Below, in pieces: positions 1-38,648 of a DNA stretch of 38,648 nucleotides. Source of the stretch: a virus. Each line of letters opens with the position of its first letter. Within the stretch, counting starts at the first letter, position 1. The translations under genes were made by a program, and so were the position numbers. The notes below the pieces were generated by a model that was given only the letters and a program-made list of their open reading frames with translations, had not been told where the DNA came from and made no database searches. Location: the IMG/VR virus record IMGVR_UViG_3300026311_000005, positions 1 through 38,648 of that record. One strand, written 5' to 3'.

Positions 1-127
1 CCCCTCCGAACAGAGGCCGGTCGTCCCGGTAAATGTAGCTGTTGGAGCCGTCGTCGGCGTCATCGATATGAACCGATCCCACCCGATGATAGACCAGGCA
101 GATCGGGACGGTATTCGCGACGAGAGC
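1..127. repeat. Terminal direct repeat, copy 1: bases 1-127 are identical to 38522-38648, so the unique genome unit is 38,521 bp
   Basis: Direct base-by-base comparison of the first and last 127 bases of the window; the repeat lies inside a coding region. Confidence 0.9.
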
Positions 128-847
128 CGGAGCCGTCGGTGACGCGTCCTCTGCGCCCGTCGAGATCGCCAGAGCCCCGGCGTCGGTGAGGTATACCCGA
201 TCTATCCGGGGTTTGGCGGAGGGAGCCGACATGGCCGGCGAATTGCCCCCCGCGAAGCTCACTAGAGCCCCGTTTATGTAAGCCTGGAACTCCGGGACGT
301 AGATGGTCATGTCCGGCGTATCTTGAGCCCTGGGGGCCCCTTTCGCGATGGTATCGTTGATGAGGGAGGCGAGCCTATTGAAGAGGTCGGCATCCAGGCT
401 CCCCGCACCGATCGCGTTCCAGTGGACGGGATCAGGCGGCTCATCATCGGTCGACGTTGCTATGCAGAGATACGTCACTCCTTCATGAGAAACCACATCC
501 AGCGGATCGTATTCTGTCAGCGCTGACCACGCGCCCATCCAATTCAGGGTGGCGGCCGGCCCCTCCGGCCCCTGGATGCCTTGCTCCCCTTGTGGCCCTA
601 CTAGCGAGGAGACCGCGATCAGATTCTCCCATTCTCCGTCGCCGAGACGCCACTGGATATAGCCTCCGTCTACTCGGATGGTGACCTCCTCACCGTCGGC
701 TCCGGCTGGTCCCGCCGGCCCCTCCGGCCCCAGTAGATCAGCGAACTCTATATATTTTGTTTCTCCCGCGTCCATGTCCACAATCGGAATAATGTCACTG
801 TCGGCAGGAGTCTCCAGCGGGTTCAGTTCAGATATTTTTATTCCCAT
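1..847 (-). CDS. Tail fibre protein, N-terminal portion of a gene that wraps the window ends (ATG at 847; continues as 38521 down to 37722; about 548 aa in total)
   Basis: Manual translation of the minus strand from the ATG at 847 gives MGIKISELNPLETPADSDIIPIVD..., with Gly-X-Y collagen-like stretches (GPEGPAGPAGADG, GPQGEQGIQGPEGPA) and a W...Y..D.V...G..Y.....W segment resembling a CBM5/12 carbohydrate-binding module; the frame stays open through position 1 and is in frame with ORF 37722..38603. Confidence 0.6.
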   Translation of the reverse strand, partial: MGIKISELNPLETPADSDIIPIVDMDAGETKYIEFADLLGPEGPAGPAGADGEEVTIRVDGGYIQWRLGDGEWENLIAVSSLVGPQGEQGIQGPEGPAATLNWMGAWSALTEYDPLDVVSHEGVTYLCIATSTDDEPPDPVHWNAIGAGSLDADLFNRLASLINDTIAKGAPRAQDTPDMTIYVPEFQAYINGALVSFAGGNSPAMSAPSAKPRIDRVYLTDAGALAISTGAEDASPTAPALVANTVPICLVYHRVGSVHIDDADDGSNSYIYRDDRPLFGG

Positions 848-856
848 ACGTATGCC

Positions 857-2038
857 TCACGGTCTATATCTGTCGCGCCATTCGATGACATACTCGTCCG
901 TCCCCGCAATGCTCAGTTCCGCCGACTCTCCGGCCGGGACTATCGGGATCTCGGATATGGCGATGTGTCTCCACTGCTCGATTTTCAGGCTCGGTATGGA
1001 GATAGATGTCAGATCGCCGTCGGCGGCAATTCGGATATATGCGTTTTCCATTCCCTCGGCTTGAGGGACATAGATCATCATCTCCCTGCCAGTCGTCCAC
1101 CGCGGGCTCTGCGAATCGATCACGGTCTGCCACGAGGCTTCACCGTCGGTCGAAACGTCGATCGATGCTATGCCCTCCCCTGTCAGAGTGGGCCGGATGG
1201 TCAGCAGCAGACCGCCCTTGCGGATCGGGAAAACTCCGGGGAGATCATATATTGCATATCCGGACGTTGTGATCACAAGTTCCCCGTCGGATACTGATGC
1301 ATTCGATGACGATGACTTGTCGGCCGCGAACTTATCCCCGTCATCGAACATATCCTCATACAGTTGATATAGCTGACCGAATCTGTCCATTGTCAGCTCC
1401 TCATCGGACATGAGCGATGGAGCGACGAGGACGGACGCATCACCGATCGTGATTGTGACATCGGCCCCACCGACGACCGATAGCGAAAACAGGAACGCGT
1501 CCAGCGTCCCGTCATTCTGAATGTACGTAGGCGATGGGAATGGGAATAACATCTCCTCACCATACTCTGCCAGGAGGGCTTGGCCTGCCTCTGACAGCAG
1601 CGGAGCATACCCGAACGTCGGGGCCGCGGCATAGAGCTCCGCAGCCTCGGCCCAGAACTTAGCGGTCTTCCGGACGATCCCCGCCCCCCCGGCCGCTGGC
1701 TCGATCTCGGTATCTCCCACCGAGCCGTGGACGACCGCGAACCGATCAGCCCGGCCGAAATAGAGGCGGTCCGTCTCCTGATCCCCGGCGAGGTCATCGA
1801 TGAGAGCGGTGATCTCGTCCTCATCGCCTATCTGGTCGGCGAGGTCCGGCCGGAATATGAGGCCCGCCACCAGGGTGAGGGGATCGCGGCCCTCCTGCCA
1901 GACGACGGCCCGGTTGCCCCCGATGATGGGTGAGGTCTTCGCCCTGCGGCCCGCGCCTTTGGCCCGCCGGGGCCCCCACTCAACATAGGAGGAGATGTCG
2001 GTATCTCCGATCTGGATTTTTCGCGATATTGAAGTCAT
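857..2038 (-). CDS. Tail-associated protein (393 aa), function unknown
   Basis: ORF track; 4-nt overlap with the upstream tail gene; its stop is followed 9 nt later by the tail fibre ATG, with a GAGG motif spanning the stop. Confidence 0.4.
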   Translation of the reverse strand: MTSISRKIQIGDTDISSYVEWGPRRAKGAGRRAKTSPIIGGNRAVVWQEGRDPLTLVAGLIFRPDLADQIGDEDEITALIDDLAGDQETDRLYFGRADRFAVVHGSVGDTEIEPAAGGAGIVRKTAKFWAEAAELYAAAPTFGYAPLLSEAGQALLAEYGEEMLFPFPSPTYIQNDGTLDAFLFSLSVVGGADVTITIGDASVLVAPSLMSDEELTMDRFGQLYQLYEDMFDDGDKFAADKSSSSNASVSDGELVITTSGYAIYDLPGVFPIRKGGLLLTIRPTLTGEGIASIDVSTDGEASWQTVIDSQSPRWTTGREMMIYVPQAEGMENAYIRIAADGDLTSISIPSLKIEQWRHIAISEIPIVPAGESAELSIAGTDEYVIEWRDRYRP

Positions 2039-4611
2039 GGTTTCGTGATCCCTCTGACTGTGCCAGTTATATCCGAATTTTGCGATATCGCATATCTTCG
2101 AATCATCAACACCGATATCGTTTCGAGATTACCATCCAATCTGCAAAATTGTGATATATCTAAATCGCTAATAATATTCCCATATATTGGCTTCGCTGTA
2201 AGATACGCGCATCGCGCTCCGTTAACGGTGACGATGCAGTCCACCGCCGCATCTGGATTTTCTTGTGAAGTCGTCCCGGACGAAGATAACGAAAACAATA
2301 CCAACCCGGCATCGGTCCCAAAATCATCGGGCGTGAAATTCATCTCAAATTCATATCCTGAAATATATATATGACCACTCGCTGTTCCGATAGTGTTGTG
2401 TCCTGACAACATCAATCCATCTTCCCATGACGTGATGCACGATACCGACGTGGTGATTAATCCGCTGACATCCTCCCAATCTTTCCCCCAATTAGTCGAT
2501 CGGTATAATTCTCCGGCACTAGACGATGCGACCACAAATCCATTGCGGAACGCGTGAAGCTTTTGGATTGTCGTGGATGGGCTGTCATAGACTTCCGTCC
2601 AAGTTGTCCCGTAATCTGTCGATCTAAAAATCTTTCCACCGCGACTAGATCCTGCTAGTATTATACCAGACGTCCACCCTGCCAACGAATATATGAACAA
2701 TTCGGATGAATCGTAGACTTCCGTCCACGTCGCTCCATAATCTGTCGACCTGAAAATCTTTCCACTTGGGTACGTCCCTGCAAATCCGTGCCCCGTGGGG
2801 ATTGCACATGTCCCGAATATATATTGCTCGCTAGTATTATACACTTCGGCCCAAGTTTCTCCGTAATCCGTTGACCGCAAAATACGGCCATTTGCTGATG
2901 TCCCGGCAATTGCGTATCCATTTTCCCATGTAGACATTGCCCATATCTGCGATCCAGATGAATCGTAGACTTCCGTCCACGTCGCTCCATAATCTGTAGA
3001 CCTGAAAATCTTTCCGTTTGGGGAGCTTCCCGCAATTGCGTATCCATTTTCCCATGTAGCTATTGAAGTAATATTATGTTCAGGTGTTACATTTTTAGCT
3101 ACTGCCCAGGTTACCCCTCGATCCGTAGATCGAAAAATCTTCCCGCCCGCGCCTGAGCCACCGTCACCGGTCCCGGCTATTGCAATATCGTCGTTCTGAA
3201 ACACCCCAATTGATGCAATAGTTTTTTCTCCGGTACTATATATGTGTGCGAACATATTTGACTCAGAACTATATGAGGCCTCCCCCACCAACCTGTCACG
3301 ATACGCCTCTATCGCTCCGGTTTCGGATCGTTCCAAAAACGCCGTTAGCAGCGACAGATCTGGCGCTCCGACGACGGCCACCTCCCCTGCGATCGTCTCT
3401 CGAATAGATCGAATCTGAGCCGCGAATTTCTCACCGCCCTCGAGATCCAATTCGATCCAGTCTCCTACATCCATACCGCCTCGATACAGATCGATCTCTA
3501 CCGGCGCGTGTTGATGGATCGCATCGTAAAAGTCATCAGTTGCCTGGTCCAGGTGGCCCCACGGTGGAAGCCTGGCACCGGGGAGCTGGTAGGTAGTCTC
3601 AAGCCACGCCTGACCCGGACACAGCAGCTCGCCACGAGCGTACCGCACGCCCTCTATATTTTCCGCGCCGGCGCCCATCCCGACAACGCAAGAATACGGG
3701 ATATATCGAGGTGGCGAGATCTTCTGTAGACTGAAATCATCGCCGATGTGCAGCGACGCGTGGGGGGCCGACTCCGACCCCCTCGCCTTCGGAGTCGCCG
3801 AAATGTCCAGATAGACGTAATCCTCCTCTCTCCGAAAGACGACGTACTGCCCGGTCTCCCCGACGAGATCCCGGATCAAGCCCCAGATCTCGGTCTCGCC
3901 AACCTCGTACGGCGCTCCGACCTCGGAGTCGGTCGCCACGGTGCCTAGCCGGACGTGATTTTCTGCCCACCCGTCGGCGGCGATCACATCATAGATATCC
4001 CCCGTTCCGGCCCCTCGGACATAGAGGTTATCCCCCGAGATCGCATAGCGATAGGTCCCTCCTGCGATCGAGGATAGGGTGGACTCGGCGAGCTTGTGGC
4101 CGCCGTAATAGATATCGTGACCGGTGACGAGCGGTCCCCATCCCTCCAGAGTTCCCACGCCATCCGAATCCCATGACACGATCCCGGTGTCCTGACCGTC
4201 GCAGATCTTCGACCTGCTGAGCCAGAGGAGGCCCATGCAGTACTGAGTCGCCCCGGCCCCCTGTGGCGGGGCGTCGGAGGAGAAGATGTCGGATAGGGTG
4301 AGCCCGACGCCGCCGGGATAAATGATCTCTGGCGCGTATCGGCACTGGAGAAGGGCTTCGGCGGCGATGCAATCATACCGCCTCTGCCCTCCCACGGCGC
4401 TGTACTCGATAGAGACGACTGAGCCGATGAAGAGCACGTCCCCGGAATCCGAAACGGCCCGGACCCTCGCCCCCATTCGGATATGATCGATCTCCGAAGC
4501 GATGGACAGAGAATCGCCTAGATCGTTCTCCAGGGAGCGGAAGAGTTCCGGGTCGGAACCGTCGATGACGAACTCGGACGACTGTCCAGGATTCTGAAAA
4601 TATAGCATCAT
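2035..4611 (-). CDS. Large tail protein with a predicted Asp-box (BNR) beta-propeller domain, sialidase-like
   Basis: Seven repeats of the Asp-box motif S-x-D-x-G-x-T-W (RSTDYGATWTEV and variants); matching near-identical 60-bp DNA repeats around 2700-3020; N-terminal region paralogous to 4608..6803; start placed at the ATG at 4611 that overlaps the upstream stop (ORF track start 4668). Confidence 0.6.
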   Translation of the reverse strand: MMLYFQNPGQSSEFVIDGSDPELFRSLENDLGDSLSIASEIDHIRMGARVRAVSDSGDVLFIGSVVSIEYSAVGGQRRYDCIAAEALLQCRYAPEIIYPGGVGLTLSDIFSSDAPPQGAGATQYCMGLLWLSRSKICDGQDTGIVSWDSDGVGTLEGWGPLVTGHDIYYGGHKLAESTLSSIAGGTYRYAISGDNLYVRGAGTGDIYDVIAADGWAENHVRLGTVATDSEVGAPYEVGETEIWGLIRDLVGETGQYVVFRREEDYVYLDISATPKARGSESAPHASLHIGDDFSLQKISPPRYIPYSCVVGMGAGAENIEGVRYARGELLCPGQAWLETTYQLPGARLPPWGHLDQATDDFYDAIHQHAPVEIDLYRGGMDVGDWIELDLEGGEKFAAQIRSIRETIAGEVAVVGAPDLSLLTAFLERSETGAIEAYRDRLVGEASYSSESNMFAHIYSTGEKTIASIGVFQNDDIAIAGTGDGGSGAGGKIFRSTDRGVTWAVAKNVTPEHNITSIATWENGYAIAGSSPNGKIFRSTDYGATWTEVYDSSGSQIWAMSTWENGYAIAGTSANGRILRSTDYGETWAEVYNTSEQYIFGTCAIPTGHGFAGTYPSGKIFRSTDYGATWTEVYDSSELFIYSLAGWTSGIILAGSSRGGKIFRSTDYGTTWTEVYDSPSTTIQKLHAFRNGFVVASSSAGELYRSTNWGKDWEDVSGLITTSVSCITSWEDGLMLSGHNTIGTASGHIYISGYEFEMNFTPDDFGTDAGLVLFSLSSSGTTSQENPDAAVDCIVTVNGARCAYLTAKPIYGNIISDLDISQFCRLDGNLETISVLMIRRYAISQNSDITGTVRGITKP

Positions 4612-6803
4612 CGTAACTCCACCTGGAGACGTCTGCATCGTGTCACGCCGTCGCCCCTGCCACTCCAAATCTGGCAGTAGAGGTATATTCCTGCCTGGAG
4701 ATCATCAAGCTCCTGCTGAGTCCATGTTGCGCCGGAATAAGGATTAGTAATCCATTCATCCTCGAAGCGTTGATAGACACCGATAAGAGATCGTTGCGCC
4801 CCCCAATATACCGTACTGTGTGTTTTTATAAACGCTCTCGAATACCCGACATCCATACCACGTTCTAATATAGCATCATGGACAAGAACTACCTTGAAAT
4901 CGAATGATGGCTTAGCTTCGTTGCTGAGGTTCCAAAGGGCCGTGCCGGATGCTTCTGCCCCGCCAATGCGACCAGCGTCCGCCAAGATATAAATATCCCC
5001 TGTCAGCGTTGATGAGATCTTAGATCCGAGCGTTAGTGTCTTTATCGCGCTCTGCCCATATCTCCCGATGCCCCGGACGGTGATCGTGTACCCGAGCGTC
5101 TCCGAAAGGGTCCCCGTGGGGTCGGTGACGGCGATCTCCAGCGTCTCCTCGGTTCCATCGAGCGCGCACCACTCAGTGATGTCCAGCCCCTCGAAGATCG
5201 GATCTTTTCCCCAAGGCTGATGGGGGATGATCGCGATGACCTGGCCTGCTGGATAGGTGGTGTTGGTGATGGTGAGGGTCCACGTGACAGCGAGGTCAGA
5301 CTCGTCCGAGTCTCCGGGTGTCGTAGCCCTGAGATCGACCAGGATCTCGGCAGTGTCCCGGTCACTGGATGCCGTCGGAGTCCAGGATATAGAGCCCGTA
5401 GTCCCCGGACCGATGTTGTCGGTGGCCTCCTGATTCCCGAACGCCTGCCCCGCCCGCATGGCGGCGATTGCAGCCGACGCCTGTTTTTCGAGATACGCAT
5501 TTCTGGGGCTGGCATACTTTCCCCCGAGCCGGATCTGTCGGAGGGGCGACAGATCGCGGGATATCTCCGATATCTGAGCGGTGGCGATCTCCGAAGGCGA
5601 GATCTCTACATCGAGCCAGTCACCGGGCAGGAAGTAGTCGATCGCTGTTTCCAGGGAGATAAAATCCGCCTCGGAGACATCGCCCCATTCTGCATCAGCG
5701 ATATCCTCCAGTCTGCCTTTCGGGGACAGTCTCCCCTCCGAGACGTCTAACGTCTGCTCTATCCAGGGCCCTCTTTTCGAGAGATCCGCCTCTGTGTAAA
5801 TCACCCTAGACACCCCTGCCCCAGCCCCACGACAGATCAAGGCAGTCGGAGGGATATCTCTTGGCGCAGTTCGCTTGAGGCTGATATAATCGCCCGGCCC
5901 GATGGAGAACGCGCCGCCCGACGACGAGCCCCGGACCCACGGATTTATCGACCCGTCTAGGTACGTCAAATCTCCGACGTGCCGAAGTCGAAGATAGATC
6001 CCCATATCGAAAAGAAAATCGTGAATAATCTGCCAATAATTGTCATCGTCGCCGGAGACGTCCAGAGCCGCGAGGAGGTAGTCGCCTGATCTGTCCAGGT
6101 TGCCGAGCCGGAGCCCGGTATCCTTGAAGTTGTCGATGCAAACCGGCCCGAAATCACCGACACCTGCGCCATAGACATAAAGATCGTTATCTCGATAAAT
6201 CCTGTACGTTCCGCCGCTGATATCTCCGAGGGAGTCTACCTCAGTGCAGAGATGGCCGCCTACGTAGACGTCTTTCCCCGCCGTCCGAGGATGTGACCCC
6301 CAGTTGGCCCACTTCCAGACTCCAGCCGTTCGAGAGTCCGCTGTTAGCGGGAAGTAACTATGAGCCATCCAGATTAGGCCTGGCACGTACTGATCCGTTC
6401 CGGCTGATTGGCTGGGAGGATCGGACGACAGGACTTGGGCCAGCGTAAGCGCGGAATAGCCCGAGACGATGGCCGGCGCTCCCCATCGCATCAGGCCCCA
6501 CGGCACCCGGCTCTTCAAAATTTGAGGGATGGATATGCACTTGATTTTCAGGCATCCCTCAGTCTTCCCCGTGGCGGCGTTGTAGAATGTTGCCCCTTCG
6601 CGAGAGGCCGCTGCACCACGATAAATCGTGTGGCCGTTCTCGACCATCTTGAGCCACGACCGATCCCGAACGGGTGCCCGGTACGATACCTTGAACTCCA
6701 GATCCTCCCCCTTGTCGAAGTCTCGGTATTGAGTATGGCGGAGATCCATGATATCGATCTGATGATAGGTCCCAGTAGCGTCGGCGACGTAGACCTCTTG
6801 CAT
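4608..6803 (-). CDS. Large tail protein (731 aa), paralogous in its N-terminal half to 2035..4611
   Basis: ORF track; shared block GGTYR.Y.D..LYV.GAG.GD with the neighbouring gene; immediately downstream of the tape measure gene. Confidence 0.5.
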   Translation of the reverse strand: MQEVYVADATGTYHQIDIMDLRHTQYRDFDKGEDLEFKVSYRAPVRDRSWLKMVENGHTIYRGAAASREGATFYNAATGKTEGCLKIKCISIPQILKSRVPWGLMRWGAPAIVSGYSALTLAQVLSSDPPSQSAGTDQYVPGLIWMAHSYFPLTADSRTAGVWKWANWGSHPRTAGKDVYVGGHLCTEVDSLGDISGGTYRIYRDNDLYVYGAGVGDFGPVCIDNFKDTGLRLGNLDRSGDYLLAALDVSGDDDNYWQIIHDFLFDMGIYLRLRHVGDLTYLDGSINPWVRGSSSGGAFSIGPGDYISLKRTAPRDIPPTALICRGAGAGVSRVIYTEADLSKRGPWIEQTLDVSEGRLSPKGRLEDIADAEWGDVSEADFISLETAIDYFLPGDWLDVEISPSEIATAQISEISRDLSPLRQIRLGGKYASPRNAYLEKQASAAIAAMRAGQAFGNQEATDNIGPGTTGSISWTPTASSDRDTAEILVDLRATTPGDSDESDLAVTWTLTITNTTYPAGQVIAIIPHQPWGKDPIFEGLDITEWCALDGTEETLEIAVTDPTGTLSETLGYTITVRGIGRYGQSAIKTLTLGSKISSTLTGDIYILADAGRIGGAEASGTALWNLSNEAKPSFDFKVVLVHDAILERGMDVGYSRAFIKTHSTVYWGAQRSLIGVYQRFEDEWITNPYSGATWTQQELDDLQAGIYLYCQIWSGRGDGVTRCRRLQVELR

Positions 6804-9800
6804 CTAATGCCCTCCCCTGAGCCTGCCGACGTAAGCATCGCTAATCTCGATCTTCAGCTCTTCGGCCACTTCGCGGGCGATCTCCCTGGCGTCCCCGCCA
6901 CCGTAGACGGTTATCGGGGCGTTCACTGTGACGCCCCCACCCCCTCCCGCCGTAGCCACCGCCTGCTGAATCATGGGAAGAAGATCCCCGAGAGGGGCGA
7001 CCACTTCGGGCGTCCGGGCGTCCCCGACGACCGCCCGGACGGGAGACGAGATGATCCCGCCGGGGGCGAACGAGAGCCAACCACCCGGAGCAAGCGTGCC
7101 GTCGGCATAGTTTCCGCCGCTGGGTCCCCACGTATCCAGGACTCCGGGGTTCATGACCTCCAGCCAAATGGGCTTCGTGGTGGGGGCCATGATCTCTGCC
7201 TCCAGACGATCCAACTCGGTCATCGCGGGGGATATGTCGGCGAGGACGGGGGAGATTTTCTCCGTCTTGATGTCGCCCTCCAACTTTTCCAGCTCGGTAT
7301 TCGCCGCAGCCGGATCGAGTTCCAGGTCGACTTCGACTGCGTACTGGAAGTAATTTTGCGCTTCGTATCCTTCTTTGGCCCCCTGACCGGGCCCCGCCCA
7401 TCCTTCCGTCGGGCCGATGTAAGACCTGGCGAACATGTCCTCCTGGGCTTCCTGCCACGCGCCGAATCCAGACCACCAACCGGGCATAATACTGGTCGTC
7501 GTTTCGGCGGAAGCTTTTTCCAGTCCGGCCTTCCCCGCCTTCGTGAAGTATTTGGCTATGGCGTCGATGGCTTCAGGATCGATCTCTTCCGGGATCACCG
7601 ATAGCAAGAAATCTTTGGCCAGTGATACCGTACTTTTCTCGTAATCCCAGGGGTTCGTGATGATTCGATAGGCTGCTTCTGCATCGGAGCCGAGTTCGCC
7701 GACGATCTGGCTCAGAGAATACAGATCGTCGGCGAACTCGCGGAGTCCCTTCTTTGTTTTTGATCCGTCGTATTCCTCCCAGAAGAGGGCCTCTCGGAGC
7801 GCGGAAGCTTCTGGTGATACTTTTGCCGTAACTTCTGCGATGTAAGGCTCGCCGGCGTCGATATGCTTTTGAAGCTCCGCGTTTATTCCAGTTGTATCTA
7901 TATTATTCGCTATATTGTAAGACCGCTGCTCCAGCATCCCTACAAGACGGCCCCACCAACTGAGGGCGGCCTGGCCCCCAGCCTCCTCGAACGCCTCGGG
8001 ATCGGCTAGCTTGAGATCTGCTAATTGAGTTTCGATATCAGAAGCTTCTGACGCCGTGATCAGCCCGTCCTCGAATGCCGCCCAACCGTCTTCTGCGACG
8101 TCTCCGAGTAGATCGGCCATCTTGTCGCCGAGCCCGCCGACGGCGAACGGCTTTTCGAGGGCCTCGCTAAACGCAGTTTCAAATTCCGCCTGGAGCCGTT
8201 CGGCTTCGGCTTCGAGGTCAAGCTTCAGTTCGGCTTGCGCCCGCATCTCGGCGGCCTCGCCGTGCTTCCCAAGAGCGTCTAACAGAGCAGCTTCGCGCTC
8301 GACGGGATCAATGAGGGCCCAAAGTCCGGGGAGCTGTGTCCGGATAGCGTTCATGGCAGCCTGAGGTGAATCATATGCCAGCCCAGTGAGCGATTTCCCG
8401 TTGATGTGGACCGCCCATTCCAATTGGGCATCGGGAGTATGTATTATTTCAATCGTATCCGACCCGGCGGATACCGTCCCCGTCCTGGAGAATCGCGGGA
8501 CCGTCTTCTCGTGGTAGTCGGCCCACCGCTTCATTTTGTCGTTCCAGGCATTCATGTAGCCGGAGGCAGCGGCGGAGCCAGCCCCCTCGCTGTCGACGTC
8601 TTTTAATTCCTTCTCGATACTGACACCGAGATCTGAAATGATATCGTTGAACGCAGCCAGATACTCATCGGCTGACATGTTGCCAGCGTTGGCGTTCAAG
8701 TCGGCCATCTGGCGGGTAAACTCAGTACCAAACTCTTTTGATCCGGATAAAACGCCATCGAGAGCAGTTATATATTCGTCTGCTGATATTTCTCCAGACT
8801 CAAACATCTCGGTGATCGGGCCGATGACGTATTCAGTAGATTCTCCTAATTGAGCATGGACATCTGAAATTGAGTTGATAGCATCCTGGTATTGAGTCGC
8901 CGATATCTCGCCTTGAGAGAACGCATCTTGGATCGGGCCTGCGATCGAATCAAAATCAGATCCAAGAGAAGTGACGGCGTTGGCAACGTCGTCCATTATG
9001 TTTTTGTACTCTTCCGCCGAAACCGTACCGTCCTCGAATGCTTGGGTGAGAGGTTCAAGAGCCTCGTCAGCCCCGTCACCAAGCTCCTCCGAAACGGTGG
9101 TCATGTCCTCCAGGATGGAGATGTAATCTTCAGCGGAGACCGTGCCGTTCTCAAATCCTTCGGTCAGGGGGCCGATCATGTCGGCGGCGGCGTCTCCGAC
9201 CTGCGAATAAATCTCAGATACGCTTGATAAGGATTTTTTGTACTGATCAGTTGTCAGTTTCCCCGTCGTCGCGAACTCTTGGAGCGAATCCATAAGTCCG
9301 GTAGTCGGACCTTTCATGCCAGCGCTCGATACCTCTTTCAATCCGCTGAGGTATTCTTGAGCGGTGAGCTTCCCAGCATCTCTGGCGGCCTGGACGTCGG
9401 CCATATCCTTCACCCACTCGTCGCCGATCTTAATCTGACCGCCCGCCGATTTTAGACCGTCGCTCAGCGCCCCAGTGACATCTCCAACGAACGAACCGAC
9501 AAGACCTCTGGTTTCAGTTCCGCCAGAGAGGACTTCACCTACCTTATTATCGAGCTTTTCTAGTCCTTCGTATAGTTCATATGCCCCTCCGGTAAGCCAT
9601 TGCCATCCCTGTGTTCCGAGACCGATGAGGGCTTGCGTGATGTCGTTCACGCCTTTCATCATCTGAGTGAGATATGGCAACAAAACGGCACCGATTGAGG
9701 TTGCAGCGACAGATATCTTTCCCTTGAAAATGTCTATCTGAGCATTTAGAGTTTCCTGAGACTTGGCGTAAGCTTCGTTCAGGCTGGAAGCGTTCTCCCA

Positions 9801-10925
9801 CGCGCTCGCGCCTGTCTCCAGCGCCGCATCGAGGCCCTCGATCTCCTTTGTGACCGGATCGACCTTCCCAACTAGCATCCCCATCATCTGGCCGCCCGTG
9901 GCCCCGAATTTCTGGAGGGCCTGCCCCTGCTCCTCGATTGGAAGCTCGGATATAGCGACGGCGAGCTCCTGGACGGTCCCGATGGCATCTTCTCGGATGG
10001 CCTCCTGGAACTCCGTGGCGTCCATGTCCAGCATCGACGAGATGCCGCTCTTGTCGTCCCTCATCATATAATTGAGGGCATCTTTCAGTGACTCGCCTGA
10101 GGTCTCGGCAGTCATGCCGAATGCCTGGAGCTGACCGATGAGAGCCGCCCACTCCGAAAGCTGATCTGGCGACGGTTTCAGCATCGCCATCTGAGCCGAT
10201 ACCTTTTTCATGCCGGTGACGATCGATTCTTCAGAAGTCGCCATCGAGTCGGCAAGATCGTTGATGGTGGACCCCATACGGTTGCCGAACTCGGTCCAGG
10301 TCATCTCGGCGGGCTTCACAACCGATCCGATTTTTCCAATAGATTCGCTTGCAGCGTCCGCCGACATGCCCCAGGCAGACGACATCTTGAGAATCGTCTC
10401 GGTATAATCGGCGATCTCTTCCGGCGCTATTCCCATCCGCCCGGCTCCGGCGGCGGCTCCGGCTATGGACTCCATCGATGCGCCAGTTTCGCCTCGGATG
10501 GCGAGGAGATCGGAGGAAAGTTTTGAGAACCCTGCTTCAGTGGTGTTCGTGACTTTTTGGACATCCACCATGAGGTCCTGCCACGTGGCGGCGCTAGAGA
10601 CGCATTTACCGAGCCCGACGCCGATCACGGCGACAGAAGCCCCGATGCCTAGAAGAGCGATCCCGGCGGGTCCGAGGGCGGTGGCGAAGGTCCCGGCAGC
10701 CTGTCCCAACATTCCAAACTGGGATGTCATCCCCGTGACGAGCTGGTTGCCGAGCTGCTTTCCAACGTCGCTGAAGTTCCCTCCCGTTAGAGACGCCTTG
10801 AGCCCGCCCGTTATGTTGGTCCCGGCATTGTGCATCATGCCAGGGATCGAGCCCAGGCTCTTCTCCAGGGGGCCGAGATCGGCCCCCACCTCTACAAACG
10901 CCGCGCCGAGTTTTTCCGAGACCAT
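6804..10925 (-). CDS. Tail tape measure protein (1373 aa)
   Basis: Very long, hydrophobic N-terminal segments, tandem repeats of about 35 aa (G.ISA.EY...) encoded around 8820-9230, glycine-rich C-terminus, position after the chaperone pair; GGAG about 9 nt upstream of the ATG. Confidence 0.85.
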   Translation of the reverse strand: MVSEKLGAAFVEVGADLGPLEKSLGSIPGMMHNAGTNITGGLKASLTGGNFSDVGKQLGNQLVTGMTSQFGMLGQAAGTFATALGPAGIALLGIGASVAVIGVGLGKCVSSAATWQDLMVDVQKVTNTTEAGFSKLSSDLLAIRGETGASMESIAGAAAGAGRMGIAPEEIADYTETILKMSSAWGMSADAASESIGKIGSVVKPAEMTWTEFGNRMGSTINDLADSMATSEESIVTGMKKVSAQMAMLKPSPDQLSEWAALIGQLQAFGMTAETSGESLKDALNYMMRDDKSGISSMLDMDATEFQEAIREDAIGTVQELAVAISELPIEEQGQALQKFGATGGQMMGMLVGKVDPVTKEIEGLDAALETGASAWENASSLNEAYAKSQETLNAQIDIFKGKISVAATSIGAVLLPYLTQMMKGVNDITQALIGLGTQGWQWLTGGAYELYEGLEKLDNKVGEVLSGGTETRGLVGSFVGDVTGALSDGLKSAGGQIKIGDEWVKDMADVQAARDAGKLTAQEYLSGLKEVSSAGMKGPTTGLMDSLQEFATTGKLTTDQYKKSLSSVSEIYSQVGDAAADMIGPLTEGFENGTVSAEDYISILEDMTTVSEELGDGADEALEPLTQAFEDGTVSAEEYKNIMDDVANAVTSLGSDFDSIAGPIQDAFSQGEISATQYQDAINSISDVHAQLGESTEYVIGPITEMFESGEISADEYITALDGVLSGSKEFGTEFTRQMADLNANAGNMSADEYLAAFNDIISDLGVSIEKELKDVDSEGAGSAAASGYMNAWNDKMKRWADYHEKTVPRFSRTGTVSAGSDTIEIIHTPDAQLEWAVHINGKSLTGLAYDSPQAAMNAIRTQLPGLWALIDPVEREAALLDALGKHGEAAEMRAQAELKLDLEAEAERLQAEFETAFSEALEKPFAVGGLGDKMADLLGDVAEDGWAAFEDGLITASEASDIETQLADLKLADPEAFEEAGGQAALSWWGRLVGMLEQRSYNIANNIDTTGINAELQKHIDAGEPYIAEVTAKVSPEASALREALFWEEYDGSKTKKGLREFADDLYSLSQIVGELGSDAEAAYRIITNPWDYEKSTVSLAKDFLLSVIPEEIDPEAIDAIAKYFTKAGKAGLEKASAETTTSIMPGWWSGFGAWQEAQEDMFARSYIGPTEGWAGPGQGAKEGYEAQNYFQYAVEVDLELDPAAANTELEKLEGDIKTEKISPVLADISPAMTELDRLEAEIMAPTTKPIWLEVMNPGVLDTWGPSGGNYADGTLAPGGWLSFAPGGIISSPVRAVVGDARTPEVVAPLGDLLPMIQQAVATAGGGGGVTVNAPITVYGGGDAREIAREVAEELKIEISDAYVGRLRGGH

Positions 10926-11030
10926 AGTTTAGGCTCCTTCGATATTGCTCCTCTTGAGAGAAAAATAAAAGTTTCAACTTCAGTTATCATAAATATCGGC
11001 GATGAAAGGTGCTCCGAGAGGAGGGGATGA

Positions 11031-11432
11031 TCACCCCTCCGGCACCGGATGACCGAGGCGACGCGCCTTAGCGATCGCCTTTTCCCTCAAGCTTTTTTCA
11101 GCCTTCACCCCCTCTCCTCCAGGGAAGAGGTCAGCGAAGGACTTCGGGTGTTTGCCGAATAGATTTCCGACGCACCTTGAGATATCCCAGGCGAGGATCT
11201 GCTGGTTCCGGGCGTCGGCCTCCTGCTGCCGCCTATGGCGATAGAGGAGAGGGAGCAGATCGTTTAGGCAGTATTCGGCGGCTTCGTCTGGGCGGATGCC
11301 GAGTTCGATGAAGGCGATCCGAGAGCGCCAAGCTTTTTGGCTCTCCGCTCCAAGTCCTTCATCGTTTCCTGGATGATCTCCAACGTCTCCGCCTTCAGCT
11401 TTGCCTTCTGAAGCTCGTCGAAGGTAGTCCAT
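11031..11432 (-). CDS. Tail assembly chaperone, -1 frame extension (T-like), probably expressed only as a frameshift fusion with 11264..11779
   Basis: Open frame offset by -1 from the upstream ORF and overlapping it by about 170 nt, ending 105 nt before the tape measure start. Confidence 0.45.
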   Translation of the reverse strand: MDYLRRASEGKAEGGDVGDHPGNDEGLGAESQKAWRSRIAFIELGIRPDEAAEYCLNDLLPLLYRHRRQQEADARNQQILAWDISRCVGNLFGKHPKSFADLFPGGEGVKAEKSLREKAIAKARRLGHPVPEG

Positions 11433-11779
11433 CTCTCCTGCATCGAGGCAAGAATAAAAGGGTTTTCCGCAAGCGCCAGAGATTCGAGGAGCGCCCGGTT
11501 GATTTCGATCGTCGTTAGGCCCTCCTCGTCAATCTTGGAGACAAGTTCATCTCGGCTCAAACCAGAGCTATGTTCTAGGGCCATTATTCGAATCTTGACA
11601 TCCGAATCGACGAAGGTGCTCAGGATTTCAAATGCCCCTGGCAACCGACCGCCTACAAGTACCTTCTGCCCCCTGAGGTATTCTCTCGCCTCTTCCTCGA
11701 ATCCCTCGGAAGCGAGGATGCCCCATTTCAGATCGATCGATCCGAGCTTTACGGTACGAAGTCCTTTTGCTTTTGTCAT
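11264..11779 (-). CDS. Tail assembly chaperone, upstream frame (G-like)
   Basis: Position between the major tail and tape measure genes; 3' end overlaps a second open frame; start moved to the internal ATG at 11779, which has GGGAGA 7 nt upstream (ORF track start 11809 lies inside a hairpin). Confidence 0.5.
   Translation of the reverse strand: MTKAKGLRTVKLGSIDLKWGILASEGFEEEAREYLRGQKVLVGGRLPGAFEILSTFVDSDVKIRIMALEHSSGLSRDELVSKIDEEGLTTIEINRALLESLALAENPFILASMQERWTTFDELQKAKLKAETLEIIQETMKDLERRAKKLGALGSPSSNSASAQTKPPNTA
11333..11339 (-). other. Putative -1 ribosomal slippery site CAAAAAG (mRNA sense) in the chaperone overlap
   Basis: Zero-frame codons GCC AAA AAG at plus 11333-11341; both frames are open here. 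Confidence 0.35.
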
Positions 11780-11799
11780 GATATTTCTCCCTCGTTTCT

Positions 11800-11823
11800 G
11801 GGGGGTCATAAGTATCGCCCCCC
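11800..11823 (-). terminator. GC hairpin (GGGGGG, 12-nt loop, CCCCCC) after the major tail protein gene; possible attenuator
   Basis: Read directly; no clear U-tract follows, so the function is uncertain. Confidence 0.2.
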
Positions 11824-11938
11824 TATCTGAAAGTCGCCCAGAACTTAAAATAACGATTCTGGATAATAATGTAATTCAAAGAGTTGAGGGAACCCCTCTC
11901 CCGGATCTCCTCAGCGATCCGATGTCATCGGGGACACC

Positions 11939-12934
11939 TCACTCCACTACCCGATACATCGGATGTTTAGCTCCCGAAATAGTCAGAATAGCTTTTGTCA
12001 GGTCGTCCGGACCTCCCGGCCAGTCTACACTTTCGATGTAGCCGAACCCCACGCACATGATCCCGGAATCCTCCACATCATAGAACTGGAAGAGGAGCCG
12101 GACTCCATCCAGGTCTTCCCAATCAATCGCACCCAGACCCCCGGATAAGGCCGTCTCCTCCAGAGCCGCGACGATACCGGCGCCAGTCTCGCCGGAGACC
12201 ACTTCAGCCCGGACCTTCAGAGCCCGAACGTCTACATCCGCGTTAAGCGCCTGGACGACGTCTTCGGCGGTGGACGTGATCGACCCATCAGTGACGGCCA
12301 GAGTCACATCGATATCGGTGCCGGTGACGGTGACGGCGATGGTCCCGGTGCCGCCGGGGTTGGTCATGGTGAGGGTAATCGAGTTCCCGGCCACCCCGCC
12401 CTCGAAATGTATTAGCCGAATGTGGCTATTGGCGTTGCCCCCGGTCGTCGTGAGGGTAGCGCAGATCCCAGCGTGTAGAGTGTCGATGGTAGCGTTCCAG
12501 TCTTTGATCGTTGGGAACCTCTCCACCGCCTCGTCGCCGTAGCACGTCACGTCTTCGAATGACTTGAGCCTTTTGTACGTTCGGTTCTTACATGCTGATA
12601 TCTGAGTAGGGGAGAGGTACTTCCCGCTTGCGCACTGAACAACGTCGGTGCCATCGAGGGCCGAGCTTAGAACAATATATCCGGCACCGTACCAGATCTC
12701 GCTCGGAGTCAGAGTCGAGAACTCCCCAACACCACCATCTTGCCATTCGAAGACCGGCGCCTCCGAATCCAGAAGTGCCCGCTTATCGGCGTCGGTGATC
12801 CGATAGACCGTATATCTGGCGTATCCCTGGTCGGTGAGGTCTACCTCCTCCATTGCTTCATCACTATATGACGACCCGGCCCCCGAACCGTAAAAGACGG
12901 CTACATAGGAGCCCGGCGTCGGGGCGAGTGCCAT
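11939..12934 (-). CDS. Putative major tail protein with a C-terminal Ig-like (Big_2-type) domain
   Basis: Position upstream of the chaperone pair; C-terminal segment rich in T/V/D (TVTGTDIDVTLAVTDGSITSTAEDVV); start at the ATG at 12934, preceded by GGTGAGGTG (ORF track start 12943 is GTG). Confidence 0.45.
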   Translation of the reverse strand: MALAPTPGSYVAVFYGSGAGSSYSDEAMEEVDLTDQGYARYTVYRITDADKRALLDSEAPVFEWQDGGVGEFSTLTPSEIWYGAGYIVLSSALDGTDVVQCASGKYLSPTQISACKNRTYKRLKSFEDVTCYGDEAVERFPTIKDWNATIDTLHAGICATLTTTGGNANSHIRLIHFEGGVAGNSITLTMTNPGGTGTIAVTVTGTDIDVTLAVTDGSITSTAEDVVQALNADVDVRALKVRAEVVSGETGAGIVAALEETALSGGLGAIDWEDLDGVRLLFQFYDVEDSGIMCVGFGYIESVDWPGGPDDLTKAILTISGAKHPMYRVVE

Positions 12935-12944
12935 CTGTACCACC

Positions 12945-13325
12945 TCACGTTATAACGGCCCCGCCGGAAGGCGCGAAGGTTACATTCATGACCTGCTCAC
13001 TGGCGGGATCGCCGGAGATCTCACAGTCCTGGACGTAGGCCGTGATGGTGAACGTTCGGGACCCCTTCACCGCGACGTATACAGAGGCGTCGCCAGAGTC
13101 GTAGTCGTCCAGGATGTCCTGTTGCCCGACATCGGCTGGATCATAGATCAGGACGGCGGAGAAGTCTACATCCTTGATCGTTGGGAACCTCGCCACGGCG
13201 GTATCTTCGTCTGCGGTTACTTCTACTATGGTTCTCTTCGGCCTGATATTGAGCGTTCGGATGCCCAACACCGTCACCGAATCGATGGTCAATCTCTGCG
13301 TTCCTACTTCGGGTGCCAATACCAT
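12945..13325 (-). CDS. Small tail tube-related protein (126 aa), partial paralogue of 11939..12934
   Basis: Shares the RFPTIKD motif and an identical 18-nt stretch with the neighbouring gene. Confidence 0.35.
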   Translation of the reverse strand: MVLAPEVGTQRLTIDSVTVLGIRTLNIRPKRTIVEVTADEDTAVARFPTIKDVDFSAVLIYDPADVGQQDILDDYDSGDASVYVAVKGSRTFTITAYVQDCEISGDPASEQVMNVTFAPSGGAVIT

Positions 13326-13344
13326 TTCTTAATCACCTCTATTT

Positions 13345-13719
13345 CTAAGAATCCGCTATGCAGCGGATGACCCTAAAATCGATCATGAATACGTGCCGCC
13401 CGTTCTCGTCCACATAATGATCGGGGTGGCGGCCCTCCCAGATCATCGCCACTGAATGACCGAACGCCGTTTTTTTGTGGAGCGCGTCCCGGATCGCCAG
13501 GGCGTCGGTTTGCGCCGTCTCCAGGGACGCCCTCCTCACCTGGATCTGAACGCGAGGCTTCTCGATATCGCCCCCGCTCACGATATACCCGCTCCCCCCC
13601 GCCGGGAAGATGGCTATCTGCGAGGCGCTGGATTCGTCGAAGCCGTATGCTCGGATGTTGGAATATCCGGCGGCGGTGAGGGCGTCGGCCACATCCTTGA
13701 CGACCGGATCCATGGTCAT
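13345..13719 (-). CDS. Putative tail completion or tail terminator protein (124 aa)
   Basis: Size and position between the head-tail joining genes and the tail tube genes; weak resemblance only. Confidence 0.3.
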   Translation of the reverse strand: MTMDPVVKDVADALTAAGYSNIRAYGFDESSASQIAIFPAGGSGYIVSGGDIEKPRVQIQVRRASLETAQTDALAIRDALHKKTAFGHSVAMIWEGRHPDHYVDENGRHVFMIDFRVIRCIADS

Positions 13720-13723
13720 TTTT

Positions 13724-13948
13724 TCACCTCAGATACCGTCCGAACGATATCAGAACGAAGGTGAGGAGGGACACCCCTCCGAGGATGTACCATCTCCAGT
13801 TTTCCAGGGCGACCACCCGGCACTCCAGATCATGCTGTGTCTCGCAGATGCCCCCCTTCCCGGTGATCTTCGCATTCAGATGGCGCAGCTCGCCCGCTAT
13901 CTGAAGGAGGAGCTCTCGATCGGTCTGGGGAGCATCCGCCGACGCCAT
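13724..13948 (-). CDS. Small membrane protein (74 aa) with one C-terminal transmembrane helix
   Basis: Hydrophobic stretch WYILGGVSLLTFVLISFG at the C-terminus. Confidence 0.35.
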   Translation of the reverse strand: MASADAPQTDRELLLQIAGELRHLNAKITGKGGICETQHDLECRVVALENWRWYILGGVSLLTFVLISFGRYLR

Positions 13949-14131
13949 CTATTCGCCCCCGGTGGTCTGCCCCCTGGTAGCGAACCAGAATGCAGCGATC
14001 GTGCCAATGATCTGACCGAAGCTCTTCACGAGATCGATCATGACGGGATCCTGCGAATACGTCGCCATCCCGCCGAGGACGAGGAAGACCGCCAGGAACA
14101 ACACCGTGACGACTAACCCCTCGCCTGGCAT
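13949..14131 (-). CDS. Small two-transmembrane protein (60 aa), holin-like
   Basis: Start ATG overlaps the upstream stop (GTGATGCC); two hydrophobic helices; the ORF track shows a longer 167-aa ORF whose upstream part is judged spurious. Confidence 0.35.
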   Translation of the reverse strand: MPGEGLVVTVLFLAVFLVLGGMATYSQDPVMIDLVKSFGQIIGTIAAFWFATRGQTTGGE

Positions 14132-14472
14132 CACTCCTCCCCCGTCGGCTCGGTGAGCGCATATTCGTATAGGCCCGCAGCCTTCAGCCGATCCTCCAGG
14201 GCTTCCACCGGGTCCACCCGGCGGCCCATGCCTGTCGTCCACTCGATCCACTGTCGCCGGGTCATCCCGAACGATCCGCCGGGAACGTCGCCGCATTGCG
14301 GGGACGCGACATACTTGAGTCCCACAATCCGGGTTCCCGTGAACCCGGTGGGCATCAGGATGGCCCCCGGATCGTTCGTGCATCCCAACCGTTTCGTCGG
14401 CTCGGTGGAGCACCCCTCCAGGGGCTCCGCCCAATTCGTCTCCGGACAACATCCTATCTTTTCTTCCGCCAT
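14131..14472 (-). CDS. Cys-containing hypothetical protein (113 aa)
   Basis: ORF track; start overlaps the upstream stop as TAATG. Confidence 0.35.
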   Translation of the reverse strand: MAEEKIGCCPETNWAEPLEGCSTEPTKRLGCTNDPGAILMPTGFTGTRIVGLKYVASPQCGDVPGGSFGMTRRQWIEWTTGMGRRVDPVEALEDRLKAAGLYEYALTEPTGEE

Positions 14473-14978
14473 TATATCGCCTCGATGAACAGCTCCGTTT
14501 CGATCGGAGCCGACACGCTAGTATTCACGTCGAATGATCCTGTCATGTCCACTTCTGCCAGATGGGCCGGATTGCCATGACATCCGACGGCCTGGATGAT
14601 CCTCTCGCGGTACGTCCCGACGCCTTTCAGGGCGTACACCGAAGATCCGTCCTCCACGCGAGCTCGCGACGAGAGGACCGTAGCCCCCGAGGCCTGAGCC
14701 AGATGGGAGAGGCCGTAGTTCCCGATCATCCGGAACGATCCGCCCTCGCCGTCCATGTCCAGGCCCGCGAAGGCTCCAGAGTCGGTCAGGATCTGGCCGT
14801 AAGCCATGCTGGCGTTGCGTCCCCCCGCAGCCACCGTCTGGCCTCCGAGGCTGGACCGGAGCGAGAAGTCCCCGTCCCCGGCGTAGTCGCCCCTGATCTC
14901 GATACCGGCGGCCGGGGCGATCATGGTCATAAGGAGGATGGGGACTGATAATATCGCAAATCCGTTCATGTTTTCCAT
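14472..14978 (-). CDS. Secreted or membrane-anchored protein (168 aa) with an N-terminal signal peptide
   Basis: N-terminus MENMNGFAILSVPILLMTMIAPAAG is a typical signal sequence. Confidence 0.4.
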   Translation of the reverse strand: MENMNGFAILSVPILLMTMIAPAAGIEIRGDYAGDGDFSLRSSLGGQTVAAGGRNASMAYGQILTDSGAFAGLDMDGEGGSFRMIGNYGLSHLAQASGATVLSSRARVEDGSSVYALKGVGTYRERIIQAVGCHGNPAHLAEVDMTGSFDVNTSVSAPIETELFIEAI

Positions 14979-14981
14979 CTC

Positions 14982-15341
14982 CTAAGTTTTGCGTAAATGT
15001 TTTTCTACGTATTTCGCCGCGTTCGGTGCCAATTGCTCCACCGGATCAACGATGAAATGGCTTTTGCCGGTCGTGTGATTGAGAGATGCGTCCTGATGCT
15101 GCCGATAAATGTAGCTCTCCGCCGGGCCACCACCGCCGAGGACGATCACGCCCCGTGCGTCGTCGCGTTCGGTTCCCAGGGAGTTTCGCATCGTCCCACC
15201 ATTGACGGGCGCTACCGGGCACTGCCTTTTCATCTCGGATAGGACCTCTCCCTTCGCCCATTCTTCGACCCCATCCAACGCCGCCTCTTTCGCCCGCGCG
15301 ATGACGGCTCCGGCGGCCCATTCGGTGATCCGGATACTCAT
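14982..15341 (-). CDS. Head-tail joining protein, HK97 gp10-like
   Basis: Size about 119 aa, position, and resemblance to the HK97 gp10 family. Confidence 0.45.
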   Translation of the reverse strand: MSIRITEWAAGAVIARAKEAALDGVEEWAKGEVLSEMKRQCPVAPVNGGTMRNSLGTERDDARGVIVLGGGGPAESYIYRQHQDASLNHTTGKSHFIVDPVEQLAPNAAKYVEKHLRKT

Positions 15342-15634
15342 AGCCTCACCTCATATTCTATGATCTGACCTCCGACGCCCGTCGGTGAGAGGACCGCCAG
15401 GACGGGGCGAGGATCCCCGCCGTTGTAGATCACGAAGTCGCCCGGCTGGACGGCTGACATGGTGCGGAGGAGGGCGGTGGAGGTGATCTCCTGGCCGCTG
15501 GCGGTGCGGACGAGCTTGATCTCTTCGGTATATCGGCATTTCTGGTTTTCATAATCGGTATACGTCGGCCCGTACAGGCCCGAGCCCGTCGCCTTCCGCC
15601 AGACGAAGGTTTGGTGCATGGGGGTTATGCTCAT
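15338..15634 (-). CDS. Putative head closure or head-tail adaptor protein (98 aa)
   Basis: Size and position; 4-nt overlaps with both neighbours. Confidence 0.35.
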   Translation of the reverse strand: MSITPMHQTFVWRKATGSGLYGPTYTDYENQKCRYTEEIKLVRTASGQEITSTALLRTMSAVQPGDFVIYNGGDPRPVLAVLSPTGVGGQIIEYEVRL

Positions 15635-16401
15635 TTCTTCGCCACCAGAATCTCAGTGCACCGGCATCTCGGATGCAGAGTCGGCCCGTCGCCGCCGCCC
15701 TCAAATTGCCCATTGGGGAGTTCCGCCCTTTTCCCGGACATGGGACGGCATAGGGGGCATAGCCTTTCGTCCGGGGTGACGAGCCATTCGCGCTCCCAGT
15801 CGTCAGGGCTCAGGATGCCCCGCTTTACCGCCCCCCGGTTGGCTTCTCGATATCCCTCGTTGGCCGCCTTGTGGCCCTCAGTGAGGGCTATTGTCCCGGC
15901 TCGCCACTTGAGGAGCTTCTGACGGTATCGGTCCACCGCCAGCTTGCGGGCCGATTCGTCCATGTCCAGCTTCTCAAGACCGGCCTCGAAGTTTCGGACG
16001 GCCTGAACGTGCTGGGGGATGAGTCCGACGTTCTGCTTGATGATCTTGATTTGTTCATTCGGCGAAAGTCCCTCCTGGAAACCTCGAAGGATCGTCTCTC
16101 GGATCCCGGCCTTCGTCCCGGCGTCGATGTACTTGATCTCGTCGCCGCAGAACTTTTCCAGCCAGGCGATTGCCTCTGGGGATTTGAGGTCGAAAGAGAC
16201 GCCCATCCCCACAAGCTTCCCGATCTCTTCGAGCTGAGCCTCGCCGCCCTCCAGGAAGGCTGCCTCGATGAAAGGAGAGGGGTCGAATTTGGTCGCTGGG
16301 ATATTCTTTCGGCCGTCGATCTCTACCTCCCTCTGCCACGCCAGGAAGGCCTCGGTGATCGTCCTCGCCCACTTGTCGCCGACGTCCTGGGTAGTGGTCA
16401 T
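15631..16401 (-). CDS. Minor head (head morphogenesis) protein, Mu F / SPP1 gp7 family
   Basis: C-terminal signature ...ALTEGH...CPLCRPMSGK...HPRCRCTE matching the Phage_Mu_F domain. Confidence 0.7.
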   Translation of the reverse strand: MTTTQDVGDKWARTITEAFLAWQREVEIDGRKNIPATKFDPSPFIEAAFLEGGEAQLEEIGKLVGMGVSFDLKSPEAIAWLEKFCGDEIKYIDAGTKAGIRETILRGFQEGLSPNEQIKIIKQNVGLIPQHVQAVRNFEAGLEKLDMDESARKLAVDRYRQKLLKWRAGTIALTEGHKAANEGYREANRGAVKRGILSPDDWEREWLVTPDERLCPLCRPMSGKRAELPNGQFEGGGDGPTLHPRCRCTEILVAKK

Positions 16402-16901
16402 ACTATCTCAACAGATCCAGCTATCCAGCCCTGGAGAAGTTGTCTCGCCTTCCTCGATTGGAGGACGCCCGCACCCGCCCCCGGAGCATAAGTTTCCGAC
16501 GTCGTCGAATAGGTAGCGTGGGTGACGCCCTGCTGCTGGAGGGACCGCCTCACCTTCTGGTCTGGAGCGGCGACGCCTTCTAGTATCGCCAAGGCTTCGA
16601 GACAGCAGGCCGCTTCGACTTCGGCCGGAACCTCTGAATAGTCGGGGAGGGTTGAACTCTGGTAATATATTTCTGAGTCATCTGGACGAGTTCGGGCGGC
16701 TATATCAGGCCGCCGGGGGAACTCGCGGGCCTGGTCCGGATCGTACTTCCATCCTTTCAGCATCAGACAGTCGATGGAATCGGACGCCTCTTCCAGCGCC
16801 GCCTCCTTCTGCGCACTCGTCGCGGCGGTCCAGGCCGCTATATCGACGACGTGGGCCGTGAGCCAAACGTCGGCATCTGTTGCCGAAATGTAGGAAGTCA
16901 T
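16398..16901 (-). CDS. Putative head-tail connector protein (gp6-like)
   Basis: N-terminal pattern ISATDADVWLTAHVVDIAAW... typical of this family; position. Confidence 0.4.
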   Translation of the reverse strand: MTSYISATDADVWLTAHVVDIAAWTAATSAQKEAALEEASDSIDCLMLKGWKYDPDQAREFPRRPDIAARTRPDDSEIYYQSSTLPDYSEVPAEVEAACCLEALAILEGVAAPDQKVRRSLQQQGVTHATYSTTSETYAPGAGAGVLQSRKARQLLQGWIAGSVEIV

Positions 16902-16906
16902 CCAAA

Positions 16907-17053
16907 TCAGTCCTCAGTCTTCTTCTTTCGTACTCTCTTCACCTGCTCCGGCTCCGGGTCGGTGAGCTCCGCCGAAAGAAGGATCTCGGCAAGCCTGGTG
17001 TCGATGTCGGCCAGATCGTAATCTCCATAGGCCCAGGTAGATTCATATGCCAT
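16907..17053 (-). CDS. Small acidic protein (about 48 aa)
   Basis: Manual translation MAYESTWAYGDYDLADIDTRL...; ATG overlaps the upstream stop (TGATG). Confidence 0.25.
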   Translation of the reverse strand: MAYESTWAYGDYDLADIDTRLAEILLSAELTDPEPEQVKRVRKKKTED

Positions 17054-17328
17054 CAGTAGTCCCCCCGCAGGTCGTCCTCTTTGGCCTCGACTAGATCGAG
17101 CCGCTTCGCCTCAAGTGCCTGCTTGCTATCGAAACCCAGCCGCGCATACATCGGCATCGGGTTCTTCACCTTCTTGGTCTCCGGGACCTCACCGGTCTTC
17201 TCGTCCATCTCGGTGACGATCTCCACCTCGGAGTCGTCCGGAACTCCCGCCAACAGCACCACCATAGCCTCCGGGCAATCCCGTTCCAGCGCCACTCTGT
17301 CGTCCGGTGACAGGTGGGGCCAATGCAC
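17053..17328 (-). CDS. Hypothetical protein (91 aa)
   Basis: ORF track; position in a chain of overlapping genes. Confidence 0.3.
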   Translation of the reverse strand: MHWPHLSPDDRVALERDCPEAMVVLLAGVPDDSEVEIVTEMDEKTGEVPETKKVKNPMPMYARLGFDSKQALEAKRLDLVEAKEDDLRGDY

Positions 17329-17404
17329 GCCACGCCGCCTGAGTTCCGCCGCTGCCTGAGTCGAATCCGTAATACCGCCTCCTATGAGTCACCGTAATTT
17401 TTTT

Positions 17405-18484
17405 CTATACAGGCTCCGCGACCGCCCGAGCGCCGGCATCCGAATTCGCACCCCAGCGAGCGTGAGCCGCAACCCGACACCGCGAGCCGCAATACGAGCC
17501 GTAACCCCAATTGCCGCCCGCACGCAGCTTTACGTCTCCGGATGTACCCTGGCGTTGTATCGACCCCCGTGAGCCTGGGAGATCGAACCAAGACCACGCA
17601 GGATCTACCGTCGGATCTGTGAGTCCATCTATCCGGAAGCTCTGGTCAGCTAACCACTGGTACACGACCCCGCAACAGTCGATACATCCGCAGTTGGAGA
17701 TCATGCTCCGGCCCGCAGTGTCGAGATGGTGGCCGGTCGTGCCTGGATCTGCGGACCCGGCGATGTTCGTCTCCTCGTTCGATCCAGCTGCGAATAGTTG
17801 GAACTCTCGATCTGTCGGCAGCCTGCATCCGACAGCGCCGAGATCGTCCACGAAATCCATCCAGTCGCGAGTATCGGATATCGTGCCGCCGTTCACGCTG
17901 GCGGTGTTGACGCCCGTGCCCGATACCAGGTATATCCCGACCCAGATGTTAGCCTCCTCGCACCAAATCATTCCCTCCGGGGCGGCGATGCCCCTTGGCC
18001 GGTGCATCAGATCCCAGATCGATCCGCTCCGGTTGTCGCCGCAGTGGATGTCTCCGATCGCGTGATTCTTGAACGGGTGGCCCACTGGCAGATTCACCAT
18101 CGTCGCCGGGGTGCAGTGGAACCCCCCGATCTTTCGGGCGGTCGCGGCCGCATAACCGCTAGGAGTCGTAGAGTTGGCTGAAATCTTGATCGTAGGTGCC
18201 CGGCCGGTCGCTGGAACGCACGAGTACAGATAGAAATTTTTGCCGGCTCGGTTCGCCGGCGTCCTGTAATCGGTCCCGACGACGGTATCCCAGGTCGCTT
18301 CCAGCGCCAGATCTAGCTCGATCTGGTCGTCGAGGATGTACCCTTTCCCGCCGACGTTGACCTCAATCCCGTCAGCGGGCGACACTAGAACGTCCCGGTC
18401 GCCTGATTTCATCGACCACTTGTCGTCGATCCGCCGGACGTAGTGACCGGGTTTCGCGGCTAGATCGGGCTGGACGTAGATCAT
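17405..18484 (-). CDS. Structural-module protein with a C-terminal formylglycine-generating-enzyme-like (FGE-sulfatase type, C-type lectin fold) domain
   Basis: Motifs CRLPTDREFQLFAAGS (compare RLPTEAEWEYAARGG) and VKLRAGGNWGYGSYCGSRCRVAAHARWG...GAR (compare RGGSW...R.A.R...GFR). Confidence 0.5.
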   Translation of the reverse strand: MIYVQPDLAAKPGHYVRRIDDKWSMKSGDRDVLVSPADGIEVNVGGKGYILDDQIELDLALEATWDTVVGTDYRTPANRAGKNFYLYSCVPATGRAPTIKISANSTTPSGYAAATARKIGGFHCTPATMVNLPVGHPFKNHAIGDIHCGDNRSGSIWDLMHRPRGIAAPEGMIWCEEANIWVGIYLVSGTGVNTASVNGGTISDTRDWMDFVDDLGAVGCRLPTDREFQLFAAGSNEETNIAGSADPGTTGHHLDTAGRSMISNCGCIDCCGVVYQWLADQSFRIDGLTDPTVDPAWSWFDLPGSRGSIQRQGTSGDVKLRAGGNWGYGSYCGSRCRVAAHARWGANSDAGARAVAEPV

Positions 18485-18906
18485 GCTACGTCCTCCACGT
18501 AGTAGCTGACGCCGCCGGTGATCCGATCGGCGGATACAGCGTCTAGCACCAGTGCCTCATTCGTCCCGAGGTTGATCGGGATATTCGGGGACAGCTCAAT
18601 TGCCGAGAACTGTAGCGTCATGATCGTGGTCGATCCTGATTTGACGGCCACTTCGACGTTGGCCAGCGAGGTCAGGACGATCGATGTGATCCGAATACGT
18701 TTTCCGGCTCCTGGTGCTGGGACGATCGTCTGAGCTGACCCGGACGAGAAATCTATCGCAACGTGGCTGAGGGAGGGCGGGTCGATAGAACTGATTTTCC
18801 CGTCATCGTCCACCATGAGGGGGACGAGATCTCCGCCCACTGTCCGGCCATATGCCACCTTCGCACCGATCCGTCCGCCGTATACGATTTCTTCGTCTGC
18901 CATCAT
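18481..18906 (-). CDS. Hypothetical head-module protein (141 aa), possibly a decoration protein
   Basis: ORF track; 4-nt overlap with the downstream gene. Confidence 0.35.
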   Translation of the reverse strand: MMADEEIVYGGRIGAKVAYGRTVGGDLVPLMVDDDGKISSIDPPSLSHVAIDFSSGSAQTIVPAPGAGKRIRITSIVLTSLANVEVAVKSGSTTIMTLQFSAIELSPNIPINLGTNEALVLDAVSADRITGGVSYYVEDVA

Positions 18907-19061
18907 TCCTCCAGGATCTCGATCGTCCCCTCTTCAGCCATCAGGTCCAGGAGCGCATCGTCTAGGTAGATCCTAGCCTCGTCATACGGGACGATCTCGC
19001 CTTCATCGAAGACGTTGCCGCCCCTAATCGACGTCCGTCGGTTGAACCTCACGCGCCTCAT
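18903..19061 (-). CDS. Small protein (about 52 aa)
   Basis: Manual translation MRRVRFNRRTSIRGGNVFDEGEIVPYDEARIYLDDALLDLMAEEGTIEILEE with GGAGG upstream; stop overlaps the next ATG. Confidence 0.25.
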   Translation of the reverse strand: MRRVRFNRRTSIRGGNVFDEGEIVPYDEARIYLDDALLDLMAEEGTIEILEE

Positions 19062-19151
19062 CCGGGGCCTCCTTCTTTTTCCGGGATCGCTTCACGGGTT
19101 CGGGCCTAGGTTCGGGGGCGGGCTCTTCCGCCCCGTTCCTTGGATACCAGG

Positions 19152-19676
19152 TCATCCGCTCGTCTCCAGCACGGCGATGCGGGCGGCGAGCTCATCGAGG
19201 ATCGCTGATATCGACTCGTTCGACGTGACGTTCGTCACCGCCGAGAAGTTCCCAATTTCTCCATATTGTGTGGTCGCGTTGGTCCAGAGATCGAGCACGT
19301 CTCCATCGAGTTCGTTGATCGCTGCGGCGACATCGTTGGCCGTAGTGGTGATATTCGCGATATCTCCGAGATAGTCATAGATGGTGGTAGTGTCCGAAGA
19401 AGCGATCGTTCCGCCGACGCTGAGGTTGCCGCTCAGGTACGCCCCGCCGTCGGAGTATATGTCGCCCACGACATTGACGTCTCCCTCCACGTCCTGGTCT
19501 CCGACGACGGTATGGTTTCCCCCGATATACCCGTCCCCGGATATATTGAGGCCCGCCCCAATGAAGTAGCCGGAGGTCGTGTAGTTGGTGGACCGAGGAT
19601 ACCATGAAGACTGAGAGGCGGCCGCCCCGATCAGGAGGGCCGCCGTTACGATGATTGCGACTAGTTCGCGTTTCAT
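19152..19676 (-). CDS. Secreted or membrane-anchored protein (174 aa), unusually rich in N-x-S/T sequons
   Basis: Signal-like N-terminus MKRELVAIIVTAALLIGAAAS; nine N-x-S/T sequons; GGAGTGAGGAG upstream; immediately after the capsid gene. Confidence 0.45.
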   Translation of the reverse strand: MKRELVAIIVTAALLIGAAASQSSWYPRSTNYTTSGYFIGAGLNISGDGYIGGNHTVVGDQDVEGDVNVVGDIYSDGGAYLSGNLSVGGTIASSDTTTIYDYLGDIANITTTANDVAAAINELDGDVLDLWTNATTQYGEIGNFSAVTNVTSNESISAILDELAARIAVLETSG

Positions 19677-19686
19677 GTCGATCTCC

Positions 19687-20685
19687 TCACTCCGCGGGGG
19701 TGAGAGCTGCGAAGGGGAACCGGGTATCGTCGGTCTCGTTGACGAGGTTCTTCGGGTTCGGCAGAACCCATCCGAGCCGCATGGTGAGCCGGAGAGCTAC
19801 CATATCGTTCTGGAAGAGGTTGTAGACAAGCGCCCCAGCGGCGTCATGGATCGAAGCCTCCGTCGCCACCTTCCAGGTGATGTCCTGGCGGATGCCATAG
19901 ATGGCCTGGTTCCAGTCGCCCACTACCGCGAGGGCGATCGTGTCGTCCCATGCTCCGTTGTTCGGGAAGGTGATGGGGGCCCCGGCGAGCCTGTATCCGG
20001 TCGACTCCTTCATGTCGTTGAGGAAGAGGAACTGGCCGTTTGCGTCCCGAAGACCTCTGAGCCGTCCCATCATGGGGACGCCCCCCATCGCACCGTTGAC
20101 GATGTACCCGTCCTGCTCTACCAGAGAGTAGAGACCGTTGTTGGCTAGAAGGGCGTCAGCTAGATCGGCGAACGTCTCCCCGGACCCCACGTCATCCATG
20201 CTCACAGAGTTGGACTTTGCGATCGCCTGGGTCACGATCCCATCCGGCCAGGAGGCCGGGGCGATCGATCCAGCAGAATTGTAGAGGATCGACTGATCCA
20301 CCAGAACGCCGAGAGCTTCGACGAGACGGGGCTTGGTCATCCCCCACAGGTCGAAGTTCTGGGATGCCATGTCGGAGATCACGCTTTCGGGAACCGGGAC
20401 GATGACGGCTATCTCCTCCATCGTCATGGTGACGCCGGTCCAGTCCATCTTCGTGGTCTTTTTCAGGTTGGCAGCGGCATAGTTGCCCGCCACCTCATCG
20501 ACGAAGTAGGCGTTCGGAAAGCTGTTCAGCATCGGGATCCGCGTCACCTTCGAGGAGACGGGAGGCAGGCCCCTCATCTTCTGGAGGCAGAAGCTCTGAG
20601 TCGGGATGGCTTCGATGATCTGTTTGCTGTACTCAGTCGGCAGGAGTTCCTCCGACCTTCCAATAAAATTATCGTAGTCAGTCAT
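19687..20685 (-). CDS. Major capsid protein, HK97 fold (332 aa)
   Basis: Size, position after portal and scaffold, general resemblance to HK97-family capsid proteins. Confidence 0.65.
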   Translation of the reverse strand: MTDYDNFIGRSEELLPTEYSKQIIEAIPTQSFCLQKMRGLPPVSSKVTRIPMLNSFPNAYFVDEVAGNYAAANLKKTTKMDWTGVTMTMEEIAVIVPVPESVISDMASQNFDLWGMTKPRLVEALGVLVDQSILYNSAGSIAPASWPDGIVTQAIAKSNSVSMDDVGSGETFADLADALLANNGLYSLVEQDGYIVNGAMGGVPMMGRLRGLRDANGQFLFLNDMKESTGYRLAGAPITFPNNGAWDDTIALAVVGDWNQAIYGIRQDITWKVATEASIHDAAGALVYNLFQNDMVALRLTMRLGWVLPNPKNLVNETDDTRFPFAALTPAE

Positions 20686-20699
20686 AGGTAATTACCTCG

Positions 20700-21212
20700 T
20701 TATCGGCCCCCCCTGCCCGCTGCCCGGAGGACCATTCGATTGAATTCGTTGCCGGTCGGCGCCGATCCGCCTGGGGGCGTCGGCCCGCCCGCTTTGTTGA
20801 GACCTCTGGACTTCGCCCATTCTTTCGCATCTTCGGCGATCTCGTCCTCGGTCGTCCCCCTGAGCCGGTCCCAGTCGGCTTCGGGTATCCCGGCCTCCCG
20901 GCCGTATTTCGCCCTCCACTTTTCGAGGTCGCGTTCCGCTTCCAGGGCCGCCGCCCGCTTCTCGGCGGCGGCGTATTTATCCTGGAGTTTCTGAAGTTCG
21001 GTCTTGGAAGCCTCCTGGAGTTTGTCGTACTCGGCGGCCTTCCTCCGATATTCTGCGTACTTCGCCTCTTCCTTCCTCTTTTCCTTCGCCAGGATGGAGT
21101 TTAGCTCGTCCTGTGTGAAGGTCTTTGGAGGGTCGTTCTCTGGTGGGTTCCCGGAGCCGTTATCGCCTTCCGGTGGCTTGATATCGTCTGTCATAGAATC
21201 TTCCCCCGTCAT
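20700..21212 (-). CDS. Putative scaffolding protein (170 aa)
   Basis: Charged, alanine-rich, predicted coiled coil (KEKRKEEAKYAEYRRKAAEYDKLQ...), located between portal and capsid. Confidence 0.5.
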   Translation of the reverse strand: MTGEDSMTDDIKPPEGDNGSGNPPENDPPKTFTQDELNSILAKEKRKEEAKYAEYRRKAAEYDKLQEASKTELQKLQDKYAAAEKRAAALEAERDLEKWRAKYGREAGIPEADWDRLRGTTEDEIAEDAKEWAKSRGLNKAGGPTPPGGSAPTGNEFNRMVLRAAGRGGR

Positions 21213-21237
21213 TTACGGCGACGGTTGCCGTATGTGA

Positions 21238-22620
21238 TTATGAGCCGGGCATGAACATTTCGCCCGCGTTCTGAGTTCGGAGCATTTCAAGCGCGTCCTG
21301 AAGCGACGCGCCTTCGAGATGGTAGAGCATCCGGAGCGCTTGTTCGTCCCAGATGAGGCCCTGGGACTTGAGGAGCGCCACATTAGCGACCGTCTCCTTG
21401 AAGTCCTCGGGGAGGCCGTCTTGCCATTGAATCCCGATCGATTCCAGCTTCTCGGCCCCGGTGGACCCCCGCGCGGCTTCAAATGCCGTGAACGTCTGGA
21501 GCTCGGCTCGAATGATGGGATCGACGACGAGCTTGAGCCGGTCCACCTTCTTCAAGGGGACGAAAAGCATCAATCGGAGAGCCGTCCCGGATATTTGGGC
21601 TCCGAGTTCAGCAGGCTCAAAACAAGCGGCGCAAGTCTCGGATATGATGTAGAGCTGCCGGATTAGGGCGTCAATTTCGGCGAACGCCCCGGAGAGCTGC
21701 CCGTCCCATGTGACGTACCCGGGCGCGGCTTTGCCTTCCTCCACCGCGAAAGCCTTCCGCTTCCCGTCGAAAACCCAGGCCCCCGATTCGGTCTTGATGA
21801 ACGCACCCGAATCCTCGTTCGCGTAGAACATCGGCTCGGAGTGGACGTCCAGGATCCGCCCTATTCGCGTCAAACGGGCTTCCATCCGCTTGACGATCGA
21901 ATCCAGGTCTTTGTAATCGTCGATCAGTTTCCCGCTTGAGGTGTGTAAGTTCCGAACCTCAAATATTAGAGGTTGATCGACGCCCGTCTCTTCGATCGTC
22001 GGGGCCTCCCCCCCGCCCATGATATAGCCCGAAGCCGAGACGACGTACTCGCGGGTCTCGATTTGGCCGGGGCGGTGGATGCGAACTCGGAGCTTTCGCT
22101 GCTGGATGTGATCGACGTATCCGAGATCTTCGAGCCAGGCGACGACGTGCTCTTTGGTTCGCCCGTATTCATCGACGACCCCGAAATATCGGCCGGGGTG
22201 GACGACCTGCAGCTTGACCATCCCATCCTCCATATAGCCCTCGATGAAACCATGCCCGAACCGCGACACGTCGATCTGGCGAGCGTGCTGGAGCTTCCAG
22301 TATTCGGTTCGGTCGATGAAGGCCGAAAGGTACTTCTGCTTTTTGGATTCGGGGTCTTCGTCTCCGATGGCGCGTGGGATCTCCCCGAACAGGAAGTCGG
22401 CCCAGAGCGTCGATATTCGGCGATGTAGGTTGAGGATGAGAATGATTTTGTTGTACTCGGCCGTCTGGCTGGAGAAGAGGTCGAGAAGCGCCCGGAAGAC
22501 TTTCGTGTGCTCCCCATCGAAAAGGTGTTCGTTCTCTTCGTACCTCTGGAGCCGGTCCTTTTCCGATTCCGGTGGCCAGGGTTGGCCGACGGCGAGCGCG
22601 GCTTCAAGATCTCGAATCAT
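21238..22620 (-). CDS. Portal protein (460 aa)
   Basis: Size and position directly after the large terminase with a 4-nt overlap. Confidence 0.8.
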   Translation of the reverse strand: MIRDLEAALAVGQPWPPESEKDRLQRYEENEHLFDGEHTKVFRALLDLFSSQTAEYNKIILILNLHRRISTLWADFLFGEIPRAIGDEDPESKKQKYLSAFIDRTEYWKLQHARQIDVSRFGHGFIEGYMEDGMVKLQVVHPGRYFGVVDEYGRTKEHVVAWLEDLGYVDHIQQRKLRVRIHRPGQIETREYVVSASGYIMGGGEAPTIEETGVDQPLIFEVRNLHTSSGKLIDDYKDLDSIVKRMEARLTRIGRILDVHSEPMFYANEDSGAFIKTESGAWVFDGKRKAFAVEEGKAAPGYVTWDGQLSGAFAEIDALIRQLYIISETCAACFEPAELGAQISGTALRLMLFVPLKKVDRLKLVVDPIIRAELQTFTAFEAARGSTGAEKLESIGIQWQDGLPEDFKETVANVALLKSQGLIWDEQALRMLYHLEGASLQDALEMLRTQNAGEMFMPGS

Positions 22621-23951
22621 ATAATCCTCATCTGCCTAAGTTGTTTTGCGGCTTCCCTCGCAGCGTAGCGGTTGCCGTCGCATATATGATCAGGAGATCC
22701 CGATCCGCCCTTGATGTACATATCGATTCCTCTCTCTTGCTGCCTCTGATCCCAAAGGAGGTCATTGAACCCCCATATCGTCTTTTCGCATTTTTCGTAA
22801 ACCTTGAGTTTGCCCGTCGTGAAGAGGGTTGCGATATCTTCCAGGCCCGGCATGATCGCGTTGTCGGCGGCCCGGACGTGCGATAGATGCTGATATTTAG
22901 ACTGCTTTATCTCGCGGATGAATCCCGCCTCCTCCGGGGGTACCAGGATCTTCGCGGCGACGGGCGATCCGTTCCAGTAGCAAAGCCGGGCGATGTCCTC
23001 GATATATTCGTGGTTGACCTTCTGTTTGTGCTCTTTGACCGAATCCCAGTAGAACTCCCGGATGATATACCAGACCCCGCCCGACAAACCCCACAACGTC
23101 GCGGCGAAGGGGTTCGCGGTTCCGTAGTCGGCACCGACGAGGTACATGGTGAAGTGGTCCGGAAGAGTCGAGACGACGTAACCCGCCGACGGGTCTGGAT
23201 CGAAGAATCCGAAGACGCGCCCCTCGGCGGCGACCCAAAGACCCTCCACCCAGCGACGATACCAGATCGTCCCCGGCGCATACATCGATTTGATCCAAGC
23301 CTTGTACTCGTCGGAGAGATGGGGGTTGTCCTCCATCGTGAAATGGTAGAGCTTTGCCCGGATGCCCGGATCGTCGGCCCTCTCGACGATCTGACGGTGG
23401 AACCAGTGATTAGGGTTTTCGGGGTTCATCGTCATGATCGCTTTGGCCCCCGGGATTCGGAGACGGGACAAGGCCATCATGAAGAACGACTCCGGCCAGG
23501 TCGTCACCTCGTCGCCGTACCAGGCGTATAACGTTTTGCCCCTGATCTTAGATTCTGACTTGGAATCGTTGGCCCCGTAGATCCTGATCTTGCGGTCGTA
23601 GAGGTAGACGATCCCTCTGCCCCGGTTCTCTGAATACTTCGATCCCAGGAACTCGGCGAGCGGATCGAGGACGTTGGCTTCCAAGGTCCTCTCCGTCTTC
23701 CCGATCATGGCGAGCGGATAATGTTTCGGGGTCCTTTCGACGAAGGCAGCCCAAGCCTGTGCGCTGGTGACGGTCTTCCCCGACGAGACGGAGCCCCAAA
23801 GGGCGTATAGCTTATGATCTCCATCCAAGAAGTCAAACGCCATCTGGCGGTGCTTTTGCATCACCGGATGATGGGGCATTTTCCAGCCGTCGTAACTCAT
23901 CGAAAGCGGCTGCGATACTTCCGCGCTCGTCGTCATCGTCATCTGATCCAC
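22617..23951 (-). CDS. terL: Terminase large subunit
   Basis: Walker A motif GSVSSGKT near the N-terminus and overall terminase ATPase/nuclease layout; true start is probably an internal ATG (23843-23879) because the track start overlaps the small-subunit gene by 119 nt. Confidence 0.9.
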   Translation of the reverse strand: MDQMTMTTSAEVSQPLSMSYDGWKMPHHPVMQKHRQMAFDFLDGDHKLYALWGSVSSGKTVTSAQAWAAFVERTPKHYPLAMIGKTERTLEANVLDPLAEFLGSKYSENRGRGIVYLYDRKIRIYGANDSKSESKIRGKTLYAWYGDEVTTWPESFFMMALSRLRIPGAKAIMTMNPENPNHWFHRQIVERADDPGIRAKLYHFTMEDNPHLSDEYKAWIKSMYAPGTIWYRRWVEGLWVAAEGRVFGFFDPDPSAGYVVSTLPDHFTMYLVGADYGTANPFAATLWGLSGGVWYIIREFYWDSVKEHKQKVNHEYIEDIARLCYWNGSPVAAKILVPPEEAGFIREIKQSKYQHLSHVRAADNAIMPGLEDIATLFTTGKLKVYEKCEKTIWGFNDLLWDQRQQERGIDMYIKGGSGSPDHICDGNRYAAREAAKQLRQMRII

Positions 23952-24342
23952 CAGTCTCTTTCCGTCTTTGTTCCAGGAGCCGCTCCACCGCCGACGTCCA
24001 CTCCATCATGCCTTTAGGGTATCGGGATCTTGGCAAAATCGCTTTCAGCGTCGAGAGACCTTCATCGAGTAGGGTGAGCCGCTCTTCGGGGCCGAAGGTT
24101 GAAAAATCAATCTCCGCGATAGTTTCAGGTTTCGGGGTGGTAACCGTAGGTTGATAACCTTTTTTCGGAGGGCGGCCTTTGCCTTTGCGAGAATACCCTT
24201 CCTTCTTCGCGATTCTTGAGACCGTCGGCTTCTTCCCGCCATCGCCTAATCGCTTTGCAGCGATCTCTTCAAACGAAAGCCGTCCCTCTCGGAGATCCTC
24301 AATAATAGCGTTTCGGACTTCCGGAGGAAGAGGCGGCGGCAT
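23833..24342 (-). CDS. Putative terminase small subunit (169 aa)
   Basis: Position directly upstream of the large terminase; N-terminal helix-turn-helix-like segment, basic middle, acidic tail. Confidence 0.5.
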   Translation of the reverse strand: MPPPLPPEVRNAIIEDLREGRLSFEEIAAKRLGDGGKKPTVSRIAKKEGYSRKGKGRPPKKGYQPTVTTPKPETIAEIDFSTFGPEERLTLLDEGLSTLKAILPRSRYPKGMMEWTSAVERLLEQRRKETGGSDDDDDERGSIAAAFDELRRLENAPSSGDAKAPPDGV

Positions 24343-24351
24343 GTCATCAGT

Positions 24352-24651
24352 TCACCTTTCATGTCTGAATTTGGATTTTCGACCCACAAATCGGCCCCAT
24401 CGGGCAATGTCCCGCTCGGAAGGTTCCGAAGGCTGGTAGATCTCCCTCGGCCTCATCCCGCACGTAGGACATCCTCCGTTCTGGAGGTCCCAGAAGATTA
24501 TTTTACGGCAACGAGGACATATAAAATCAAGGATCTCCAGCCTCGCGCCAAAAACGGGCTCCCAGTGGGGAGATGTCGGCGGCGAGGGCTGGACTACCAG
24601 CCCCCTGGGGTCTTGCTTACCGTCCGGTGGCCCGACGGGGTTCAGAATCAC
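24352..24651 (-). CDS. Small zinc-ribbon protein (99 aa)
   Basis: Paired Cys motifs CPRC...CPTC; GTG start. Confidence 0.4.
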   Translation of the reverse strand: MILNPVGPPDGKQDPRGLVVQPSPPTSPHWEPVFGARLEILDFICPRCRKIIFWDLQNGGCPTCGMRPREIYQPSEPSERDIARWGRFVGRKSKFRHER

Positions 24652-24654
24652 TGC

Positions 24655-24690
24655 CTGTATATAACATCGTTACGATATAAATACTTTTCG
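24655..24690 (-). promoter_or_regulatory. AT-rich putative promoter ahead of the packaging/structural gene block
   Basis: TATA-like octamers (TTATATAC, ATTTATAT on the minus strand) within about 10-32 nt of the first start codon, in otherwise GC-rich DNA. Confidence 0.3.
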
Positions 24691-24805
24691 TCTAAATGCC
24701 TCTGTTGGAGGCGGATGGCGTGGCAGCGGCGGCACAAGAGCACGCCGCCACGTCGCCTCATCTCGGACTCGTCCACCGAGCGCATACACCCCCAGCAGTA
24801 GGCGA

Positions 24806-25033
24806 TCATTCATGCCCCGGCCAATGGGCCACCGGCTGGCGTTGATAGCGGCGGGGCTTCTTGATGCCGTGGACCTTGCCCCGCCAGTATTGGACCGCCT
24901 TGGCATAGCACCCGTTGCCGACGATGTCGGCTATCTCCTGGTCTGTCAGGCCCTCGGCGACTCGGGCCGCCACCCACCGGCGGTCCGTCAGGAGGGGGTA
25001 TTTCACCCGCCTCGGATATTCTCCGGATGGCAT
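24806..25033 (-). CDS. Small helix-turn-helix DNA-binding protein (75 aa)
   Basis: Segment LTDQEIADIVG resembling sigma-70 region 4 / LuxR-type HTH; GGGAGA 4 nt upstream. Confidence 0.45.
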   Translation of the reverse strand: MPSGEYPRRVKYPLLTDRRWVAARVAEGLTDQEIADIVGNGCYAKAVQYWRGKVHGIKKPRRYQRQPVAHWPGHE

Positions 25034-25567
25034 TAGTCTCCCTCGTAGAGATCGTCGATCTCTTGGACGAAGCTCATCACAACCACCTCGCCAGCATCGG
25101 GCCGATCAGGAGAAGGCCCGGCTCGACCCCCAGCCTTGCCGCCAGGGGCTCCACACGAGCTCTCCAGAAGCTTTCGTCGCCCTGGTCCATCTCCCGCCGC
25201 CCCCGGAGCATCCAGGCCCTCTGAAGGGCCGTAATCTCGTCCTCGGTGACGGGGGGGCGGGAGAAGTCCACCCGGCAGGAGCCGCCTTCGCAGGCGGCGC
25301 CGAAATCCGAGAGGGTGGTCATCTCCTCGCCCCCCTCTTTCGCTCGCCCCTCTCGGTCTGGGGCTCGCCGTATTCGATCGAATGGACCCGGCAGTACCGG
25401 GACCATGCCATCCTCTGCGACCGGCATCCTTCGATGATGCACTTGTTTGCCGTGTCGATCCGGGGCCTCATTTCTTCCATCCCCATTGCGGCCCGGTGTC
25501 CGGGCGCTCCAGCCGTTCGGCGATCTCTCGCAGCTCCCCGTCGATCTTGTCAAATCTGTCCATCTCG

Positions 25568-25819
25568 TCACCTCACAAAATCCATCGCTTCCATCTTCTT
25601 TTGCCAGAGCCAATCGGGGATCTCGATCGTCCCGCCTTCCAGCTTAATCTGGCTTTTTGGGAGCCAATAGCCGATTTTCTTGACGTCCATCCCGTCGGCT
25701 ACATGGACGACCTCCAGCAGCAGCCCCTTCTCGGTCTCGGCTCCGATCCGGTGAGTCGTCGATACCCGGACGCCTTCCAGGTTGATCGACGCCTTCTCAG
25801 TCAGTTGGAATATCACCAT
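25568..25819 (-). CDS. Hypothetical protein (83 aa)
   Basis: ORF track; followed by a micro-ORF with a strong GAGGTGA motif. Confidence 0.3.
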   Translation of the reverse strand: MVIFQLTEKASINLEGVRVSTTHRIGAETEKGLLLEVVHVADGMDVKKIGYWLPKSQIKLEGGTIEIPDWLWQKKMEAMDFVR

Positions 25820-26081
25820 TTAGAGCCTCCGCGAAGATGCGCCAGTTTATGCCGCGCCGCCAGACCACTCCCGTTTGGGAACCGTTCCGGACCTTCTGGA
25901 TTATGCCATCCTCCTTGAGCCGGATGGTATCCCGGCCCCGGGGCGGGTGATTGAGATCCCGCATCCGAAACTCGCCAACGGGCATTTCGAGGACCGCCAA
26001 ATCAAGTCCCCTCTCTTTCAGTACCTCGGCGTGACGCCGGGCCATCGCCGGATTTCTGTATATTCCACCAGGTCGTGACAT
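25797..26081 (-). CDS. Hypothetical protein (94 aa)
   Basis: Start taken as the ATG at 26081 with GGGAG upstream (ORF track start 26123 is TTG). Confidence 0.35.
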   Translation of the reverse strand: MSRPGGIYRNPAMARRHAEVLKERGLDLAVLEMPVGEFRMRDLNHPPRGRDTIRLKEDGIIQKVRNGSQTGVVWRRGINWRIFAEALNGDIPTD

Positions 26082-26129
26082 ATCTCCCTCTCTTTCACAT
26101 ATTTTTAGGCTATAATAATCCAAAACATA

Positions 26130-26326
26130 GTAAGATCTTACTTTTACTTATCCACGCTTGTAAAGCGCGGACATGTAAACATCTTACTTATTCGCTTTTC
26201 TCTCTGTATCTATCCTCCTTCCTCCAACTAACCACCTATCCAAAAACACCCGAAATCACGAGCATTTTGTAGTTAGCTGGAACCCCTTTAGTAAAGGATC
26301 GCTCAAAAGTAAAAGTAAGATCTTAC
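26130..26326. promoter_or_regulatory. AT-rich control region bounded by perfect inverted 18-bp elements, each containing the 12-bp palindrome GTAAGATCTTAC
   Basis: GTAAGATCTTACTTTTAC at 26130-26147 and its exact reverse complement at 26309-26326; degenerate third site near 26175-26188; TATAAT-like and polypyrimidine tracts between them. Confidence 0.5.
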
Positions 26327-26333
26327 AACTTAT

Positions 26334-26813
26334 TCACCAATCTACACCCTCCGATCCTTGCCAAAGTGGAACCTTTGCCCTCGCCAATTCGACGAGATGG
26401 TCCCGATAATCCTGAGTAATTCGAACTTGCTTTCCGTTGCCCCGACCCCGCGCCGATTCGATGATGTACTTATCGGGCTGAGCCGAAAGCGATTTGGCAA
26501 AATGTGTCATGTTCTGGCGACGATTCTTGCCCATATCGAGAAGCTTTCCTGCGTCCTCGAACGATATCGCCCTTGGGAATCGTTCAAGAAGAAGAGAATC
26601 GATTTTCGACAGTCGGCCTTTGGCGATAGCAGAGTTGGAGGGCCGAAGGGTTCCTGTCTCAAGCCGAGATAGCCTTTTCCGGTCTAGCGCTCGTTCCAGC
26701 GCCACCTCTTCCCGGAGAGCATCTATCTCGGCTTGCATTGCCCTTCTCATTTCTTCCATATCCGACTTAAGGCTTTCGATGGCGGCCCGTATAACGTCAT
26801 CAGATTCGCCCAA
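26334..26813 (-). CDS. Hypothetical protein (159 aa), possible regulator
   Basis: ORF track (TTG start); N-terminal coiled-coil-like region. Confidence 0.35.
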   Translation of the reverse strand: MGESDDVIRAAIESLKSDMEEMRRAMQAEIDALREEVALERALDRKRLSRLETGTLRPSNSAIAKGRLSKIDSLLLERFPRAISFEDAGKLLDMGKNRRQNMTHFAKSLSAQPDKYIIESARGRGNGKQVRITQDYRDHLVELARAKVPLWQGSEGVDW

Positions 26814-26826
26814 AACGACCGCCTCT

Positions 26827-26952
26827 TCACGCGCCCCCGTCCCTCATCGCTTCGGCGAGATCCAGCACCCTTTCAAGACAGTCGCCGATGGTATCGCTTG
26901 CATCTCCGAACTTTGCCAGCCGGGCCTTATCTTTAATCCGGACTCGGATCAT
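26827..26952 (-). CDS. Small protein, paralogue 1 (41 aa)
   Basis: Manual translation MIRVRIKDKARLAKFGDASDTIGDCLERVLDLAEAMRDGGA; last 44 nt identical to the paralogue at 27301. Confidence 0.35.
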   Translation of the reverse strand: MIRVRIKDKARLAKFGDASDTIGDCLERVLDLAEAMRDGGA

Positions 26953-27094
26953 AGTCGTCTCCATGCTAGATAGCAACGCGCGTATTGCTTATAAAGATAA
27001 CGGTATCGCGCCATGTGGCAACGCATGTTCCCTGCTATTGCCAATTGCAAGTTCAGGGCGGGGAGTAGTCACTCAGATTCCTCTGCATCCAAAT

Positions 27095-27298
27095 TCATCG
27101 CCGCCTCTTCACGCCCCGCCCGCCCTCGCCGGGTTCACGTACGCCACTCCAGTACTTGTGGCGGTATTCCGTTTCTAGCCTCTCGACTTCGACGAACTTT
27201 GCAAGAGCCCGGCTAGCGACAGCGATATCCTCCCATTCGTCGGCCTCGGCGATAACATGGCACAGAGCCATCACGATTCGTCGGGTGGTGGGTTCCAT
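27095..27298 (-). CDS. Hypothetical acidic protein (about 67 aa)
   Basis: ORF track 27095..27304; ATG at 27298 lies 3 nt after the upstream stop. Confidence 0.3.
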   Translation of the reverse strand: MEPTTRRIVMALCHVIAEADEWEDIAVASRALAKFVEVERLETEYRHKYWSGVREPGEGGRGVKRRR

Positions 27299-27300
27299 CG

Positions 27301-27444
27301 TCACGCGCCCCCGTCCCTCATCGCTTCGGCGAGATCCAGCACCCGCGCCAAACAGTCGGCCATCGAATCGGAAGCGTTCCCGAAGTTGGCGAGCCGGGCG
27401 TGATCGGCCCTATTCACCCGAATGAGTATTTTATCATCTGACAT
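27301..27444 (-). CDS. Small protein, paralogue 2 (47 aa)
   Basis: Manual translation MSDDKILIRVNRADHARLANFGNASDSMADCLARVLDLAEAMRDGGA; TATA-like TTAATA about 25 nt upstream. Confidence 0.35.
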   Translation of the reverse strand: MSDDKILIRVNRADHARLANFGNASDSMADCLARVLDLAEAMRDGGA

Positions 27445-27535
27445 CAAGGATAGTGAGCCCTCAAAGTATTAATATCTTATCCTTCGGTTTATGTCGTAAA
27501 CTACTTATATAACGAATACAACTAAGGGATATGGC

Positions 27536-27672
27536 GTGTCGCGTCGAGTCGAGTCAGGTCCGGTCGTGGCAGTCGCGTCGAGTCAGGTCGGGTCGGGTCG
27601 GGTCGTGGCAGTCGAGTCGCGTCAGGTCATGTCGAGTCGCGTCGAGTCCAGTCGGGTCCGGTCGTGGCAGTC
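27536..27672. repeat. Pentanucleotide array 1: about 27 tandem NNGTC units in three blocks, each ending in GTGGCAGTC
   Basis: Read directly: GTGTC GCGTC GAGTC GAGTC AGGTC CGGTC GTGGCAGTC ...; 5-bp periodicity, six GAGTC units. Confidence 0.8.
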
Positions 27673-27696
27673 TAACCAAAATGGAGTTGAGAAAAA

Positions 27697-28332
27697 GTGG
27701 CAGCAAAAGCAAAAGCGCCCGCCCAGAGCGGGCCTATAACCCTGAAAAGGATCGAGTTGGAAACGGTTGTCGTCCCGATCGTGGGGACCTCTGAGCTGAT
27801 CGTTCACAAGTGGAGCGATAAAGCCAAGCGCCAGATGCTAGACAAGCAGATGAAACCGGGGACCAGATCAAAGAAGGAAGCAAAAGACCCGGTAGCCGAC
27901 TACGAGGCGTCGAAATATAAGACGCCCGAAGGCAAAGATGCGATGGTGACGACCGCCTTCAAGAAGGCGATGGTTGACGCCCTCCGCTACTTCGACGGTG
28001 TGAGTATGGTCCTGGGAAAGACCGCCTTCTTTGTAGAGGGCGAGTACGTCGAGCTGGAGGGCGAGCCCCGGATGAGAGAAGACATGGTGAGGCTGGACGG
28101 CGGTGGGTCTGCTGACATCCGATACCGGGCCGGGTATCCTGAATGGAAGACGAAGCTCACCATCACCTACGCAAAGGATATCCTCACTATGGAGTCGGTC
28201 CTGTCCCTGGTAGAAGCAGCGGGACAGACCCAGGGCGTTGGCGAATGGAGGCCGTCGTCCAAGAAGACCACCGGTCCCTTCGGTCGGTTCACGATCGACA
28301 CGTCCCGGAAAATTGAGGTGATCACTGCATGA
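27697..28332 (+). CDS. Hypothetical protein (211 aa), first gene of the repeat-flanked plus-strand cassette
   Basis: ORF track; GTG start with GGAG about 11 nt upstream; no recognisable motif. Confidence 0.5.
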   Translation: MAAKAKAPAQSGPITLKRIELETVVVPIVGTSELIVHKWSDKAKRQMLDKQMKPGTRSKKEAKDPVADYEASKYKTPEGKDAMVTTAFKKAMVDALRYFDGVSMVLGKTAFFVEGEYVELEGEPRMREDMVRLDGGGSADIRYRAGYPEWKTKLTITYAKDILTMESVLSLVEAAGQTQGVGEWRPSSKKTTGPFGRFTIDTSRKIEVITA

Positions 28333-28853
28333 CCAAAATGGTATATGCCTGGAGAGAGGGGCGGAGCGCCAGCCCCTACCTTTCCAACGTATCCCCCCAG
28401 GTGGTCGGTGAAGAGCTGGAGAAGGTCCGAGAACAGGGGGGGGGGATGATCTTTCCCCGTGCCGTCATCGATCACGCCCGACCATCCGACTCGCCCCTCC
28501 ATTCATGCTTTGAATGGAACGACACGGAAGCCGCCGAGAAGTTCCGAATCGTCCAGGCGAGGGGGGTCATCAAGTCTGTCGAGATCGTCGAGATCAAAGG
28601 CAAACCACTCCCCTCCCCCATCGTAGCCAACGTCAGCGTGACGCGCCGGGCCGTTGTGCCGGGCGATCCAAGGATCAGGTATTATGAGAGCACTCCTCTC
28701 GCCCTCCAGGACCCGGAGCTTCGGGACCAGGTACTCCAGAAGGCTCTTAGGGAGCTGGAATCCTGGCGGGAACGATACGACGCCTTTACCGAGTTCAGTC
28801 TGGTCTTCGGCTCGATAGAAGCCATCCAGAAAAAGATAAGATCTTCAGCCTGA
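28329..28853 (+). CDS. Hypothetical protein (174 aa), second gene of the cassette
   Basis: ORF track; 4-nt overlap with the upstream gene. Confidence 0.5.
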   Translation: MTKMVYAWREGRSASPYLSNVSPQVVGEELEKVREQGGGMIFPRAVIDHARPSDSPLHSCFEWNDTEAAEKFRIVQARGVIKSVEIVEIKGKPLPSPIVANVSVTRRAVVPGDPRIRYYESTPLALQDPELRDQVLQKALRELESWRERYDAFTEFSLVFGSIEAIQKKIRSSA

Positions 28854-28860
28854 TCTTATC
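28835..28860 (+). other. Hairpin GATAAGATC, 8-nt loop, GATCTTATC overlapping the cassette stop codon
   Basis: Read directly; arms contain TAAGATC, the half-site of the 26130/26315 palindrome. Confidence 0.3.
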
Positions 28861-28868
28861 TTTTCATG

Positions 28869-29025
28869 GCGGTCGGGTCAGGTCGTGTCGGGTCCGGTCG
28901 AGTCGAGTCGTGTCAAGGCAGTCGGGTCCGGTCGGGTCGAGTCATGTCTCGTCACGTCGAGTCAAGTCAAGGCAGTCGCGTCGTGTCGTGTCATGTCACG
29001 TCGTGTCGCGTCTGGTCGTGGCAGC
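28869..29025. repeat. Pentanucleotide array 2: about 26 tandem NNGTC units in three blocks punctuated by AAGGCAGTC, AAGGCAGTC and GTGGCAGCC
   Basis: Read directly; same unit type and orientation as array 1. Confidence 0.8.
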
Positions 29026-29060
29026 CGTGGCGTGTCTTGCTGCCACTATTCTATTTTTAT
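29017..29060 (+). terminator. Putative intrinsic terminator of the plus-strand cassette
   Basis: Stem GTGGCAGC, 13-nt loop, GCTGCCAC, followed by TATTCTATTTTTAT. Confidence 0.45.
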
Positions 29061-29170
29061 GATTCAAAAAAGAACGTGCTCTGAATTGTGATCTCACATT
29101 TCGCGCCACATTTATCGCGCCATGACTCAAAAGAATGAGTCACCGCGCATTCGGAAAAGCACGCGTGCAT

Positions 29171-30529
29171 TCATGGCGCGAAGTCCTCCAGCGTCGCCGG
29201 GGGCCTCTCCGCCGCCGCCAGTCTAGCCTCGGCGATCTCGACGTACTCAGGCTCAAGCTCGATCCCGATATATCCGAATCCCTCCTCTTTCGCGGCGACG
29301 AGGGTCGTACCCGATCCGGCGAATGGGTCCAGGACCGTCCCGCCTGGGGGGGTGACGAGCCGGACTAGGTAGCGCATCAGCTTGAGGGGCTTGACCGTGG
29401 GGTGGTGGTTTTGGCGATGGGTTTTGCCTCGGAGATATGGGTTGTCAATCGGGGTGTTTCGTCCATCGTCTGTGATCCGATCTGGCATCCCCTCCAGCCC
29501 CCGGTTCCGTTCGGCCCGGCTCGCCTTCGCTACATATACGATCGGGTCCGGGTCTATCTGGAGGAAGAAGCGGGCGGCGGTGCCTTCTCTATCATGCCAT
29601 GTATGTTGCCCCCCCTTCAACCCGAACATACCACCCGGATCAGCTGATACTTTACCGCGGCCTTCTACAGAACCGCCGCTCTTCAGATGCCCCGATTGCT
29701 CCGCTATGAGCCGTACCGCACATCCTTCGACGCAGTCCTCCCCTCGCCGAACGCACCCCGGCGCGTGGCCGAGGATGAGGTTCGCAGGCCAGCGGCCAGA
29801 AGGGTTCTGGACGAACTCCGACCGATTCGTGTCTTTATATCCGCTTGGATATGTTCTGTTTTTTTGAACATGCCGGCCAGACGAAAGGATATCTCCCGTC
29901 CCGATCCGGCACCCGTCCACATTCACCGCGCCGCAACCCCACCGGAGGACGTTCGCCGCAACCGTCTTCTCTGATAACGGTTTGCGAGCCATCACGATCG
30001 GTTCATGGGCGGGCTTAAGAGCGGTCCCCCACCCGTCCCATTGGCGGGCGGCATCGGTGGCGGGGGCGGTGATGTCGACAGTTTTGCGGCTACCATCCGC
30101 TGGCAATGCGGGACCGTTTGCATATTGACTACCTCTGCCACCTGTTGCATTATTCCCCCAAACTTCTGATTGCCCTATCACGTCCCGCTCGGCCCCAGCC
30201 GCCCGGTCGATCGCCTTCGACACGTCCAGACTTTTCGGGAATCCTGATCCATATACCCAAGAGATACAGTCCCTGATCTCGAGTCCCGCGTCCTCGATCG
30301 CGCAAGCCAGCCGATGATAGGTCCGAGTCCCTCCGAACGCCAGCAGATAGCCGCCGGGCTTCAGGACGCGCCACGCCTGCCTCCAGACCTCCTGATCGTA
30401 GGCTATCCCTGACCCATCCCATTTCTTTCCCATGAACCCCAGCTCATAAGGCGGATCACAGACGATCGCGTCGATAGAGTTCTCCTCCATTTCGGCCATC
30501 CGTTCACGGCAATCTCCCTGTAATATCAT
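29171..30529 (-). CDS. DNA methyltransferase, beta-class amino-methyltransferase (N6-adenine or N4-cytosine), orphan
   Basis: Motif IV IVCDPPYE near the N-terminus and motif I VLDPFAGSGTT near the C-terminus; Cys-rich middle region; no adjacent restriction endonuclease. Confidence 0.85.
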   Translation of the reverse strand: MILQGDCRERMAEMEENSIDAIVCDPPYELGFMGKKWDGSGIAYDQEVWRQAWRVLKPGGYLLAFGGTRTYHRLACAIEDAGLEIRDCISWVYGSGFPKSLDVSKAIDRAAGAERDVIGQSEVWGNNATGGRGSQYANGPALPADGSRKTVDITAPATDAARQWDGWGTALKPAHEPIVMARKPLSEKTVAANVLRWGCGAVNVDGCRIGTGDILSSGRHVQKNRTYPSGYKDTNRSEFVQNPSGRWPANLILGHAPGCVRRGEDCVEGCAVRLIAEQSGHLKSGGSVEGRGKVSADPGGMFGLKGGQHTWHDREGTAARFFLQIDPDPIVYVAKASRAERNRGLEGMPDRITDDGRNTPIDNPYLRGKTHRQNHHPTVKPLKLMRYLVRLVTPPGGTVLDPFAGSGTTLVAAKEEGFGYIGIELEPEYVEIAEARLAAAERPPATLEDFAP

Positions 30530-32259
30530 CCGAAGCCCTCCAGCGTCGCCGGGGCCTCGAAGCTAAACAGGCTTTCCTGTTCATGATTCTTAAGCCCGGT
30601 GTCCACATCGCCGTATATCGATTTGATATTTTTGGGATCACCCTTATAAAATACCAGAACGTTCTGGTGAGTCTTCCCAAGCTTCCGGTATCCCTGAAAC
30701 TGCTTATTCACCCGGATAGGGAGCGACCCCACCGACGTGATCAGGACGGCCTCATTATAAAGGGTCGCCCCGGCGTCCTGGAAGGCTTCGATGGTATCCC
30801 CCACGAAGTTACGATAGAAGCCCCGCCGATCCCGGATATCCCCCACGACAAAGCAGGCGAATCGATCCGGCTTCAGCATCCCCACCGACGCCGCGACGAT
30901 GCCCCGATAGGTCTTGAGGAAGCCCTCATAATCCATGGTGGATAAGTCGCGGGGGTCGTCTGAGTATCTTTCGAGGTCGAAATATGGAGGACATGAAAAG
31001 ATGAGATCGTACCGACCGGGGGCGATGGCGGCGATGTCCTGGCTATCCCCGGCGATCCATCTGGGGTGGGTTCCGCCGTGTTTAATCGTGTCATTGTATC
31101 GAAGCTTCCGCCAGCTGTCCTTTGGCATGTATGAAACGAGGTCCCCGCCGCCTGCGTCGAAATGATCGCATATCCGCCCCGCCTCCTCGTCCCCGAAAAT
31201 ACGATCGAGAGACGCTCGGAAAGCCCGATACGCTGGAATCCTTTCTCCCTGGTTGTAGCATTTCAAGAGCTTATATCGGTTACGTACTATCAAGGTGTTA
31301 TTATCATTTAGCGTAAATGGGGACGCGATGCACCCGAAGGGCTTGTCTGTGGTAAAATGGAGTCCACACAGATCCTCGTCCGTCTTAAATGGGCATCGCC
31401 CGGAAGTTTCAAGCAGGCCGCCTTTTATAGACCCGCCCCGGCCCCGGATCGTCTCCTCCTCGTCTGGGTGGATGGTTATGATGGTCCCGCTAGGCGAGGT
31501 AGATGATTGACAGCAGCTCGCGTGACAAACTGATCGGATATAATCCGGATCGCATCCATGAAACGGTGTCCTGGCCATCGCGGCCGATACCTTGATCTGG
31601 ATCTTTCCATTATCAGACGGAGGACATTTCAACCCTATAAAATCCCATTGATCCTTATTCGCGGCTATCTGCTCCGGTCGGAGATCGACGCCGGTGTACT
31701 GGAAGCCCGTCAACGCCGCCACGATGCCCCGGACGGACCCGCCCGCGAAGGGGTCGAGGACATGGCCGCCGGGGGGCGTGAACCATCGATATATCAACTC
31801 ACAGAGGACGGGATCAAATATCGACGTGCCGCTCTGTGGCTGAGCCGCAAGAATCTTGCGGCTCACTTCGTCTAATTCGTCATCGGGCCGATTGCCCGTC
31901 ACCCAAGTCAATCGATCGCCTATCGGCCTCCCCGCGCCGTCTCCTCTCTCCCGGTGGGAGTAATCGCACGCGGGACGAGGACTCCCACCGGGAGACGCGT
32001 TCTTATAGTGGCTTCTGGCTTGCTCGGAGAAGCCGAGCAAGCCATTTTTATATTTTTTCGAGCCGTCGAATCCTATCTCCCCGTTTTGGCGGCTTATCGT
32101 GGCGGCGTCGGAATAGACATGCACACCGACGCCGCCACGTCCTATCTCGCTCTTGATCCCCTTCGCCAACCAGAACCTCTTCCTCTCCTGCCAATAGCCC
32201 TGCCGGGCGTCGAGGACGGAGAACGGCGGCATCACGAATTTATCGGATAACGTTCCCAC
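30526..32259 (-). CDS. DNA methyltransferase with a long Cys-rich insertion between motif I and motif IV, orphan
   Basis: N-terminal MPPFSVLDARQGYWQERKRFW, motif I VLDPFAGGS, motif IV-like FSCPPYFD; about 270 aa between them with many Cys; likely true start is the ATG at 32232. Confidence 0.75.
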   Translation of the reverse strand: MGTLSDKFVMPPFSVLDARQGYWQERKRFWLAKGIKSEIGRGGVGVHVYSDAATISRQNGEIGFDGSKKYKNGLLGFSEQARSHYKNASPGGSPRPACDYSHRERGDGAGRPIGDRLTWVTGNRPDDELDEVSRKILAAQPQSGTSIFDPVLCELIYRWFTPPGGHVLDPFAGGSVRGIVAALTGFQYTGVDLRPEQIAANKDQWDFIGLKCPPSDNGKIQIKVSAAMARTPFHGCDPDYIRSVCHASCCQSSTSPSGTIITIHPDEEETIRGRGGSIKGGLLETSGRCPFKTDEDLCGLHFTTDKPFGCIASPFTLNDNNTLIVRNRYKLLKCYNQGERIPAYRAFRASLDRIFGDEEAGRICDHFDAGGGDLVSYMPKDSWRKLRYNDTIKHGGTHPRWIAGDSQDIAAIAPGRYDLIFSCPPYFDLERYSDDPRDLSTMDYEGFLKTYRGIVAASVGMLKPDRFACFVVGDIRDRRGFYRNFVGDTIEAFQDAGATLYNEAVLITSVGSLPIRVNKQFQGYRKLGKTHQNVLVFYKGDPKNIKSIYGDVDTGLKNHEQESLFSFEAPATLEGFG

Positions 32260-32404
32260 GGCTGTCCACCTCGTCGATCTTCAGGACCATCGGCGACTTG
32301 AGCGCCCGGACTCCCTTGATCCAAGCTTCCGATAGGCTTTTCGCTTCGACTTCGACGGTATCGATAGATTCCTGTGAAGTGTAGATCTTCACGGCGTATA
32401 TCAT
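32240..32404 (-). CDS. Small protein (about 54 aa)
   Basis: Manual translation MIYAVKIYTSQESIDTVEVEAKSLSEAWIKG...; ATG overlaps the upstream stop (ATGA). Confidence 0.25.
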   Translation of the reverse strand: MIYAVKIYTSQESIDTVEVEAKSLSEAWIKGVRALKSPMVLKIDEVDSRGNVIR

Positions 32405-32694
32405 CCCAGCCCCTCCAAATACTCGATCATGGCCAGCCGTGCCTCCCTTTCGGGATCGGCGGCCCCCAAGATCCGTATCTCCGGGATGCCGATGCTGACC
32501 GTGAACTGCATCCCGTTCGGTCCCTCGAATAGCTCCGCCGCGCCGGTGATCCGGCCCTCGGCGGCGTCGATCAGCCGGGCCACGATCTCCTCATTCGACA
32601 CCCGTCGCCCCTCGGCGGCGGAGGCCCGGCGGCGGATCTCCGCGATCCGGGCTCGCGTCTCCTGGGAGACCTCGATGTACGGCGAGGAGGGCAT
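32401..32694 (-). CDS. Putative ribbon-helix-helix-like DNA-binding protein (97 aa) upstream of the methyltransferase pair
   Basis: N-terminal beta-strand plus helix pattern PYIEVSQETRARIAEIRRR...NEEIVARLIDA. Confidence 0.35.
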   Translation of the reverse strand: MPSSPYIEVSQETRARIAEIRRRASAAEGRRVSNEEIVARLIDAAEGRITGAAELFEGPNGMQFTVSIGIPEIRILGAADPEREARLAMIEYLEGLG

Positions 32695-32725
32695 CAGGGG
32701 GCCCCCTCTCGACTCCTCTGGGGGC

Positions 32726-32980
32726 TCACTGGCCCCCTTCGATCTCGTTCAGCCTGTGGCACATCTTCGAGTCCAGCTCCTCGATTTCATCGTCCTCGAA
32801 CTGGAGGTAGGGCATTGCCTGTAGGATCGCTTTCGATCTCCTCACGATGATTTCGATGAGAGCCTGTTCAGAGCCCAGCTCGTTCTTTCCCTCGATCTTT
32901 CCTACCTCTCTGATCGCCATCTGCGAGATCTCGCAGATCTTCATCAGGCTTTCCAGGGTTTCTGTCGTGGTTGGTATCAT
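32726..32980 (-). CDS. Hypothetical protein (about 84 aa)
   Basis: Internal ATG at 32980 with GAGAGGTG upstream; upstream part of the 140-aa track ORF judged spurious. Confidence 0.3.
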   Translation of the reverse strand: MIPTTTETLESLMKICEISQMAIREVGKIEGKNELGSEQALIEIIVRRSKAILQAMPYLQFEDDEIEELDSKMCHRLNEIEGGQ

Positions 32981-33420
32981 GATTTTGCACCTCTCAGGGC
33001 TTCGCGCCCTACAATACCTACTAGTACCTATGAGGATATATACCTTTCGGTCGGAATACCCATTCGAAACAAAAGAGAGGTGTTGGCGGCCCCGGTTGGC
33101 ATCTCCGAGCCGCCAGGTAAAGGAGGGCATTCTATGGCGCTCCATCATTATGATTCGGGCGAGGTTGCCCTCGCCACAGGTTCGGGTCTGGCGGTTCCCG
33201 CTTAGGGGGTTTAAGATGAAGGGAGTGAATCTTCAGAATATAGCGCCGCCGCGCCGCGAACCAATTCGGCCCGGACTTCATCGGCTCCGGGCCAGTTCAG
33301 GGTAAAGGGGCGGGACGGTCTGACGCGCCCCGCTACTCCGATATGGGGCTTCGATCGCATTTATATCTTTCGGTCGGAAAGACGGAAAGGCTTAAATACC
33401 AGGCCGTCCTATAAGAAGGT

Positions 33421-33576
33421 ATGTCGGAAAGACTAATAGACGGCCTAACAGTGAAGCTCCCCCAAAACGTGCGGGGAGCCCTCAAAAACATGGCGAGGGA
33501 CAACGATAAGTCGATGAGCGAAGTCGCCCGCGAATATATCATCGACGGGCTGAGAAATGATGGAGTTGAGATCTAG
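33421..33576 (+). CDS. Ribbon-helix-helix (CopG/Arc-like) DNA-binding protein (51 aa)
   Basis: Manual translation MSERLIDGLTVKLPQNVRGALKNMARDNDKSMSEVAREYIIDGL...; TATA-like ATTTATAT about 55 nt upstream. Confidence 0.5.
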   Translation: MSERLIDGLTVKLPQNVRGALKNMARDNDKSMSEVAREYIIDGLRNDGVEI

Positions 33577-33788
33577 TGGCAATAGACGTAGCTTTCGTCC
33601 GGACGATGATCCCCCCGGCGATGCCCGGAGAGATCGCGTTCAACATCGCGAAGAGCCTCTCCTATCTGGAACAGATGGAAAGCCGAGAACAGGGAGACCC
33701 CCGCCAGATTCAGGCAACGATCTACAGCCTCATGGCGACGATCGAGGTCTATCGCCTCGTCGCCGAGACGGCCCGGGGGGTGAGGTAG
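33576..33788 (+). CDS. Hypothetical small protein (70 aa)
   Basis: ORF track; GTG start overlapping the upstream stop. Confidence 0.35.
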   Translation: MAIDVAFVRTMIPPAMPGEIAFNIAKSLSYLEQMESREQGDPRQIQATIYSLMATIEVYRLVAETARGVR

Positions 33789-33908
33789 ATGCTCCGTCCG
33801 CGGCGCAGACCCGCGCGGGAGGGCGCCCGGTATTGCCCCGCGTGCGGCCGCGTCCTCGATGAGGAGGACTCCTACTGCCCATGCGAGACAGAGGAGTCCT
33901 CCTCATGA
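33789..33908 (+). CDS. Small zinc-ribbon protein (39 aa)
   Basis: Manual translation MLRPRRRPAREGARYCPACGRVLDEEDSYCPCETEESSS with CPAC and CPC motifs. Confidence 0.3.
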   Translation: MLRPRRRPAREGARYCPACGRVLDEEDSYCPCETEESSS

Positions 33909-34192
33909 ATCGTATCGAGGAGCTGGAGGCCGAGGTCGCGCGGCTCCGGGAGAGGATGAGATGCTGCGCATCGTGTAAGTGGATGTCACTATCGTGGGCG
34001 GATCGGATACTGTTGGGATGGAGCGCCGCGATATGCCGCCACCCCAAAACGAGGCGGGTGCACCGAGATCCGGTGTCGGGCCAGATCATCGGCCGGGCCG
34101 CGAGCTGTAGCCTCGTTCGTCAGGGGCGGCTGTCGTGGATCGACGGCGATTCGTGCGGCCCCGAAGGCCGCTGGTGGGAGGCGAAGGGATGA
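33905..34192 (+). CDS. Cys-containing hypothetical protein (95 aa)
   Basis: ATG overlaps the upstream stop (ATGA); internal start of track ORF 33881..34192. Confidence 0.35.
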   Translation: MNRIEELEAEVARLRERMRCCASCKWMSLSWADRILLGWSAAICRHPKTRRVHRDPVSGQIIGRAASCSLVRQGRLSWIDGDSCGPEGRWWEAKG

Positions 34193-34596
34193 TCTCCGCC
34201 GCCATCACCGAGGCCCTGGAGCGGATACGGGCTCGGGAGGGGCAGCCCGGATACGAGGGGCCAAAGATCACCAGCTACATCAGAAACGTCGCCGCCATAC
34301 AGTACCTGATGGTGCGAGGCGGCGGTGACTTCATGCCGAAGGTGACCGAAGATGCCATCGTCGGCGCTGTGGGCCGAGCCTGCATAAAAATGGGATGGGG
34401 GAGCACAAACAACGGCGAGTCCGCAGACGGATATCAATATGCGATCATGGAGCCGGGAAAAAGCGACGATTGCATAGCCATCAAGTGCAGCCCGTCCGCC
34501 GCCCTCGCCGCTCTCCTCGCGTGGGAGGCCGCTATCGGAGGAGGTGAGAAATCAGATAGCAGTCGAGACTCTAAGCTTGACGGAGTGAGGGGATAG
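34189..34596 (+). CDS. Hypothetical protein (135 aa)
   Basis: ATG overlaps the upstream stop (ATGA); internal start of track ORF 34135..34596. Confidence 0.35.
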   Translation: MISAAITEALERIRAREGQPGYEGPKITSYIRNVAAIQYLMVRGGGDFMPKVTEDAIVGAVGRACIKMGWGSTNNGESADGYQYAIMEPGKSDDCIAIKCSPSAALAALLAWEAAIGGGEKSDSSRDSKLDGVRG

Positions 34597-34604
34597 CGCC
34601 CCTC
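34587..34604. terminator. Hairpin between convergent operons (GAGGGG, loop, CCCCTC) followed by a T-tract on the plus strand
   Basis: Read directly; sits in the 12-nt gap between the stops at 34596 and 34609. Confidence 0.3.
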
Positions 34605-34608
34605 GCCG

Positions 34609-35463
34609 CTATTTTTGGATCGCCGCAAGGATCTTGGCCGCCTTCACTTTTCCGATTTTCGGGACTGTGAGGAGCTTTTCCATCAGGTACTCGTCGGGCA
34701 CCGCTCCGGGCGGATGCTCGCACCAAAGGGCGGGCTCAATCCCTGCATCGATCATGTTCCGGGCCAGCGTCGGCCCCACTCCCGGCAAACACATTAGCAT
34801 GGCTTCTTGAGTTGATTCGCATTTCGGCATGGGGAGATGGATATCACCCTCCAAGTAGGCCCGCGACTCCCTGACAATTTGAGAAATATTCCGCCGCATC
34901 GCCCACTCCTCCGGGACCTCCAGCGTCATCGGAGGCATATCGAGAGGCGATTCGCCGAAAGCCACATCGACACCCGACGCCTTCAGAGCGGCGATACCTC
35001 GCCGGATCATGGCCTCGGCCTGCGCCCGCTCCCTGGGATTCCTCCATCCCGCCCCCGTCACTGCGGGCAACGTCCTCAGGACGTCCCCCAGAGACCCCAG
35101 GACGGCGACTTGGAGCGGGTAGGGACATTGCCTGCGCTGGGAGGATATATGGCCGTTCTGGAGGCTCTGAGCGAAGTCTGCGGGCATCTTCAGCTCGACG
35201 GCCCGATACTTCCTGATATATCGAGCTTCGGCGTCTTCCATTCGCCTCACGTCGGGGCCACTAGTCCATTCAGCCGAAAAGATCAGATCCACCTCCGCAT
35301 CACCGAAGGAAAAATCGTACTCGTCCGGGTGCCGGGCGATATACTCGGCGAGGGCGAGGTGGCGATCGGTCCCGCGCTCGCCGGGGGCCATGAGAATGGA
35401 GATCATTCTTCGTGCCTCCGAAAGTCGATCAGCGTCGCGGAGTAGGTCGATGGCGGACTTCAT
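34609..35463 (-). CDS. Putative DNA-binding or DNA-processing protein with tandem C-terminal helix-hairpin-helix motifs (284 aa)
   Basis: C-terminal LPGVGPTLARNMI and LTVPKIGKVKAAKILAAI segments; start at the ATG at 35463 overlapping the upstream stop. Confidence 0.45.
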   Translation of the reverse strand: MKSAIDLLRDADRLSEARRMISILMAPGERGTDRHLALAEYIARHPDEYDFSFGDAEVDLIFSAEWTSGPDVRRMEDAEARYIRKYRAVELKMPADFAQSLQNGHISSQRRQCPYPLQVAVLGSLGDVLRTLPAVTGAGWRNPRERAQAEAMIRRGIAALKASGVDVAFGESPLDMPPMTLEVPEEWAMRRNISQIVRESRAYLEGDIHLPMPKCESTQEAMLMCLPGVGPTLARNMIDAGIEPALWCEHPPGAVPDEYLMEKLLTVPKIGKVKAAKILAAIQK

Positions 35464-35798
35464 CGCCCCGCCTCCCGCTCGGCCTCCAGCGCCGCGATGT
35501 ATGCCGCCAGGATCGCCTCGGCGGCGGTCTCGCCGTATCCATCTTGCGAAATCGAGCCGGTTCCATCCCAAAAAATGGTGGCCTCATATTTCACATCGAA
35601 ATATGAGGTACATCTGACCTCAAAAAACAGAAATCGGTCGTCTGCCGCGATCGCGTCCTGGATGACGCCCTGGATGATGTAATGTCCTAGCGGCGATCTC
35701 GGGTATACGACCAAACCTAACACCTTGTCTACACGGCTCCACGTCTCCGGGTCCAGCTCTTTCAGCTTCGCGAGAAGCTCACTCATCGATTCTGTCAT
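35460..35798 (-). CDS. Hypothetical protein (112 aa)
   Basis: ORF track; first gene of a divergently transcribed pair. Confidence 0.4.
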   Translation of the reverse strand: MTESMSELLAKLKELDPETWSRVDKVLGLVVYPRSPLGHYIIQGVIQDAIAADDRFLFFEVRCTSYFDVKYEATIFWDGTGSISQDGYGETAAEAILAAYIAALEAEREAGR

Positions 35799-35805
35799 GA
35801 TCTCC

Positions 35806-35888
35806 CTATTATGGATCGATAGATATATATACCTTCCCCCTAATTAGGATATATGAACCCTGAAGATACCTTCAGTGCGGAGGTCTAC
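35806..35888. promoter_or_regulatory. Divergent promoter region with TATA-like boxes and a 16-bp palindrome
   Basis: ATATATAT at 35823-35830, GGATATATGA at 35848-35857, CTGAAGATACCTTCAG at 35860-35875, GGAGGT 5 nt before the plus-strand ATG. Confidence 0.4.
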
Positions 35889-35987
35889 ATGGGCCGGGTT
35901 ACGATCCCCGCCAACATCCGCAAAAGGTTTGGGATAGAGAACGGGGACGAGGCAGTTCTAGTAGTTCTAAAGAAGGTGGAGAGATGA
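35889..35987 (+). CDS. AbrB/MazE-type (swapped-hairpin) small DNA-binding protein (32 aa)
   Basis: Manual translation MGRVTIPANIRKRFGIENGDEAVLVVLKKVER; stop overlaps the next ATG (ATGA). Confidence 0.4.
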   Translation: MGRVTIPANIRKRFGIENGDEAVLVVLKKVER

Positions 35988-36838
35988 CCATAGAAGAGAC
36001 CATAAAACAATTCATCGAAGACGTAAACGCCGAGTTCGGCTCGGACCTCGCCATAGACAGCCAGGGCGGGGATGGGGAGATATCGATCAACTGGCCCGGA
36101 CACGGCCACATCTACGTAGACGCCAAAACCGGCGAGATCCTGGGGAAGACGAAGCTCCAGGGGGGACTGGTAGACAAGCTCCGGGGCGCTCTGGGGGGCA
36201 ACGTCCCCGCCGTTCCGGGGCGAGGCGGCCAGATCCGACCCGCCAGCAAAGCCGCTCAATCCCTCCGAGAAATCCAGGACGAGGAGGCCGTCGCCTTCGT
36301 CGTCGATAGAAAATCAGGGAAGAAGGCCCCCACCGCCGCCCTCATCTCCAGAGCGGCCAACGCCGAGGGCCTGAGCTTCGAAGTGCTGGACTACGACCAC
36401 CGGCGCGACTTCGTGAAGGTGGCGATCCGGGCGACGTCCCCGGAAGGCCGGTATAATGACGCCGTGGTATCGGTTTATAAAGATGAATACCTCGCTCCCT
36501 ACGCCTGGGAGCTGGTGCAAAACAACTGTCCGTCGGCGGTAGAGGCGGTTGACCCGGAGACGGGGATGCCGATATTCCGGGAGGGGGCAACTATCCGAGT
36601 CCCGAAGAGCCGGGATGGTTCCAGGCTCTATGAGGAGGTTCCGGTCATCCTGTGGCTCGCCCAGAAGCTCGCCGCCCGGTGGCTATTCGCGCCCCGGAGC
36701 TGCGAGACGAAAGCCAAAGCCAGAGCCGCTAAGCAACTTCTGAATACTGACGCTGCCCCAACGAGCTGGCAGGAGCCCGAAGAGATCGCCGACGAGGAGA
36801 TGGAGTCATCACTGGTAGAGGGCGAGGTGGTGAGCTGA
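35984..36838 (+). CDS. Hypothetical protein (284 aa), translationally coupled to the AbrB-like gene
   Basis: ORF track; no recognisable motif. Confidence 0.45.
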   Translation: MTIEETIKQFIEDVNAEFGSDLAIDSQGGDGEISINWPGHGHIYVDAKTGEILGKTKLQGGLVDKLRGALGGNVPAVPGRGGQIRPASKAAQSLREIQDEEAVAFVVDRKSGKKAPTAALISRAANAEGLSFEVLDYDHRRDFVKVAIRATSPEGRYNDAVVSVYKDEYLAPYAWELVQNNCPSAVEAVDPETGMPIFREGATIRVPKSRDGSRLYEEVPVILWLAQKLAARWLFAPRSCETKAKARAAKQLLNTDAAPTSWQEPEEIADEEMESSLVEGEVVS

Positions 36839-36913
36839 TATGTCTCTCGAAGAGATAGCCGAGGAGACGCCGCTCGTCTTCGCGGCATGGGTGGCCGAGA
36901 TGGAGGGGACGAC

Positions 36914-37321
36914 ATGATCCGCCTCCCCCTTTTGGCCGCGCTCCTCCTCGTCGTCGGTGGAACGGCGGAGTGGTCCCTCGCCACCGGCATCGCCCCTGAA
37001 CCGTTCACGAGCGATCGGCTCGCCGTCGACGTGGCCCGGCTCGCCGGGGGCAACCTGACTCTCGAAGAGTGGGTCGTCGTCCTCGCCCTAGGGCATGGCT
37101 ACAACGTCACCATGGACGGAATAGTGACGTTGGACGACGGGGAGCGGATCGATATCTCCGCCCTATACATCGTGGTATCCGGTCCCATCGAAATATCCCT
37201 GGAGCACGCCCCCCACAAAAATGATGAATCACCACCATATAGCCGAGCCGCGCGTTGGTACTTTGGGCTCGTACTCGATCACGAGTCGAATCTTGGCACA
37301 CCCGCAATAATTGTACAATGA
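36914..37321 (+). CDS. Hypothetical secreted protein (about 135 aa); 3' end overlaps the convergent gene 37229..37720
   Basis: Signal-like N-terminus MIRLPLLAALLLVVGGTA; high third-position GC in the first two thirds only. Confidence 0.3.
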   Translation: MIRLPLLAALLLVVGGTAEWSLATGIAPEPFTSDRLAVDVARLAGGNLTLEEWVVVLALGHGYNVTMDGIVTLDDGERIDISALYIVVSGPIEISLEHAPHKNDESPPYSRAARWYFGLVLDHESNLGTPAIIVQ

Positions 37322-37720
37322 TACCCCAAACTGAAGTGCCCTGATCGCGGCTGCCGTCCAAGGCTGTCCAGTGGAGGGGTCAGTCGTCCACTCCTGGGTA
37401 TAATTGACCCAGGCTTTCGTCGCGTCAATCTCGGCACCGTAGTATAGTGTCGAGTTTATCAGAAGCGTTCCCTTGGCCCAACTGGGCGAGTAACCGCCGT
37501 CGTTCAGTTGGAGTATCAAGCTGACTTTCGATATAGACTTCGCCTCGAAGCCAGCTAATCCGGCGTCGTAAGTGTCGGTATACCACACATCGTCGTACCA
37601 ACAATCGACGTACGTTGAGGTAGATTCGTCAGCGACGAGCATGTAATTAGTAGAGCCCCCCATAGGGTAACACTGCGTATAAGCGCCCGGTCCGACGGGT
37701 GCGACGGTAAGTGTCTCCAC
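37229..37720 (-). CDS. Last gene of the tail cluster (163 aa), possibly a fibre-associated or receptor-binding protein
   Basis: ATG 1 nt after the tail fibre stop; Trp/Tyr-rich. Confidence 0.4.
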   Translation of the reverse strand: METLTVAPVGPGAYTQCYPMGGSTNYMLVADESTSTYVDCWYDDVWYTDTYDAGLAGFEAKSISKVSLILQLNDGGYSPSWAKGTLLINSTLYYGAEIDATKAWVNYTQEWTTDPSTGQPWTAAAIRALQFGVSLYNYCGCAKIRLVIEYEPKVPTRGSAIWW

Positions 37721-37721
37721 T

Positions 37722-38648
37722 CTACATCACCCTCGTCGGTACCCTGACCTCGAACGACTCCACGAGGAAGTCGCTAGTGAGATTATTCGAGCTGGGCGCT
37801 ATCCTCGATATCGCCAGCCTCACCCTTTGACCGGCAGACCAACCAAGGGAGCTGACGGTCGCCGTCCAGGTGTAGATGACGGGCCGGTTCTGGGTGGCGT
37901 TGCAGGCTAGGTCGCCTGAGTCGCTGGCGGTCGAGTAAGCAGTATCGACAGACCCTGCGCCGCTCGACAGGACCAACTGCTTCACCCTGAACTTAACGTT
38001 CTTGCCGGCGGCCGCCGTCTTGGCCCACCCCACGAGGGCGAACGTTATGGTTCCCCCAGTGTTGATGTCGGCCGGCACCACGAAGGCCGGCGCCTGGGCC
38101 GTCTCCTCGGTAGTGTCATCGAATGCAAGCGTAACCACCGCCTGGTTCGTCCCATCCAATAGGTATTCCTCGGGCGAGTTGGCGGCGTCAAGGTTGAATG
38201 CGGTGGGCGGCAGCACGAGGATCCTCGTGCTGTAGAGATACGTCCAGGCCGGATCGTCTGCACCCATCGACAGAACGGAGTACTGGGAGCCTTTGGCGAG
38301 CCTGGCGGCGTCACCGGATCCCCGGTATAGCAGGTCTCCCCGGGTCGTGAGGATCTGGTTCAGAAGGGTCGCCAGGGTGGCCCAGGCCGGATCGTCTGCA
38401 CCCATCGACAGAACGGAGTACTGGGAGCCTTTGGCGAGCCTGGCAGAAGTTCCGTCCGAGCGGTATAAGAGATCTCCCCTTGTGGTCAGGATCGTATCTA
38501 GTATCGCCGCCGGAGTCGAAACCCCTCCGAACAGAGGCCGGTCGTCCCGGTAAATGTAGCTGTTGGAGCCGTCGTCGGCGTCATCGATATGAACCGATCC
38601 CACCCGATGATAGACCAGGCAGATCGGGACGGTATTCGCGACGAGAGC
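37722..38648 (-). CDS. Tail fibre protein, C-terminal portion (38522-38648 duplicates 1-127); contains a tandem 46-aa repeat
   Basis: ORF track 37722..38603 with no stop upstream to the window end; internal repeat ILTTRGDLLYR...ARLAKGSQYSVLSMGADDPAW occurs twice; last large gene of the tail cluster. Confidence 0.6.
   Translation of the reverse strand, partial: ALVANTVPICLVYHRVGSVHIDDADDGSNSYIYRDDRPLFGGVSTPAAILDTILTTRGDLLYRSDGTSARLAKGSQYSVLSMGADDPAWATLATLLNQILTTRGDLLYRGSGDAARLAKGSQYSVLSMGADDPAWTYLYSTRILVLPPTAFNLDAANSPEEYLLDGTNQAVVTLAFDDTTEETAQAPAFVVPADINTGGTITFALVGWAKTAAAGKNVKFRVKQLVLSSGAGSVDTAYSTASDSGDLACNATQNRPVIYTWTATVSSLGWSAGQRVRLAISRIAPSSNNLTSDFLVESFEVRVPTRVM
38522..38648. repeat. Terminal direct repeat, copy 2 (identical to 1-127)
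   Basis: Same comparison as above. Confidence 0.9.

Follow-up and report, generated by a model that had tools for sequence, protein, structure and literature searches.

A complete circular genome of a siphovirus-like virus with an assembler-derived terminal overlap, no recognised integrase or replicase gene and a putative VIPR locus

The window, by which we mean the whole stretch of 38,648 nucleotides analysed here, is a complete circular assembly of 38,521 bp; the 127-nt repeat at its two ends is an assembler artefact, and the molecule does not physically end at positions 1 and 38648. As far as three profile libraries can detect, the genome has no gene for an integrase, DNA polymerase, helicase or primase and none for a recognisable initiator. 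It carries a predicted VIPR system; the virus probably infects an archaeon of the Methanotrichaceae, and its DNA appears to be packaged by the headful mode. We place the probability of this reading as a whole at about 0.75. A terminal overlap and a missing integrase are in themselves ordinary; the interest lies in the VIPR locus, through which the virus would carry a recently described RNA-guided system directed against competitors.

Results

Prefix/suffix comparison of the window ends gave an exact overlap of 127 nt with 0 mismatches and none that was longer, an identity whose odds by chance (4^-127) are negligible. The same genome is present in two further public assemblies, identical to the window at 100% and 99.99%, which also start and end with exact overlaps: ENA contig k141_961531 (38,662 bp) repeats 141 nt and begins at window position 22492, while JGI contig Ga0123335_1001437 (38,644 bp) repeats 123 nt and begins at 13145. 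Both break outside the fibre gene and cross the window junction without interruption, and in all three assemblies the length equals 38,521 plus the overlap. Contig L082, 100% identical over 20,492 bp, spans the junction contiguously, beginning at window 27229 and ending at 9199, and a further assembly, NODE_1889 (38430 bp), breaks within the tandem duplication of the fibre gene. Both 127 and 123 are in common use as the largest k in SPAdes and in MEGAHIT settings. The window has 127 extra bases because the assembler circled the graph once and left its largest k-mer duplicated.

Circularisation at 38,521 bp yields an unbroken minus-strand ORF of 548 aa that runs from window 847 to 1 and then from 38521 to 37722, and the same gene was called intact in L082, an independent assembly. 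The name of tail fibre gene is reasonable for this ORF because it is the last in the tail module, contains G-X-Y runs and matches PHROG tail-fibre families (best E 4e-12). The original prediction had placed the overlap inside a tail fibre gene and had taken the ends as a probable artefact from assembly of a circular or circularly permuted genome; the position and the artefact both stand, whereas permutation by headful packaging is only suggested by the large terminase (TerL). Matches in PHROGs and Pfam to TerL, portal, scaffold, HK97 capsid, Mu F-like, adaptor and tape measure proteins (Table 1) place the virus among siphovirus-like tailed viruses. The 169-aa ORF next to TerL has no family match in Pfam, PHROGs or NCBIfam.

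Table 1. Positions of the features discussed in the text, in window coordinates
Feature	Position	Strand	Remarks
127-nt terminal overlap, left copy	1-127	.	Assembler artefact; identical to 38522-38648
127-nt terminal overlap, right copy	38522-38648	.	
548-aa tail-fibre-like gene, 5' part	1-847	-	Start codon at 847; collagen-like G-X-Y runs
548-aa tail-fibre-like gene, 3' part	37722-38648	-	Holds 138-bp tandem duplication 38244-38493
Tail module	857-10925	-	393-aa protein, 858-aa BNR/Asp-box repeat protein (2035-4611), 731-aa protein, tape measure
Tape measure protein, 1373 aa	6804-10925	-	Tail module
Mu F / SPP1 gp7-like head morphogenesis protein	15631-16401	-	PHROG, Pfam
Head-tail adaptor, 167 aa	16398-16901	-	PHROGs adaptor Ad1; Pfam name 'DnaT_2' (PF20557)
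HK97-type major capsid protein	19687-20685	-	
Scaffold	20700-21212	-	
Portal	21238-22620	-	
Large terminase (TerL)	22617-23951	-	Terminase_6N / Terminase_3
169-aa ORF immediately upstream of TerL	23833-24342	-	Small-terminase candidate by position only; called in L088
AT-rich intergenic region	26124-26333	.	Perfect 20-nt inverted repeat 26130-26149 / 26307-26326
Predicted vrRNA array A	27533-27670	+	Three staggered guides: 27533-27572, 27572-27611, 27611-27670
vipr, 211-aa Vipr (minimal RAMP) homologue	27697-28332	+	
Accessory gene, 174 aa, vap position	28329-28853	+	phrog_15946
Predicted vrRNA array B	28872-29024	+	Three staggered guides: 28872-28921, 28921-28975, 28975-29024
N6/N4 DNA methyltransferase	29171-30529	-	
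N6/N4 DNA methyltransferase	30526-32259	-	Short ParB-like N-terminal match
XPF/Mus81/Hef-fold (ERCC4-type) nuclease (predicted)	34609-35463	-	C-terminal (HhH)2
284-aa protein	35984-36838	+	N-terminal ~75 aa common to RecT-family annealing proteins of related viruses

VIPR systems were first described in 2026 preprints (bioRxiv 10.64898/2026.04.26.720920, 10.64898/2026.04.26.720927). The two-gene cassette at 27697-28853, together with the period-5 repeats that flank it (locus 27533-29024), is a predicted system of this type. A profile of the Vipr family (43 sequences) had as its only match PDB 36pp, 'SUSP1 Vipr protein', at E 5.9e-12 and over nearly the full length, and the SUSP1 RNA-contact residues H17, R138, D177, W178 and R179 align to H37, R144, E183, W184 and R185 of the window protein, which are conserved in 40-43 of the 43 sequences. 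Six guide RNAs of the form (GUC-NN)n are predicted, tiled with 1-nt overlaps; in array A every guide ends in GUCGU-GGCAG, whereas a conserved tail (GGCGUGUCUUGCUGCCAC) and a run of U that extends to about 29050 follow array B. Period-5 triplet arrays adjoin the Vipr homologue in 46 of 69 IMG/VR loci, and among contigs with 100% identical Vipr the guides differ (32 distinct in all) while the flanks are conserved. By analogy with SUSP1, Vipr protomers would each bind one GUC-NN unit and leave the NN dinucleotides exposed, and, by the mechanism put forward in the preprints, these would recognise dsDNA of competing viruses and silence its transcription. Across 1.29 Mb of related sequence no vrRNA target scored above a null of permuted guides, no guide had an exact match in IMG/VR, matches in metagenomes were limited to chance matches in a bacterial ptsP gene, and no self-targeting by the window guides was found.

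Searches of the window genes for integrase, polymerase, helicase, primase and initiator domains in Pfam, PHROGs and NCBIfam returned none, and precomputed Pfam annotation of genes on identical public contigs, which cover the genome minus 9200-9686 (a gap within the tape-measure gene), holds no integrase or replicase domain. Both an integrase and a replicase are truly missing, because the sister virus L004, whose structural module is 92-95% identical to the window at the nucleotide level, carries an easily recognised D5-like primase-helicase (D5_N + DUF5906 + Pox_D5, E 6e-24) where the window has 25.85-32.38 kb; tblastn found no trace of that gene in the window. The sole replication-sounding name, 'DnaT_2' on the 167-aa protein, was rejected; the protein belongs to the head-tail joining module and PHROGs assigns it to the adaptors. 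The hypothetical early genes prove to be the putative VIPR system, the nuclease of XPF/Mus81 type, the two DNA methyltransferases, a candidate for an annealing protein, and, among the small genes, DNA-binding proteins and ORFans restricted to the lineage. Small lineage-restricted ORFs of 40-170 aa, such as one of 159 aa, could still include an initiator. The original prediction is confirmed as to the missing integrase and replication enzymes; its proposal of unrecognised replicases among the early genes was not borne out, and the lytic strategy that it offered does not follow. Since no polymerase, helicase, primase or initiator is encoded, the virus would have to rely on the host replisome.

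To DNA metabolism the virus itself would contribute recombination functions. The ERCC4-type gene product is shown by its fold to be of the XPF/Mus81 type, a predicted structure-specific nuclease: with its AF2 model (pLDDT 82.7), the top 28 Foldseek matches in the PDB were all Mus81, XPF or Hef (best E 1e-7), the TM score normalised to the Hef nuclease domain was 0.70, a profile search matched its (HhH)2 domain to A. pernix XPF (E 6.5e-7), and D59, K92 and D96 are invariant. Over its N-terminal 73 aa, the 284-aa protein shows 74% identity with RecT-family proteins (PF03837) and 38% with the RecT-like protein encoded by the archaeal virus vir515; hhalign found no RecT core in the 284-aa protein, and its structure model (pLDDT 55.7) was too poor for structure search. 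By its N-terminal domain and position it is a candidate single-strand annealing protein. The two would form a recombination pair that could support recombination-dependent replication, and would make and resolve concatemers for packaging. The two DNA methyltransferases probably guard the genome from restriction.

Discussion

The host is probably a methanogenic archaeon of the Methanotrichaceae, an assignment of weak to moderate strength. A 4.5-kb contig binned into a Methanotrichaceae MAG matches the capsid protein at 81% identity, the archaeo-eukaryotic type of nuclease is 50% identical to vir515_00016 of virus vir515, for which GenBank gives Methanosarcinales as host, and vir515 is the second-best match of TerL in the phage collection. 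All three argue against a bacterial host from anaerobic communities, which we regard as a serious minority possibility. To its credit, among cultured viruses the capsid protein has its nearest relatives in phages of Firmicutes and Actinobacteria (37-42% identity), a close homologue of the nuclease (82% identical, a MAG protein) is labelled Proteiniphilum, and Shine-Dalgarno-like motifs precede most window genes; however, the window GC content of 58% does not fit Proteiniphilum.

With respect to packaging, a circular assembly fits headful packaging, cos ends and a circular episome alike. The TerL protein suggests linear, terminally redundant virion DNA that is circularly permuted by headful packaging, because it resembles that of a pac-type phage: across 88% of its length it shares 34.7% identity with TerL of Streptomyces phage Alderaan, which was classed as headful/pac by PhageTerm (PMC7650747), and phiS58, also among its nearest relatives, is annotated as PBSX-family. 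A head protein of the Mu F / SPP1 gp7 type is likewise present, as is, in a family search, an SPP1-type portal family, although pairwise BLASTP of the window TerL and portal against SPP1 G2P/G6P gave no similarity. Cos ends or a plasmid-like episome are unlikely in comparison with this evidence; apart from a 40-aa ParB-like N-terminal match on a methyltransferase, no partition or plasmid-replication gene was found. A temperate life would nevertheless need an episomal state because the virus has no integrase, and 56% of VIPR loci lie in proviruses (bioRxiv 10.64898/2026.04.26.720920 / 10.64898/2026.04.26.720927). We retain headful packaging as the suggested mode.

The AT-rich region, each inverted-repeat arm of which contains the palindrome GTAAGATCTTAC, is a candidate regulatory or origin site. 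It is rather improbable that this region, the 159-aa ORF (26334-26813) and the duplicated small ribbon-helix-helix-like ORFs (26827-27447) together provide an unrecognised initiator and origin in place of the D5-like gene. These elements do fall in the segment that occupies the position of that gene in L004, the region is AT-rich (GC 0.49 versus 0.58) with perfect inverted repeats, and in the related L003, which also lacks D5, both the AT-rich region and the 159-aa ORF are retained (99% identity). However, the positional replacement is unspecific because the segment also carries the methyltransferases and VIPR, the inverted repeats could be operators of the downstream operon, and the 159-aa ORF, itself without a family match in the three libraries, has homologues in only 5 protein clusters, which are metagenomic, 53-98% identical and domain-less. 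Use of the host replisome remains our preferred reading.

Finally, a linear genome with a true direct terminal repeat and fixed ends at window 1 and 38648 is effectively refuted: genomes with short repeats of this kind do appear as exact terminal repeats in assemblies, but the present repeat sits inside coding sequence, changes in length and site between assemblies that read through the junction, and follows common k values, with k141 in the very name of one contig.

Comparison with known systems

The terminal overlap is a textbook case of the k-mer overlap of circular contigs (the 'DTR' completeness signal of viral metagenomics), with an exact prefix-suffix identity of a typical largest k at an arbitrary, here intragenic, site, and we see no difference from it. 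Caudoviricetes sp. vir515 (BK063672, host Methanosarcinales), a circular record of 36.5 kb, is similar in size, has a TerL 33% identical to that of the window, shares the XPF-like nuclease and the N-terminal domain of the 284-aa protein, and also carries a DNA methyltransferase. Unlike the window, it encodes a DNA primase (1056 aa) and a genuine RecT core; it also has no annotated vipr, and its capsid belongs to a different PHROG.

Archaeal short XPF, the Hef nuclease domain and eukaryotic Mus81 share with the window protein the predicted nuclease fold and C-terminal (HhH)2 within about 250-280 aa. The invariant D...ELK...D of the window family resembles GDxnERKx3D, although the spacing from the acidic residue to ELK is longer and L replaces the R of ERK; the gene is virus-encoded, and Pfam ERCC4 does not reach it at E 0.05. 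Alderaan and other pac-type siphoviruses have similar genomes of about 38-39 kb, and a common order TerS-TerL-portal-scaffold-capsid is inferred from the window gene map. For Alderaan, PhageAI predicts a temperate lifestyle (PMC7650747), whereas the window lacks an integrase and a replication module; this comparison covers genome size, TerL and the order of the structural genes.

The putative VIPR locus shares with that of Escherichia phage SUSP1 (type II) the two-gene operon of vipr and accessory gene, the conserved RNA-contact residues, and arrays on both sides in which 5-nt units repeat in tandem, each made of a fixed triplet and a hypervariable NN. As in published systems, arrays differ between otherwise identical loci, and no self-targeting was found; guides have 7-12 units against a published range of 9-16. 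The fixed triplet is GUC rather than the GGY of SUSP1, with GGC only in the last unit, and GUC appears to be unusual, as the main text of the VIPR preprint, figures aside, contains neither 'GUC' nor 'GTC'. Window guides lie head to tail like the 'staggered arrays' of other types in the preprint, lack the long structured tail of each SUSP1-type guide and, unlike these, share the constant end GUC(GU/AA)-GGCAG. The host of this putative system is probably archaeal, in contrast to that of the Escherichia phage.

Genome completeness and terminal overlap

The window represents one complete viral genome that assembles as a circle. Its first and last 127 nt are identical on direct comparison of the ends (0 mismatches, no longer overlap), and removal of one copy leaves a circle of 38,521 bp. 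Exact-protein look-ups located the same genome in other public assemblies, of which two overlap at their ends by other lengths and at other places. The ENA contig k141_961531 (38,662 bp) has an exact 141-nt overlap between its two ends and begins at window 22492, at the portal/terminase boundary, and the JGI contig Ga0123335_1001437 (38,644 bp) has an exact 123-nt overlap and begins at window 13145. All three share one unique length (38,648-127 = 38,662-141 = 38,644-123 = 38,521). Positions 4738-38662 of the ENA record, read as two loci, are 100% identical to the window, and agreement of positions 1-4451 was checked over their first 200 nt, with positions 4452-4737 unread. The JGI contig showed one mismatch in 17.5 kb of sampled parts (99.99%). 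Within the ENA contig, a 20,492-bp piece (L082) runs unbroken from window 27229 across the junction to 9199. A fourth assembly, NODE_1889, is linear (38,430 bp) and stops within a 138-bp tandem duplication in the fibre gene.

Because overlap length and position differ among assemblies of equal unique length, the 127-nt overlap is an artefact of a circular assembly graph; the assembler sets how long the repeat is, and where it falls is arbitrary. The values 127 and 123 are common largest k values of assemblers, and k141 stands in the name of the ENA contig, matching its 141-nt overlap. A true DTR genome with fixed ends is excluded by the three different overlaps at three different positions and by the piece contiguous over the junction. 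The original prediction, that the 127-bp overlap lies inside a tail fibre gene and that the ends are an assembly artefact, is thus borne out on both points. A 548-aa minus-strand ORF begins at window 847, exits the left end and, on the circularised sequence, resumes at 38521 and runs to 37722. It comes last in the tail module and is called intact in L082, and its product has collagen-like G-X-Y runs and matches PHROG tail-fibre families (best E 4e-12). The fibre gene should be annotated as a single 548-aa ORF, and the terminal repeat should be trimmed so that the genome is handled as a 38,521-bp circle. Relatives of the fibre protein in IMG/VR are distant and partial, and therefore could not be used for spanning the junction.

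Virion genes, packaging and host

A siphovirus-like structural module occupies the minus strand according to PHROGs, Pfam and database gene calls (see table), and megablast with 25 kb of the window found no nucleotide-level match among 50,697 phage records. The large terminase (TerL) and its counterpart in Streptomyces phage Alderaan share 34.7% identity, and Alderaan has been classed as headful/pac by read-based terminus analysis with PhageTerm (PMC7650747). Since the terminase is related to that of a headful/pac phage, headful packaging with permuted ends is most likely the physical form of this genome. SPP1 TerL and portal were dropped as references for packaging type, as neither showed pairwise similarity.

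Several tail features were observed in passing. The tandem duplication in the fibre gene comprises 1.8 copies with a 63-nt exact core and encodes a repeated 'ILTTRGDLLYR...GADDPAW' segment. An 858-aa tail protein contains BNR/Asp-box repeats (sialidase-like propeller) that correspond to 126-nt repeats in the DNA, especially at 2565-3041, where local GC is 0.46 vs 0.58. The position of these DNA repeats in a low-GC stretch suggests a horizontally acquired receptor-binding domain. A 359-aa protein matches the second domain of Mtd (PF21916, E 5e-13); this domain occurs in the tropism determinant of diversity-generating retroelements, but the genome yielded no reverse transcriptase.

The host is probably archaeal, of the Methanotrichaceae. 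The capsid protein has 81% identity with a 4.5-kb contig that binning assigned to a Methanotrichaceae MAG. The XPF-like nuclease is 50% identical to a gene of vir515 (Caudoviricetes sp., BK063672), whose record names Methanosarcinales as host and which also supplies the second-best TerL match. However, capsid relatives in culture are bacterial phages (about 40% identity), and one nuclease homologue is labelled as coming from a Proteiniphilum MAG; both count against an archaeal host.

Features of the genome and their positions in the window
Feature	Position	Strand	Basis or remark
Siphovirus-like structural module	23951-857	-	
Large terminase	within 23951-857	-	Terminase_6N / Terminase_3
Portal	within 23951-857	-	SPP1_portal family on record
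Scaffold; HK97-type capsid	within 23951-857	-	
Mtd-like protein; adaptor; connectors	within 23951-857	-	
Mu F / SPP1 gp7-like protein	within 23951-857	-	
1373-aa tape measure; three large tail proteins; fibre	within 23951-857	-	
858-aa tail protein	2035-4611	-	BNR/Asp-box repeats
359-aa protein	17405-18484	-	Mtd second domain
AT-rich intergenic region	26124-26333		inverted repeat
159-aa ORF	26334-26813	-	beside AT-rich inverted-repeat region; lineage-restricted
108-nt duplicates	26824-26931; 27298-27405		
VIPR locus	27533-29050		
Array A	27533-27670		guide RNAs
vipr, 211-aa homologue (putative)	27697-28332	+	PDB 36pp match
Accessory gene, 174 aa	28329-28853	+	vap position; phrog_15946
Array B	28872-29024		guide RNAs
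Two N6/N4 DNA methyltransferases	29171-32259	-	Pfam, PHROGs
XPF/Mus81-fold nuclease (predicted)	34609-35463	-	profile, model, Foldseek
284-aa annealing-protein candidate	35984-36838	+	shared N-terminal domain, position
Tandem duplication, 138 bp	38244-38493		in fibre gene

Integrase and replication genes

The profile scans took in every called ORF of the non-structural region, run in concatenated form against Pfam and PHROGs; structural ORFs were compared with PHROGs (ten of them also with Pfam) and the ten largest unknowns with NCBIfam, and gene calls with precomputed Pfam hits on identical public contigs were checked as well. Neither the called ORFs nor the database gene calls yielded an integrase, resolvase, polymerase, helicase, primase or initiator, in line with the absence of integrase, polymerase, helicase and primase noted in the original prediction. 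With no Phage_integrase or Resolvase match in the scanned ORFs from Pfam, PHROGs or NCBIfam, the genome gives no indication of a temperate, integrating virus. The name 'DnaT_2' on a 167-aa protein (16398-16901) would suggest a primosome protein; it is taken as a naming artefact, and PHROGs assigns a head-tail adaptor.

Comparison with a sister virus argues that this absence is genuine. The structural module of one sister (L004) is 92-95% identical to the window at the nucleotide level, and opposite window 25.85-32.38 kb it encodes two proteins, one with a T5orf172 domain and the other a D5-like primase-helicase of 711 aa (D5_N at E 6e-24, DUF5906 and Pox_D5). Because the D5-like gene is recognisable in the same place in L004 and tblastn found no remnant of it in the window, poor sensitivity does not account for the missing enzymes. 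Another sister (L003) has only a Dam methylase at the corresponding position. The region swapped is window 25850-32380 vs L004:600-3570 vs L003:2050-3650, and the segment in the window holds an AT-rich region, the 159-aa ORF, RHH paralogues, the VIPR locus and the two methyltransferases. That a sister sharing these virion genes has a D5-like gene in this position shows that modules are exchanged at a single locus, and the window is a well-supported example of a tailed virus, probably of Methanotrichaceae, with neither replicase nor integrase.

The idea that replication enzymes are hidden among the hypothetical genes found no support; these genes were assigned instead to the nuclease, the methyltransferases, VIPR and small DNA-binding proteins, the last with weak Arc/RHH and AbrB/MazE-like matches. 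An unrecognised initiator among the small ORFs is unlikely; the 159-aa ORF was rejected as a candidate, its homologues being domainless and confined to the lineage. The adjacent AT-rich intergenic region, possibly an operator or an origin, contains a perfect 20-nt inverted repeat with arms 157 nt apart and the 12-bp palindrome GTAAGATCTTAC in each arm. A 108-nt segment is present in duplicate (81% identity) just upstream of array A, and the two copies encode paralogous small proteins of about 41-47 aa ('...RLAKFGDASD...VLDLAEAMRDGGA').

Since no replicase was found and a nuclease and an annealing candidate are present, replication most likely depends on the host replisome together with virus-encoded recombination functions. 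The nuclease has 37 homologues, some named ERCC4-type or flap-endonuclease-like by JGI, and its profile matches Aeropyrum pernix XPF across the (HhH)2 domain (E 6.5e-7). With the AF2 model (pLDDT 82.7), the best 28 PDB matches in Foldseek were all Mus81, XPF or Hef. D59, K92 and D96 are invariant, and E-L-K stands at 90-92, so that relative to the GDxnERKx3D motif there is L in place of R and a longer spacing; Pfam ERCC4 was undetected in this protein. The product is predicted to be an XPF/Mus81-fold nuclease, an ERCC4 fold followed by (HhH)2.

The first ~73 residues of the 284-aa protein are 74% identical to RecT-family proteins of related viruses and recur in the RecT-like protein of vir515. 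Pfam finds no RecT core (PF03837) in it, hhalign aligns just the first ~75 residues, and the core of the protein aligns with nothing in the comparisons run. PDB sequence searches with two 284-aa proteins and the vap-like protein returned nothing significant. The AF2 model of the candidate was set aside as evidence (pLDDT 55.7), and the Foldseek search with it was not meaningful, with RAD52 only at E 0.04. From its position and shared domain we infer a candidate annealing protein with a core outside known families. In related viruses the shared domain (window 35984-36200, plus strand; L001:10688-10900 in a related virus) precedes a RecT core, whereas its partner here is an unrelated, unassigned core, which suggests domain shuffling among annealing proteins. 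The genome would pair a virus-encoded XPF/Mus81-type nuclease with an annealing candidate that has a core of no known family.

A VIPR locus with GUC repeats

An unannotated locus encodes a 211-aa homologue of Vipr, a putative 174-aa accessory protein and six predicted guide RNAs. VIPR is described in two 2026 preprints (bioRxiv 10.64898/2026.04.26.720920 and 10.64898/2026.04.26.720927) as a system in which a minimal RAMP protein polymerises on vrRNAs of GGY-NN repeats. The NN dinucleotides, with one target base skipped between them, bind double-stranded DNA, and competing phages are silenced. The 211-aa protein has homologues in 69 loci of IMG/VR and in 152 records of cultured phages, and it matches PDB 36pp, 'SUSP1 Vipr protein', which is also the sole match of a profile built from 43 sequences (E 5.9e-12, positions 20-194 vs 4-190 of 202). 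The G-loop GVGEWRP and thumb residue R144 align with D177/W178/R179 and R138 of SUSP1. In all, SUSP1 H17, R138, D177, W178 and R179, reported to hold the GGY bases, correspond to H37, R144, E183, W184 and R185, with conservation in 40-43 of the 43 sequences. On this alignment the product is identified as a putative Vipr, a minimal RAMP with RRM core, G-loop and thumb. The accessory gene starts with a 4-nt overlap at the stop of vipr and accompanies vipr in all identical contigs; its protein has no PDB, Pfam or NCBIfam match and belongs to phrog_15946, a family with no assigned function.

Two period-5 repeat arrays flank these plus-strand genes. Their six guides comprise 59 units, of which 52 have the triplet GUC and 7 have GGC; neighbouring guides within an array share exactly 1 nt, and all finish with a constant GUC(GU/AA/AU)-GGCAG. 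In 46 of the 69 IMG/VR loci the homologue is accompanied by a period-5 triplet array, usually just past the next gene, and the triplet is mostly GGC, with GUC in the closest relatives. Contigs with 100% identical Vipr differ in the number and content of their guides (32 distinct guides) and have conserved array flanks; such turnover beside an identical protein appears to be the signature of programmable guides. Since the SUSP1 Vipr match and the VIPR preprints account for the repeats, a TRAP-like ring protein with its RNA was dropped as an explanation, and iterons or a centromere were rejected.

In Vipr, A55G, A107G, H112F, Q167S and an inserted K190 are common to the three GUC-array sequences compared and to that of locus L012, and seldom occur among the remaining 39, which mostly have GGC arrays. 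Residues 55, 107, 112, 167 and 190 are possible determinants of the changed triplet.

A short leader, ATGGC(G/A), precedes both arrays (27505-27538 and 28858-28872). About 18 nt before array A stands a TTATATAA box that could be an archaeal TATA box, and array B, directly 3' of the accessory gene, may share its transcript. Behind the last guide of array B come the conserved GGCGUGUCUUGCUGCCAC and a U-run; a terminator-like hairpin predicted there was discarded, being no more stable than shuffles (z -1.3). A search of the window against Rfam identified no family, and around the locus no match at E<=1 was meaningful.

Target searches under the 1-nt skip rule found nothing above a permuted-guide null in the window and 1.29 Mb of loci; these local scans used skips of 0-3, of which skip 3 merely re-finds the arrays themselves. 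Collections were searched for exact full-length matches only, so the negative outcome is a weak one: IMG/VR contained no match to guide A3, queried at 11 and at 10 units, or to guide B2, and three JGI metagenome matches in ptsP of bacteria with 68-71% GC do not extend and are due to chance.

Discussion

It is correct, yet ordinary, that the window is a complete circular assembly with a k-mer overlap and that this small tailed virus has neither integrase nor replicase. What stands out is a VIPR system with a variant repeat, in what is probably a virus of methanogens, and an XPF/Mus81-type nuclease. We tentatively propose, at a probability of roughly 0.45, that the locus represents a distinct VIPR variant, in which a Vipr clade reads GUC-NN on staggered short guides with 1-nt overlaps, capped GUC(GU/AA)-GGCAG, in a methanogen virus with rapid guide turnover. 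In such a variant, the second base of the protein-held triplet would change from G to U, with the published G-contacting residues kept.

If this proposal is true, a second 'repeat code' would exist in nature for the engineering of orthogonal VIPR guides, and RNA-guided conflict between viruses would extend to the viruses of methanogens. VIPR has been described only in 2026 preprints, and the unannotated GUC-repeat locus, with its 32 naturally varying guides in public assemblies, provides comparative material for it.

VIPR as a kind of system is already known from its description in 2026. The guide tiling of the present locus fits the 'staggered arrays' mentioned in the preprint. In contrast, the GUC triplet is absent from the main text of the preprint, figures aside, and the fixed triplet of the arrays is GUC here where that of published VIPR is GGY.

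Follow-up and report, generated by a model that had tools for sequence, protein, structure and literature searches.

A predicted programmed −1 frameshift in a lambda G/GT-type tail chaperone gene pair of an uncharacterised siphovirus-like lineage

The tail assembly chaperone pair G/GT of phage lambda and the conserved frameshift of long-tailed dsDNA phages were described by Levin 1993 and by Xu, Hendrix and Duda 2004, 2013 and 2014, as cited in PMC5009743, which also reports that the G part of the lambda fusion binds the tape measure protein (TMP) and the T part the tube protein. For the haloarchaeal siphoviruses HVTV-1, HCTV-1, HCTV-2 and HCTV-5, −1 frameshifts between g and t have been predicted (Pietila 2013 and Sencilo 2013, as cited in PMC5009743 and PMC8211752), and in the Methanobrevibacter virus MSTV1 a −1 frameshift at a minimal A_AAG-type site was predicted from sequence in the major capsid gene (PMC11375127).

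Here, we describe a predicted gene pair of this kind in the window, i.e. the whole stretch of 38,648 nucleotides analysed (IMG/VR record IMGVR_UViG_3300026311_000005). The tail genes at the locus lie on the minus strand throughout, in the order tail terminator, two tail-tube-fold proteins, G, an open reading frame (ORF) in the −1 frame, and TMP, which places the pair between the major tail (tube) gene and the TMP gene. Inspection of the locus confirmed the two overlapping frames that the initial annotation had reported between tail tube and tape measure genes, the latter being identified by its Pfam and PHROG 28 matches. The features are as follows:

13345..13719, minus strand: tail terminator (Pfam Phage_tail_terminator_6, 1.1e-7).
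12945..13325, minus strand: putative second tube-like protein, small, 126 aa (weak match to PHROG 158, major tail protein, E 0.008).
11939..12943, minus strand: tail tube protein, 334 aa, a tail-tube-fold gene with an inserted domain of ~110 aa.
11264..11779, minus strand: G, putative tail assembly chaperone, 171 aa (zero frame, ATG 11779 to TAA 11266..11264; conserved start).
11031..11779, minus strand: coding region of the predicted 249-aa GT fusion (108 aa in frame 0 plus 141 aa in frame −1).
11456..11465, minus strand: most probable −1 shift site, GAA AAC CCU UUU (G codons 105-108; two overlapping canonical X_XXY_YYZ heptamers).
11031..11456, minus strand: predicted −1 frame segment after the shift, 141 codons plus TGA 11033..11031 (absence of stops and −1 frame similarity).
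11333..11339, minus strand: C_AAA_AAG heptamer, possible secondary or incidental shift site (correct frame, directly before the conserved T-domain Trp, unconserved).
11031..11330, minus strand: conserved T domain (WRSRIAFIELGIRPDE...RRLGHPVPEG) in the −1 frame (frame-specific synonymous signal; kept in all loci, distant ones included).
6804..10925, minus strand: TMP, 1373 aa (Pfam TMP_3 4.5e-20, PhageMin_Tail 2e-18; PHROG 28 1.4e-29).

The 126-aa tube-like protein and the 334-aa tail tube protein have the motif RFPTIKD in common.

Mechanical ORF calling returned an ORF of 181 aa (11809..11264, minus strand) that overlaps one of 133 aa (11432..11031), the second lying in the −1 frame relative to G. 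This frame is open from 11528 down to 11031 and not merely from ATG 11432, and the region in which a shift is permitted comprises 88 codons, double the overlap considered in the initial annotation. The start of G at ATG 11779 carries the Shine-Dalgarno (SD) sequence GAGGGAG and is kept as M(T/S)KAKGLR across the homologues without exception, while the position of ATG 11809 reads AAG in relatives; thus, we assign G a length of 171 aa. Accordingly counted, GT would have 249 aa and a mass of ~27-28 kDa wherever the shift happens (259 aa from the non-conserved ATG 11809), which replaces the previous estimate of about 265 aa. After the shift it would comprise the conserved segment PF.SCL...EL..LRR, then a variable linker rich in G/D/E and finally the T domain. 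For a shift at 11465..11456 the predicted junction reads ...LALAENPF/YSCLDAGEMDYLR..., with ALLESLALAENPFYSCLDAGEMDYLR as the corresponding GT peptide. Searches against Pfam and PHROG gave no family match for either G or T, a PDB profile search with G returned nothing relevant, and G resembled no known tail assembly chaperone in sequence or fold, whether in the Pfam and PHROG chaperone families or among the solved chaperone structures; one of ten remote G relatives had a weak match to a PHROG annotated as tail protein (E 0.0027).

Comparison of ~17 distinct related loci, with G identities ranging from 99% to undetectable and residing on independent contigs from different samples and assemblers, revealed a −1 ORF spanning the G stop in every one of them, terminating in all cases immediately ahead of the TMP gene or of a small insert. 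As the arrangement is conserved in every relative, it lies far beyond chance. In 6 of 13 loci the overlap is devoid of any ATG, GTG or TTG, and among 5.8 billion protein clusters the T ORF appears as a called gene just once, which led to the conclusion that the −1 ORF has no independent start, even though the window itself carries ATG 11432. The −1 frame is under coding selection: its synonymous fraction in the T-only region was 0.50 vs 0.08 and 0.07 in the other frames, and no frame other than −1 codes within 11263..11031. Together, this comparative evidence strongly supports the earlier proposal of a G/GT-type pair with a programmed −1 frameshift, and we regard such a frameshift as very probable on sequence grounds.

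The position of the shift required closer consideration. The initial annotation had pointed to a slippery heptamer CAAAAAG, which is indeed present at 11339..11333 on the minus strand, within the overlap and in the correct frame (zero frame GCC AAA AAG, i.e. C_AAA_AAG), but which as a shift site is unconserved and common by chance. The 8697 in-frame codons of the genome contain 40 relaxed N_XX_YYY_Z heptamers (Y = A or T), or about one per 217 codons, so that CAAAAAG alone is not above chance; an identical in-frame copy is found in the gene at 21238..22620 (portal position; no Pfam match), and AAAAAG was observed 14 times in the genome vs 7.6 expected. Relatives, close as well as distant, replace it by non-slippery sequences such as GCC AAG CGG, GCC AGA AGG, ACG AAA GCC AAA ATC and GCC AGG CTG. 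Thus, C_AAA_AAG is probably not the site. Several auxiliary explanations were likewise set aside: the SD-like stimulator GGAG located 3 nt before CAAAAAG in the window is inconsistently spaced in relatives, a pause at rare Arg codons (CGG, AGG, AGA) is rejected because CGG is the commonest Arg codon of the genome, and transcriptional slippage is rejected because the A-runs are only 5-6 nt long.

A second candidate, GAA AAC CCU UUU (11465..11456), lies ~125 bases (42 codons) 5' of CAAAAAG and 64 codons before the G stop, unusually far upstream for lambda-type systems. It contains two mutually overlapping canonical X_XXY_YYZ heptamers in the zero frame, A_AAC_CCU (11465..11459) and C_CCU_UUU (11462..11456), both within the overlap. 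At this position C CCT TCT is found in 13 of 14 loci and TTT as the last codon in the window, leaving xxC CCT T(C/T)T invariant in 14/14, although both codons are rare, CCT making up 13% of the Pro and TCT 13% of the Ser codons. The C_CCU_UCU of most relatives is non-canonical as an X_XXY_YYZ heptamer and has, to our knowledge, not been described as a shift site. Codon identity at identical residues in divergent pairs, which were drawn from related sequences and are not independent, so that Fisher p-values overstate significance, was 0.38 over codons 1-103 and 0.74 over codons 104-122, with a peak of 0.96-0.97 at codons 106-111, followed by 0.50 at codons 123-149 and 0.71 at codons 150-171. 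For equally non-independent pairs, the mean BLOSUM62 score in the −1 frame was 0.07 upstream, 3.03 at codons 107-123, 0.74 at codons 124-149 and 1.45 at codons 151-171. Residue conservation in the −1 frame is poor across the linker (codons 124-149), whose translation is supported only by the lack of stops and a modestly raised synonymous conservation.

The distribution of −1 stops points to the same place. Upstream of the motif, their number is near the expectation from codon usage (e.g. 4 observed vs 4.4 expected), whereas the 13 loci of 14 that were scored correctly (the stop scan mislocated the motif in L038) each had none between motif and T domain, with 1.4-1.9 expected per locus, the chance of zero stops being 0.13-0.2 per locus. 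In L016, L038 and L039 the Pro codon follows the last −1 stop by 1-2 codons. Two distant relatives carry canonical heptamers at the homologous position, namely L041 with ACA AAA AAC CCT (A_AAA_AAC) and vir515 (Caudoviricetes sp., BK063672, host Methanosarcinales, from a bioreactor) with ACG GGA AAC (G_GGA_AAC) 60 codons before its G stop; in L040, A_AAA_AAG lies 53 codons before the stop, with unclear positional homology to the motif. Downstream of either candidate site no stimulatory RNA (fold z-scores −0.14, 0.76, 0.15 and −1.0), consensus structure or covariation was found, and Rfam gave no match. On the basis of these comparisons, the main shift site is probably 11465..11456. More tentatively, and with doubts prevailing, the shift could be set by the invariant C_CCU_UCU (C_CCU_UUU in the window), 55-66 codons before the G stop and without a detectable RNA stimulator, in which case the motif may act through tRNA-Pro slipping in the P-site.

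From the observed ORF geometry, heptamers, conservation, frame-specific selection and neighbour identities, we infer a lambda G/GT-type tail chaperone pair in which GT would arise by a −1 shift mainly at 11465..11456, a reading to which we assign a probability of roughly 65%. Most ribosomes would translate G (11779..11264, 171 aa) through to its stop, and a predicted minority would slip back by one nucleotide at GAA AAC CCU UUU and continue in the −1 frame to TGA 11033..11031, releasing a 249-aa GT that carries the conserved T domain. In the structure model of G, core residues 8-105 reach pLDDT values of 83-96, while the helices past residue 107 have values of 67-77; as model confidence drops after this core, the slip, 64 codons before the G stop, would fall at a domain boundary. 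Both products would share residues 1-108 and differ in their C-terminal parts, consisting of two helices and a tail in G and of the short conserved segment, the variable acidic/glycine-rich linker and the T domain in GT. By analogy to lambda, the shared G part may bind the TMP, and the T part may recruit the tail tube protein.

Among the alternatives, a genuine frameshift at C_AAA_AAG (11339..11333), yielding a GT composed of G residues 1-149 and 100 further aa with the predicted junction ...RRAKK/AWRSR..., appears improbable. This heptamer has the correct frame, with 3 nt between its end and the Trp codon, the first of the T domain to be conserved; statistics aggregated by region favour frame 0 before it and frame −1 after it, and five other lineages have A_AAG, A_AAA or G_AAA_AAA within 2 codons of its position; A_AAG-type tetramers are known minimal −1 shift sites (PMC5009743), and A_AAG GAA has been proposed for the capsid gene of a methanogen virus (PMC11375127). 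However, the frame switch suggested by the region-averaged statistics was overturned by the finer analysis of conservation and stops, the heptamer is absent or non-slippery in L011, L025, L034, L024, L027, L038 and L039, re-pairing in the P-site from AAA to CAA would be mismatched, and A-runs are expected here because the region is rich in Lys and Arg. Moreover, a shift at this place does not account for the lack of stops in the −1 frame over 42 further codons upstream (13 correctly scored loci), for the onset of synonymous constraint from G codon ~104, or for the invariance of the rare-codon motif C CCT TCT across the family. The latter observations also bear on a model that we consider still less probable, in which several weak −1 slip sites across the 65-codon stop-free stretch, both candidates included, would sum to GT. 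Such a model would be in line with the conserved length of the stop-free stretch, with the variation of A-rich sites near the junction among relatives and with the failure to find a stimulatory structure, but one defined place is indicated by how sharply synonymous conservation sets in and by the rare-codon motif, which is invariant, and it is at that one place that distant relatives carry canonical heptamers.

Two further explanations dispense with frameshifting. A free T protein of 133 aa, beginning with MDYLRR, could be made by internal initiation at the NTG created by a conserved Trp codon of G (ATG 11432), and the window clade does have an ATG preceded by AGGAG, five loci have TTG at the same place, and the conserved synonymous region at codons 104-122 could be read as an initiation region. 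Nevertheless, we rate this as very unlikely, because the codon is CTG in 6 of 14 loci, those in which the overlap offers no ATG, GTG or TTG, just 2 nt separate SD and ATG in the window, the peak of synonymous conservation precedes the NTG by 6-11 codons, the −1 frame both remains open and shows conservation from the Pro codon onward, and in the lambda model a free T lacking the G part would be unable to link tape measure and tube (PMC5009743). That no recoding takes place at all, the −1 ORF being a non-functional by-product or an indel introduced by assembly of a single gene, would agree with the lack of known families for G and T, but is barely credible in view of the same two-frame layout in ~17 independent contigs from different samples and assemblers and of purifying selection on the −1 frame, the only frame to code in 11263..11031. 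A shift mainly at 11465..11456 is therefore retained as the preferred reading.

With regard to the host, the lineage may infect methanogens. The lowest E-values for the TMP were obtained with a Methanosarcinales virus and a Halorubrum virus, and one relative was binned as Pacearchaeota, while the best capsid matches were phages of Firmicutes; the link of the window virus to archaea through the TMP matches, the vir515 layout and the Pacearchaeota bin is weak. Searches returned no near-identical phage record and no genome-contig matches, the virus genome contains no tRNA genes, and most non-structural ORFs are without a Pfam match. The tube protein has 73 homologues. A DNA-motif scan of viral contigs gave known members and chance matches only, and no template/variable repeats of a diversity-generating retroelement were found for the Mtd-domain gene.

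The feature is of an ordinary kind in an uncharacterised virus lineage, and its recognition would extend the conserved G/GT strategy to a highly mosaic, siphovirus-like group from anaerobic digesters. The appropriate annotation for GT is a join with a −1 shift: in the GenBank record of vir515 the T region is blank and the frameshift unannotated, and in L002 gene callers placed opposite-strand ORFs over the T region. The locus also suggests that choosing the heptamer nearest to the stop inside an ATG-defined overlap can mislead, and that synonymous-site conservation together with stop-codon depletion locates the shift site better. C_CCU_UYU, conserved at synonymous positions, provides a testable candidate shift site; if the host is archaeal, this is of importance, since very few −1 frameshift sites have been verified by experiment in archaea and archaeal viruses (PMC8211752). 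Should the C_CCU_UCU reading be true, the natural −1 shift motifs would gain a new one, possibly restricted to archaeal ribosomes, and the G/GT architecture would be an atypical one, with ~190 nt of dual coding and alternative C-terminal modules on G and GT.

Compared with lambda, the locus has its gene pair likewise between the major tail (tube) gene and the TMP gene, a downstream ORF in the −1 frame without a start of its own, a slippery heptamer in the zero frame and two (here predicted) products that share their N-terminal part; the absence of sequence similarity to other G/GT examples is usual among phages. The lambda shift takes place a few codons before the G stop, whereas here it would occur 64 codons before it, with ~190 nt of dual coding, so that G and GT would be set apart by long alternative C-terminal parts; the heptamer would be C_CCU_UUU / A_AAC_CCU instead of the G_GGA_AAG of lambda. 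The MSTV1 case resembles ours in that a −1 frameshift was predicted from sequence in a viral structural gene, the host there being a methanogen, but concerns another gene and another site, and its shift adds an Ig-like domain to the capsid protein. With HVTV-1 and the HCTV viruses the locus shares a tail chaperone −1 frameshift predicted from sequence alone, and their heptamers G_GGA_AAC and A_AAA_AAC are those of the relatives vir515 and L041; these viruses have archaeal hosts, whereas the window virus is linked to archaea by weak hints. Finally, although the G of vir515 shows no detectable similarity to that of the window and its T-like region is only weakly similar (E 0.004), the TerL proteins are 33% identical and the gene order is the same, consisting of a small major tail protein, a tube-like protein of ~333 aa, a G-like ORF, an unannotated −1 ORF reaching to the TMP start, and the TMP.

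All genes in the tail region of the window are located on the minus strand, as listed here.

Genes of the tail region.
13719..13345, minus strand: tail terminator (Pfam Phage_tail_terminator_6, 1.1e-7)
13325..12945, minus strand: 126-aa protein with a weak match to a major-tail PHROG
12943..11939, minus strand: 334-aa protein with a tube fold, without sequence-family match
11779..11264, minus strand: G, putative tail assembly chaperone, 171 aa
11528..11031 (open), minus strand: ORF in frame -1 relative to G, here called T
10925..6804, minus strand: tape measure protein, TMP (Pfam TMP_3 4.5e-20, PhageMin_Tail, PHROG 28 1.4e-29)

The start of G was placed at ATG 11779, which has GAGGGAG just 5' of it; ATG 11809, the choice of the ORF finder, was rejected as relatives carry AAG there. 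The initial annotation had reported two overlapping frames with a CAAAAAG heptamer in the overlap. Both are real, with the second ORF in frame -1 and the heptamer at 11339..11333 reading GCC AAA AAG in the G frame, while further details had to be corrected: wherever in the overlap the -1 shift takes place, the fusion product (GT) would have 249 aa instead of about 265 aa.

Relatives of G are few (6 of 5.8 billion clusters; 22 of 1.84 billion representatives), and DNA was gathered for about 17 distinct related loci. Every one of these contains a -1 frame ORF that runs across the G stop and closes shortly ahead of either the TMP gene or a small insert. The overlap lacks any ATG, GTG or TTG in 6 of 13 loci, and gene callers recognised the T ORF a single time across the 5.8-billion-cluster protein database. 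Within the T-only part, 50% of differing codon pairs are synonymous in frame -1, compared with 8% and 7% in the other frames. On this comparative evidence, the conserved ORF, the missing starts and the synonymous signature together argue that T genuinely encodes protein and must be reached by ribosomes coming from the G frame. An artefactual or non-coding ORF is excluded, as the layout is conserved across independent assemblies and selection acts on the -1 frame; the proposal of a frameshifted G/GT pair was right in kind.

The position of the shift is a different matter. A region-averaged analysis favoured frame 0 before CAAAAAG and frame -1 after it, which seemed to fit slippage at that heptamer. 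Its assignment as the slippery site is nevertheless probably wrong, since it is not conserved, is common in the genome, and lies in a stop-free frame that reaches further upstream. A first sign of its being dispensable came from the related locus L011 (Ga0265294_10131323), whose G is 96% identical, yet GCC AAG CGG replaces GCC AAA AAG. Nor do several other relatives carry the heptamer at or near the same position, where the zero frame reads GCC AGA AGG (L025), ACG AAA GCC AAA ATC (L034), GCC AGG CTG (L024), GCC CGG ATG (L027) or GCC AGA ATG (L038). Relaxed heptamers of this type occur 40 times in the 8697 codons of the window genome, including an identical in-frame CAAAAAG in the gene at 21238..22620 (portal position; without Pfam match), and frame -1 stays free of stops over the final 60-94 codons of G in almost every locus. 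A shift at CAAAAAG alone explains less and is considered unlikely, although C_AAA_AAG could be a minor site, being within the stop-free stretch.

Scanning the full stop-free stretch revealed a zero-frame C_CCT at a conserved G motif, E(N/D/S)P(S/F), that is common to the whole family. In the window this motif reads GAA AAC CCT TTT (11467..11456, G codons 105-108), a sequence in which two canonical heptamers overlap, A_AAC_CCU (11465..11459) and C_CCU_UUU (11462..11456). Of the 14 aligned loci, the remaining 13 carry the string xxC CCT TCT. CCT is the rarest Pro codon in the window genome (48/368) and TCT accounts for 13% of Ser codons; that such rare codons are invariant across lineages with only 30-45% protein identity indicates constraint on the motif at the nucleotide level. 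At the homologous position, textbook heptamers are found in L041 (ACA AAA AAC CCT at "ATKNP", A_AAA_AAC) and in the Methanosarcinales virus vir515 (ACG GGA AAC at "DATGNY", G_GGA_AAC). In L040, A_AAA_AAG precedes the stop by 53 codons, at a position of uncertain homology to the motif.

Three signals of different kinds, namely synonymous constraint, similarity in frame -1 and stop depletion, start at this motif. Codon identity where the amino acid is identical, scored over 75 divergent sequence pairs, was 0.38 for G codons 1-103, 0.74 for codons 104-122 (0.96-0.97 at codons 106-111), 0.50 for codons 123-149 and 0.71 for codons 150-171. The mean BLOSUM62 score in frame -1 rose from 0.07 (codons 60-103) to 3.03 (codons 107-123), followed by 0.74 (codons 124-149) and 1.45 (codons 151-171). 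Pairwise counts are phylogenetically non-independent and p-values therefore inflated, but the effect sizes are large. When synonymous codons were resampled by the genome's codon usage, -1 stops upstream of the motif were observed broadly as resampled (e.g. 4 versus 4.4 expected), with L039 as a clear outlier (15 versus 5.95). From the motif to the T domain, none occurred in 13 correctly scored loci versus 1.4-1.9 expected per locus (P(0) 0.13-0.2 per locus; L038 was left out, its motif having been mislocated). The last -1 stop lies just 1-2 codons before the Pro codon in L016, L038 and L039. The structure model of G is confident for a core spanning residues 8-105 (pLDDT 83-96) and less so for the helices beyond residue 107, so that the relocated site is predicted to coincide with a domain boundary.

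Two further explanations were weighed against a shift at this motif. Weak slippage distributed over the stop-free stretch appears improbable. Less probable still is internal initiation at an NTG created by a conserved Trp codon (ATG 11432 in the window), as 6 of 14 loci have CTG there and the synonymous constraint starts upstream of it. We consider the relocated, synonymously conserved motif to be the most probable shift site and the part worth testing.

According to the proposed mechanism, ribosomes on CCU (Pro107) and UUU (Phe108) would slip one base back onto CCC UUU and then read UAU. The predicted GT would comprise G(1-108), the conserved segment YSCLDAGEMDYLRR, a linker of about 25 aa that is rich in acidic residues and glycine and overlaps the C-terminal helices of G, and the conserved T domain, WRSRIAFIELGIRPDE...RRLGHPVPEG. 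For relatives with C_CCU_UCU, we infer P-site tRNA-Pro slippage from CCU to CCC as the likeliest event. No stimulatory RNA structure was found at either candidate site, and Rfam gave no match. By analogy with lambda, where the shared part binds the tape measure and T recruits the tube protein (PMC5009743), the shared G part would bind TMP and T the tube protein.

The intergenic stretch 5' of G (11934-11780, minus) is 88-93% identical in loci that share just about 40% identity in the G protein. It contains a GGGGGG...CCCCCC hairpin (G6-N12-C6, 11823-11800) immediately before the Shine-Dalgarno-like sequence of G, and a second hairpin (GGGAGAGGGGTTCCCTC) lies directly 3' of the tube gene; in other subgroups this position is taken by different hairpins. 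This region may be a terminator or attenuator setting the ratio of tube to chaperone/TMP expression. The tandem tube-like genes, small (12945-13325) then large (11939-12943), both minus, share the motif A(V/R)xRFPTIKD, and the pair is also present in vir515 and all relatives. Inserted into the large protein is a domain of about 110 aa (residues about 162-269) that is N-terminal in the vir515 counterpart, hence permuted (2e-12). The domain of the lambda head decoration protein D (PF02924) occurs in P0101, a distant homologue. Mosaicism is strong, with the T region (11512-11031) 93-100% nucleotide-identical to that of L016, L018 and L013, even though the G proteins of these loci show about 40% identity. 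In L001, L002, L011, L018 and L025, T and TMP are separated by about 0.8-1 kb of inserted sequence that holds small opposite-strand ORFs and is lacking in the window; one insert-bearing relative is 99% identical to the window in G.

Elsewhere, the first 127 nt are repeated exactly at the end (1-127 and 38522-38648), which shows the genome in the window to be complete (38,521 bp), circle-assembled or terminally redundant. Two degenerate 5-nt-periodic arrays (27535-27703 and 28874-29057; ..GTCNNGTC.., punctuated by GTGGCAGTC) flank the sole plus-strand gene block (27697..28853) and may serve as origin iterons or as arrays for protein binding. A 359-aa protein (17405-18484, minus) has the Mtd second domain, a diversity-generating retroelement target fold (4.7e-13); the relative L040 encodes a reverse transcriptase (RVT_1, 1-364) in the same module. 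Neither a template/variable repeat pair nor a reverse transcriptase was found in the window. Four 126-nt tandem-spaced repeats (2565-3041) within the minus gene 2035..4668 are BNR/Asp-box repeats of the 877-aa protein downstream of TMP, which is probably a tail protein of receptor-binding or sialidase-like type. Within ORF 37722..38603, 63 nt are repeated perfectly in direct orientation (38244-38306 and 38382-38444, 138 nt apart).

Weak hints of an archaeal host come from the lowest E-value TMP matches (Methanosarcinales virus vir525 and a Halorubrum virus), from vir515 as second-best match of the terminase large subunit and its shared gene layout, from the origin of the samples in bioreactors and digesters, and from one relative binned as Pacearchaeota, whereas the capsid's likeness to those of Firmicutes phages speaks against such a host.

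G and T matched no described chaperone family by sequence or fold, as is usual for such proteins. Their arrangement agrees with the conserved G/GT strategy of long-tailed phages, also predicted in haloarchaeal siphoviruses (PMC5009743, PMC8211752), and thus belongs to a known kind, ordinary and of modest interest. Unusual in comparison are the distance of the putative shift from the G stop (64 codons upstream), which would entail about 190 nt of dual coding, and the family-wide non-canonical C_CCU_UCU.

What the first reader, a model, noticed from the sequence alone, without database searches (positions are those of the whole stretch)
13724..14978. Four translationally coupled small genes (secreted, Cys-rich, two-TM, one-TM) embedded between connector and tail genes
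Secreted and membrane proteins are unexpected inside a head-tail joining block. The 60-aa two-TM and 74-aa one-TM proteins look like a holin and partner, so this may be a lysis cassette in an unusual position or a moron encoding exclusion or envelope-interacting functions.
Basis: partly seen in the sequence, partly recalled or inferred. Interest (0 to 1): 0.45.

Follow-up and report, generated by a model that had tools for sequence, protein, structure and literature searches.

The report
Candidate lysis cassette of a methanogen virus
Four tightly coupled small genes sit between the neck and tail genes of a complete 38.5-kb tailed virus that probably infects a methanogenic archaeon; they are most likely its cell-exit (lysis) module, which matters because no such module has been defined for tailed viruses of archaea.

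Summary
Four minus-strand genes overlap or abut at every junction: A (168 aa, signal peptide), B (113 aa, Cys-rich), C (60 aa, membrane) and D (74 aa, C-terminal TM). They lie between a neck gene and the tail terminator, and all are under purifying selection.

The window is a complete circular genome of 38,521 bp. It has no peptidoglycan hydrolase or integrase, and no other cluster of small membrane proteins.

D belongs to a large phage family with an invariant ALENWRW motif next to its TM (partly Pfam DUF7201). In 22 of 24 bacterial-phage loci this gene directly follows endolysin, spanin and holin genes.

C is holin-like in size and shape only. A and B are orphan families and always occur as a pair. 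A models confidently as a six-stranded beta-meander with no enzyme fold. B stays unexplained.

The A-B-C-D module recurs in divergent relatives and recombines gene by gene.

The host is probably Methanosarcinales, most likely Methanothrix-like. The evidence is gene sharing with virus vir515, a contig binned in a Methanotrichaceae MAG, and a secreted protein rich in N-glycosylation sequons.

Best reading: a late-expressed egress cassette, with C and D forming the membrane lesion and A-B acting as a new envelope effector. Nothing has been tested functionally, and the A-B role is inference.

The parts
14472..14978 (-). Gene A: 168-aa exported protein. It has an N-terminal Sec-type signal peptide (probable true start at 14969) and a mature domain of about 140 aa predicted as six long antiparallel beta strands. 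It defines an orphan family that always occurs just upstream of gene B.
14131..14472 (-). Gene B: 113-aa Cys-rich protein with no TM and no signal peptide. It has a basic N-terminus followed by a G-C-C motif and 2-3 further Cys, then a conserved C-terminal core (GxRVDPVE...LYEYALTEP). It is an orphan family, start/stop-overlapped with A.
   Evidence: Six clusters found. Alignment. Only 5 hits among 1.84 billion representatives. No PDB sequence hit. Poor AF2 model (pLDDT 56). Absent from 185,579 species genomes. dN/dS 0.04-0.30.
13949..14131 (-). Gene C: 60-aa small membrane protein, holin-like in architecture. It has one strong and one weaker hydrophobic segment and a conserved C-terminal WFATRG motif. 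Some relatives carry non-homologous two-TM proteins of 56-80 aa in its place.
   Evidence: Replacement variants. No Pfam or PHROG family.
13724..13948 (-). Gene D: 74-aa tail-anchored membrane protein. It has an N-terminal helical part with 2 Cys, the invariant juxtamembrane motif R-x2-A-L-E-N-W-R-W, and a C-terminal TM. It is a short member of a widespread phage family related to DUF7201 and phrog_5225.
   Evidence: 33 IMG/VR loci. Family hits of relatives. 859 clusters. Position after lysis genes in bacterial phages.
14982..15341 (-). Upstream flank: 119-aa neck/tail-completion-type gene. Its stop lies 3 nt before A's ORF. It marks the 5' edge of the accessory-gene slot.
   Evidence: Homologues precede the slot in L030 and in vir515.
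13345..13719 (-). Downstream flank: tail terminator. Its ribosome-binding site overlaps D's stop codon.
   Evidence: PF12691, E 1e-7. Sequence.

Best explanation
The four genes form a late-expressed cell-exit (lysis) cassette. The virus is a complete, non-integrating 38.5-kb siphovirus whose host is most likely a Methanosarcinales archaeon, probably Methanothrix-like.

Proposed mechanism:
1. The cassette is transcribed and translated together with the neck and tail genes, because it has no promoter or terminator of its own and every junction is coupled. This is shown by sequence.
2. C (a small two-segment membrane protein) and D (tail-anchored, ALENWRW juxtamembrane motif) accumulate in the cytoplasmic membrane and produce the timed membrane lesion, as a holin and its partner do. 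This is inferred from architecture and from where D's relatives sit in bacterial-phage lysis cassettes.
3. A is exported by the Sec pathway during late infection and waits outside the membrane. B is made in the cytoplasm in fixed stoichiometry with A and reaches A only after the membrane is breached. Together they attack or loosen the proteinaceous archaeal envelope (S-layer or sheath), taking the place of a peptidoglycan hydrolase. This step is inference only. It rests on strict A-B pairing, A's export signal, and the absence of any known lytic enzyme in the complete genome.
For: - Coupling and lack of internal promoter or terminator.
- Real, constrained genes: dN/dS 0.04-0.5.
- Complete genome: 127-nt terminal overlap.
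- No PG hydrolase or integrase among all ORFs of at least 78 aa or in the end-spanning tail-fibre gene.
- A, C and D plus one other signal-peptide protein are the only strongly hydrophobic small proteins in the genome.
- D family: the invariant ALENWRW+TM motif is found in 33 IMG/VR loci. Relatives hit DUF7201 (E to 6e-12), phrog_5225 (8e-7) and, weakly, the PHROG 'hemolysin' (XhlA-type) families.
- In 22 of 24 bacterial-phage loci, the D-like gene directly follows o-spanin, i-spanin or holin genes and lies 1-2.5 kb after a GH19 endolysin.
- The A-B-C-D module recurs in divergent viruses: L022 in the same slot, and L025 directly after the capsid gene. An analogous exported / CC-rich / two-TM / D set occurs in L032.
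- B, C and D are more conserved than the neighbouring structural genes between the window and L022.
- Mosaic exchange typical of lysis modules: C alone is replaced in L003; C-D are replaced by four other small, mostly membrane, proteins in L006; A-B are exchanged in L004 (dS 0.8 against 0.05-0.12 in the flanks).
- Archaeal host. The 320-aa protein has its only match among 50,697 phage records in vir515, whose GenBank host field is Methanosarcinales. An 83-aa protein is 93% identical to vir515. L061, a contig in a Methanotrichaceae MAG, carries D at 86% identity next to vir515-like tail genes. The secreted protein at 19152-19676 has 9 N-X-S/T sequons among 12 Asn, against a shuffle mean of 2.3 (P<2e-4), and vir515 has a similar protein.
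Against: - No member of any of the four families has been tested experimentally.
- C matches no holin family, and its C-terminal tail (RGQTTGGE) is not strongly charged.
- D itself does not reach PF10779 (XhlA) or PF23831. The link runs through longer relatives and a shared motif.
- The bacterial-phage loci with D-like genes share synteny (a primase lies downstream). They therefore represent perhaps 3-4 independent lineages, not 22.
- The D-like protein's own role in those cassettes is unknown. It is annotated only as hypothetical, for example in Stenotrophomonas phage DLP6.
- A has no enzyme-like fold and B has no confident model.
- A-B occur without adjacent C-D in L013, L014 and L026.
- Host assignment is indirect. 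One related short contig is binned in a Syntrophomonas MAG, and the capsid, portal and terminase are about 33-41% identical to phages of Firmicutes and Actinobacteria.
Confidence: 0.5

Rival explanations
1. Split function. C and D are the lysis-timing membrane proteins, but A-B is an unrelated late extracellular function. Examples would be superinfection exclusion, receptor masking, or protecting progeny from adsorbing to debris. Here A would bind an envelope component from outside, with B as its cytoplasmic partner or chaperone.
For: - A-B behave as an independent unit. They occur without C-D in L013, L014 and L026.
- A-B were exchanged separately from C-D between the window and L004.
- Rapid allele turnover of A-B (65-90% identity while the flanks are 90-100%) fits host-interaction proteins.
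Against: - There is no own promoter or terminator and no integrase, so a lysogen could not express the genes.
- A-B are start/stop-overlapped with C in the window, L004 and L022, and travel with C-D into a different genomic position in L025.
- No similarity to any known exclusion protein was found in Pfam or PHROGs. PADLOC was not searched.
Confidence: 0.25
2. The host is a bacterium, for example a high-GC Firmicute or a syntroph such as Syntrophomonas. The cassette is then an ordinary holin module whose endolysin is simply too divergent to recognise, possibly A or B.
For: - Capsid, terminase and portal are closest (33-42%) to phages of Firmicutes and Actinobacteria.
- A related 3.9-kb contig is binned in a Syntrophomonas MAG.
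- D's family is otherwise found in bacterial phages.
Against: - No ORF in the complete genome hits any peptidoglycan-hydrolase model.
- Gene sharing points to a virus assigned to Methanosarcinales, including one protein with no other match among 50,697 phage records.
- A contig binned in a Methanotrichaceae MAG carries D at 86% identity.
- The sequon-rich exported protein has P<2e-4.
- The window's GC of 0.59 does not fit Syntrophomonas, which is about 45% (my own knowledge).
- Binning of contigs under 4 kb is unreliable in either direction.
Confidence: 0.15
3. The four proteins are virion or assembly components, such as neck or tail accessory proteins or assembly chaperones, and have no membrane activity. 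The hydrophobic segments would then be buried or interaction surfaces.
For: - The genes sit inside the head-tail joining block and are translationally coupled to structural genes.
- In an actinophage-like contig (L056), the D-like gene also lies among tail genes.
Against: - The slot's content is not conserved. Relatives carry different, non-homologous small membrane proteins, or only two of them, between the same flanking genes.
- The module sits elsewhere in L025, L014 and L026.
- A has a canonical cleavable signal peptide, conserved in position ahead of the conserved domain. That is incompatible with cytoplasmic virion assembly.
- No PHROG structural family is hit.
Confidence: 0.07

Closest known systems
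XhlA-XhlB-XlyA lysis cassette of Bacillus subtilis PBSX / SPbeta-type prophages (XhlA = Pfam PF10779 'haemolysin XhlA')
   Same: - A small tail-anchored protein with an N-terminal helical part and one C-terminal TM (like D) is encoded next to a small two-TM holin (like C) within a late operon.
- Longer relatives of D give weak hits to the PHROG 'hemolysin' families that hold XhlA-type proteins (phrog_1193, E 3e-4; phrog_937, E 2e-3).
- From memory, XhlA has a similar LE-D-N-x-x-W-x-W-R juxtamembrane motif. This was not checked here.
   Different: - D does not match PF10779 even at E<=1.
- Gene order is reversed: here the holin-like gene comes first and the XhlA-like gene second.
- No amidase follows.
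- The host is probably an archaeon without murein.
DUF7201 (PF23831) / phrog_451 N-terminal part / phrog_5225: coiled-coil plus ALENWRW plus TM proteins of large aquatic and soil phages
   Same: - The invariant R-x2-A-L-E-N-W-R-W-x3-G motif lies immediately before a C-terminal TM.
- A profile that includes D retrieves 859 clusters, many carrying PF23831.
- The gene sits at the 3' end of endolysin-spanin-holin clusters.
   Different: - D is half the length (74 against 133-157 aa) and lacks most of the coiled coil, so it does not itself score on PF23831.
- The family has no assigned function.
Class II holins / pinholins (small two-TM phage membrane proteins such as S21)
   Same: C is 60 aa with two hydrophobic segments, the second weakly hydrophobic. 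It is encoded in a late operon next to another small membrane protein, and non-homologous proteins of the same shape replace it in relatives.
   Different: - No sequence family match.
- No dual-start motif.
- The C-terminal tail is short and nearly uncharged.
- No adjacent recognisable endolysin.
P2-like phage gene order (lysis genes Y, K, lysA, lysB between head genes and tail genes R, S)
   Same: A lysis block is embedded between head-completion and tail-completion genes and is expressed from the late structural operon (my own knowledge of P2).
   Different: - P2 is a myovirus of Gram-negative bacteria with a recognisable endolysin and spanins.
- There is no homology to A-D.
Pseudomurein endoisopeptidases PeiW/PeiP of Methanobacteriales viruses
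   Same: They are the only established lytic enzymes of tailed methanogen viruses (PMC10791045, PMC12596118), so they would be the functional counterpart of whatever A-B do.
   Different: - No similarity was detected. Nothing in the genome hits a peptidase or Pei-type model.
- Methanosarcinales lack pseudomurein (my own knowledge).

Membership tests
Holin (generic definition; gene C) | Small protein (under about 150 aa) with at least one transmembrane domain | tested here: met
   C is 60 aa. It has one strong hydrophobic segment (KD up to 2.6) and a weaker second one (about 1.3-1.4). Only hydropathy was used; no dedicated TM predictor was available.
Holin (generic definition; gene C) | Highly charged hydrophilic C-terminal tail | tested here: not met
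   The tail is RGQTTGGE, with one R, one E and a net charge of about 0. Homologues have slightly longer tails that also carry little charge.
Holin (generic definition; gene C) | Encoded adjacent to an endolysin gene | tested here: not met
   No endolysin-type domain was found in A, B or anywhere else in the complete genome.
Holin (generic definition; gene C) | Sequence membership in a described holin family | tested here: not met
   No Pfam hit at E<=1. The only PHROG hit is phrog_38564 (unknown function, E 0.14).
Holin (generic definition; gene C) | Forms lethal membrane lesions at a programmed time | not testable with these tools
   This needs expression experiments.
XhlA (Pfam PF10779; gene D) | Significant match to the family model | tested here: not met
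   D has no Pfam hit at E<=1. Its relatives do not hit PF10779 at E<=0.1. Only weak PHROG 'hemolysin' hits were seen, for longer relatives (E 3e-4 to 3e-2).
XhlA (Pfam PF10779; gene D) | Architecture: N-terminal helical/coiled-coil region and a single C-terminal TM, encoded beside a holin | tested here: met
   The TM is at residues about 54-72 and the N-terminal part is polar. The gene lies directly downstream of C.
DUF7201-related ALENWRW family (gene D) | Invariant juxtamembrane motif R-x2-[AN]-L-E-N-W-R-W followed by a TM | tested here: met
   The motif is present in D and invariant across 12 aligned members at 24-95% identity. It retrieved 33 viral loci.
DUF7201-related ALENWRW family (gene D) | Match to PF23831 (the long coiled-coil region) | tested here: not met
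   D itself gives no hit. The 119-157-aa relatives do, with E 6e-12 to 2e-3. D lacks most of the coiled coil.
Endolysin / peptidoglycan or pseudomurein hydrolase (genes A, B) | Recognisable catalytic domain by sequence or fold | tested here: not met
   - No hits in Pfam, PHROGs or PDB sequences.
- B's model is too poor to judge.
Spanins (i-spanin / o-spanin) | i-spanin: N-terminal TM plus periplasmic coiled coil. o-spanin: lipobox lipoprotein. | tested here: not met
   D has the opposite topology, with its TM at the C-terminus. A has no lipobox Cys after its signal peptide. No PHROG spanin family is hit. A probable archaeal host also has no outer membrane.
Moron (independently expressed accessory gene in a late operon) | Own promoter and terminator flanking the insert | tested here: not met
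   - No terminator-like site lies on the minus strand inside 13724-14978.
- The only promoter-like match is a 9/12 hit at chance level (11 found against 6.7+/-2.3 expected over 18.5 kb).
- All junctions are coupled.
- The scan covers sigma-70-type promoters only. Archaeal promoters were not formally scanned.

The most novel reading that the evidence does not exclude
A and B together are a previously unknown kind of archaeal envelope-breaching effector. A would be a Sec-exported beta-meander protein. B would be a small Cys-rich partner released through a C/D membrane lesion. Together they would open the proteinaceous S-layer or sheath of a Methanothrix-like methanogen. If so, this would be the first defined holin-plus-effector egress system of a tailed archaeal virus, linked by descent (through D) to bacterial phage lysis cassettes.
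Probability: 0.25. Interest if true: 0.85.

Novelty: new variant of a known kind. Interest (0 to 1): 0.58.

Why it matters
How tailed viruses leave archaeal cells is an open question. [quoted passage not shown] A 2025 survey found detectable lytic proteins in only 10.9% of archaeal dsDNA viruses (PMC12596118).

This cassette offers a concrete, compact candidate of four genes and 1.25 kb that could be tested directly by expression. It has three useful features:
- One component (D) shares an invariant motif with proteins sitting in textbook endolysin-spanin-holin cassettes of bacterial phages.
- Two components (A, B) are orphan proteins that may replace the murein hydrolase.
- The likely hosts, acetoclastic methanogens of anaerobic digesters, are important for methane production.

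If the host turns out to be bacterial, the finding shrinks to a divergent holin module carrying two orphan genes.

Tried and rejected
- **Family scans of A-D.** Pfam and PHROGs gave nothing usable.
- **Known phage records.** Megablast of 8 kb around the cassette, and tblastn of A, against 50,697 phage records found no match.
- **Methanoculleus virus Blf4.** I tested whether the virus is related to Blf4. It is not; only methylase and MuF fragments match.
- **Genome scan with the B profile.** No relative was found in 185,579 species genomes.
- **Genome scan with the D profile.** It gave only three loci, with conflicting MAG assignments.
- **B remote homology.** HMMER against 1.84 billion representatives gave 5 hits. 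One of them, a 1992-aa repeat protein, looks like a chance match to a beta-strand motif.
- **B structure.** pLDDT was 56, so the model was unusable and not searched.
- **A as an amphipathic pore former.** The strand-face hydropathy pattern is only moderate, so this is not decisive.
- **NCBIfam on ten non-structural proteins** for archaeal signatures gave nothing.
- **L025's right flank** as a host clue was rejected. It is a high-GC segment that looks like a chimeric assembly.
- **tRNA or att-site search:** no tRNAs.
- **The compendium paper describing vir515** is not in the paper library. The host call therefore rests on the GenBank record alone.
Full report
**1. The observation.**
The minus strand of 13724-14978 carries four ORFs:

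| Gene | Coordinates | Length |
|---|---|---|
| A | 14472-14978 | 168 aa |
| B | 14131-14472 | 113 aa |
| C | 13949-14131 | 60 aa |
| D | 13724-13948 | 74 aa |

The junctions are TAATG (A/B), TGATG (B/C) and TAGATG (C/D). D's stop codon lies inside the GAGGTGA ribosome-binding site of the next gene. A begins 3 nt after the stop of the upstream gene, although an AGGAG placed 9 nt before the second ATG (14969) makes that the likelier start.

Hydropathy shows:
- an N-terminal signal-like segment in A;
- no hydrophobic segment but five Cys in B;
- one strong and one weaker hydrophobic segment in C;
- a C-terminal TM in D.

Upstream lie a connector (DnaT_2-type), a MuF-like protein, a head-closure protein (phrog_3881) and a 119-aa neck protein. 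Downstream lie the tail terminator (PF12691) and tail tube genes.

All four are genuine genes. Pairwise dN/dS against relatives is 0.04-0.5.

**2. The genome around it.**
The first and last 127 nt of the window are identical, so the window is a complete circular or terminally redundant genome of 38,521 bp. The gene crossing the ends is a collagen-like tail fibre with a weak CBM5/12 hit.

Scanning every ORF of at least 78 aa, plus this fibre, against Pfam found the following:
- present: terminase, HK97-type capsid, scaffold, tape measure, two DNA methylases and an Mtd-like receptor-binding protein;
- absent: any peptidoglycan hydrolase, protease or integrase.

A hydropathy scan of all ORFs of at least 40 aa shows that A, C and D are the only cluster of small hydrophobic proteins. 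The only other likely genes with a strongly hydrophobic segment are the tape measure protein and the signal-peptide protein at 19152-19676.

No terminator-like site lies on the coding strand within the cassette. The only promoter-like match there is a chance-level 9/12 hit.

**3. Relatives and mobility of the module.**
Twelve IMG/VR contigs carry close relatives. A-B always lie between the neck gene and the tail terminator. The cassette is nonetheless a mosaic:

| Locus | What differs from the window |
|---|---|
| L004 | A and B are 79% and 66-73% identical with dS about 0.8. The flanks, C and D are 89-100% identical; dS is 0.05-0.12 in the flanks and D and about 0 in C. |
| L003 | C alone is replaced by an unrelated 71-aa two-TM protein. 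|
| L005/L006/L009-L011 | C-D are replaced by four other small genes: 66 aa soluble, 61 aa two-TM, 103 aa with an N-terminal TM plus coiled coil, and 56 aa one-TM. |

More distant viruses also hold the module:
- L022 has A-B-C plus a D-like gene in the same slot.
- L025 (GC 0.54) has A-B-x-C-D directly after its capsid gene.
- L013, L014 and L026 have only A-B, downstream of small winged-helix genes.
- L032 has an analogous set: an exported 202-aa protein, a 111-aa protein starting MAGFDCCGGG, a two-TM protein ending VTRGRTS, and D.
- L030 and vir515 carry a Cys-rich protein plus a small two-TM protein, with or without D, in the same slot.

Between the window and L022, B and C are more conserved (64% and 53% identity) than the neighbouring structural genes (43%).

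So the four genes are functionally linked, mobile, and exchanged gene by gene. Lysis modules behave in this way.

**4. What each protein is.**

*Gene D.*
A pattern search with the motif ALENWRW found 33 viral loci. A profile built from twelve members found 859 protein clusters. All share R-x2-A-L-E-N-W-R-W-x3-G directly before a C-terminal TM.

The longer members (119-157 aa) hit several families:
- Pfam DUF7201 (E down to 6e-12);
- the N-terminal part of phrog_451;
- phrog_5225;
- weakly, the PHROG 'hemolysin' (XhlA-type) families.

In 22 of 24 such loci from bacterial phages, the gene immediately follows lysis genes and precedes a DNA primase. The lysis genes are Rz-like spanins (phrog_739, 89, 812), in some loci a GTA-type holin (phrog_3427, PF11351), and a GH19 endolysin with a PG-binding domain (phrog_181, E to 1e-85).

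These loci share synteny and represent only a few independent lineages. No member has a known function. The one cultured-phage homologue, in Stenotrophomonas phage DLP6, is annotated as hypothetical.

*Gene C.*
C has no family. Close homologues in IMG/VR carry the conserved WFATRG end.

*Gene A.*
A defines a family of only 28 clusters in 5.8 billion proteins. AlphaFold2 on a 20-sequence alignment gives a confident model (pLDDT 84, core above 90). It has six antiparallel strands of about 19 residues each after the signal peptide.

Fold searches gave no useful match:
- Foldseek against PDB and BFVD finds nothing significant.

This is a binding or barrel-like beta-meander, not a hydrolase fold.

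*Gene B.*
B is an orphan:
- six clusters;
- five hits among 1.84 billion representatives;
- no PDB sequence match;
- a poor model.

Its basic N-terminus followed by G-C-C and further Cys is conserved even in the non-homologous L032 analogue.

**5. Host.**
Head genes resemble those of Firmicutes and Actinobacteria phages at 33-42% identity, which does not settle the host. Four observations point to a Methanosarcinales archaeon:
- The second-best terminase hit is vir515 (BK063672), whose GenBank host field reads Methanosarcinales (source: bioreactor). The window shares with vir515 an 83-aa protein at 93% identity and a 320-aa protein at 50%. That 320-aa protein has no other match among 50,697 phage records.
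- A contig binned in a Methanotrichaceae MAG (L061) carries D at 86% identity, next to tail genes 54-62% identical to vir515's.
- In the exported protein at 19152-19676, 9 of 12 Asn sit in N-X-S/T sequons, against a shuffle mean of 2.3 (P<2e-4). vir515 has a similar protein after its capsid gene. This suggests N-glycosylation, which is general in archaea.
- No murein hydrolase is encoded.

Against this, a related 3.9-kb contig is binned in a Syntrophomonas MAG.

The virus is unrelated to Methanoculleus virus Blf4. I put an archaeal host at roughly three in four.

**6. Mechanism.**
Shown by sequence: the cassette is co-expressed with late structural genes, A carries an export signal, C and D are membrane proteins, and the four genes travel together.

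Inferred:
- C and D make the timed membrane lesion. D would play the part that XhlA-type or DUF7201-type proteins play beside holins.
- A waits outside the membrane, and B joins it once the membrane is breached.
- Together they open the proteinaceous envelope.

The last step is the weakest.

The main rival keeps C-D as lysis proteins and gives A-B a separate extracellular role, such as exclusion or receptor masking. A structural role is unlikely, because the slot's content is not conserved and A has a cleavable signal peptide.

**7. Comparison with known systems, and novelty.**
- The architecture resembles the XhlA-XhlB pair of Bacillus prophages. Membership in XhlA was tested and not met.
- The gene order resembles P2, where lysis genes lie between head and tail genes.
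- C fits the generic holin shape but fails three of the four testable criteria.

Reviews state that holins of archaeal viruses remain elusive and uncharacterised (PMC10791045). A 2025 survey found lytic proteins detectable in only 10.9% of archaeal dsDNA viruses (PMC12596118).

I therefore class this as a new variant of a known kind: a holin-type cassette with two orphan effector candidates, in a probable methanogen virus. Interest is moderate to high, limited by the indirect host call and the absence of any functional evidence.

Noticed in passing
window 1-127 and 38522-38648: The two ends are identical over exactly 127 nt, so the window is a complete circular or terminally redundant genome of 38,521 bp. 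A 548-aa tail-fibre gene with collagen-like G-x-y repeats and a weak CBM5/12 hit runs across the junction (minus strand, about 853 down to 1, then 38521 down to 37722).
   Followed up: yes
window 19152-19676 (-): This is a signal-peptide protein encoded directly after the major capsid gene. Nine of its 12 Asn lie in N-X-S/T sequons (shuffle mean 2.3, P<2e-4). Its C-terminal two thirds differ between close relatives; only the first 59 aa match in L004, L005 and L012. vir515 has a similar sequon-rich exported protein at the same place. It is probably an N-glycosylated exported protein of unknown role.
   Followed up: partly
window 17405-18484 (-): This 359-aa protein has an Mtd second domain (PF21916, E 5e-13) and a weak FGE-sulfatase / C-type-lectin-like C-terminus. 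It therefore resembles the variable receptor-binding target of diversity-generating retroelements. No reverse transcriptase is encoded in the complete genome. The gene and its neighbours (17053-19061) are absent from relatives L004, L005 and L012.
   Followed up: partly
window 27538-27658 and 28864-29036: Two arrays of about 25 pentanucleotide repeats (GTCGN) flank the two plus-strand genes 27697-28332 (phrog_4652) and 28329-28853 (phrog_15946). They may be iterons of a replication origin or protein-binding arrays.
   Followed up: no
window 26100-26330 and 26840-27442: An AT-rich divergent control region carries two copies of the palindrome GTAAGATCTTAC. Nearby are two paralogous small minus-strand ORFs ending ...LDLAEAMRDGGA. 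Several A/T-rich octamers (TTATATAA, TTTATAAG, TTATTATA) sit 20-30 nt upstream of start codons and look more like archaeal TATA boxes than sigma-70 promoters.
   Followed up: no
window 15631-16401 (-): The MuF/SPP1-gp7-type head morphogenesis gene sits between the connector and head-closure genes rather than next to the portal. In L014 and L026 it is separated from the head genes by a block on the opposite strand.
   Followed up: no
L034-L055 (IMG/VR), e.g. L040 3836-7281: In large low-GC bacterial-phage contigs, the order GH19 endolysin - acidic protein - i-spanin/o-spanin - (holin) - ALENWRW protein - DNA primase is conserved. PHROG family phrog_451 appears to be a fusion profile: positions 5-113 match the ALENWRW protein and positions 130-461 match the primase.
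   Followed up: partly
L025 10700-13546: The right end of this ENA contig switches to very high GC, with Arg-rich ORFs in all frames, a beta-carbonic anhydrase and an amidohydrolase-like gene. It is probably a chimeric assembly and was not used for host inference.
   Followed up: no
window 14440-14472 (B N-terminus) and L032 2382-2714: The motif 'basic residues then G-(G)-C-C' at the extreme N-terminus is shared by all B homologues (MAEEKIGCC, MAKKKIDGGCC, MKDKIDGGCCGG). It is also present in the apparently non-homologous 111-aa protein occupying the B position in L032 (MAGFDCCGGG). Its meaning is unknown; metal binding or lipid modification are possibilities.
   Followed up: no

Follow-up and report, generated by a model that had tools for sequence, protein, structure and literature searches.

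An Mtd-family phage gene with a variable repeat probably orphaned by deletion of its diversity-generating retroelement cassette

Mtd-type targets of diversity-generating retroelements (DGRs) are well known from bacterial phages and from a putative archaeal virus, ANMV-1, in which AdtA is the DGR target (PMC4372165). In the podovirus BPP-1, the target protein Mtd is encoded among tail-fibre genes and combines a β-sandwich with a C-type-lectin (CLec) domain; its variable repeat (VR) lies at the extreme C-terminus, with variable codons derived from AAY set in a conserved G/W/C/R scaffold. The BPP-1 VR has a GC-rich 3' end and is followed by a short hairpin (8-bp stem, GRNA tetraloop).

The window analyzed here, i.e., the whole 38,648-nt virus record IMGVR_UViG_3300026311_000005, encodes on its minus strand a 359-aa protein (17405-18484) that displays the same β-sandwich and CLec homology (27-29% identity to mtd of BPP-1, BMP-1, and BIP-1; tblastn E 1e-13 to 1e-15), the same C-terminal VR position, AAY-derived variable codons and G/W/C/R scaffold, and the same GC-rich VR 3' end, followed by a short hairpin in its relatives. 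Unlike BPP-1, the window genome, which is siphovirus-like, is without template repeat (TR), reverse transcriptase (RT), and Avd, and its Mtd-like gene is found in the head/neck gene block. The cassettes of its relatives also depart from that of BPP-1 in having no Avd between VR and TR, in carrying a conserved ~100-aa ORF after the RT, and in the dimensions of the hairpin (stem of 5-6 bp, loop of 8-10 nt). AdtA of ANMV-1, by its description, is likewise a Mtd-like CLec variable protein of an environmental virus from a methane-cycling habitat; there, however, the DGR is intact with Avd and the target sits beside tail-fibre genes (PMC4372165).

Closer still are Caudoviricetes sp. vir525 (BK063673.1, host listed as Methanosarcinales) and the metagenomic loci L004 and L071, whose proteins belong to the same family (49-85% identity) and share the VR scaffold. 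The gene order of a small ORF followed by the Mtd-like gene is common to the window, vir525, and L004, and L071 also shares the downstream gene encoding ...NPMP.YARLGF.... All three keep hairpin, TR, RT, and post-RT ORF, whereas the window has a deletion junction instead. The window protein thus adds a member to a known class of DGR targets; less commonly documented would be the state suggested by our comparisons, namely a DGR-written VR left orphaned beside a deletion junction that has been mapped, relatives that seem to form a decay series, and RT-less genomes among which VRs have been shuffled. A limited search of the literature on "orphan" or lost DGR components found no description of such a state.

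Mtd family identity and completeness of the genome

The ATG of the 359-aa ORF overlaps the stop codon (ATGA) of an upstream 141-aa jelly-roll ORF (18481-18906, minus strand; AF2 pLDDT 82), to which it is translationally coupled. Pfam detects PF21916, "Mtd second domain," at residues 72-130 (E 4.7e-13, above cut-off); the sole family annotation of the protein, PHROG 11262, is "tail protein" (E 3.8e-47). Against the PDB, phmmer aligns residues 71-356 to residues 96-375 of Mtd (1YU3; E 5.9e-14). The AF2 model of the protein (pLDDT 72.7, pTM 0.75) is confident for residues 11-180 (pLDDT about 88-94) and of low confidence in the C-terminal CLec domain. The top five Foldseek matches are all Mtd structures (1YU0-1YU4; E about 1e-16, TM 0.58-0.61, with the CLec part of the model at low pLDDT). 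We accordingly delimit an N-terminal region plus Mtd-type β-sandwich at about residues 1-190 (17915-18484, minus strand), covered by the confident part of the model and by PF21916, and a C-type-lectin/FGE-like domain bearing the VR at about residues 191-359 (17405-17914, minus strand). Because AF2 confidence is low in the latter, we base its fold assignment chiefly on how its sequence aligns with the CLec domain of Mtd, with the sub-threshold FGE match described next as a second indication.

The first-pass annotation of this gene had described an FGE-sulfatase domain protein. Both motifs on which it relied do occur (residues 220-238, CRLPTDREFQLFAAGSNEE; residues 320-348, LRAGGNWGYGSYCGSRCRVAAHARWGANS); the PF03781 FGE-sulfatase profile itself, however, stays below threshold over residues 218-355 (15.9 bits, E 0.011, versus a gathering score of 23.3), with PF21916 significant instead. 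The FGE/SUMF1 family does share the broad fold class and supplies the next-best Foldseek neighbours after Mtd, but only marginally so (E 0.016-0.1, TM about 0.2), with no reliable alignment of the protein to FGEs and, with PF03781 below its gathering score, no evidence of FGE enzyme function. The proposed C-terminal C-type-lectin/FGE-like fold, typical of DGR targets, is thus borne out by the alignment to the Mtd CLec domain, and the nearest predicted fold is indeed that of a DGR target. Since the significant matches are all to Mtd, the family is Mtd rather than FGE, the fold class having been right in kind, and the reading as an FGE enzyme was rejected on the same matches together with the sub-threshold profile and the TM of about 0.2. 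Judged by these comparisons, the protein at 17405-18484 is a true homologue of Mtd, the DGR target of BPP-1, beyond being merely FGE-like, and on that footing it should be annotated as a Mtd-like variable (receptor-binding) protein instead of an FGE/sulfatase-modifying enzyme. Its metagenomic family is large, with 585 matches at E<=1e-3.

An identical 127-nt repeat is found at both ends of the window, and this genome was also recovered in separate assemblies with lengths of 38,644 and 38,662 nt; the window is therefore a complete genome (~38.5 kb), which makes the absence of an RT and TR meaningful. That absence, reported in the first-pass annotation, was confirmed genome-wide. A DGR-aware scan of both strands, in which mismatches were tolerated only where the candidate template has adenine, detected no TR in the whole genome (at least 12 non-adenine mismatches in the best 60-nt segment), whereas the positive controls L001, L002, and L004 gave 0 non-adenine mismatches; a generic repeat search for a TR in the window was also negative. 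Searching the genome by tblastn with three DGR RTs and one Avd from relatives returned noise only (E>0.1), and a tblastn search for the conserved ~100-aa post-RT ORF yielded no match at E<1. When the remaining ORFs were scanned against Pfam and PHROG, no RT emerged; the products identified were terminase, portal, capsid, adaptor, and tape measure, along with two DNA methylases and a BNR-repeat protein. Neither Rfam nor tRNA scanning of the window gave a match.

The C-terminal variable repeat and its template

A VR equivalent spans codons 320-357, the last 38 codons of the gene (17415-17527, minus strand), and lines up in register with VR/TR pairs from L004, L001, and L071. More than 30 close homologues, drawn from the four clusters at 90% identity that surround the window protein, have C-termini that differ from one another but share a fixed scaffold, VKLxAGGxWxxGSxCGSRCRxAxxxRWxAxSxxGARAVAE, with 14 hypervariable codons (321, 325, 327, 328, 331, 335, 338, 340, 341, 342, 345, 347, 349, and 350). 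The C-terminus of the window protein, VKLRAGGNWGYGSYCGSRCRVAAHARWGANSDAGARAVAEPV, aligns codon for codon with the L004 TR, VKLHAGSNWNNGSNCGSRCRNANNTRWNANSNIGVHAVAD. Among RT-less relatives, 23 of the 41 variable nucleotide columns are first or second codon positions at which the L004 TR has adenine, and the remaining columns are mostly synonymous third-position differences.

The adenine dependence could be assessed directly for the sister "type B" VRs (L005, L006, and L106) and indirectly for that of the window. Relative to the TR of L071, the type B VRs of these three RT-less genomes display 19, 21, and 21 differences, respectively, all of which fall at the 27 adenines of the 112-nt test block, with none among the remaining 85 positions (Fisher p 1.6e-15 to 1e-17). 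As these VRs differ from the L071 TR at adenines alone, the VRs of the RT-less clade were written by DGR mutagenesis. The window VR is of "type A," a second, synonymous scaffold common to L003, L007, and L099; it differs from the VR of L003 at 20 positions, 17 of which are L071-TR adenine sites. The adenine-biased 3' variation that the first-pass annotation had suggested looking for across related genomes is thus present outright in L005, L006, and L106, and is suggested for the window by this indirect comparison. On the strength of the shared register, scaffold, and adenine pattern, we regard the C-terminal 38 codons of the window protein as, in all likelihood, a DGR-written VR.

An all-adenine template was inferred from the variable codons (in the type A scaffold it would read GGCGGC AAT TGG AAT AAC GGCTCG AAT TGCGGCTCG CAG TGTCGG AAT GCG ...). 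A search of IMG/VR for the inferred template recovered only L022, a distant low-GC relative with its own cassette; a single JGI metagenome scan yielded 76 template-bearing loci, with a Mtd homologue at 67, an RT at 64, and the conserved ~100-aa post-RT ORF at 58 of them. Among the 72 of these 76 templates that could be scored in register (the other 4, at contig ends, were left out), no type A template was found: even the best candidate disagreed with a type A VR at 13 or more non-adenine positions, and with the window's own VR at 15.

The missing cassette, its deletion junction, and the hairpin remnant

At 47-63% identity to the window protein, relatives carry an RT immediately after the gene (vir525, L004, L008-L011, and L015), and clean VR/TR pairs are found in L001 and L004. 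The closest relatives (81-94% identity; L003, L005, L007, L099, L100, and L106) are, like the window, without RT and TR. Between these groups, L071 provides a close DGR-bearing comparison, with 85% amino-acid identity over the C-terminal 210 residues and a complete cassette, i.e., VR, hairpin, TR, RT (339 aa, RVT_1), and a 100-aa ORF. In three RT-less genomes the type B VRs fit this TR exactly; no type A VR does. The L071 cassette is followed by a 104-aa gene (...NPMPTYARLGF...), homologous to a small ORF directly downstream of the Mtd-like gene in the window (17053-17328, minus strand; 70-91 aa, ...NPMPMYARLGF...).

Alignment with L071 locates the breakpoint. The post-VR spacer of the window (17378-17407, minus strand) consists of the stop codon, an A-run, the left hairpin arm GGTGAC, and the junction itself, GGTGAC|TCATAGGAGG, which lies between 17388 and 17387 and joins the sequence 3' of the VR to the following gene; the letters across it are ...TAGAAAAAAATTACGGTGAC|TCATAGGAGGCGG.... 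The original ATG/RBS region of the 17053-17328 ORF now abuts this junction. Missing from the window relative to L071 is about 1.6 kb, comprising the right hairpin arm, TR, RT, and accessory ORF. RT and TR are hence absent because the cassette has been deleted from a site at which relatives still carry it. Read in this way, the true Mtd homology, a real VR, and the origin of the RT/TR absence in a mapped deletion are what the first-pass annotation had missed.

The GGTGAC|TCATAGGAGG junction is common to the window, L003, L005, and L006, and a search with a variable-gap junction pattern recovered only contigs of L005 and L006. L071 has two copies of the heptamer TCATAGG, one immediately following the post-VR hairpin and the other immediately before the 104-aa gene. 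L107 displays an intact hairpin fused to TCATAGGAGG, at which point its contig ends; this is the product that would be expected of recombination between the two heptamers. Other genomes have lost progressively more of the hairpin: 6 nt in L099 and L106, 13 nt in the window, L003, L005, and L006, and a further 24 nt, stop codon included, in L007. L100 has a different left flank at the junction, and L101 keeps the hairpin without a TR, adjoining helicase and primase genes. Together, these junction states constitute an apparent decay series.

The hairpin, TGACA-N8-10-TGTCA, is present in L071, L004, L103, and L101, whereas the window keeps the left arm GGTGAC alone. Folding likewise predicts a hairpin in L071, L004, and L103 and none in the window; the z-scores of such short hairpins are not significant alone, and the argument rests on the conserved arms. 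Efficient retrohoming in BPP-1 depends on such a hairpin (PMC3240598). Hairpin erosion after RT loss would fit relaxed selection on a DGR-specific cis element, with the order of events read from the series of junction states. The clade thus forms a natural series, from intact cassette through primary deletion to progressively eroded hairpin, and as such supports the post-VR hairpin as a DGR-specific cis element.

We consider it likely that the window encodes a Mtd-family ligand- or receptor-binding protein with a DGR-written VR, the cassette for which has been deleted, leaving an orphaned tip of fixed specificity. An ancestor would have carried the cassette (hairpin, TR, RT, and ~100-aa accessory ORF) directly downstream of the Mtd-like gene, its VR being written by mutagenic retrohoming from an adenine-rich template with AAY at each variable codon. 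In this lineage, about 1.6 kb would then have been deleted, probably between the short TCATAGG direct repeats, removing TR, RT, and accessory ORF, with erosion of the hairpin afterwards. The protein, comprising an N-terminal anchoring region, a Mtd-type β-sandwich, and a C-type-lectin domain with a solvent-exposed VR, would still be expressed as a fixed-specificity adhesin, while the genome itself could no longer diversify the VR. The apparent paradox of a DGR-type variable domain without a retroelement is in this manner resolved as a documented loss event, and a negative RT/TR search does not equal "not a DGR target." The clade also affords a system for asking how often phages abandon hypermutation.

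Exchange of VR alleles, rival explanations, and gene neighbourhood

At least six contigs, representing several samples and pipelines, carry the exact window protein with the same VR; being identical in all of them, the window allele looks frozen or stable. Across the clade, however, RT-less genomes with the same junction carry different VRs, so VR alleles must have changed after, or independently of, the deletion, which weakens a "simply frozen" account for the clade as a whole. Both VR scaffolds (type A and type B) are found with both main junction variants, and such mixing requires (i) independent deletions, (ii) recombination, or (iii) retrohoming in trans. In L099, a type B pre-VR segment is joined to a type A VR block. 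L005 and L106 are 99.6% identical over 1.3 kb (5 differences in about 1,300 upstream positions), yet their VRs differ at 16 adenine sites; the comparisons of L005 and L006 with L106 give 15-16 VR differences, all at adenine sites. Three of the five upstream differences between L005 and L106 lie in the 75 nt adjoining the TR-covered block, versus two in the other approximately 1,225 nt. The region around the gene is strongly mosaic, with blocks of about 0% and about 20% divergence. VR alleles have probably been shuffled among RT-less relatives by short-patch homologous recombination, which is favoured because the differences are enriched in the 75 nt upstream, beyond the reach of homing, and because the region is mosaic.

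Alternatively, the VR might still be diversified in trans, with a co-infecting DGR-bearing relative, or a host-borne DGR whose template matches, supplying RT and TR-RNA, and the resulting cDNA homing into the RT-less genome via the retained GC-rich VR 3' end. This would account for RT-less genomes with near-identical flanks differing only or mainly at template-adenine sites, for the composite structure of L099, and for the perfect fit of the L071 template, from a DGR-bearing genome, to the type B VRs of RT-less genomes; moreover, Avd, TR, and RT do function in trans experimentally (PMC5758913), and residual hairpin-independent homing takes place in BPP-1, albeit at low efficiency (PMC3240598). 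We nonetheless regard the trans mechanism as unlikely. The hairpin of the window is destroyed, its VR is identical in all of the contigs noted above, and no type A template was found in the one JGI metagenome scan; the flanking DNA is strongly mosaic, and the enrichment of L005/L106 differences upstream of the TR-covered block is something that a recombination patch can produce and homing cannot. Were it nevertheless to be the case, improbable as we hold it, that RT-less phages keep a homing-competent VR 3' end and have the tip rewritten by co-infecting DGR-bearing relatives, diversification would constitute a shared good, exploited by "cheater" genomes that have dropped a 1.6-kb engine, which would be considerably more interesting than an orphaned VR. 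The clade is thus also a system for asking whether recombination or trans-homing refreshes orphaned VRs.

Very improbable, in our estimation, is the reading as a head fibre or decoration protein that has an FGE-like lectin fold, is static, and is unconnected to any DGR. The genome does contain neither RT nor TR, the gene does lie between capsid and adaptor genes, and the upstream 141-aa jelly-roll ORF weakly resembles the trimeric KHP30/40 capsid cement protein (Foldseek TM 0.5, E 1e-3). The protein is, however, a Mtd homologue with a C-terminus that corresponds codon for codon to active VRs, relatives carry the cassette at the exact site at which the window has a visible deletion junction, and FGE-sulfatase is below threshold. 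From this sequence evidence we reject the "no DGR connection" part alone; the head location is not rejected with it. An assembly artefact, in which a real TR-RT segment was dropped as near-identical VR/TR repeats, is scarcely credible and was rejected: although such repeats do break assemblies (e.g., L103 ends inside its own TR), a VR-to-TR collapse would leave the RT, yet there is none anywhere, and the same junction, one of several distinct variants, recurs in independent assemblies of separate samples by separate pipelines (JGI, ENA k141, and Logan) and in L003, L005, and L006, joining unique sequences rather than repeat copies.

Returning to the orphaned Mtd-like protein, a position for its gene between capsid and connector genes, as originally annotated, is confirmed by its surroundings: on one side are the major head protein (19687-20685) and, after it, three small ORFs, and on the other are Ad1, the head-tail adaptor (16398-16901), a MuF-like head morphogenesis protein, and a connector protein. 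A similar arrangement is found in L100 with a different capsid type, and capsid-adjacent synteny is kept in several relatives. In vir525 and L004, the gene is immediately flanked by a small ORF upstream and by the cassette downstream; its neighbours in L071 and L101 are non-structural genes. Relatives have an ORF of comparable length (108-140 aa) immediately before the gene, the likeness to the 141-aa ORF being one of size and place. The latter resembles tail-fibre domains equally well as it does the cement protein, all of its matches being of the generic jelly-roll kind. Elsewhere in the genome, an 877-aa BNR/Asp-box repeat protein (2035-4668) is a distinct candidate for receptor binding at the tail.

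The head fibre or decoration role proposed in the first-pass annotation is neither supported nor refuted by these sequence data. Given the head/neck gene context and that distinct tail candidate, the protein could plausibly be an auxiliary adhesin attached to the head or neck. Glycan binding by the protein, also raised there, is speculation; Mtd of BPP-1 binds a protein, pertactin.

As to the host, hints of methanogens come from the Methanosarcinales listed for vir525 and from the source name "Methanothrix sp." on P0048. In addition, a capsid protein with 81% identity is encoded on a Methanotrichaceae-binned contig, which is without the Mtd gene. Against a methanogen host, the closest cultured relatives by capsid (about 40%) are phages that infect Gram-positive bacteria.

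Candidate accessory ORF of the Mtd-associated retroelements

In the Mtd-bearing family of diversity-generating retroelements (DGRs), the 3' end of the reverse transcriptase (RT) gene is overlapped or trailed by a conserved ORF of ~100 aa, for example at positions 1942-2244 of L071, 2763-3080 of L004 and 1672-2001 of L022, all three being loci that carry an Mtd-like gene with its own DGR cassette. This ORF was detected in 58 of the 76 template-bearing loci from one JGI metagenome scan, with RT alongside in 54 of those, and it returned no Pfam match. The cassettes of this family lack an Avd between the variable repeat (VR) and template repeat (TR). Four classes of DGR accessory protein have been described, namely Avd, HRDC, MSL and CH1 (PMC5758913), none of which the ORF matches by size and position; it is a candidate for a new DGR accessory protein.

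Possible VR alteration, apparent cassette loss and module dispensability in relatives

In L071, a close DGR-positive relative, the VR (560-640) differs from its own TR (692-808) at five non-adenine positions, four of which cluster in codons 342-344 (TGCGACAGG versus TATCGCTGG). As these changes replace an R-W pair that is invariant elsewhere, the VR at this locus may have suffered damage or been changed by a non-DGR event. A second relative, L101, has an 80%-identical Mtd-like gene (352-1620) for which the post-VR hairpin is intact; despite this, both TR and RT are absent from the locus. An opposite-strand gene precedes it, and genes for a helicase and a D5-type primase come after it. Given these neighbours and the missing TR and RT, the DGR cassette is found in quite different genomic contexts, and its loss at L101 was apparently independent.

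The capsid gene of L104 (CAZHAO010000172.1), a contig from a Methanotrichaceae metagenome-assembled genome, is 81% (protein) and 77% (DNA) identical to that of the window, and no Mtd-like gene is present in the 2.7 kb downstream of it. Members of this virus group can therefore dispense with the Mtd module, and the contig provides a weak hint of Methanotrichaceae as host.

Other putative surface proteins

Immediately after the window's major capsid gene, a minus-strand 174-aa ORF (19152-19676) without a family match encodes an N-terminal hydrophobic segment and unusually many N-x-S/T sequons, a richness reminiscent of archaeal surface proteins; it may specify a surface or decoration protein bearing glycans. 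A second candidate receptor-binding protein, an 877-aa product with BNR/Asp-box (Sortilin-Vps10-like) repeats, is encoded on the minus strand (2035-4668) at the distal limit of the tail genes, just beyond a 731-aa ORF and the gene for the tape measure. Part of its coding sequence consists of 126-nt tandem repeats (2469-3147) in a low-GC patch (0.46 versus about 0.59 genome-wide), and the gene was possibly acquired horizontally. Another ORF (37722-38603; 293 aa), with a weak match to the PHROG "tail fiber protein", contains an exact 63-nt duplication (38244-38306 and 38382-38444; spacing, 138 nt).

Methyltransferases, repeats and genome ends

Two adjacent, overlapping minus-strand genes (29171-30529 and 30526-32259) encode N6/N4 DNA methyltransferases (PF01555). 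Imperfect direct repeats of about 110-120 nt occur at 26824-26931/27298-27405, adjoining a low-GC patch at 26-27 kb, and at 27538-27668/28848-29017, on either side of a pair of plus-strand ORFs (27697-28853) that match PHROGs of unknown function; these families may mark an origin/iteron region, or alternatively be part of a mobile module. Finally, an exact 127-nt terminal direct repeat (1-127 and 38522-38648) points to a complete genome of about 38,521 bp that is either circular or terminally redundant; independent assemblies measure 38,644 and 38,662 nt.

Follow-up and report, generated by a model that had tools for sequence, protein, structure and literature searches.

The window, by which we mean the whole 38,648-nucleotide stretch analysed (IMG/VR record IMGVR_UViG_3300026311_000005), is a complete circular siphovirus genome of 38.5 kb. 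Between its genes for the major capsid protein and a head-tail adaptor, adjacent to the capsid gene as is usual for head decoration and head fibre proteins, lies an ORF for a fibre-like protein of 174 aa (Table 1). The TGA of the capsid gene (19687-19689) is overlapped by the GAGGAGA motif and is separated from the ATG of the fibre gene by 10 nt, a gap from which co-transcription and tight translational linkage of the two genes may be inferred. The fibre gene, with this gap and a similar G+C content, showed no signature of a separate unit, and the capsid-adjacent position of its homologues was kept in eight related loci (L001, L003, L004, L007, L008, L013, L016, and L019).

Table 1. Features of the fibre gene, its neighbours, and the second exported gene; positions are those of the window.
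Feature	Positions	Strand	Basis or remark
Fibre-like ORF, 174 aa plus stop	19152..19676	minus	ATG start; ORF list
Major capsid protein, HK97 fold, constant upstream neighbour	19687..20685	minus	PF05065 E = 1.9e-21; phrog_10 E = 3.4e-38
GAGGAGA, Shine-Dalgarno-like/ribosome-binding-like	19682..19688	minus	Read from sequence; 5 nt upstream of fibre ATG
43-aa ORF, starts M-T-W-Y-P-R, without signal peptide	19024..19155	minus	Overlaps fibre stop codon by 4 nt
Second exported protein, homologue of published viral sheath-like (SH-like) protein	14472..14978	minus	74% identical to vir197_00031
Signal peptide, residues 1 to ~22 (MKRELVAIIVTAALLIGAAASQ)	19611..19676	minus	Predicted cleavage within AAAS/QSS; site inferred
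WYPRS, residues 25-29, mature start	19590..19604	minus	Invariant in alignments A1, A3, A4
Gly/Asn-rich segment, residues 30-95, short beta strands predicted	19392..19589	minus	Repeats G-x-N-x-[ST]-V-x-G-D; sequons N31, N44, N54, N84
Alpha-helical stalk, residues 96-174	19155..19391	minus	Two tail-fibre-type repeats, GDIANITTTANDVAAAINELD and GEIGNFSAVTNVTSNESISAILDELA; sequons N108, N133, N143, N149, N153

The small ORF that follows the fibre gene begins with the same motif as the mature fibre protein, and it was found as M[AT]WYPR[KN]GA... in L001, L003, L004, L007, L008, and L013. The second exported protein, which was compared with the vir197_00031 sequence from Supplementary Data 1 of PMC11576556, is encoded by a different gene from the 174-aa ORF, and this gene lies within the structural block. 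We considered a diversity-generating retroelement for the Mtd-like gene nearby and rejected it, as the window contained neither a template repeat nor a reverse transcriptase.

A preliminary description of this DNA had pointed to a protein next to the major capsid gene with most of its Asn residues in N-x-S/T sequons, and direct counting in the ORF confirmed this: nine of the 12 Asn are in sequons with x other than Pro (N31 NYT, N44 NIS, N54 NHT, N84 NLS, N108 NIT, N133 NAT, N143 NFS, N149 NVT, and N153 NES). The other three are N68, N114, and N121, the last of which belongs to the conserved AINELD motif of fibres. The description had also held that the sequons exceed what composition predicts by several times. 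This was borne out by shuffling the protein's own residues with composition kept, which gave 2.32 ± 1.32 expected sequons against the nine observed (about four times), with nine or more reached in 2 of 100,000 shuffles of the whole protein and in 5 of 100,000 for the mature part alone (p ~2-5e-5). Control motifs were not enriched ([ST]-x-N, 4; D-x-[ST], 1; Q-x-[ST], 1; N-x-x-[ST], 4). Among the ~55 non-overlapping ORFs of the window, this was the only one to combine many Asn with strong enrichment; the capsid protein has a single sequon among 21 Asn. The fibre gene contained no tandem DNA repeats, which means that the sequons did not arise by multiplication of a single DNA unit.

The N-terminus, previously noted as signal-like, consists of MKRE, a 16-residue hydrophobic core (LVAIIVTAALLIGAAA), and a polar SQSS. 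In two relatives, P0016 and P0019, an unrelated signal peptide (MKRLLSILALITVLAGGASA) ending in a classic ASA cleavage motif precedes the same mature DWYPRS, and this swapping argues that the N-terminus is indeed a cleavable signal peptide. The protein would thus carry the signal peptide expected of substrates of the archaeal oligosaccharyltransferase AglB. Alternatively, the hydrophobic core could act as an uncleaved membrane anchor. At locus L029, a natural variant (P0022) has no fibre body, the signal peptide being joined straight to an ORF of the 43-aa type, which indicates that the body is dispensable.

The mature protein is very acidic, with 20 Asp and Glu residues and two Lys and Arg. 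WYPR also heads the small cytoplasmic neighbour peptide (the 43-aa ORF) and signal-less homologues in sister viruses; the signal-less P0065, P0084, and P0133 start with M-x-[WF]YP. In the beta-rich segment, three of the nine sequons fall within a G-N-x-[ST]-V-x-G repeat, in which Asn and Thr may have a partly structural role. AlphaFold2 placed strands within residues 42-93 and helices at 113-138 and 153-173 in a low-confidence model; the pLDDT was 46 for the window protein (12 aligned sequences) and 40 for the 235-aa relative P0007 (17 sequences), and both models were too poor to provide evidence on the fold. The stalk has repeat units at residues ~103-125 and ~140-165, as found in AINELD-type fibre proteins, and BLASTP aligned it with the fibre-repeat proteins P0042 (E = 2e-7) and P0037 (E = 3e-5). 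These two and other long fibre-repeat proteins retrieved with the family profile matched tail-fibre PHROGs (phrog_25848, phrog_21249, and others). Relatives have extra stalk repeats and a C-terminal knob of ~175 aa, and the knob is missing from the window copy. When the 174-aa protein itself was searched, Pfam gave no match and PHROGs gave one weak match (phrog_5070, E = 0.007). The INPHARED phage collection contained nothing near at the nucleotide or protein level (protein matches at E ≥ 0.07, to bacterial tail fibres), and a profile search of PDB sequences found no match at E up to 1.

The 174-aa protein is a member of a small unannotated family encoded directly downstream of the capsid gene, with a layout of signal peptide, WYPRS start, beta-rich segment, tail-fibre-type stalk repeats and, in relatives, the C-terminal knob. 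All members of this capsid-adjacent family were sequon-enriched, as exemplified by the 457-aa protein of L004 (15 of 20 Asn in sequons) and P0009 (11 of 13). It could be argued that such sequons simply follow from the fibre fold or from composition, i.e., from beta-solenoid Asn/Thr ladders and a Thr-rich stalk, and are not glycosylated. The three sequons in the beta repeats, a conserved TTT in the stalk repeats, and the 20% Ser plus Thr in the protein are all in line with this explanation, but shuffles that keep composition yield 2.3 sequons and not nine. Homologues that share the fold and lack the signal peptide also argue against it. In the wider family, signal-bearing homologues had 362 sequons where 178 were expected, whereas signal-less ones had 897 against 827 expected (ratio, 1.06; Mann-Whitney p = 0.0013 for signal-bearing versus signal-less, using 50%-identity representatives), and in the signal-less P0037 none of 19 Asn was in a sequon against 4.3 expected. 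When stalk repeats were aligned, the signal-less fibre proteins had Ser or Leu at the positions of the window Asn, with the Thr-Thr kept. The sequons thus go with export and not with the fold. The distant signal-bearing homologues P0030 and P0045 were not sequon-enriched. P0133, a signal-less protein from the same capsid-to-adaptor locus of a sister Methanothrix virus, has two sequons and eight Asn, with 1.3 sequons expected; the capsid protein of that virus is 66% identical to that of the window, and the virus carries a vir389-type Methanothrix sheath-like protein. Enrichment was also seen in the globular, non-repetitive C-terminal domain of relatives taken alone (p of 5e-5 to 6e-3 in four of five members tested, and p = 0.12 for the truncated P0005), which again speaks against a by-product of the repeats.

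The positions of the sequons turn over fast. Across 17 members, 31 alignment columns hold a sequon in at least one member, mostly through N/D polymorphisms, and P0007 and P0009 show 14 differences, 5 of which alter sequon status. N31 and N44 are exactly complementary, one being present in 13 members and the other in the remaining 4. Such turnover and compensation are a further point against sites that merely follow from fold or composition, and we consider that explanation improbable. Between the capsid and head-tail adaptor genes there is a recombination hot spot, in which the fibre gene forms the variable cassette; similarity to vir197-type genomes at the nucleotide level stops at 19501, inside the beta-rich segment. 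Identity in the N-terminal module and in the capsid protein was 63% versus 97% for L001 and 97% versus 89% for L003. An argument for capsid binding from co-evolution was therefore abandoned, as divergence of the N-terminal module does not follow that of the capsid protein. When the N-terminal module was used by itself as a profile, P0022 was the sole match in a set of 5.8 billion proteins.

The density of sequons had earlier been taken to point to an archaeal host, and the relatives of the window support this. It shares 89-95% nucleotide identity with L001, L007, and L008 over 53-78% of those loci, and L008 (IMG/VR contig 3300002446_000088; 36,211 nt) was matched to vir197, which is listed with Methanothrix as its host (PMC11576556). 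Contigs with family members were also found in MAGs labelled Methanothrix sp., Methanotrichaceae, and Methanoregulaceae. Together with the sheath-like marker in the second exported gene, these matches support an archaeal host, which by sequence comparison would be Methanothrix. Medvedeva et al. 2023 is reportedly the source of the host assignment of vir197. The sheath of Methanothrix (Methanosaeta) is reported to be an N-linked glycoprotein, and the single N-glycopeptide reported from it, Asn-Glu-Gly-Ser, has a non-canonical sequon (PMC2952790).

With such a host, the 174-aa protein might itself be one of the sheath-like amyloid proteins by which viruses of sheathed archaea, as published, sabotage the host sheath. 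It has a signal peptide, comes from a virus of the same host, and at 174 aa falls within the published 159-288 aa (and within the ~150-350 aa of the class), but the window's homologue of these proteins is the other exported ORF, with its 74% identity to vir197_00031. Comparison with eight published viral sheath-like proteins by phmmer gave at most 1.6 bits, and the C-terminal half, predicted to be helical, shows homology with fibre repeats and none with an amyloid core of two sheets. We therefore rejected this identity, which appears very improbable.

In our judgement, the product of the gene is probably a fibre-like protein that is exported and N-glycosylated, and the virus a tailed one (siphovirus) that infects the sheathed methanogen Methanothrix. 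Export followed by N-glycosylation, to which the preliminary description had pointed, is the best reading and, as far as sequence reaches, is supported by the swapping of signal peptides and by an enrichment that tracks them. The gene would be expressed jointly with the capsid gene, in transcription as well as translation, as suggested by the 10-nt gap and the ribosome-binding motif. A Sec-type signal peptide would then direct the protein across the cytoplasmic membrane, and, judging from signal-peptide swapping, cleavage would occur just before WYPRS. On the outer face of the membrane, host AglB could glycosylate up to nine N-x-S/T sites, as the link between enrichment and export suggests, sparing N68 in the beta-rich segment and N114 and N121 (AINELD) in the first stalk repeat. 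The mature acidic protein would form a short fibre made up of the WYPRS start, the beta-rich segment, and two tail-fibre-type helical repeats. This fibre is probably trimeric, and its stalk repeats are homologous to those of phage fibres.

Tailed viruses assemble in the cytoplasm, which archaeal N-glycosylation does not reach, and the surface on which the 174-aa protein would be located may be that of the virion or of the host envelope. We tentatively prefer a head-associated fibre, which would pass through host secretion and glycosylation and meet the capsid inside the sheath, only once the membrane has been breached. We know of no tailed virus that exports a virion component, and this counts against such a fibre. 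A nearly equal possibility, though again not one we would call probable, is that the protein is exported and glycosylated but never becomes part of the virion, remaining instead in or on the envelope of the host, at the membrane face, the S-layer, or the inside of the sheath, with a role in late egress, together with the sheath-like protein, or in superinfection exclusion. An analogy is provided by signal-bearing "moron" genes in the structural operons of bacteriophages, such as lambda lom and bor and those for HK97 gp15 and T5 Llp, which act in exclusion. The signal peptide fits a protein of the envelope, and so does P0022, in which the fibre body is dispensed with. Moreover, the exported sheath-like protein is also encoded inside the structural block, so location there does not by itself show virion membership, and egress roles have been proposed for exported proteins of these viruses (PMC11576556). 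On the other hand, in the sister Methanothrix virus homologues without a signal peptide are encoded at this capsid-to-adaptor locus, a typical place for head decoration or head fibre genes, the stalk is homologous to virion fibre repeats, and the gene is closely linked to that of the capsid protein with nothing to mark it as a separate unit. The preferred head-associated fibre can be developed into a more specific proposal, in which the virus exports its own virion fibre via Sec for the sake of an N-glycan coat, the capsid picks the fibre up after membrane breach in the sheath-enclosed space, and the free WYPR N-terminus left by signal-peptidase cleavage is the docking element. In this full form the proposal seems to us rather unlikely.

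A capsid-adjacent fibre with a secretion signal and dense, fast-evolving sites would mean either that host-glycosylated parts are added to particles outside the cell membrane, or that the envelope of a sheathed methanogen is remodelled by a second exported class besides the sheath-like proteins. If export of a virion fibre were true, tailed-virus maturation would extend outside the cytoplasm, and a host-made glycan coat could be had without an envelope. Either answer bears on virus entry into and exit from Methanothrix, which ranks among the principal sources of methane in digesters and wetlands and for which, to our knowledge, there is no cultured virus. As a practical rule, a viral protein family in which only the signal-bearing members are enriched in sequons can reveal exported proteins, and also archaeal hosts, from sequence data alone. 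Sites are gained and lost rapidly, much as in the dynamics of glycan shields on eukaryotic viral glycoproteins; we know of no description of such dynamics for viruses of prokaryotes, nor of an earlier report of a signal-peptide-bearing, sequon-dense fibre in an archaeal tailed virus.

Among known systems, the N-glycosylated proteins of archaeal viruses (the HRPV-1 and HFPV-1 spikes, the SSV1 capsid, and the SSV19 tail) resemble the window protein in their many sequons and presumed reliance on host AglB, but they come mostly from enveloped or membrane-containing viruses (PMC10384203). The tailed virus HRTV-DL1 showed faint glycostaining only, and loss of aglB had no effect on it (PMC10384203). 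The exported SH-like proteins (PMC11576556, ISME J 2024) share with the 174-aa protein the virus group, host genus, signal peptide, similar size, location in the late structural block, and sequon enrichment (51 sequons against 24 expected in 11 published proteins). They differ in that the 174-aa protein belongs to another gene family without sequence similarity to them, has helical fibre repeats and not an amyloid-like beta core, and has a fixed place after the capsid gene.

Phage tail fibres with "...L-[ST]-T-L-x-T-T-x-K-x-x-[IV]-V-x-[AS]-I-N-E-L-D" repeats (phrog_25848, phrog_21249, and phrog_2137) align with both repeats in the stalk of the window protein and are matched by the family profile with E values down to 1e-39. 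The relatives of the window protein carry more repeats and a distal knob, as such fibres do. In contrast to these cytoplasm-made virion components encoded in the tail block, the window protein has a signal peptide, only two repeats, and no distal domain, its gene lies in the head block between the capsid and head-tail adaptor genes, and Asn two residues before the conserved Thr or Ser creates its sequons. Known head fibres and decoration proteins (phi29 gp8.5, the HFTV1 turrets gp30/gp31 [PMC12494034], and T4 Hoc) lack a signal peptide and are assembled in the cytoplasm, and the window protein matches no solved structure by sequence. It resembles them in its capsid-adjacent gene, its apparent form of a projecting fibre, its variable distal part, and, judging from P0022, its dispensability; contact with the host S-layer has been suggested for the HFTV1 head projections (PMC12494034).

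The preliminary description had singled out a secreted, sequon-rich (N-x-S/T) protein of 174 aa encoded next to the major capsid gene, and both the enrichment and the adjacency were confirmed. The TGA of the capsid gene, identified by its PF05065 and phrog_10 matches, lies 10 nt upstream of the ATG of the 174-aa gene, and a GAGGAGA motif is located 5 nt 5' of this ATG. Nine of the 12 Asn residues (N31, N44, N54, N84, N108, N133, N143, N149, and N153) are in sequons, compared to 2.32 ± 1.32 expected from shuffling of the protein's own residues; at least nine were reached in 2 of 100,000 shuffles of the whole protein and in 5 of 100,000 of the mature part only. Control motifs (reversed and neighbouring) were not enriched in this protein, and no tandem DNA repeats were found within its gene. 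None of the other ORFs in a non-overlapping set of ~55 from the window was both Asn-rich and strongly sequon-enriched; in the capsid protein, 21 Asn go with 1 sequon. A plus-strand ORF (28329-28853), also of 174 aa and with no signal-like N-terminus, had 3 of 3 Asn in sequons (0.3 expected, p ~0.0015), probably by chance since it has so few Asn.

The ends of the window form an exact 127-nt repeat (bases 1-127 = 38522-38648), and the assembly therefore closes into a circle, giving a complete viral genome of 38,521 bp. Its gene order is that of a siphovirus, with nearly all genes on the minus strand: the large terminase, portal, and scaffold genes lead up to the capsid gene, after which come the 174-aa gene, some small ORFs, the 141-aa ORF and the Mtd-like gene, the adaptor and MuF-like genes, and then the tail terminator, major tail protein, tape measure protein, and distal tail proteins. 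No close DNA relative was found in the cultured-phage collection, and the capsid protein was at most 42% identical to bacterial-phage capsids. The 877-aa distal tail protein, containing six diverged 126-nt (42-aa) repeats (2469-3147), is a candidate beta-propeller-like receptor-binding protein. The fibre-like ORF contains an exact 63-nt direct repeat (38244-38306 and 38382-38444, 138 nt apart), and the two adjacent methyltransferases presumably guard against host restriction. Two 130-170-nt arrays of degenerate GTCGN/GTCNG pentamers punctuated by GTGGCA (27538-27670 and 28848-29020) flank two plus-strand genes in a lower-G+C region, and may be protein-binding iterons or a replication origin.

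Features of the window and WYPR-headed small ORFs of related loci (L-numbers)
Feature	Position	Strand	Evidence or remark
877-aa distal tail protein	2035-4668	-	BNR/Asp-box and Sortilin-Vps10 repeats
Tape measure protein	6804-10925
SH-like homologue, 168 aa	14472-14978	-	signal-bearing; 74% identical to vir197_00031
MuF-like protein	15631-16401
Head-tail adaptor	16398-16901
48-aa ORF	16907-17053	-	adaptor-like N-terminus joined to '...PEPEQVKRVRKKKTED' tail of L001-type small WYPR ORF
91-aa ORF	17053-17328	-
Mtd-like protein	17405-18484	-	PF21916 'Mtd second domain' E = 4.7e-13; phrog_11262 E = 3.8e-47
141-aa ORF	18481-18906	-	upstream of Mtd-like gene
43-aa ORF	19024-19155	-	overlaps fibre gene's stop codon; starts M-T-W-Y-P-R
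174-aa protein (fibre gene)	19152-19676	-	ORF list; sequon-rich
Major capsid protein, HK97-type	19687-20685	-	PF05065 E = 1.9e-21; phrog_10 E = 3.4e-38
Scaffold	20700-21212
Portal	21238-22620
Large terminase	22617-23951
Gene between arrays	27697-28332	+	phrog_4652
Gene between arrays	28329-28853	+	phrog_15946
N6/N4 DNA methyltransferase	29171-30529	-	PF01555
N6/N4 DNA methyltransferase	30526-32259	-	PF01555
Fibre-like ORF	37722-38603		weak tail-fibre match, phrog_9851
Small WYPR ORF, L001	7457-7567
Small WYPR ORF, L003	10453-10584
Small WYPR ORF, L004	about 3200
Small WYPR ORF, L007	about 11883
Small WYPR ORF, L008	about 11050
Small WYPR ORF, L013	about 11510

A search of 5.8 billion proteins yielded ~20 close relatives of the 174-aa protein, none of them annotated. 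Wherever context exists (L001/L002, L003, L004, L007, L008, L013, L016, L019, and L020), the family gene comes immediately after the capsid gene; the bacterial phage with the most similar capsid lacks such a gene, and a head-tail gene takes this place. The proteins are modular. A signal-like helix comes first, and next is an invariant WYPRS, which leads into x-[ND]-Y-x-T-x-G-x-F-x-G...SGDG-x-I-x-GNLTVGG. Two kinds of helical repeat (DVGDVTNMTTTATDLAGAIDELD and EIGDLTSLNTTETGSLVGAINELD) come after this in varying numbers, and most relatives end in a ~175-aa C-terminal domain (PMWHVQ...VKIYVYEAV). In the window copy, the beta-rich segment is expanded, two stalk repeats are present, and the C-terminal domain is absent. 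The family profile gave 900 distant matches (E <=1e-3) in 1.84 billion representative proteins, falling into two classes. The first consists of long proteins with many stalk-repeat matches, which are tail fibres by PHROGs annotation (phrog_25848, 21249, 26419, and 2137), some bearing Peptidase_S74 or carbohydrate-binding modules; the second consists of proteins of 170-260 aa matching the C-terminal domain, many with [WF]YP after a signal peptide and a few starting directly with M-x-[WF]YP. By BLASTP, the 174-aa protein itself aligned to fibre repeats of the homologues P0042 (E = 2e-7) and P0037 (E = 3e-5). No solved structure matched it by sequence, and neither AlphaFold2 model was good enough for a comparison of folds.

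The signal-like N-terminus (MKRE, 16 hydrophobic residues, and AAAS/QSS) fits the anatomy of a signal peptide, as the preliminary description had proposed. The comparative data make the stronger case. P0016 and P0019 are nearly identical to P0007 in mature sequence and have a wholly different leader (MKRLLSILALITVLAGGASA), ending in a textbook A-x-A motif immediately before DWYPRS; other leaders precede [WF]YP in P0031, P0061, P0147, P0030, and P0045, while signal-less homologues have this motif at residues 3-5. Since leaders interchange and signal-less homologues open with the motif, it would represent the mature N-terminus, with the leader as a removable add-on.

The sequon enrichment extended to all close relatives (11 of 13 Asn in P0009 and 15 of 20 in the 457-aa L004 protein) and to the non-repetitive C-terminal domain by itself in four of five members tested (p 5e-5 to 6e-3; not significant, p = 0.12, for the truncated P0005). 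Across all collected proteins, those with a signal-like N-terminus had 362 sequons versus 178 expected, and those without had 897 versus 827; for 50%-identity representatives, the counts were 179 versus 116 and 866 versus 818, respectively (Mann-Whitney p = 0.0013). A natural control was provided by L026, a sister Methanothrix virus with a capsid protein 66% identical to that of the window, which carries a signal-less WYP-headed homologue and a vir389-type Methanothrix sheath-like (SH-like) protein (6001-6600 and 9762-10499). This homologue, P0133 (MAWYPVPK...), is encoded between the capsid and adaptor genes of L026 and has 8 Asn and 2 sequons versus 1.3 expected; judged by these N-termini, export of the family would differ among related viruses. 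In pairwise alignments of stalk repeats with signal-less fibre proteins, the conserved Thr/Ser was kept, and where the window protein has Asn two residues upstream, these proteins have Ser or Leu (ANITTT versus SSITTT; WTNATT versus LSTLVTT). The published exported SH-like proteins of these viruses have 51 sequons versus 24 expected. Sequon positions also turn over fast in the family: 31 alignment columns have a sequon in at least one of 17 members, mostly through N/D polymorphisms, the N31 and N44 sequons are exactly complementary (13 + 4 = 17 members), and P0007 and P0009 differ at 14 positions, 5 of which alter sequon status. Together, these results tie the enrichment to the exported members and not to the fold, and the sequon set behaves like a selected glycan coat. 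That the sequons are purely structural, without glycosylation, is unlikely. As caveats, three of them lie in a beta repeat, to whose structure Asn and Thr may partly contribute, a few distant signal-bearing members showed no enrichment, and the sole glycopeptide reported from a Methanothrix sheath is Asn-Glu-Gly-Ser (PMC2952790). None of the scanned window ORFs was recognised as a glycosyltransferase, and the host would thus have to carry out any glycosylation.

The sequons had initially been taken to point to an archaeal host, which was supported by near-identity to the vir197 type, the SH-like marker, and contig bins. Several IMG/VR contigs of anaerobic-enrichment or digester origin carry capsids 94-98% identical to that of the window, and L001, L007, and L008 share 89-95% nucleotide identity with the window over 53-78% of their genomes. 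Contigs with family members were binned as Methanothrix sp. (the all-viral, 23-kb L013), Methanotrichaceae, Methanoregulaceae, and 'Euryarchaeota', and one of 2.6 kb as a bacterium. The host assignment of vir197 reportedly originates from Medvedeva et al. 2023. L008 (IMGVR_UViG_3300002446_000088, 36,211 nt) is listed among Methanothrix-associated viruses (PMC11576556 supplementary tables), and the reference virus vir197, also 36,211 nt, is described as extrachromosomal and head-tailed, with Methanothrix as the host genus (PMC11576556). The exported SH-like protein is a marker for viruses of sheathed archaea, represented in vir197 by vir197_00031 (PMC11576556). Its homologue in the window, with sequons at 2 of 6 Asn, is encoded among the head-tail joining genes. 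The 174-aa protein was itself considered as an SH-like protein and rejected: that role falls to this homologue, no similarity to eight published SH-like sequences was found, and its own C-terminal half is predicted to be helical and resembles fibres.

Nucleotide similarity to genomes of the vir197 type ends at 19501, inside the 174-aa gene and past the N-terminal module, and resumes at 16965. Together with the 2.5 kb that follow, the distal portion of the gene is therefore an exchanged cassette (16965-19500), absent from vir197-type genomes and including the 141-aa ORF and the Mtd-like gene, which lie among head genes. The N-terminal module did not track capsid divergence, and the gene as a whole is mosaic. 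The 48-aa and 91-aa ORFs are mosaic scars; L003 has a single 69-aa ORF whose two halves are represented in the window by the 141-aa and 91-aa ORFs, split by the inserted cassette. The C-terminus of the Mtd-like protein is Cys/Gly/Trp-rich, like the targets of diversity-generating retroelements; neither a template repeat nor a reverse transcriptase was found in the window.

Homologues of the 43-aa small ORF come after the fibre gene in a further six genomes, making seven in total, with the pattern M[AT]WYPR[KN]GA[DE]..., a Pro/Glu-rich linker, and a KR-rich tail. In the short metagenomic contig L029 (421-624), the 67-aa P0022 is encoded directly downstream of the capsid gene, and its signal peptide runs directly into WYPRKGADEP.... 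P0022 has lost the fibre body by deletion between the two WYPR sites, and the fibre body is therefore dispensable. The WYPR start is common to the exported protein, the small signal-less peptide, and the signal-less homologues of sister viruses. A partner within reach of WYPR-headed proteins on either side of the membrane may be the capsid, which passes from the cytoplasm to the outside. We propose that the 174-aa protein would be exported by Sec, cleaved before WYPRS, glycosylated by AglB at up to nine sites, and assembled into a trimeric fibre. Tentatively, and with less than even confidence, we read it as a head-associated fibre, which would join the head only once the membrane has been breached. 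Its genomic position, the presence there of signal-less homologues, its fibre-like build, and the WYPR start argue for this, and in other phages decoration proteins bind to capsids that are already complete. Nearly as probable is that the protein acts late on the envelope, in egress or superinfection exclusion, a role with precedent in the SH-like protein of the same gene block and in the signal-bearing moron genes that occur in phage structural operons.

Our searches turned up no earlier account of a fibre-type cassette, signal-bearing and sequon-dense, beside the capsid gene of a tailed virus, although the 2023 compendium may mention one. The virus group and its sheath-like proteins have already been described (PMC11576556). 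Archaeal-virus glycoproteins are known, mostly of enveloped or membrane-containing viruses, and in one tailed haloarchaeal virus glycostaining was no more than faint and loss of aglB had no effect (PMC10384203). Head projections are present in the archaeal tailed virus HFTV1 (PMC12494034).

Follow-up and report, generated by a model that had tools for sequence, protein, structure and literature searches.

Candidate BRE/TATA core promoters in the genome of a head-tailed virus with a probable Methanothrix host

The viral genome, its relatives and its host

The segment shown above belongs to a 38,648-nucleotide stretch of viral DNA (IMG/VR record IMGVR_UViG_3300026311_000005), which we refer to as the window. 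It contains the junction of two small genes on the minus strand, together with an A/T-rich box and the purine tract next to it:

24352-24651, minus strand: 99-aa zinc-ribbon gene with a GTG start, a candidate leaderless first codon
24648-24809, minus strand: 53-aa CxxC...CxxC ORF with a weak Zn_ribbon_4 match, whose 3' end holds the BRE/TATA element
24683-24675, minus strand: box TATTTATAT, 23 nt before GTG 24651
24684-24690, minus strand: BRE-like purine tract CGAAAAG, directly upstream of TATTTATAT

No in-frame start other than GTG 24651 lies upstream of the CPRC...CPTC motif of the 99-aa gene, and no Shine-Dalgarno match precedes this GTG. The 53-aa ORF overlaps on both sides, its ATG with an upstream stop (ATGA) and its TGA with GTG 24651 (GTGA). 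The sequence-only reading had placed a promoter-like box in 24652-24700; the box is indeed there, but the stretch is not intergenic, being the 3' end of the 53-aa ORF.

The window ends are identical over 127 bp, which indicates a circularly assembled genome of 38,521 unique bases; its G+C content is 58% and its non-coding share 6.1%. The main features of the wider genome are as follows:

26081 to 37229, across the assembly junction, minus strand: long structural/late unit of ~27 kb, starting at ATG 26081
14472-14978, minus strand: gene for a sheath-like (SH-like) protein, 75% identical to vir197_00031
16966-19500: Mtd-like region
847, wrapping to 37722: 548-aa collagen-like fibre gene, part of the long minus-strand unit
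27301-27444, minus strand: 47-aa gene, preceded by ATATTAATA
29171-32259: two-methyltransferase block
33421-33576, plus strand: RHH/CopG gene (RHH_1 Pfam match)
35889-35987, plus strand: AbrB/MazE-like gene (Pfam match)

Among the products of the window are the HK97 capsid, the large terminase, the portal, the tape-measure protein and further tail proteins, with Pfam matches to Phage_capsid and Terminase_6N; the long minus-strand unit holds the genes for the small and large terminase, portal, scaffold, HK97 capsid, tail and tape measure. Short divergent units fill the other ~11 kb (26.1-37.3 kb), and the products of this regulatory region comprise small DNA-binding proteins (RHH, AbrB/MazE and two zinc-ribbon ORFs), two DNA methyltransferases and many ORFans. 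Two gene calls were rejected: for 32726-33148, homology to the vir515 promoter and leader places the start at ATG 32980, and ORF 27531-27794, which translates GTCGN repeats, was dismissed as non-coding. A Pfam search with ~35 non-structural or small window proteins returned only RHH, AbrB/MazE, HhH, methyltransferase and weak zinc-ribbon matches, and no archaea-specific replication or transcription protein. Since the tRNA scan and the Rfam search of the window yielded no tRNA genes and no Rfam matches, RNA genes offer no clue to the host; likewise, no tRNA or integrase in the window points to an attachment site.

Archaeal-type promoters had been suggested on the strength of the boxes, with a bacterial host left open, and comparison with known archaeal tailed viruses points to an archaeal host, as the window is related to vir197 (g__Methanothrix) and to vir515 (Methanosarcinales). 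Its closest IMG/VR relatives (L055-L059) have large terminases that are 94-95% identical at the amino-acid level, and with L058 and L059 it shares 9-14 kb of DNA at 76-95% nucleotide identity (TerL 94% identical). L059 is vir197 (IMGVR_UViG_3300002446_000088; an encoded protein is 100% identical to vir197_00031), which has been described as a 36,211-bp, extrachromosomal, head-tailed virus with g__Methanothrix as host (Table S6, PMC11576556). The window has the same virion module as vir197 and a member of the same SH-like sheath protein family (75% identical), but is a different genome, ~2.3 kb longer. In the stretches of L058 and L059 that were compared (20 kb and 17 kb), nothing aligns with 16966-19500, with 29171-32259 or with much of the regulatory region, and the gene at 24357-24685 is replaced. 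With vir515, segments of 84-100% nucleotide identity are shared across the regulatory region (BLAST), including common regulatory cassettes such as the CCGACCGAAAGGTATATATCC promoter and leader; GenBank names 'Methanosarcinales' as the host of both vir515 and vir525. Methanothrix head-tailed viruses, among them vir197 and vir515 (BK063672), are reportedly gathered in a compendium by Medvedeva et al. In the phage collection the best DNA match was vir525 and the terminase matched vir515, these DNA and protein matches being only distant, to Gram-positive phages and two methanogen viruses, and not decisive alone.

Secreted SH-like proteins have been proposed as markers of viruses of sheathed archaea (PMC11576556). 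The product of 14472-14978 is also 29% identical (E = 8e-13) to the SH-like protein vir116_00048 of the Methanothrix virus vir116, and its homology search returned viral relatives only and no cellular sheath proteins. Named capsid homologues come from Methanothrix sp. MAGs (87% and 65% identical), Methanoperedens (69%) and a Pacearchaeota archaeon (48%), with bacterial-named homologues only at 47% identity or less, and a Methanothrix sp. MAG contributes a protein to the terminase cluster at 63% identity. Around the terminase-relative contigs and the capsid relative in a Methanothrix MAG the DNA is all viral and shows no integrated provirus. Judging by relatedness to published viruses, the host is almost certainly Methanothrix, a methanogenic archaeon, and the window would then be the complete genome of one of its head-tailed viruses and, on the same comparisons, a new relative of a published, uncultured virus group.

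A/T boxes and adjoining purine tracts

Four A/T octamers had been reported upstream of the start codons at 24651, 27444, 35798 and 26081; all of them are present, on the minus strand and 22-29 nt away. Alongside the box at 24651, the elements considered here are:

26119-26111, minus strand: box ATTATTATA, 29 nt before ATG 26081
27475-27467, minus strand: box ATATTAATA, 22 nt before ATG 27444
27499-27512, plus strand: promoter-like cassette AACTACTTATATAA, facing the plus-strand unit
33035-33049, minus strand: BRE+TATA element CGAAAGgTATATATC, 54 nt upstream of ATG 32980
33359-33372, minus strand: BRE+TATA element CGAAAGATATAAAT, back-to-back with the element at 33384
33384-33399, plus strand: BRE+TATA element GGAAAGgcTTAAATAC, 21-22 nt upstream of ATG 33421 (RHH/CopG) and absent from the sequence-only reading
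35831-35824, minus strand: box (G)TATATATA(T), 25 nt before ATG 35798

The boxes are about 8 bp long and resemble TWTATATA or TTTAWATA (TATTTATA(T), ATATTAATA, TATATATA, ATTATTATA, CTTAAATA, TATATATC and ATATAAAT). Runs of at least eight consecutive A/T occur 43 times in the genome, 12 of them in non-coding DNA (binomial P = 7e-6). Four such runs precede a start codon by 20-30 nt, where 0.69 would be expected by chance (Poisson P = 0.005). The composite pattern CGAAAGGTATATAT, with at most three mismatches, occurs eight times compared to 1.9 +/- 1.25 in shuffled sequences, a number reached in 0 of 100 shuffles, although this comparison is to some degree circular, the pattern having come from the very sequence that was tested. 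In the upstream regions that lead units, the most enriched 5-mer is TATAT (seven of nine regions, 10% expected).

A purine-rich GAAAG/GAAGG element precedes three of the four reported boxes and three additional elements. The tract abuts the box at 24651 and at 35798 (GGGAAGG), as it does at the added elements of 33421 (GGAAAGG), 32980 (CGAAAGG) and 33359 (CGAAAG); for the 27444 box a CCGAAGG tract lies at 27487-27481, offset 5 nt upstream, and at the 26081 box there is no BRE-like tract. Relative to the start codons, the GAAAG tracts have their A's at about -35 to -33. In M. jannaschii, TATA boxes follow the consensus TWTATATA; the nine positions immediately ahead of them make up the BRE, with strong conservation at position -34 (PMC2699501). 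The window shares with methanogen core promoters (M. jannaschii and Methanolobus psychrophilus) an octamer of A/T that closely resembles TWTATATA and, at most of its elements, an adjoining purine/A-rich BRE on the upstream side whose A stands three positions ahead of the box. It also shares a spacing between box and start codon compatible with transcription that begins at the codon or just before it, and the coexistence with Shine-Dalgarno-led genes. Its BRE contains more G (GAAAGG/GAAGG) than the A-rich archaeal consensus.

Several relatives keep the element while the surrounding sequence changes, at the 24651, 35798, 33421 and 32980 sites. The 24651 box stays A/T-rich despite about five substitutions (ATATATATA in L057/L061 and ATATAAATA in L058/L059), with the site reading GGAAAGATATATATAC in the former pair and GGAAAGATATAAATAG in the latter. 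In L058 a second copy, AAAAGTATTTATAATA, is clearly intergenic and lies 20 nt ahead of another zinc-ribbon gene, which starts with GTG, and in L142, a contig of a Methanothrix MAG, GGGAAAGATATAAATA is found 25-26 nt before the gene that precedes the terminase. The gene that starts at ATG 35798 encodes 112 aa and is divergent from the AbrB/MazE-like gene; its counterpart in L136 encodes a 93% identical protein behind an upstream region that is otherwise unalignable, yet GTAAGCTATAAATAG stands 22-23 nt before the ATG; with L139 the shared part is limited to the promoter and the first 20 codons. Between box and ATG 35798 the tract TAATAGGG(A/G)GATC stays conserved despite differences in the upstream module. 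In vir515, the orthologue of the RHH gene (7881-8030, 60% identical) has GGGAAAGATAGATATATGA 20 nt before its ATG, and gene 9836-10045 has GGAAAGCTTAATATA at 22 nt. The 32980 element is conserved in vir515 (L001 7642-7656) and in L058 (2355-2369), 54-55 nt from the ATG, and the predicted leader of ~30-35 nt before ATG 32980 contains a GGGCGCGAAGCCC hairpin and a GAGGTG Shine-Dalgarno motif. The elements at 33359 and 33384 form a divergent pair.

The cassette at 27499-27512 faces a plus-strand unit of GTCGN repeats followed by gene 27697-28332, and the same cassette (AACTACTTATACT) is found 19-20 nt before the ATG of homologues of the 47-aa gene in L001, L057 and L141. An exact search of IMG/VR with the 19-nt promoter cassette gave one match only, because the pattern is too specific. 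The 26081 box, which heads the ~27-kb virion unit and is preceded by GTAAGATCTTAC palindromes, is the weakest case of the four, and its conservation is uninformative because the available relatives are 99% identical. That it could act as a weak, factor-dependent late promoter is a reasonable guess and should be taken as nothing further.

Spacing to start codons and the implied leaders

The positions of such elements were examined in 241 non-identical upstream regions, each with at least 45 nt of non-coding DNA, from the window, its terminase relatives (L055-L101), vir515, L142, L049 and L052; these results depend on crude gene calls and on relatives whose hosts are themselves inferred. TATA-like runs are most often centred 24-27 nt ahead of the start codon, where 32 were counted compared to ~12 per 4-nt bin, and in the 43 regions that bear a box A is enriched at -35 to -33 and A/T at about -31 to -23. 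The oriented pattern, defined as RAR[GC], up to 2 nt and then a TATA-like octamer, gave 20 region-bin matches: eight in the bin 20-24 nt before the start (binomial P = 6e-6) and three in the bin at 55-59 nt. The motif search of upstream regions therefore supports the earlier observation of a preferred spacing, as oriented BRE+TATA elements pile up 20-24 nt from starts. With the pattern reversed, 0 of 13 matches fell in the 20-24 nt bin, and in bacterial prophage loci with related terminases (L004-L048; 363 upstream regions) 0 of 14 matches did so. The upstream regions of vir525 showed no clear shared motif, and this virus, which is of a different type, was left out. The close relatives are too similar for arguments of the covariation kind. 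We regard the sharp 20-24 nt spacing across the family, which would imply leaderless early transcripts, as modestly new.

In M. psychrophilus, a member of the Methanosarcinales, the distance between predicted BRE/TATA elements and the transcription start is ~19-22 nt, and ~16% of transcripts carry a leader of less than 10 nt (PMC5378194). With this spacing, a box that ends 20-25 nt before a start codon suggests a leaderless or nearly leaderless mRNA. In the regulatory units of the window the boxes end 22-25 nt before the start codons of the first genes, whose transcripts would therefore be leaderless or nearly so; in comparison to the ~16% in M. psychrophilus, several regulatory units of the window look leaderless. 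The conserved TAATAGGG(A/G)GATC tract counts against this reading at 35798, since its conservation is unexplained if it is not transcribed.

GGAGG-like motifs had also been noted before many genes, and this holds: a match to GGAGGTGATC that is exact over at least 5 nt precedes 19 of the 54 genes, and the aligned spacing of the genome's Shine-Dalgarno sites is 6-10 nt in most. Shine-Dalgarno motifs are no argument for a bacterial host, because methanogens use them widely; in M. jannaschii, a ribosome-binding site was found in 86 of 134 leaders (PMC2699501). G-rich tracts do occur between box and start codon, as GGGAGAT at 35798 and 26081 and as AAGG at 33421, at an aligned spacing of 1-2 nt, and ATG 27444 has no Shine-Dalgarno motif at normal spacing, with only a 4-nt GAGG at an aligned spacing of 14. 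The elements of the 55-nt class are the cases with a well-spaced Shine-Dalgarno motif.

Proposed mechanism and competing explanations

The archaeal promoter reading put forward earlier gains support from the BRE+TATA anatomy, the spacing to starts, the recurrence in relatives and the archaeal host. In our view the A/T octamers probably function as TATA boxes, within archaeal core promoters of a Methanothrix virus; indeed, with the window taken as a complete tailed-virus genome of Methanothrix, ordinary archaeal TATA-box promoters are what the boxes most likely represent. The use of BRE/TATA promoters by an archaeal virus is textbook, expected biology. We propose that the TATA box would be bound by the host TBP and the adjacent BRE (GAAAG/GAAGG, with its A ~3 nt upstream of the box) read by the host TFB, and that the archaeal RNA polymerase would start ~20-23 nt downstream of the box. 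The first genes of the regulatory units, i.e. those for the small zinc-ribbon proteins, the RHH protein and the 112-aa protein encoded divergently from the AbrB/MazE-like gene, would thus give transcripts that are leaderless or have leaders of a few nt. A second class of putative promoters, ~55 nt upstream, would produce a leader of ~30-35 nt with a hairpin and a Shine-Dalgarno motif, and genes inside the long operons would be translated from GAGGTGAT-type Shine-Dalgarno sites.

Several other explanations have to be weighed against these archaeal promoters. The virus might have a bacterial host from the same anaerobic communities, for example Dehalococcoidia/Chloroflexota, with the boxes serving as -10 elements and leaders of ~15-20 nt, which we consider highly improbable. 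Such a host is suggested by L003 (JALOAP010000476.1), a 3,052-bp contig that is 95-96% identical to window positions 21216-24267 and is filed in a 'Dehalococcoidia bacterium' MAG, and by terminase and capsid relatives, 30-47% identical, in phages of Firmicutes and Actinobacteria. L003, however, is short and viral from end to end, without host flank, so that its label derives from binning only, and it is probably a mis-binned viral contig; vir197, vir515, the SH-like protein and the named MAG proteins are independent links to Methanothrix. Like bacterial sigma-70 promoters (-35 TTGACA, -10 TATAAT), the window has a TA-rich, hexamer-like core upstream of genes, and some of its boxes contain TATAAT-like strings on the opposite strand. 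A scan of 23800-38648 for sigma-70-like sequences even gave 13 weak matches against 6.3 +/- 2.0 expected, but most of these are 9/12 matches inside genes, none of the 13 coincides with the four boxes, and the consensus scan of that region found no -35/-10 pair, 16-18 nt apart, at any of them. Unlike sigma-70 promoters, the boxes lack a -35 partner at 16-18 nt at all four sites and are abutted by a conserved purine tract. The GGGAGAT tract between box and ATG at 35798 and 26081 also speaks for a bacterial reading; with the G-rich tract at a spacing of 1-2 nt or the motif absent, however, the -10 reading leaves leaders without a usable ribosome-binding site at the spacing usual for this genome. 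The bacterial prophages with related terminases, moreover, show no BRE+TATA pile-up at 20-24 nt.

It is also conceivable, though we judge it unlikely, that the host is archaeal and the boxes are not active promoters, and are instead by-products of A/T composition, regulator sites or mosaic junctions. A/T-rich runs are enriched in the non-coding DNA of almost any genome, consensus and PWM matches are known to predict archaeal promoters poorly (PMC2699501), palindromic operator-like repeats adjoin some of the elements, and mosaic breakpoints fall right at them, for example at 24686 in L058/L059 and after the promoter and first codons shared by L139. Composition alone, however, does not explain why eight of 20 oriented matches lie at 20-24 nt and none of the reversed ones, and the adjacent GAAAG tract with an A at about -34 is left unexplained. 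Furthermore, exchange of the surrounding sequence leaves a TATA-like box at an unchanged distance, and an element is present at every divergent gene pair and unit start of the regulatory region.

At 24652-24700 itself, the element may act as a promoter inside the long unit; alternatively, translational coupling may account for expression of the gene. On the latter account, which we find possible though rather doubtful, this stretch is plain C-terminal coding sequence of the 53-aa ORF, and the 99-aa gene would have no separate promoter, its expression depending on the transcript of the upstream operon and on termination-reinitiation at the GTGA overlap. The start/stop overlaps on both sides of the ORF fit this account, as does the location of the site within the long minus-strand unit that starts at 26081; the protein differences in L057/L061 are conservative or synonymous (in L057 D>E, K>R and L>I, plus one synonymous change). 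Against it, the segment 24641-24709 has ~35% G+C in a genome of 58% and matches the BRE+TATA composite used elsewhere, the ORF of L058/L059 ends inside the TATA box, and the element recurs in intergenic DNA of L058 as well as before the gene that precedes the terminase in L142; promoter and coding functions can, in addition, coexist.

Methanothrix, for which genetic tools are scarce, is a major acetate-using producer of methane in wetlands and digesters, and no virus of this genus is known to have been cultured. A promoter map derived from sequence provides a call of the host at domain level that is independent of MAG binning, and here it contradicts the Dehalococcoidia bin; it also delimits the transcription units of the virus and offers short candidate promoter parts for Methanothrix. 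The use of promoter type to overrule a MAG bin is modestly new, as is the coincidence of promoter cassettes with mosaic junctions.

The palindromic TATATATA (35824-35831) is situated between divergent genes, 25 nt from ATG 35798 on the minus strand and 57 nt from ATG 35889 on the plus strand, and is flanked by two BRE-like tracts, GGGGGAAGG on the minus strand (35840-35832) and CGATAG on the plus strand (35817-35822). We tentatively suggest, as a scenario with rather less than even chances, that this one box drives both divergent genes, that short portable BRE/TATA cassettes also serve as junctions for the exchange of genome modules and that, in this group of Methanothrix viruses, early or regulatory genes are expressed from them mainly as leaderless mRNAs. 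If so, TATATATA would be a compact bidirectional switch for the AbrB-like regulator and the 112-aa protein.

Repeat elements around the regulatory and virion transcription units

The genome of the virus carries several kinds of repeats, coding and non-coding, as follows.

27538-27668 and 28864-29036: non-coding GTCGN repeat arrays with 5- and 10-bp periodicity, GTCGAGTCGG-like
26827-26976 and 27301-27444, minus strand: two paralogous genes of 47-49 aa
26082-26333: non-coding region of 252 bp upstream of the virion operon

The GTCGN arrays lie on either side of a plus-strand two-gene unit (27697-28853). In two distantly related loci (L079 and L096), GTCAA/GTCAG repeats, similar to those of the window, are found upstream of homologues of the 211-aa gene. 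The arrays may be replication-origin iterons, or they may serve as a binding array for the protein encoded by the 211-aa gene. The two paralogous genes are contained within a repeat of approximately 108 nt with 81% identity between the copies, and one 44-nt stretch here matches vir515, a virus with the GenBank host ‘Methanosarcinales’, at 100%.

The region upstream of the virion operon contains perfect inverted arms of 20 nt each (26130-26149 and 26307-26326), both of which include the palindrome GTAAGATCTTAC, and a degenerate third copy is present at 26171-26189. A related GATAAGATC hairpin is located at 28826-28869. We propose the two arms, the degenerate copy and this hairpin as candidate operator sites.

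Sequences at and near start codons

35799-35822: tract (C)CnTAATAGGG(A/G)GATC, directly before ATG 35798
30526-32259: methyltransferase-like ORF of 577 aa, annotated with a GTG start

The tract before ATG 35798 is kept in L136, the related locus that encodes a 93% identical protein, despite replacement of the remaining upstream region. Similar AGGG/AAGG tracts precede the other start codons that lie close to a TATA-like box, and their spacing is unlike that of the Shine-Dalgarno sites of this genome, and is wrong for such sites. Within the N-terminal part of the methyltransferase-like ORF, the segment 32016-32060 carries on its plus strand a hairpin with a perfect 12-bp stem, followed by TTTTTATATT, and on its minus strand the BRE/TATA-like string CGAAAAaATATAAAA (a purine-rich tract with a TATA-like element). 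The GTG start annotated for this ORF may be wrong.

Virion genes and a related contig

847 wrapping to 37722, minus strand: collagen-like (GPxGPxG) fibre gene of 548 aa, spanning the assembly junction
14472-14978, minus strand: sheath-like (SH-like) protein gene of 168 aa, inside the virion module
17405-18484, minus strand: tail protein gene with an Mtd second domain, within the wider stretch 16966-19500
11031-11432 and 11264-11809, minus strand: two overlapping ORFs directly upstream of the tape-measure gene

The terminase-portal region (21216-24267) is 96% identical to L003 (JALOAP010000476.1), a 3,052-bp contig without host flanks, which was deposited in a MAG labelled ‘Dehalococcoidia bacterium’ and is probably a mis-binned fragment of a Methanothrix virus. 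The fibre gene contains a tandem duplication of 138 bp (tandem repeat 38244-38493). The sheath-like protein has a hydrophobic, signal-peptide-like segment at its N-terminus, and shares 75% and 29% identity with the SH-like proteins of the Methanothrix viruses vir197 and vir116, respectively.

The Mtd second domain is typical of the targets of diversity-generating retroelements. The tail gene carrying it has 73% DNA identity to a tail gene of vir525 (GenBank host ‘Methanosarcinales’), and that vir525 gene is adjoined by a reverse transcriptase; of the window proteins put through a Pfam scan, none proved to be a reverse transcriptase. The surrounding stretch, in its entirety, fails to align with close relatives. 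The two overlapping ORFs before the tape-measure gene have the layout that is usual for tail assembly chaperones whose synthesis involves programmed frameshifting.
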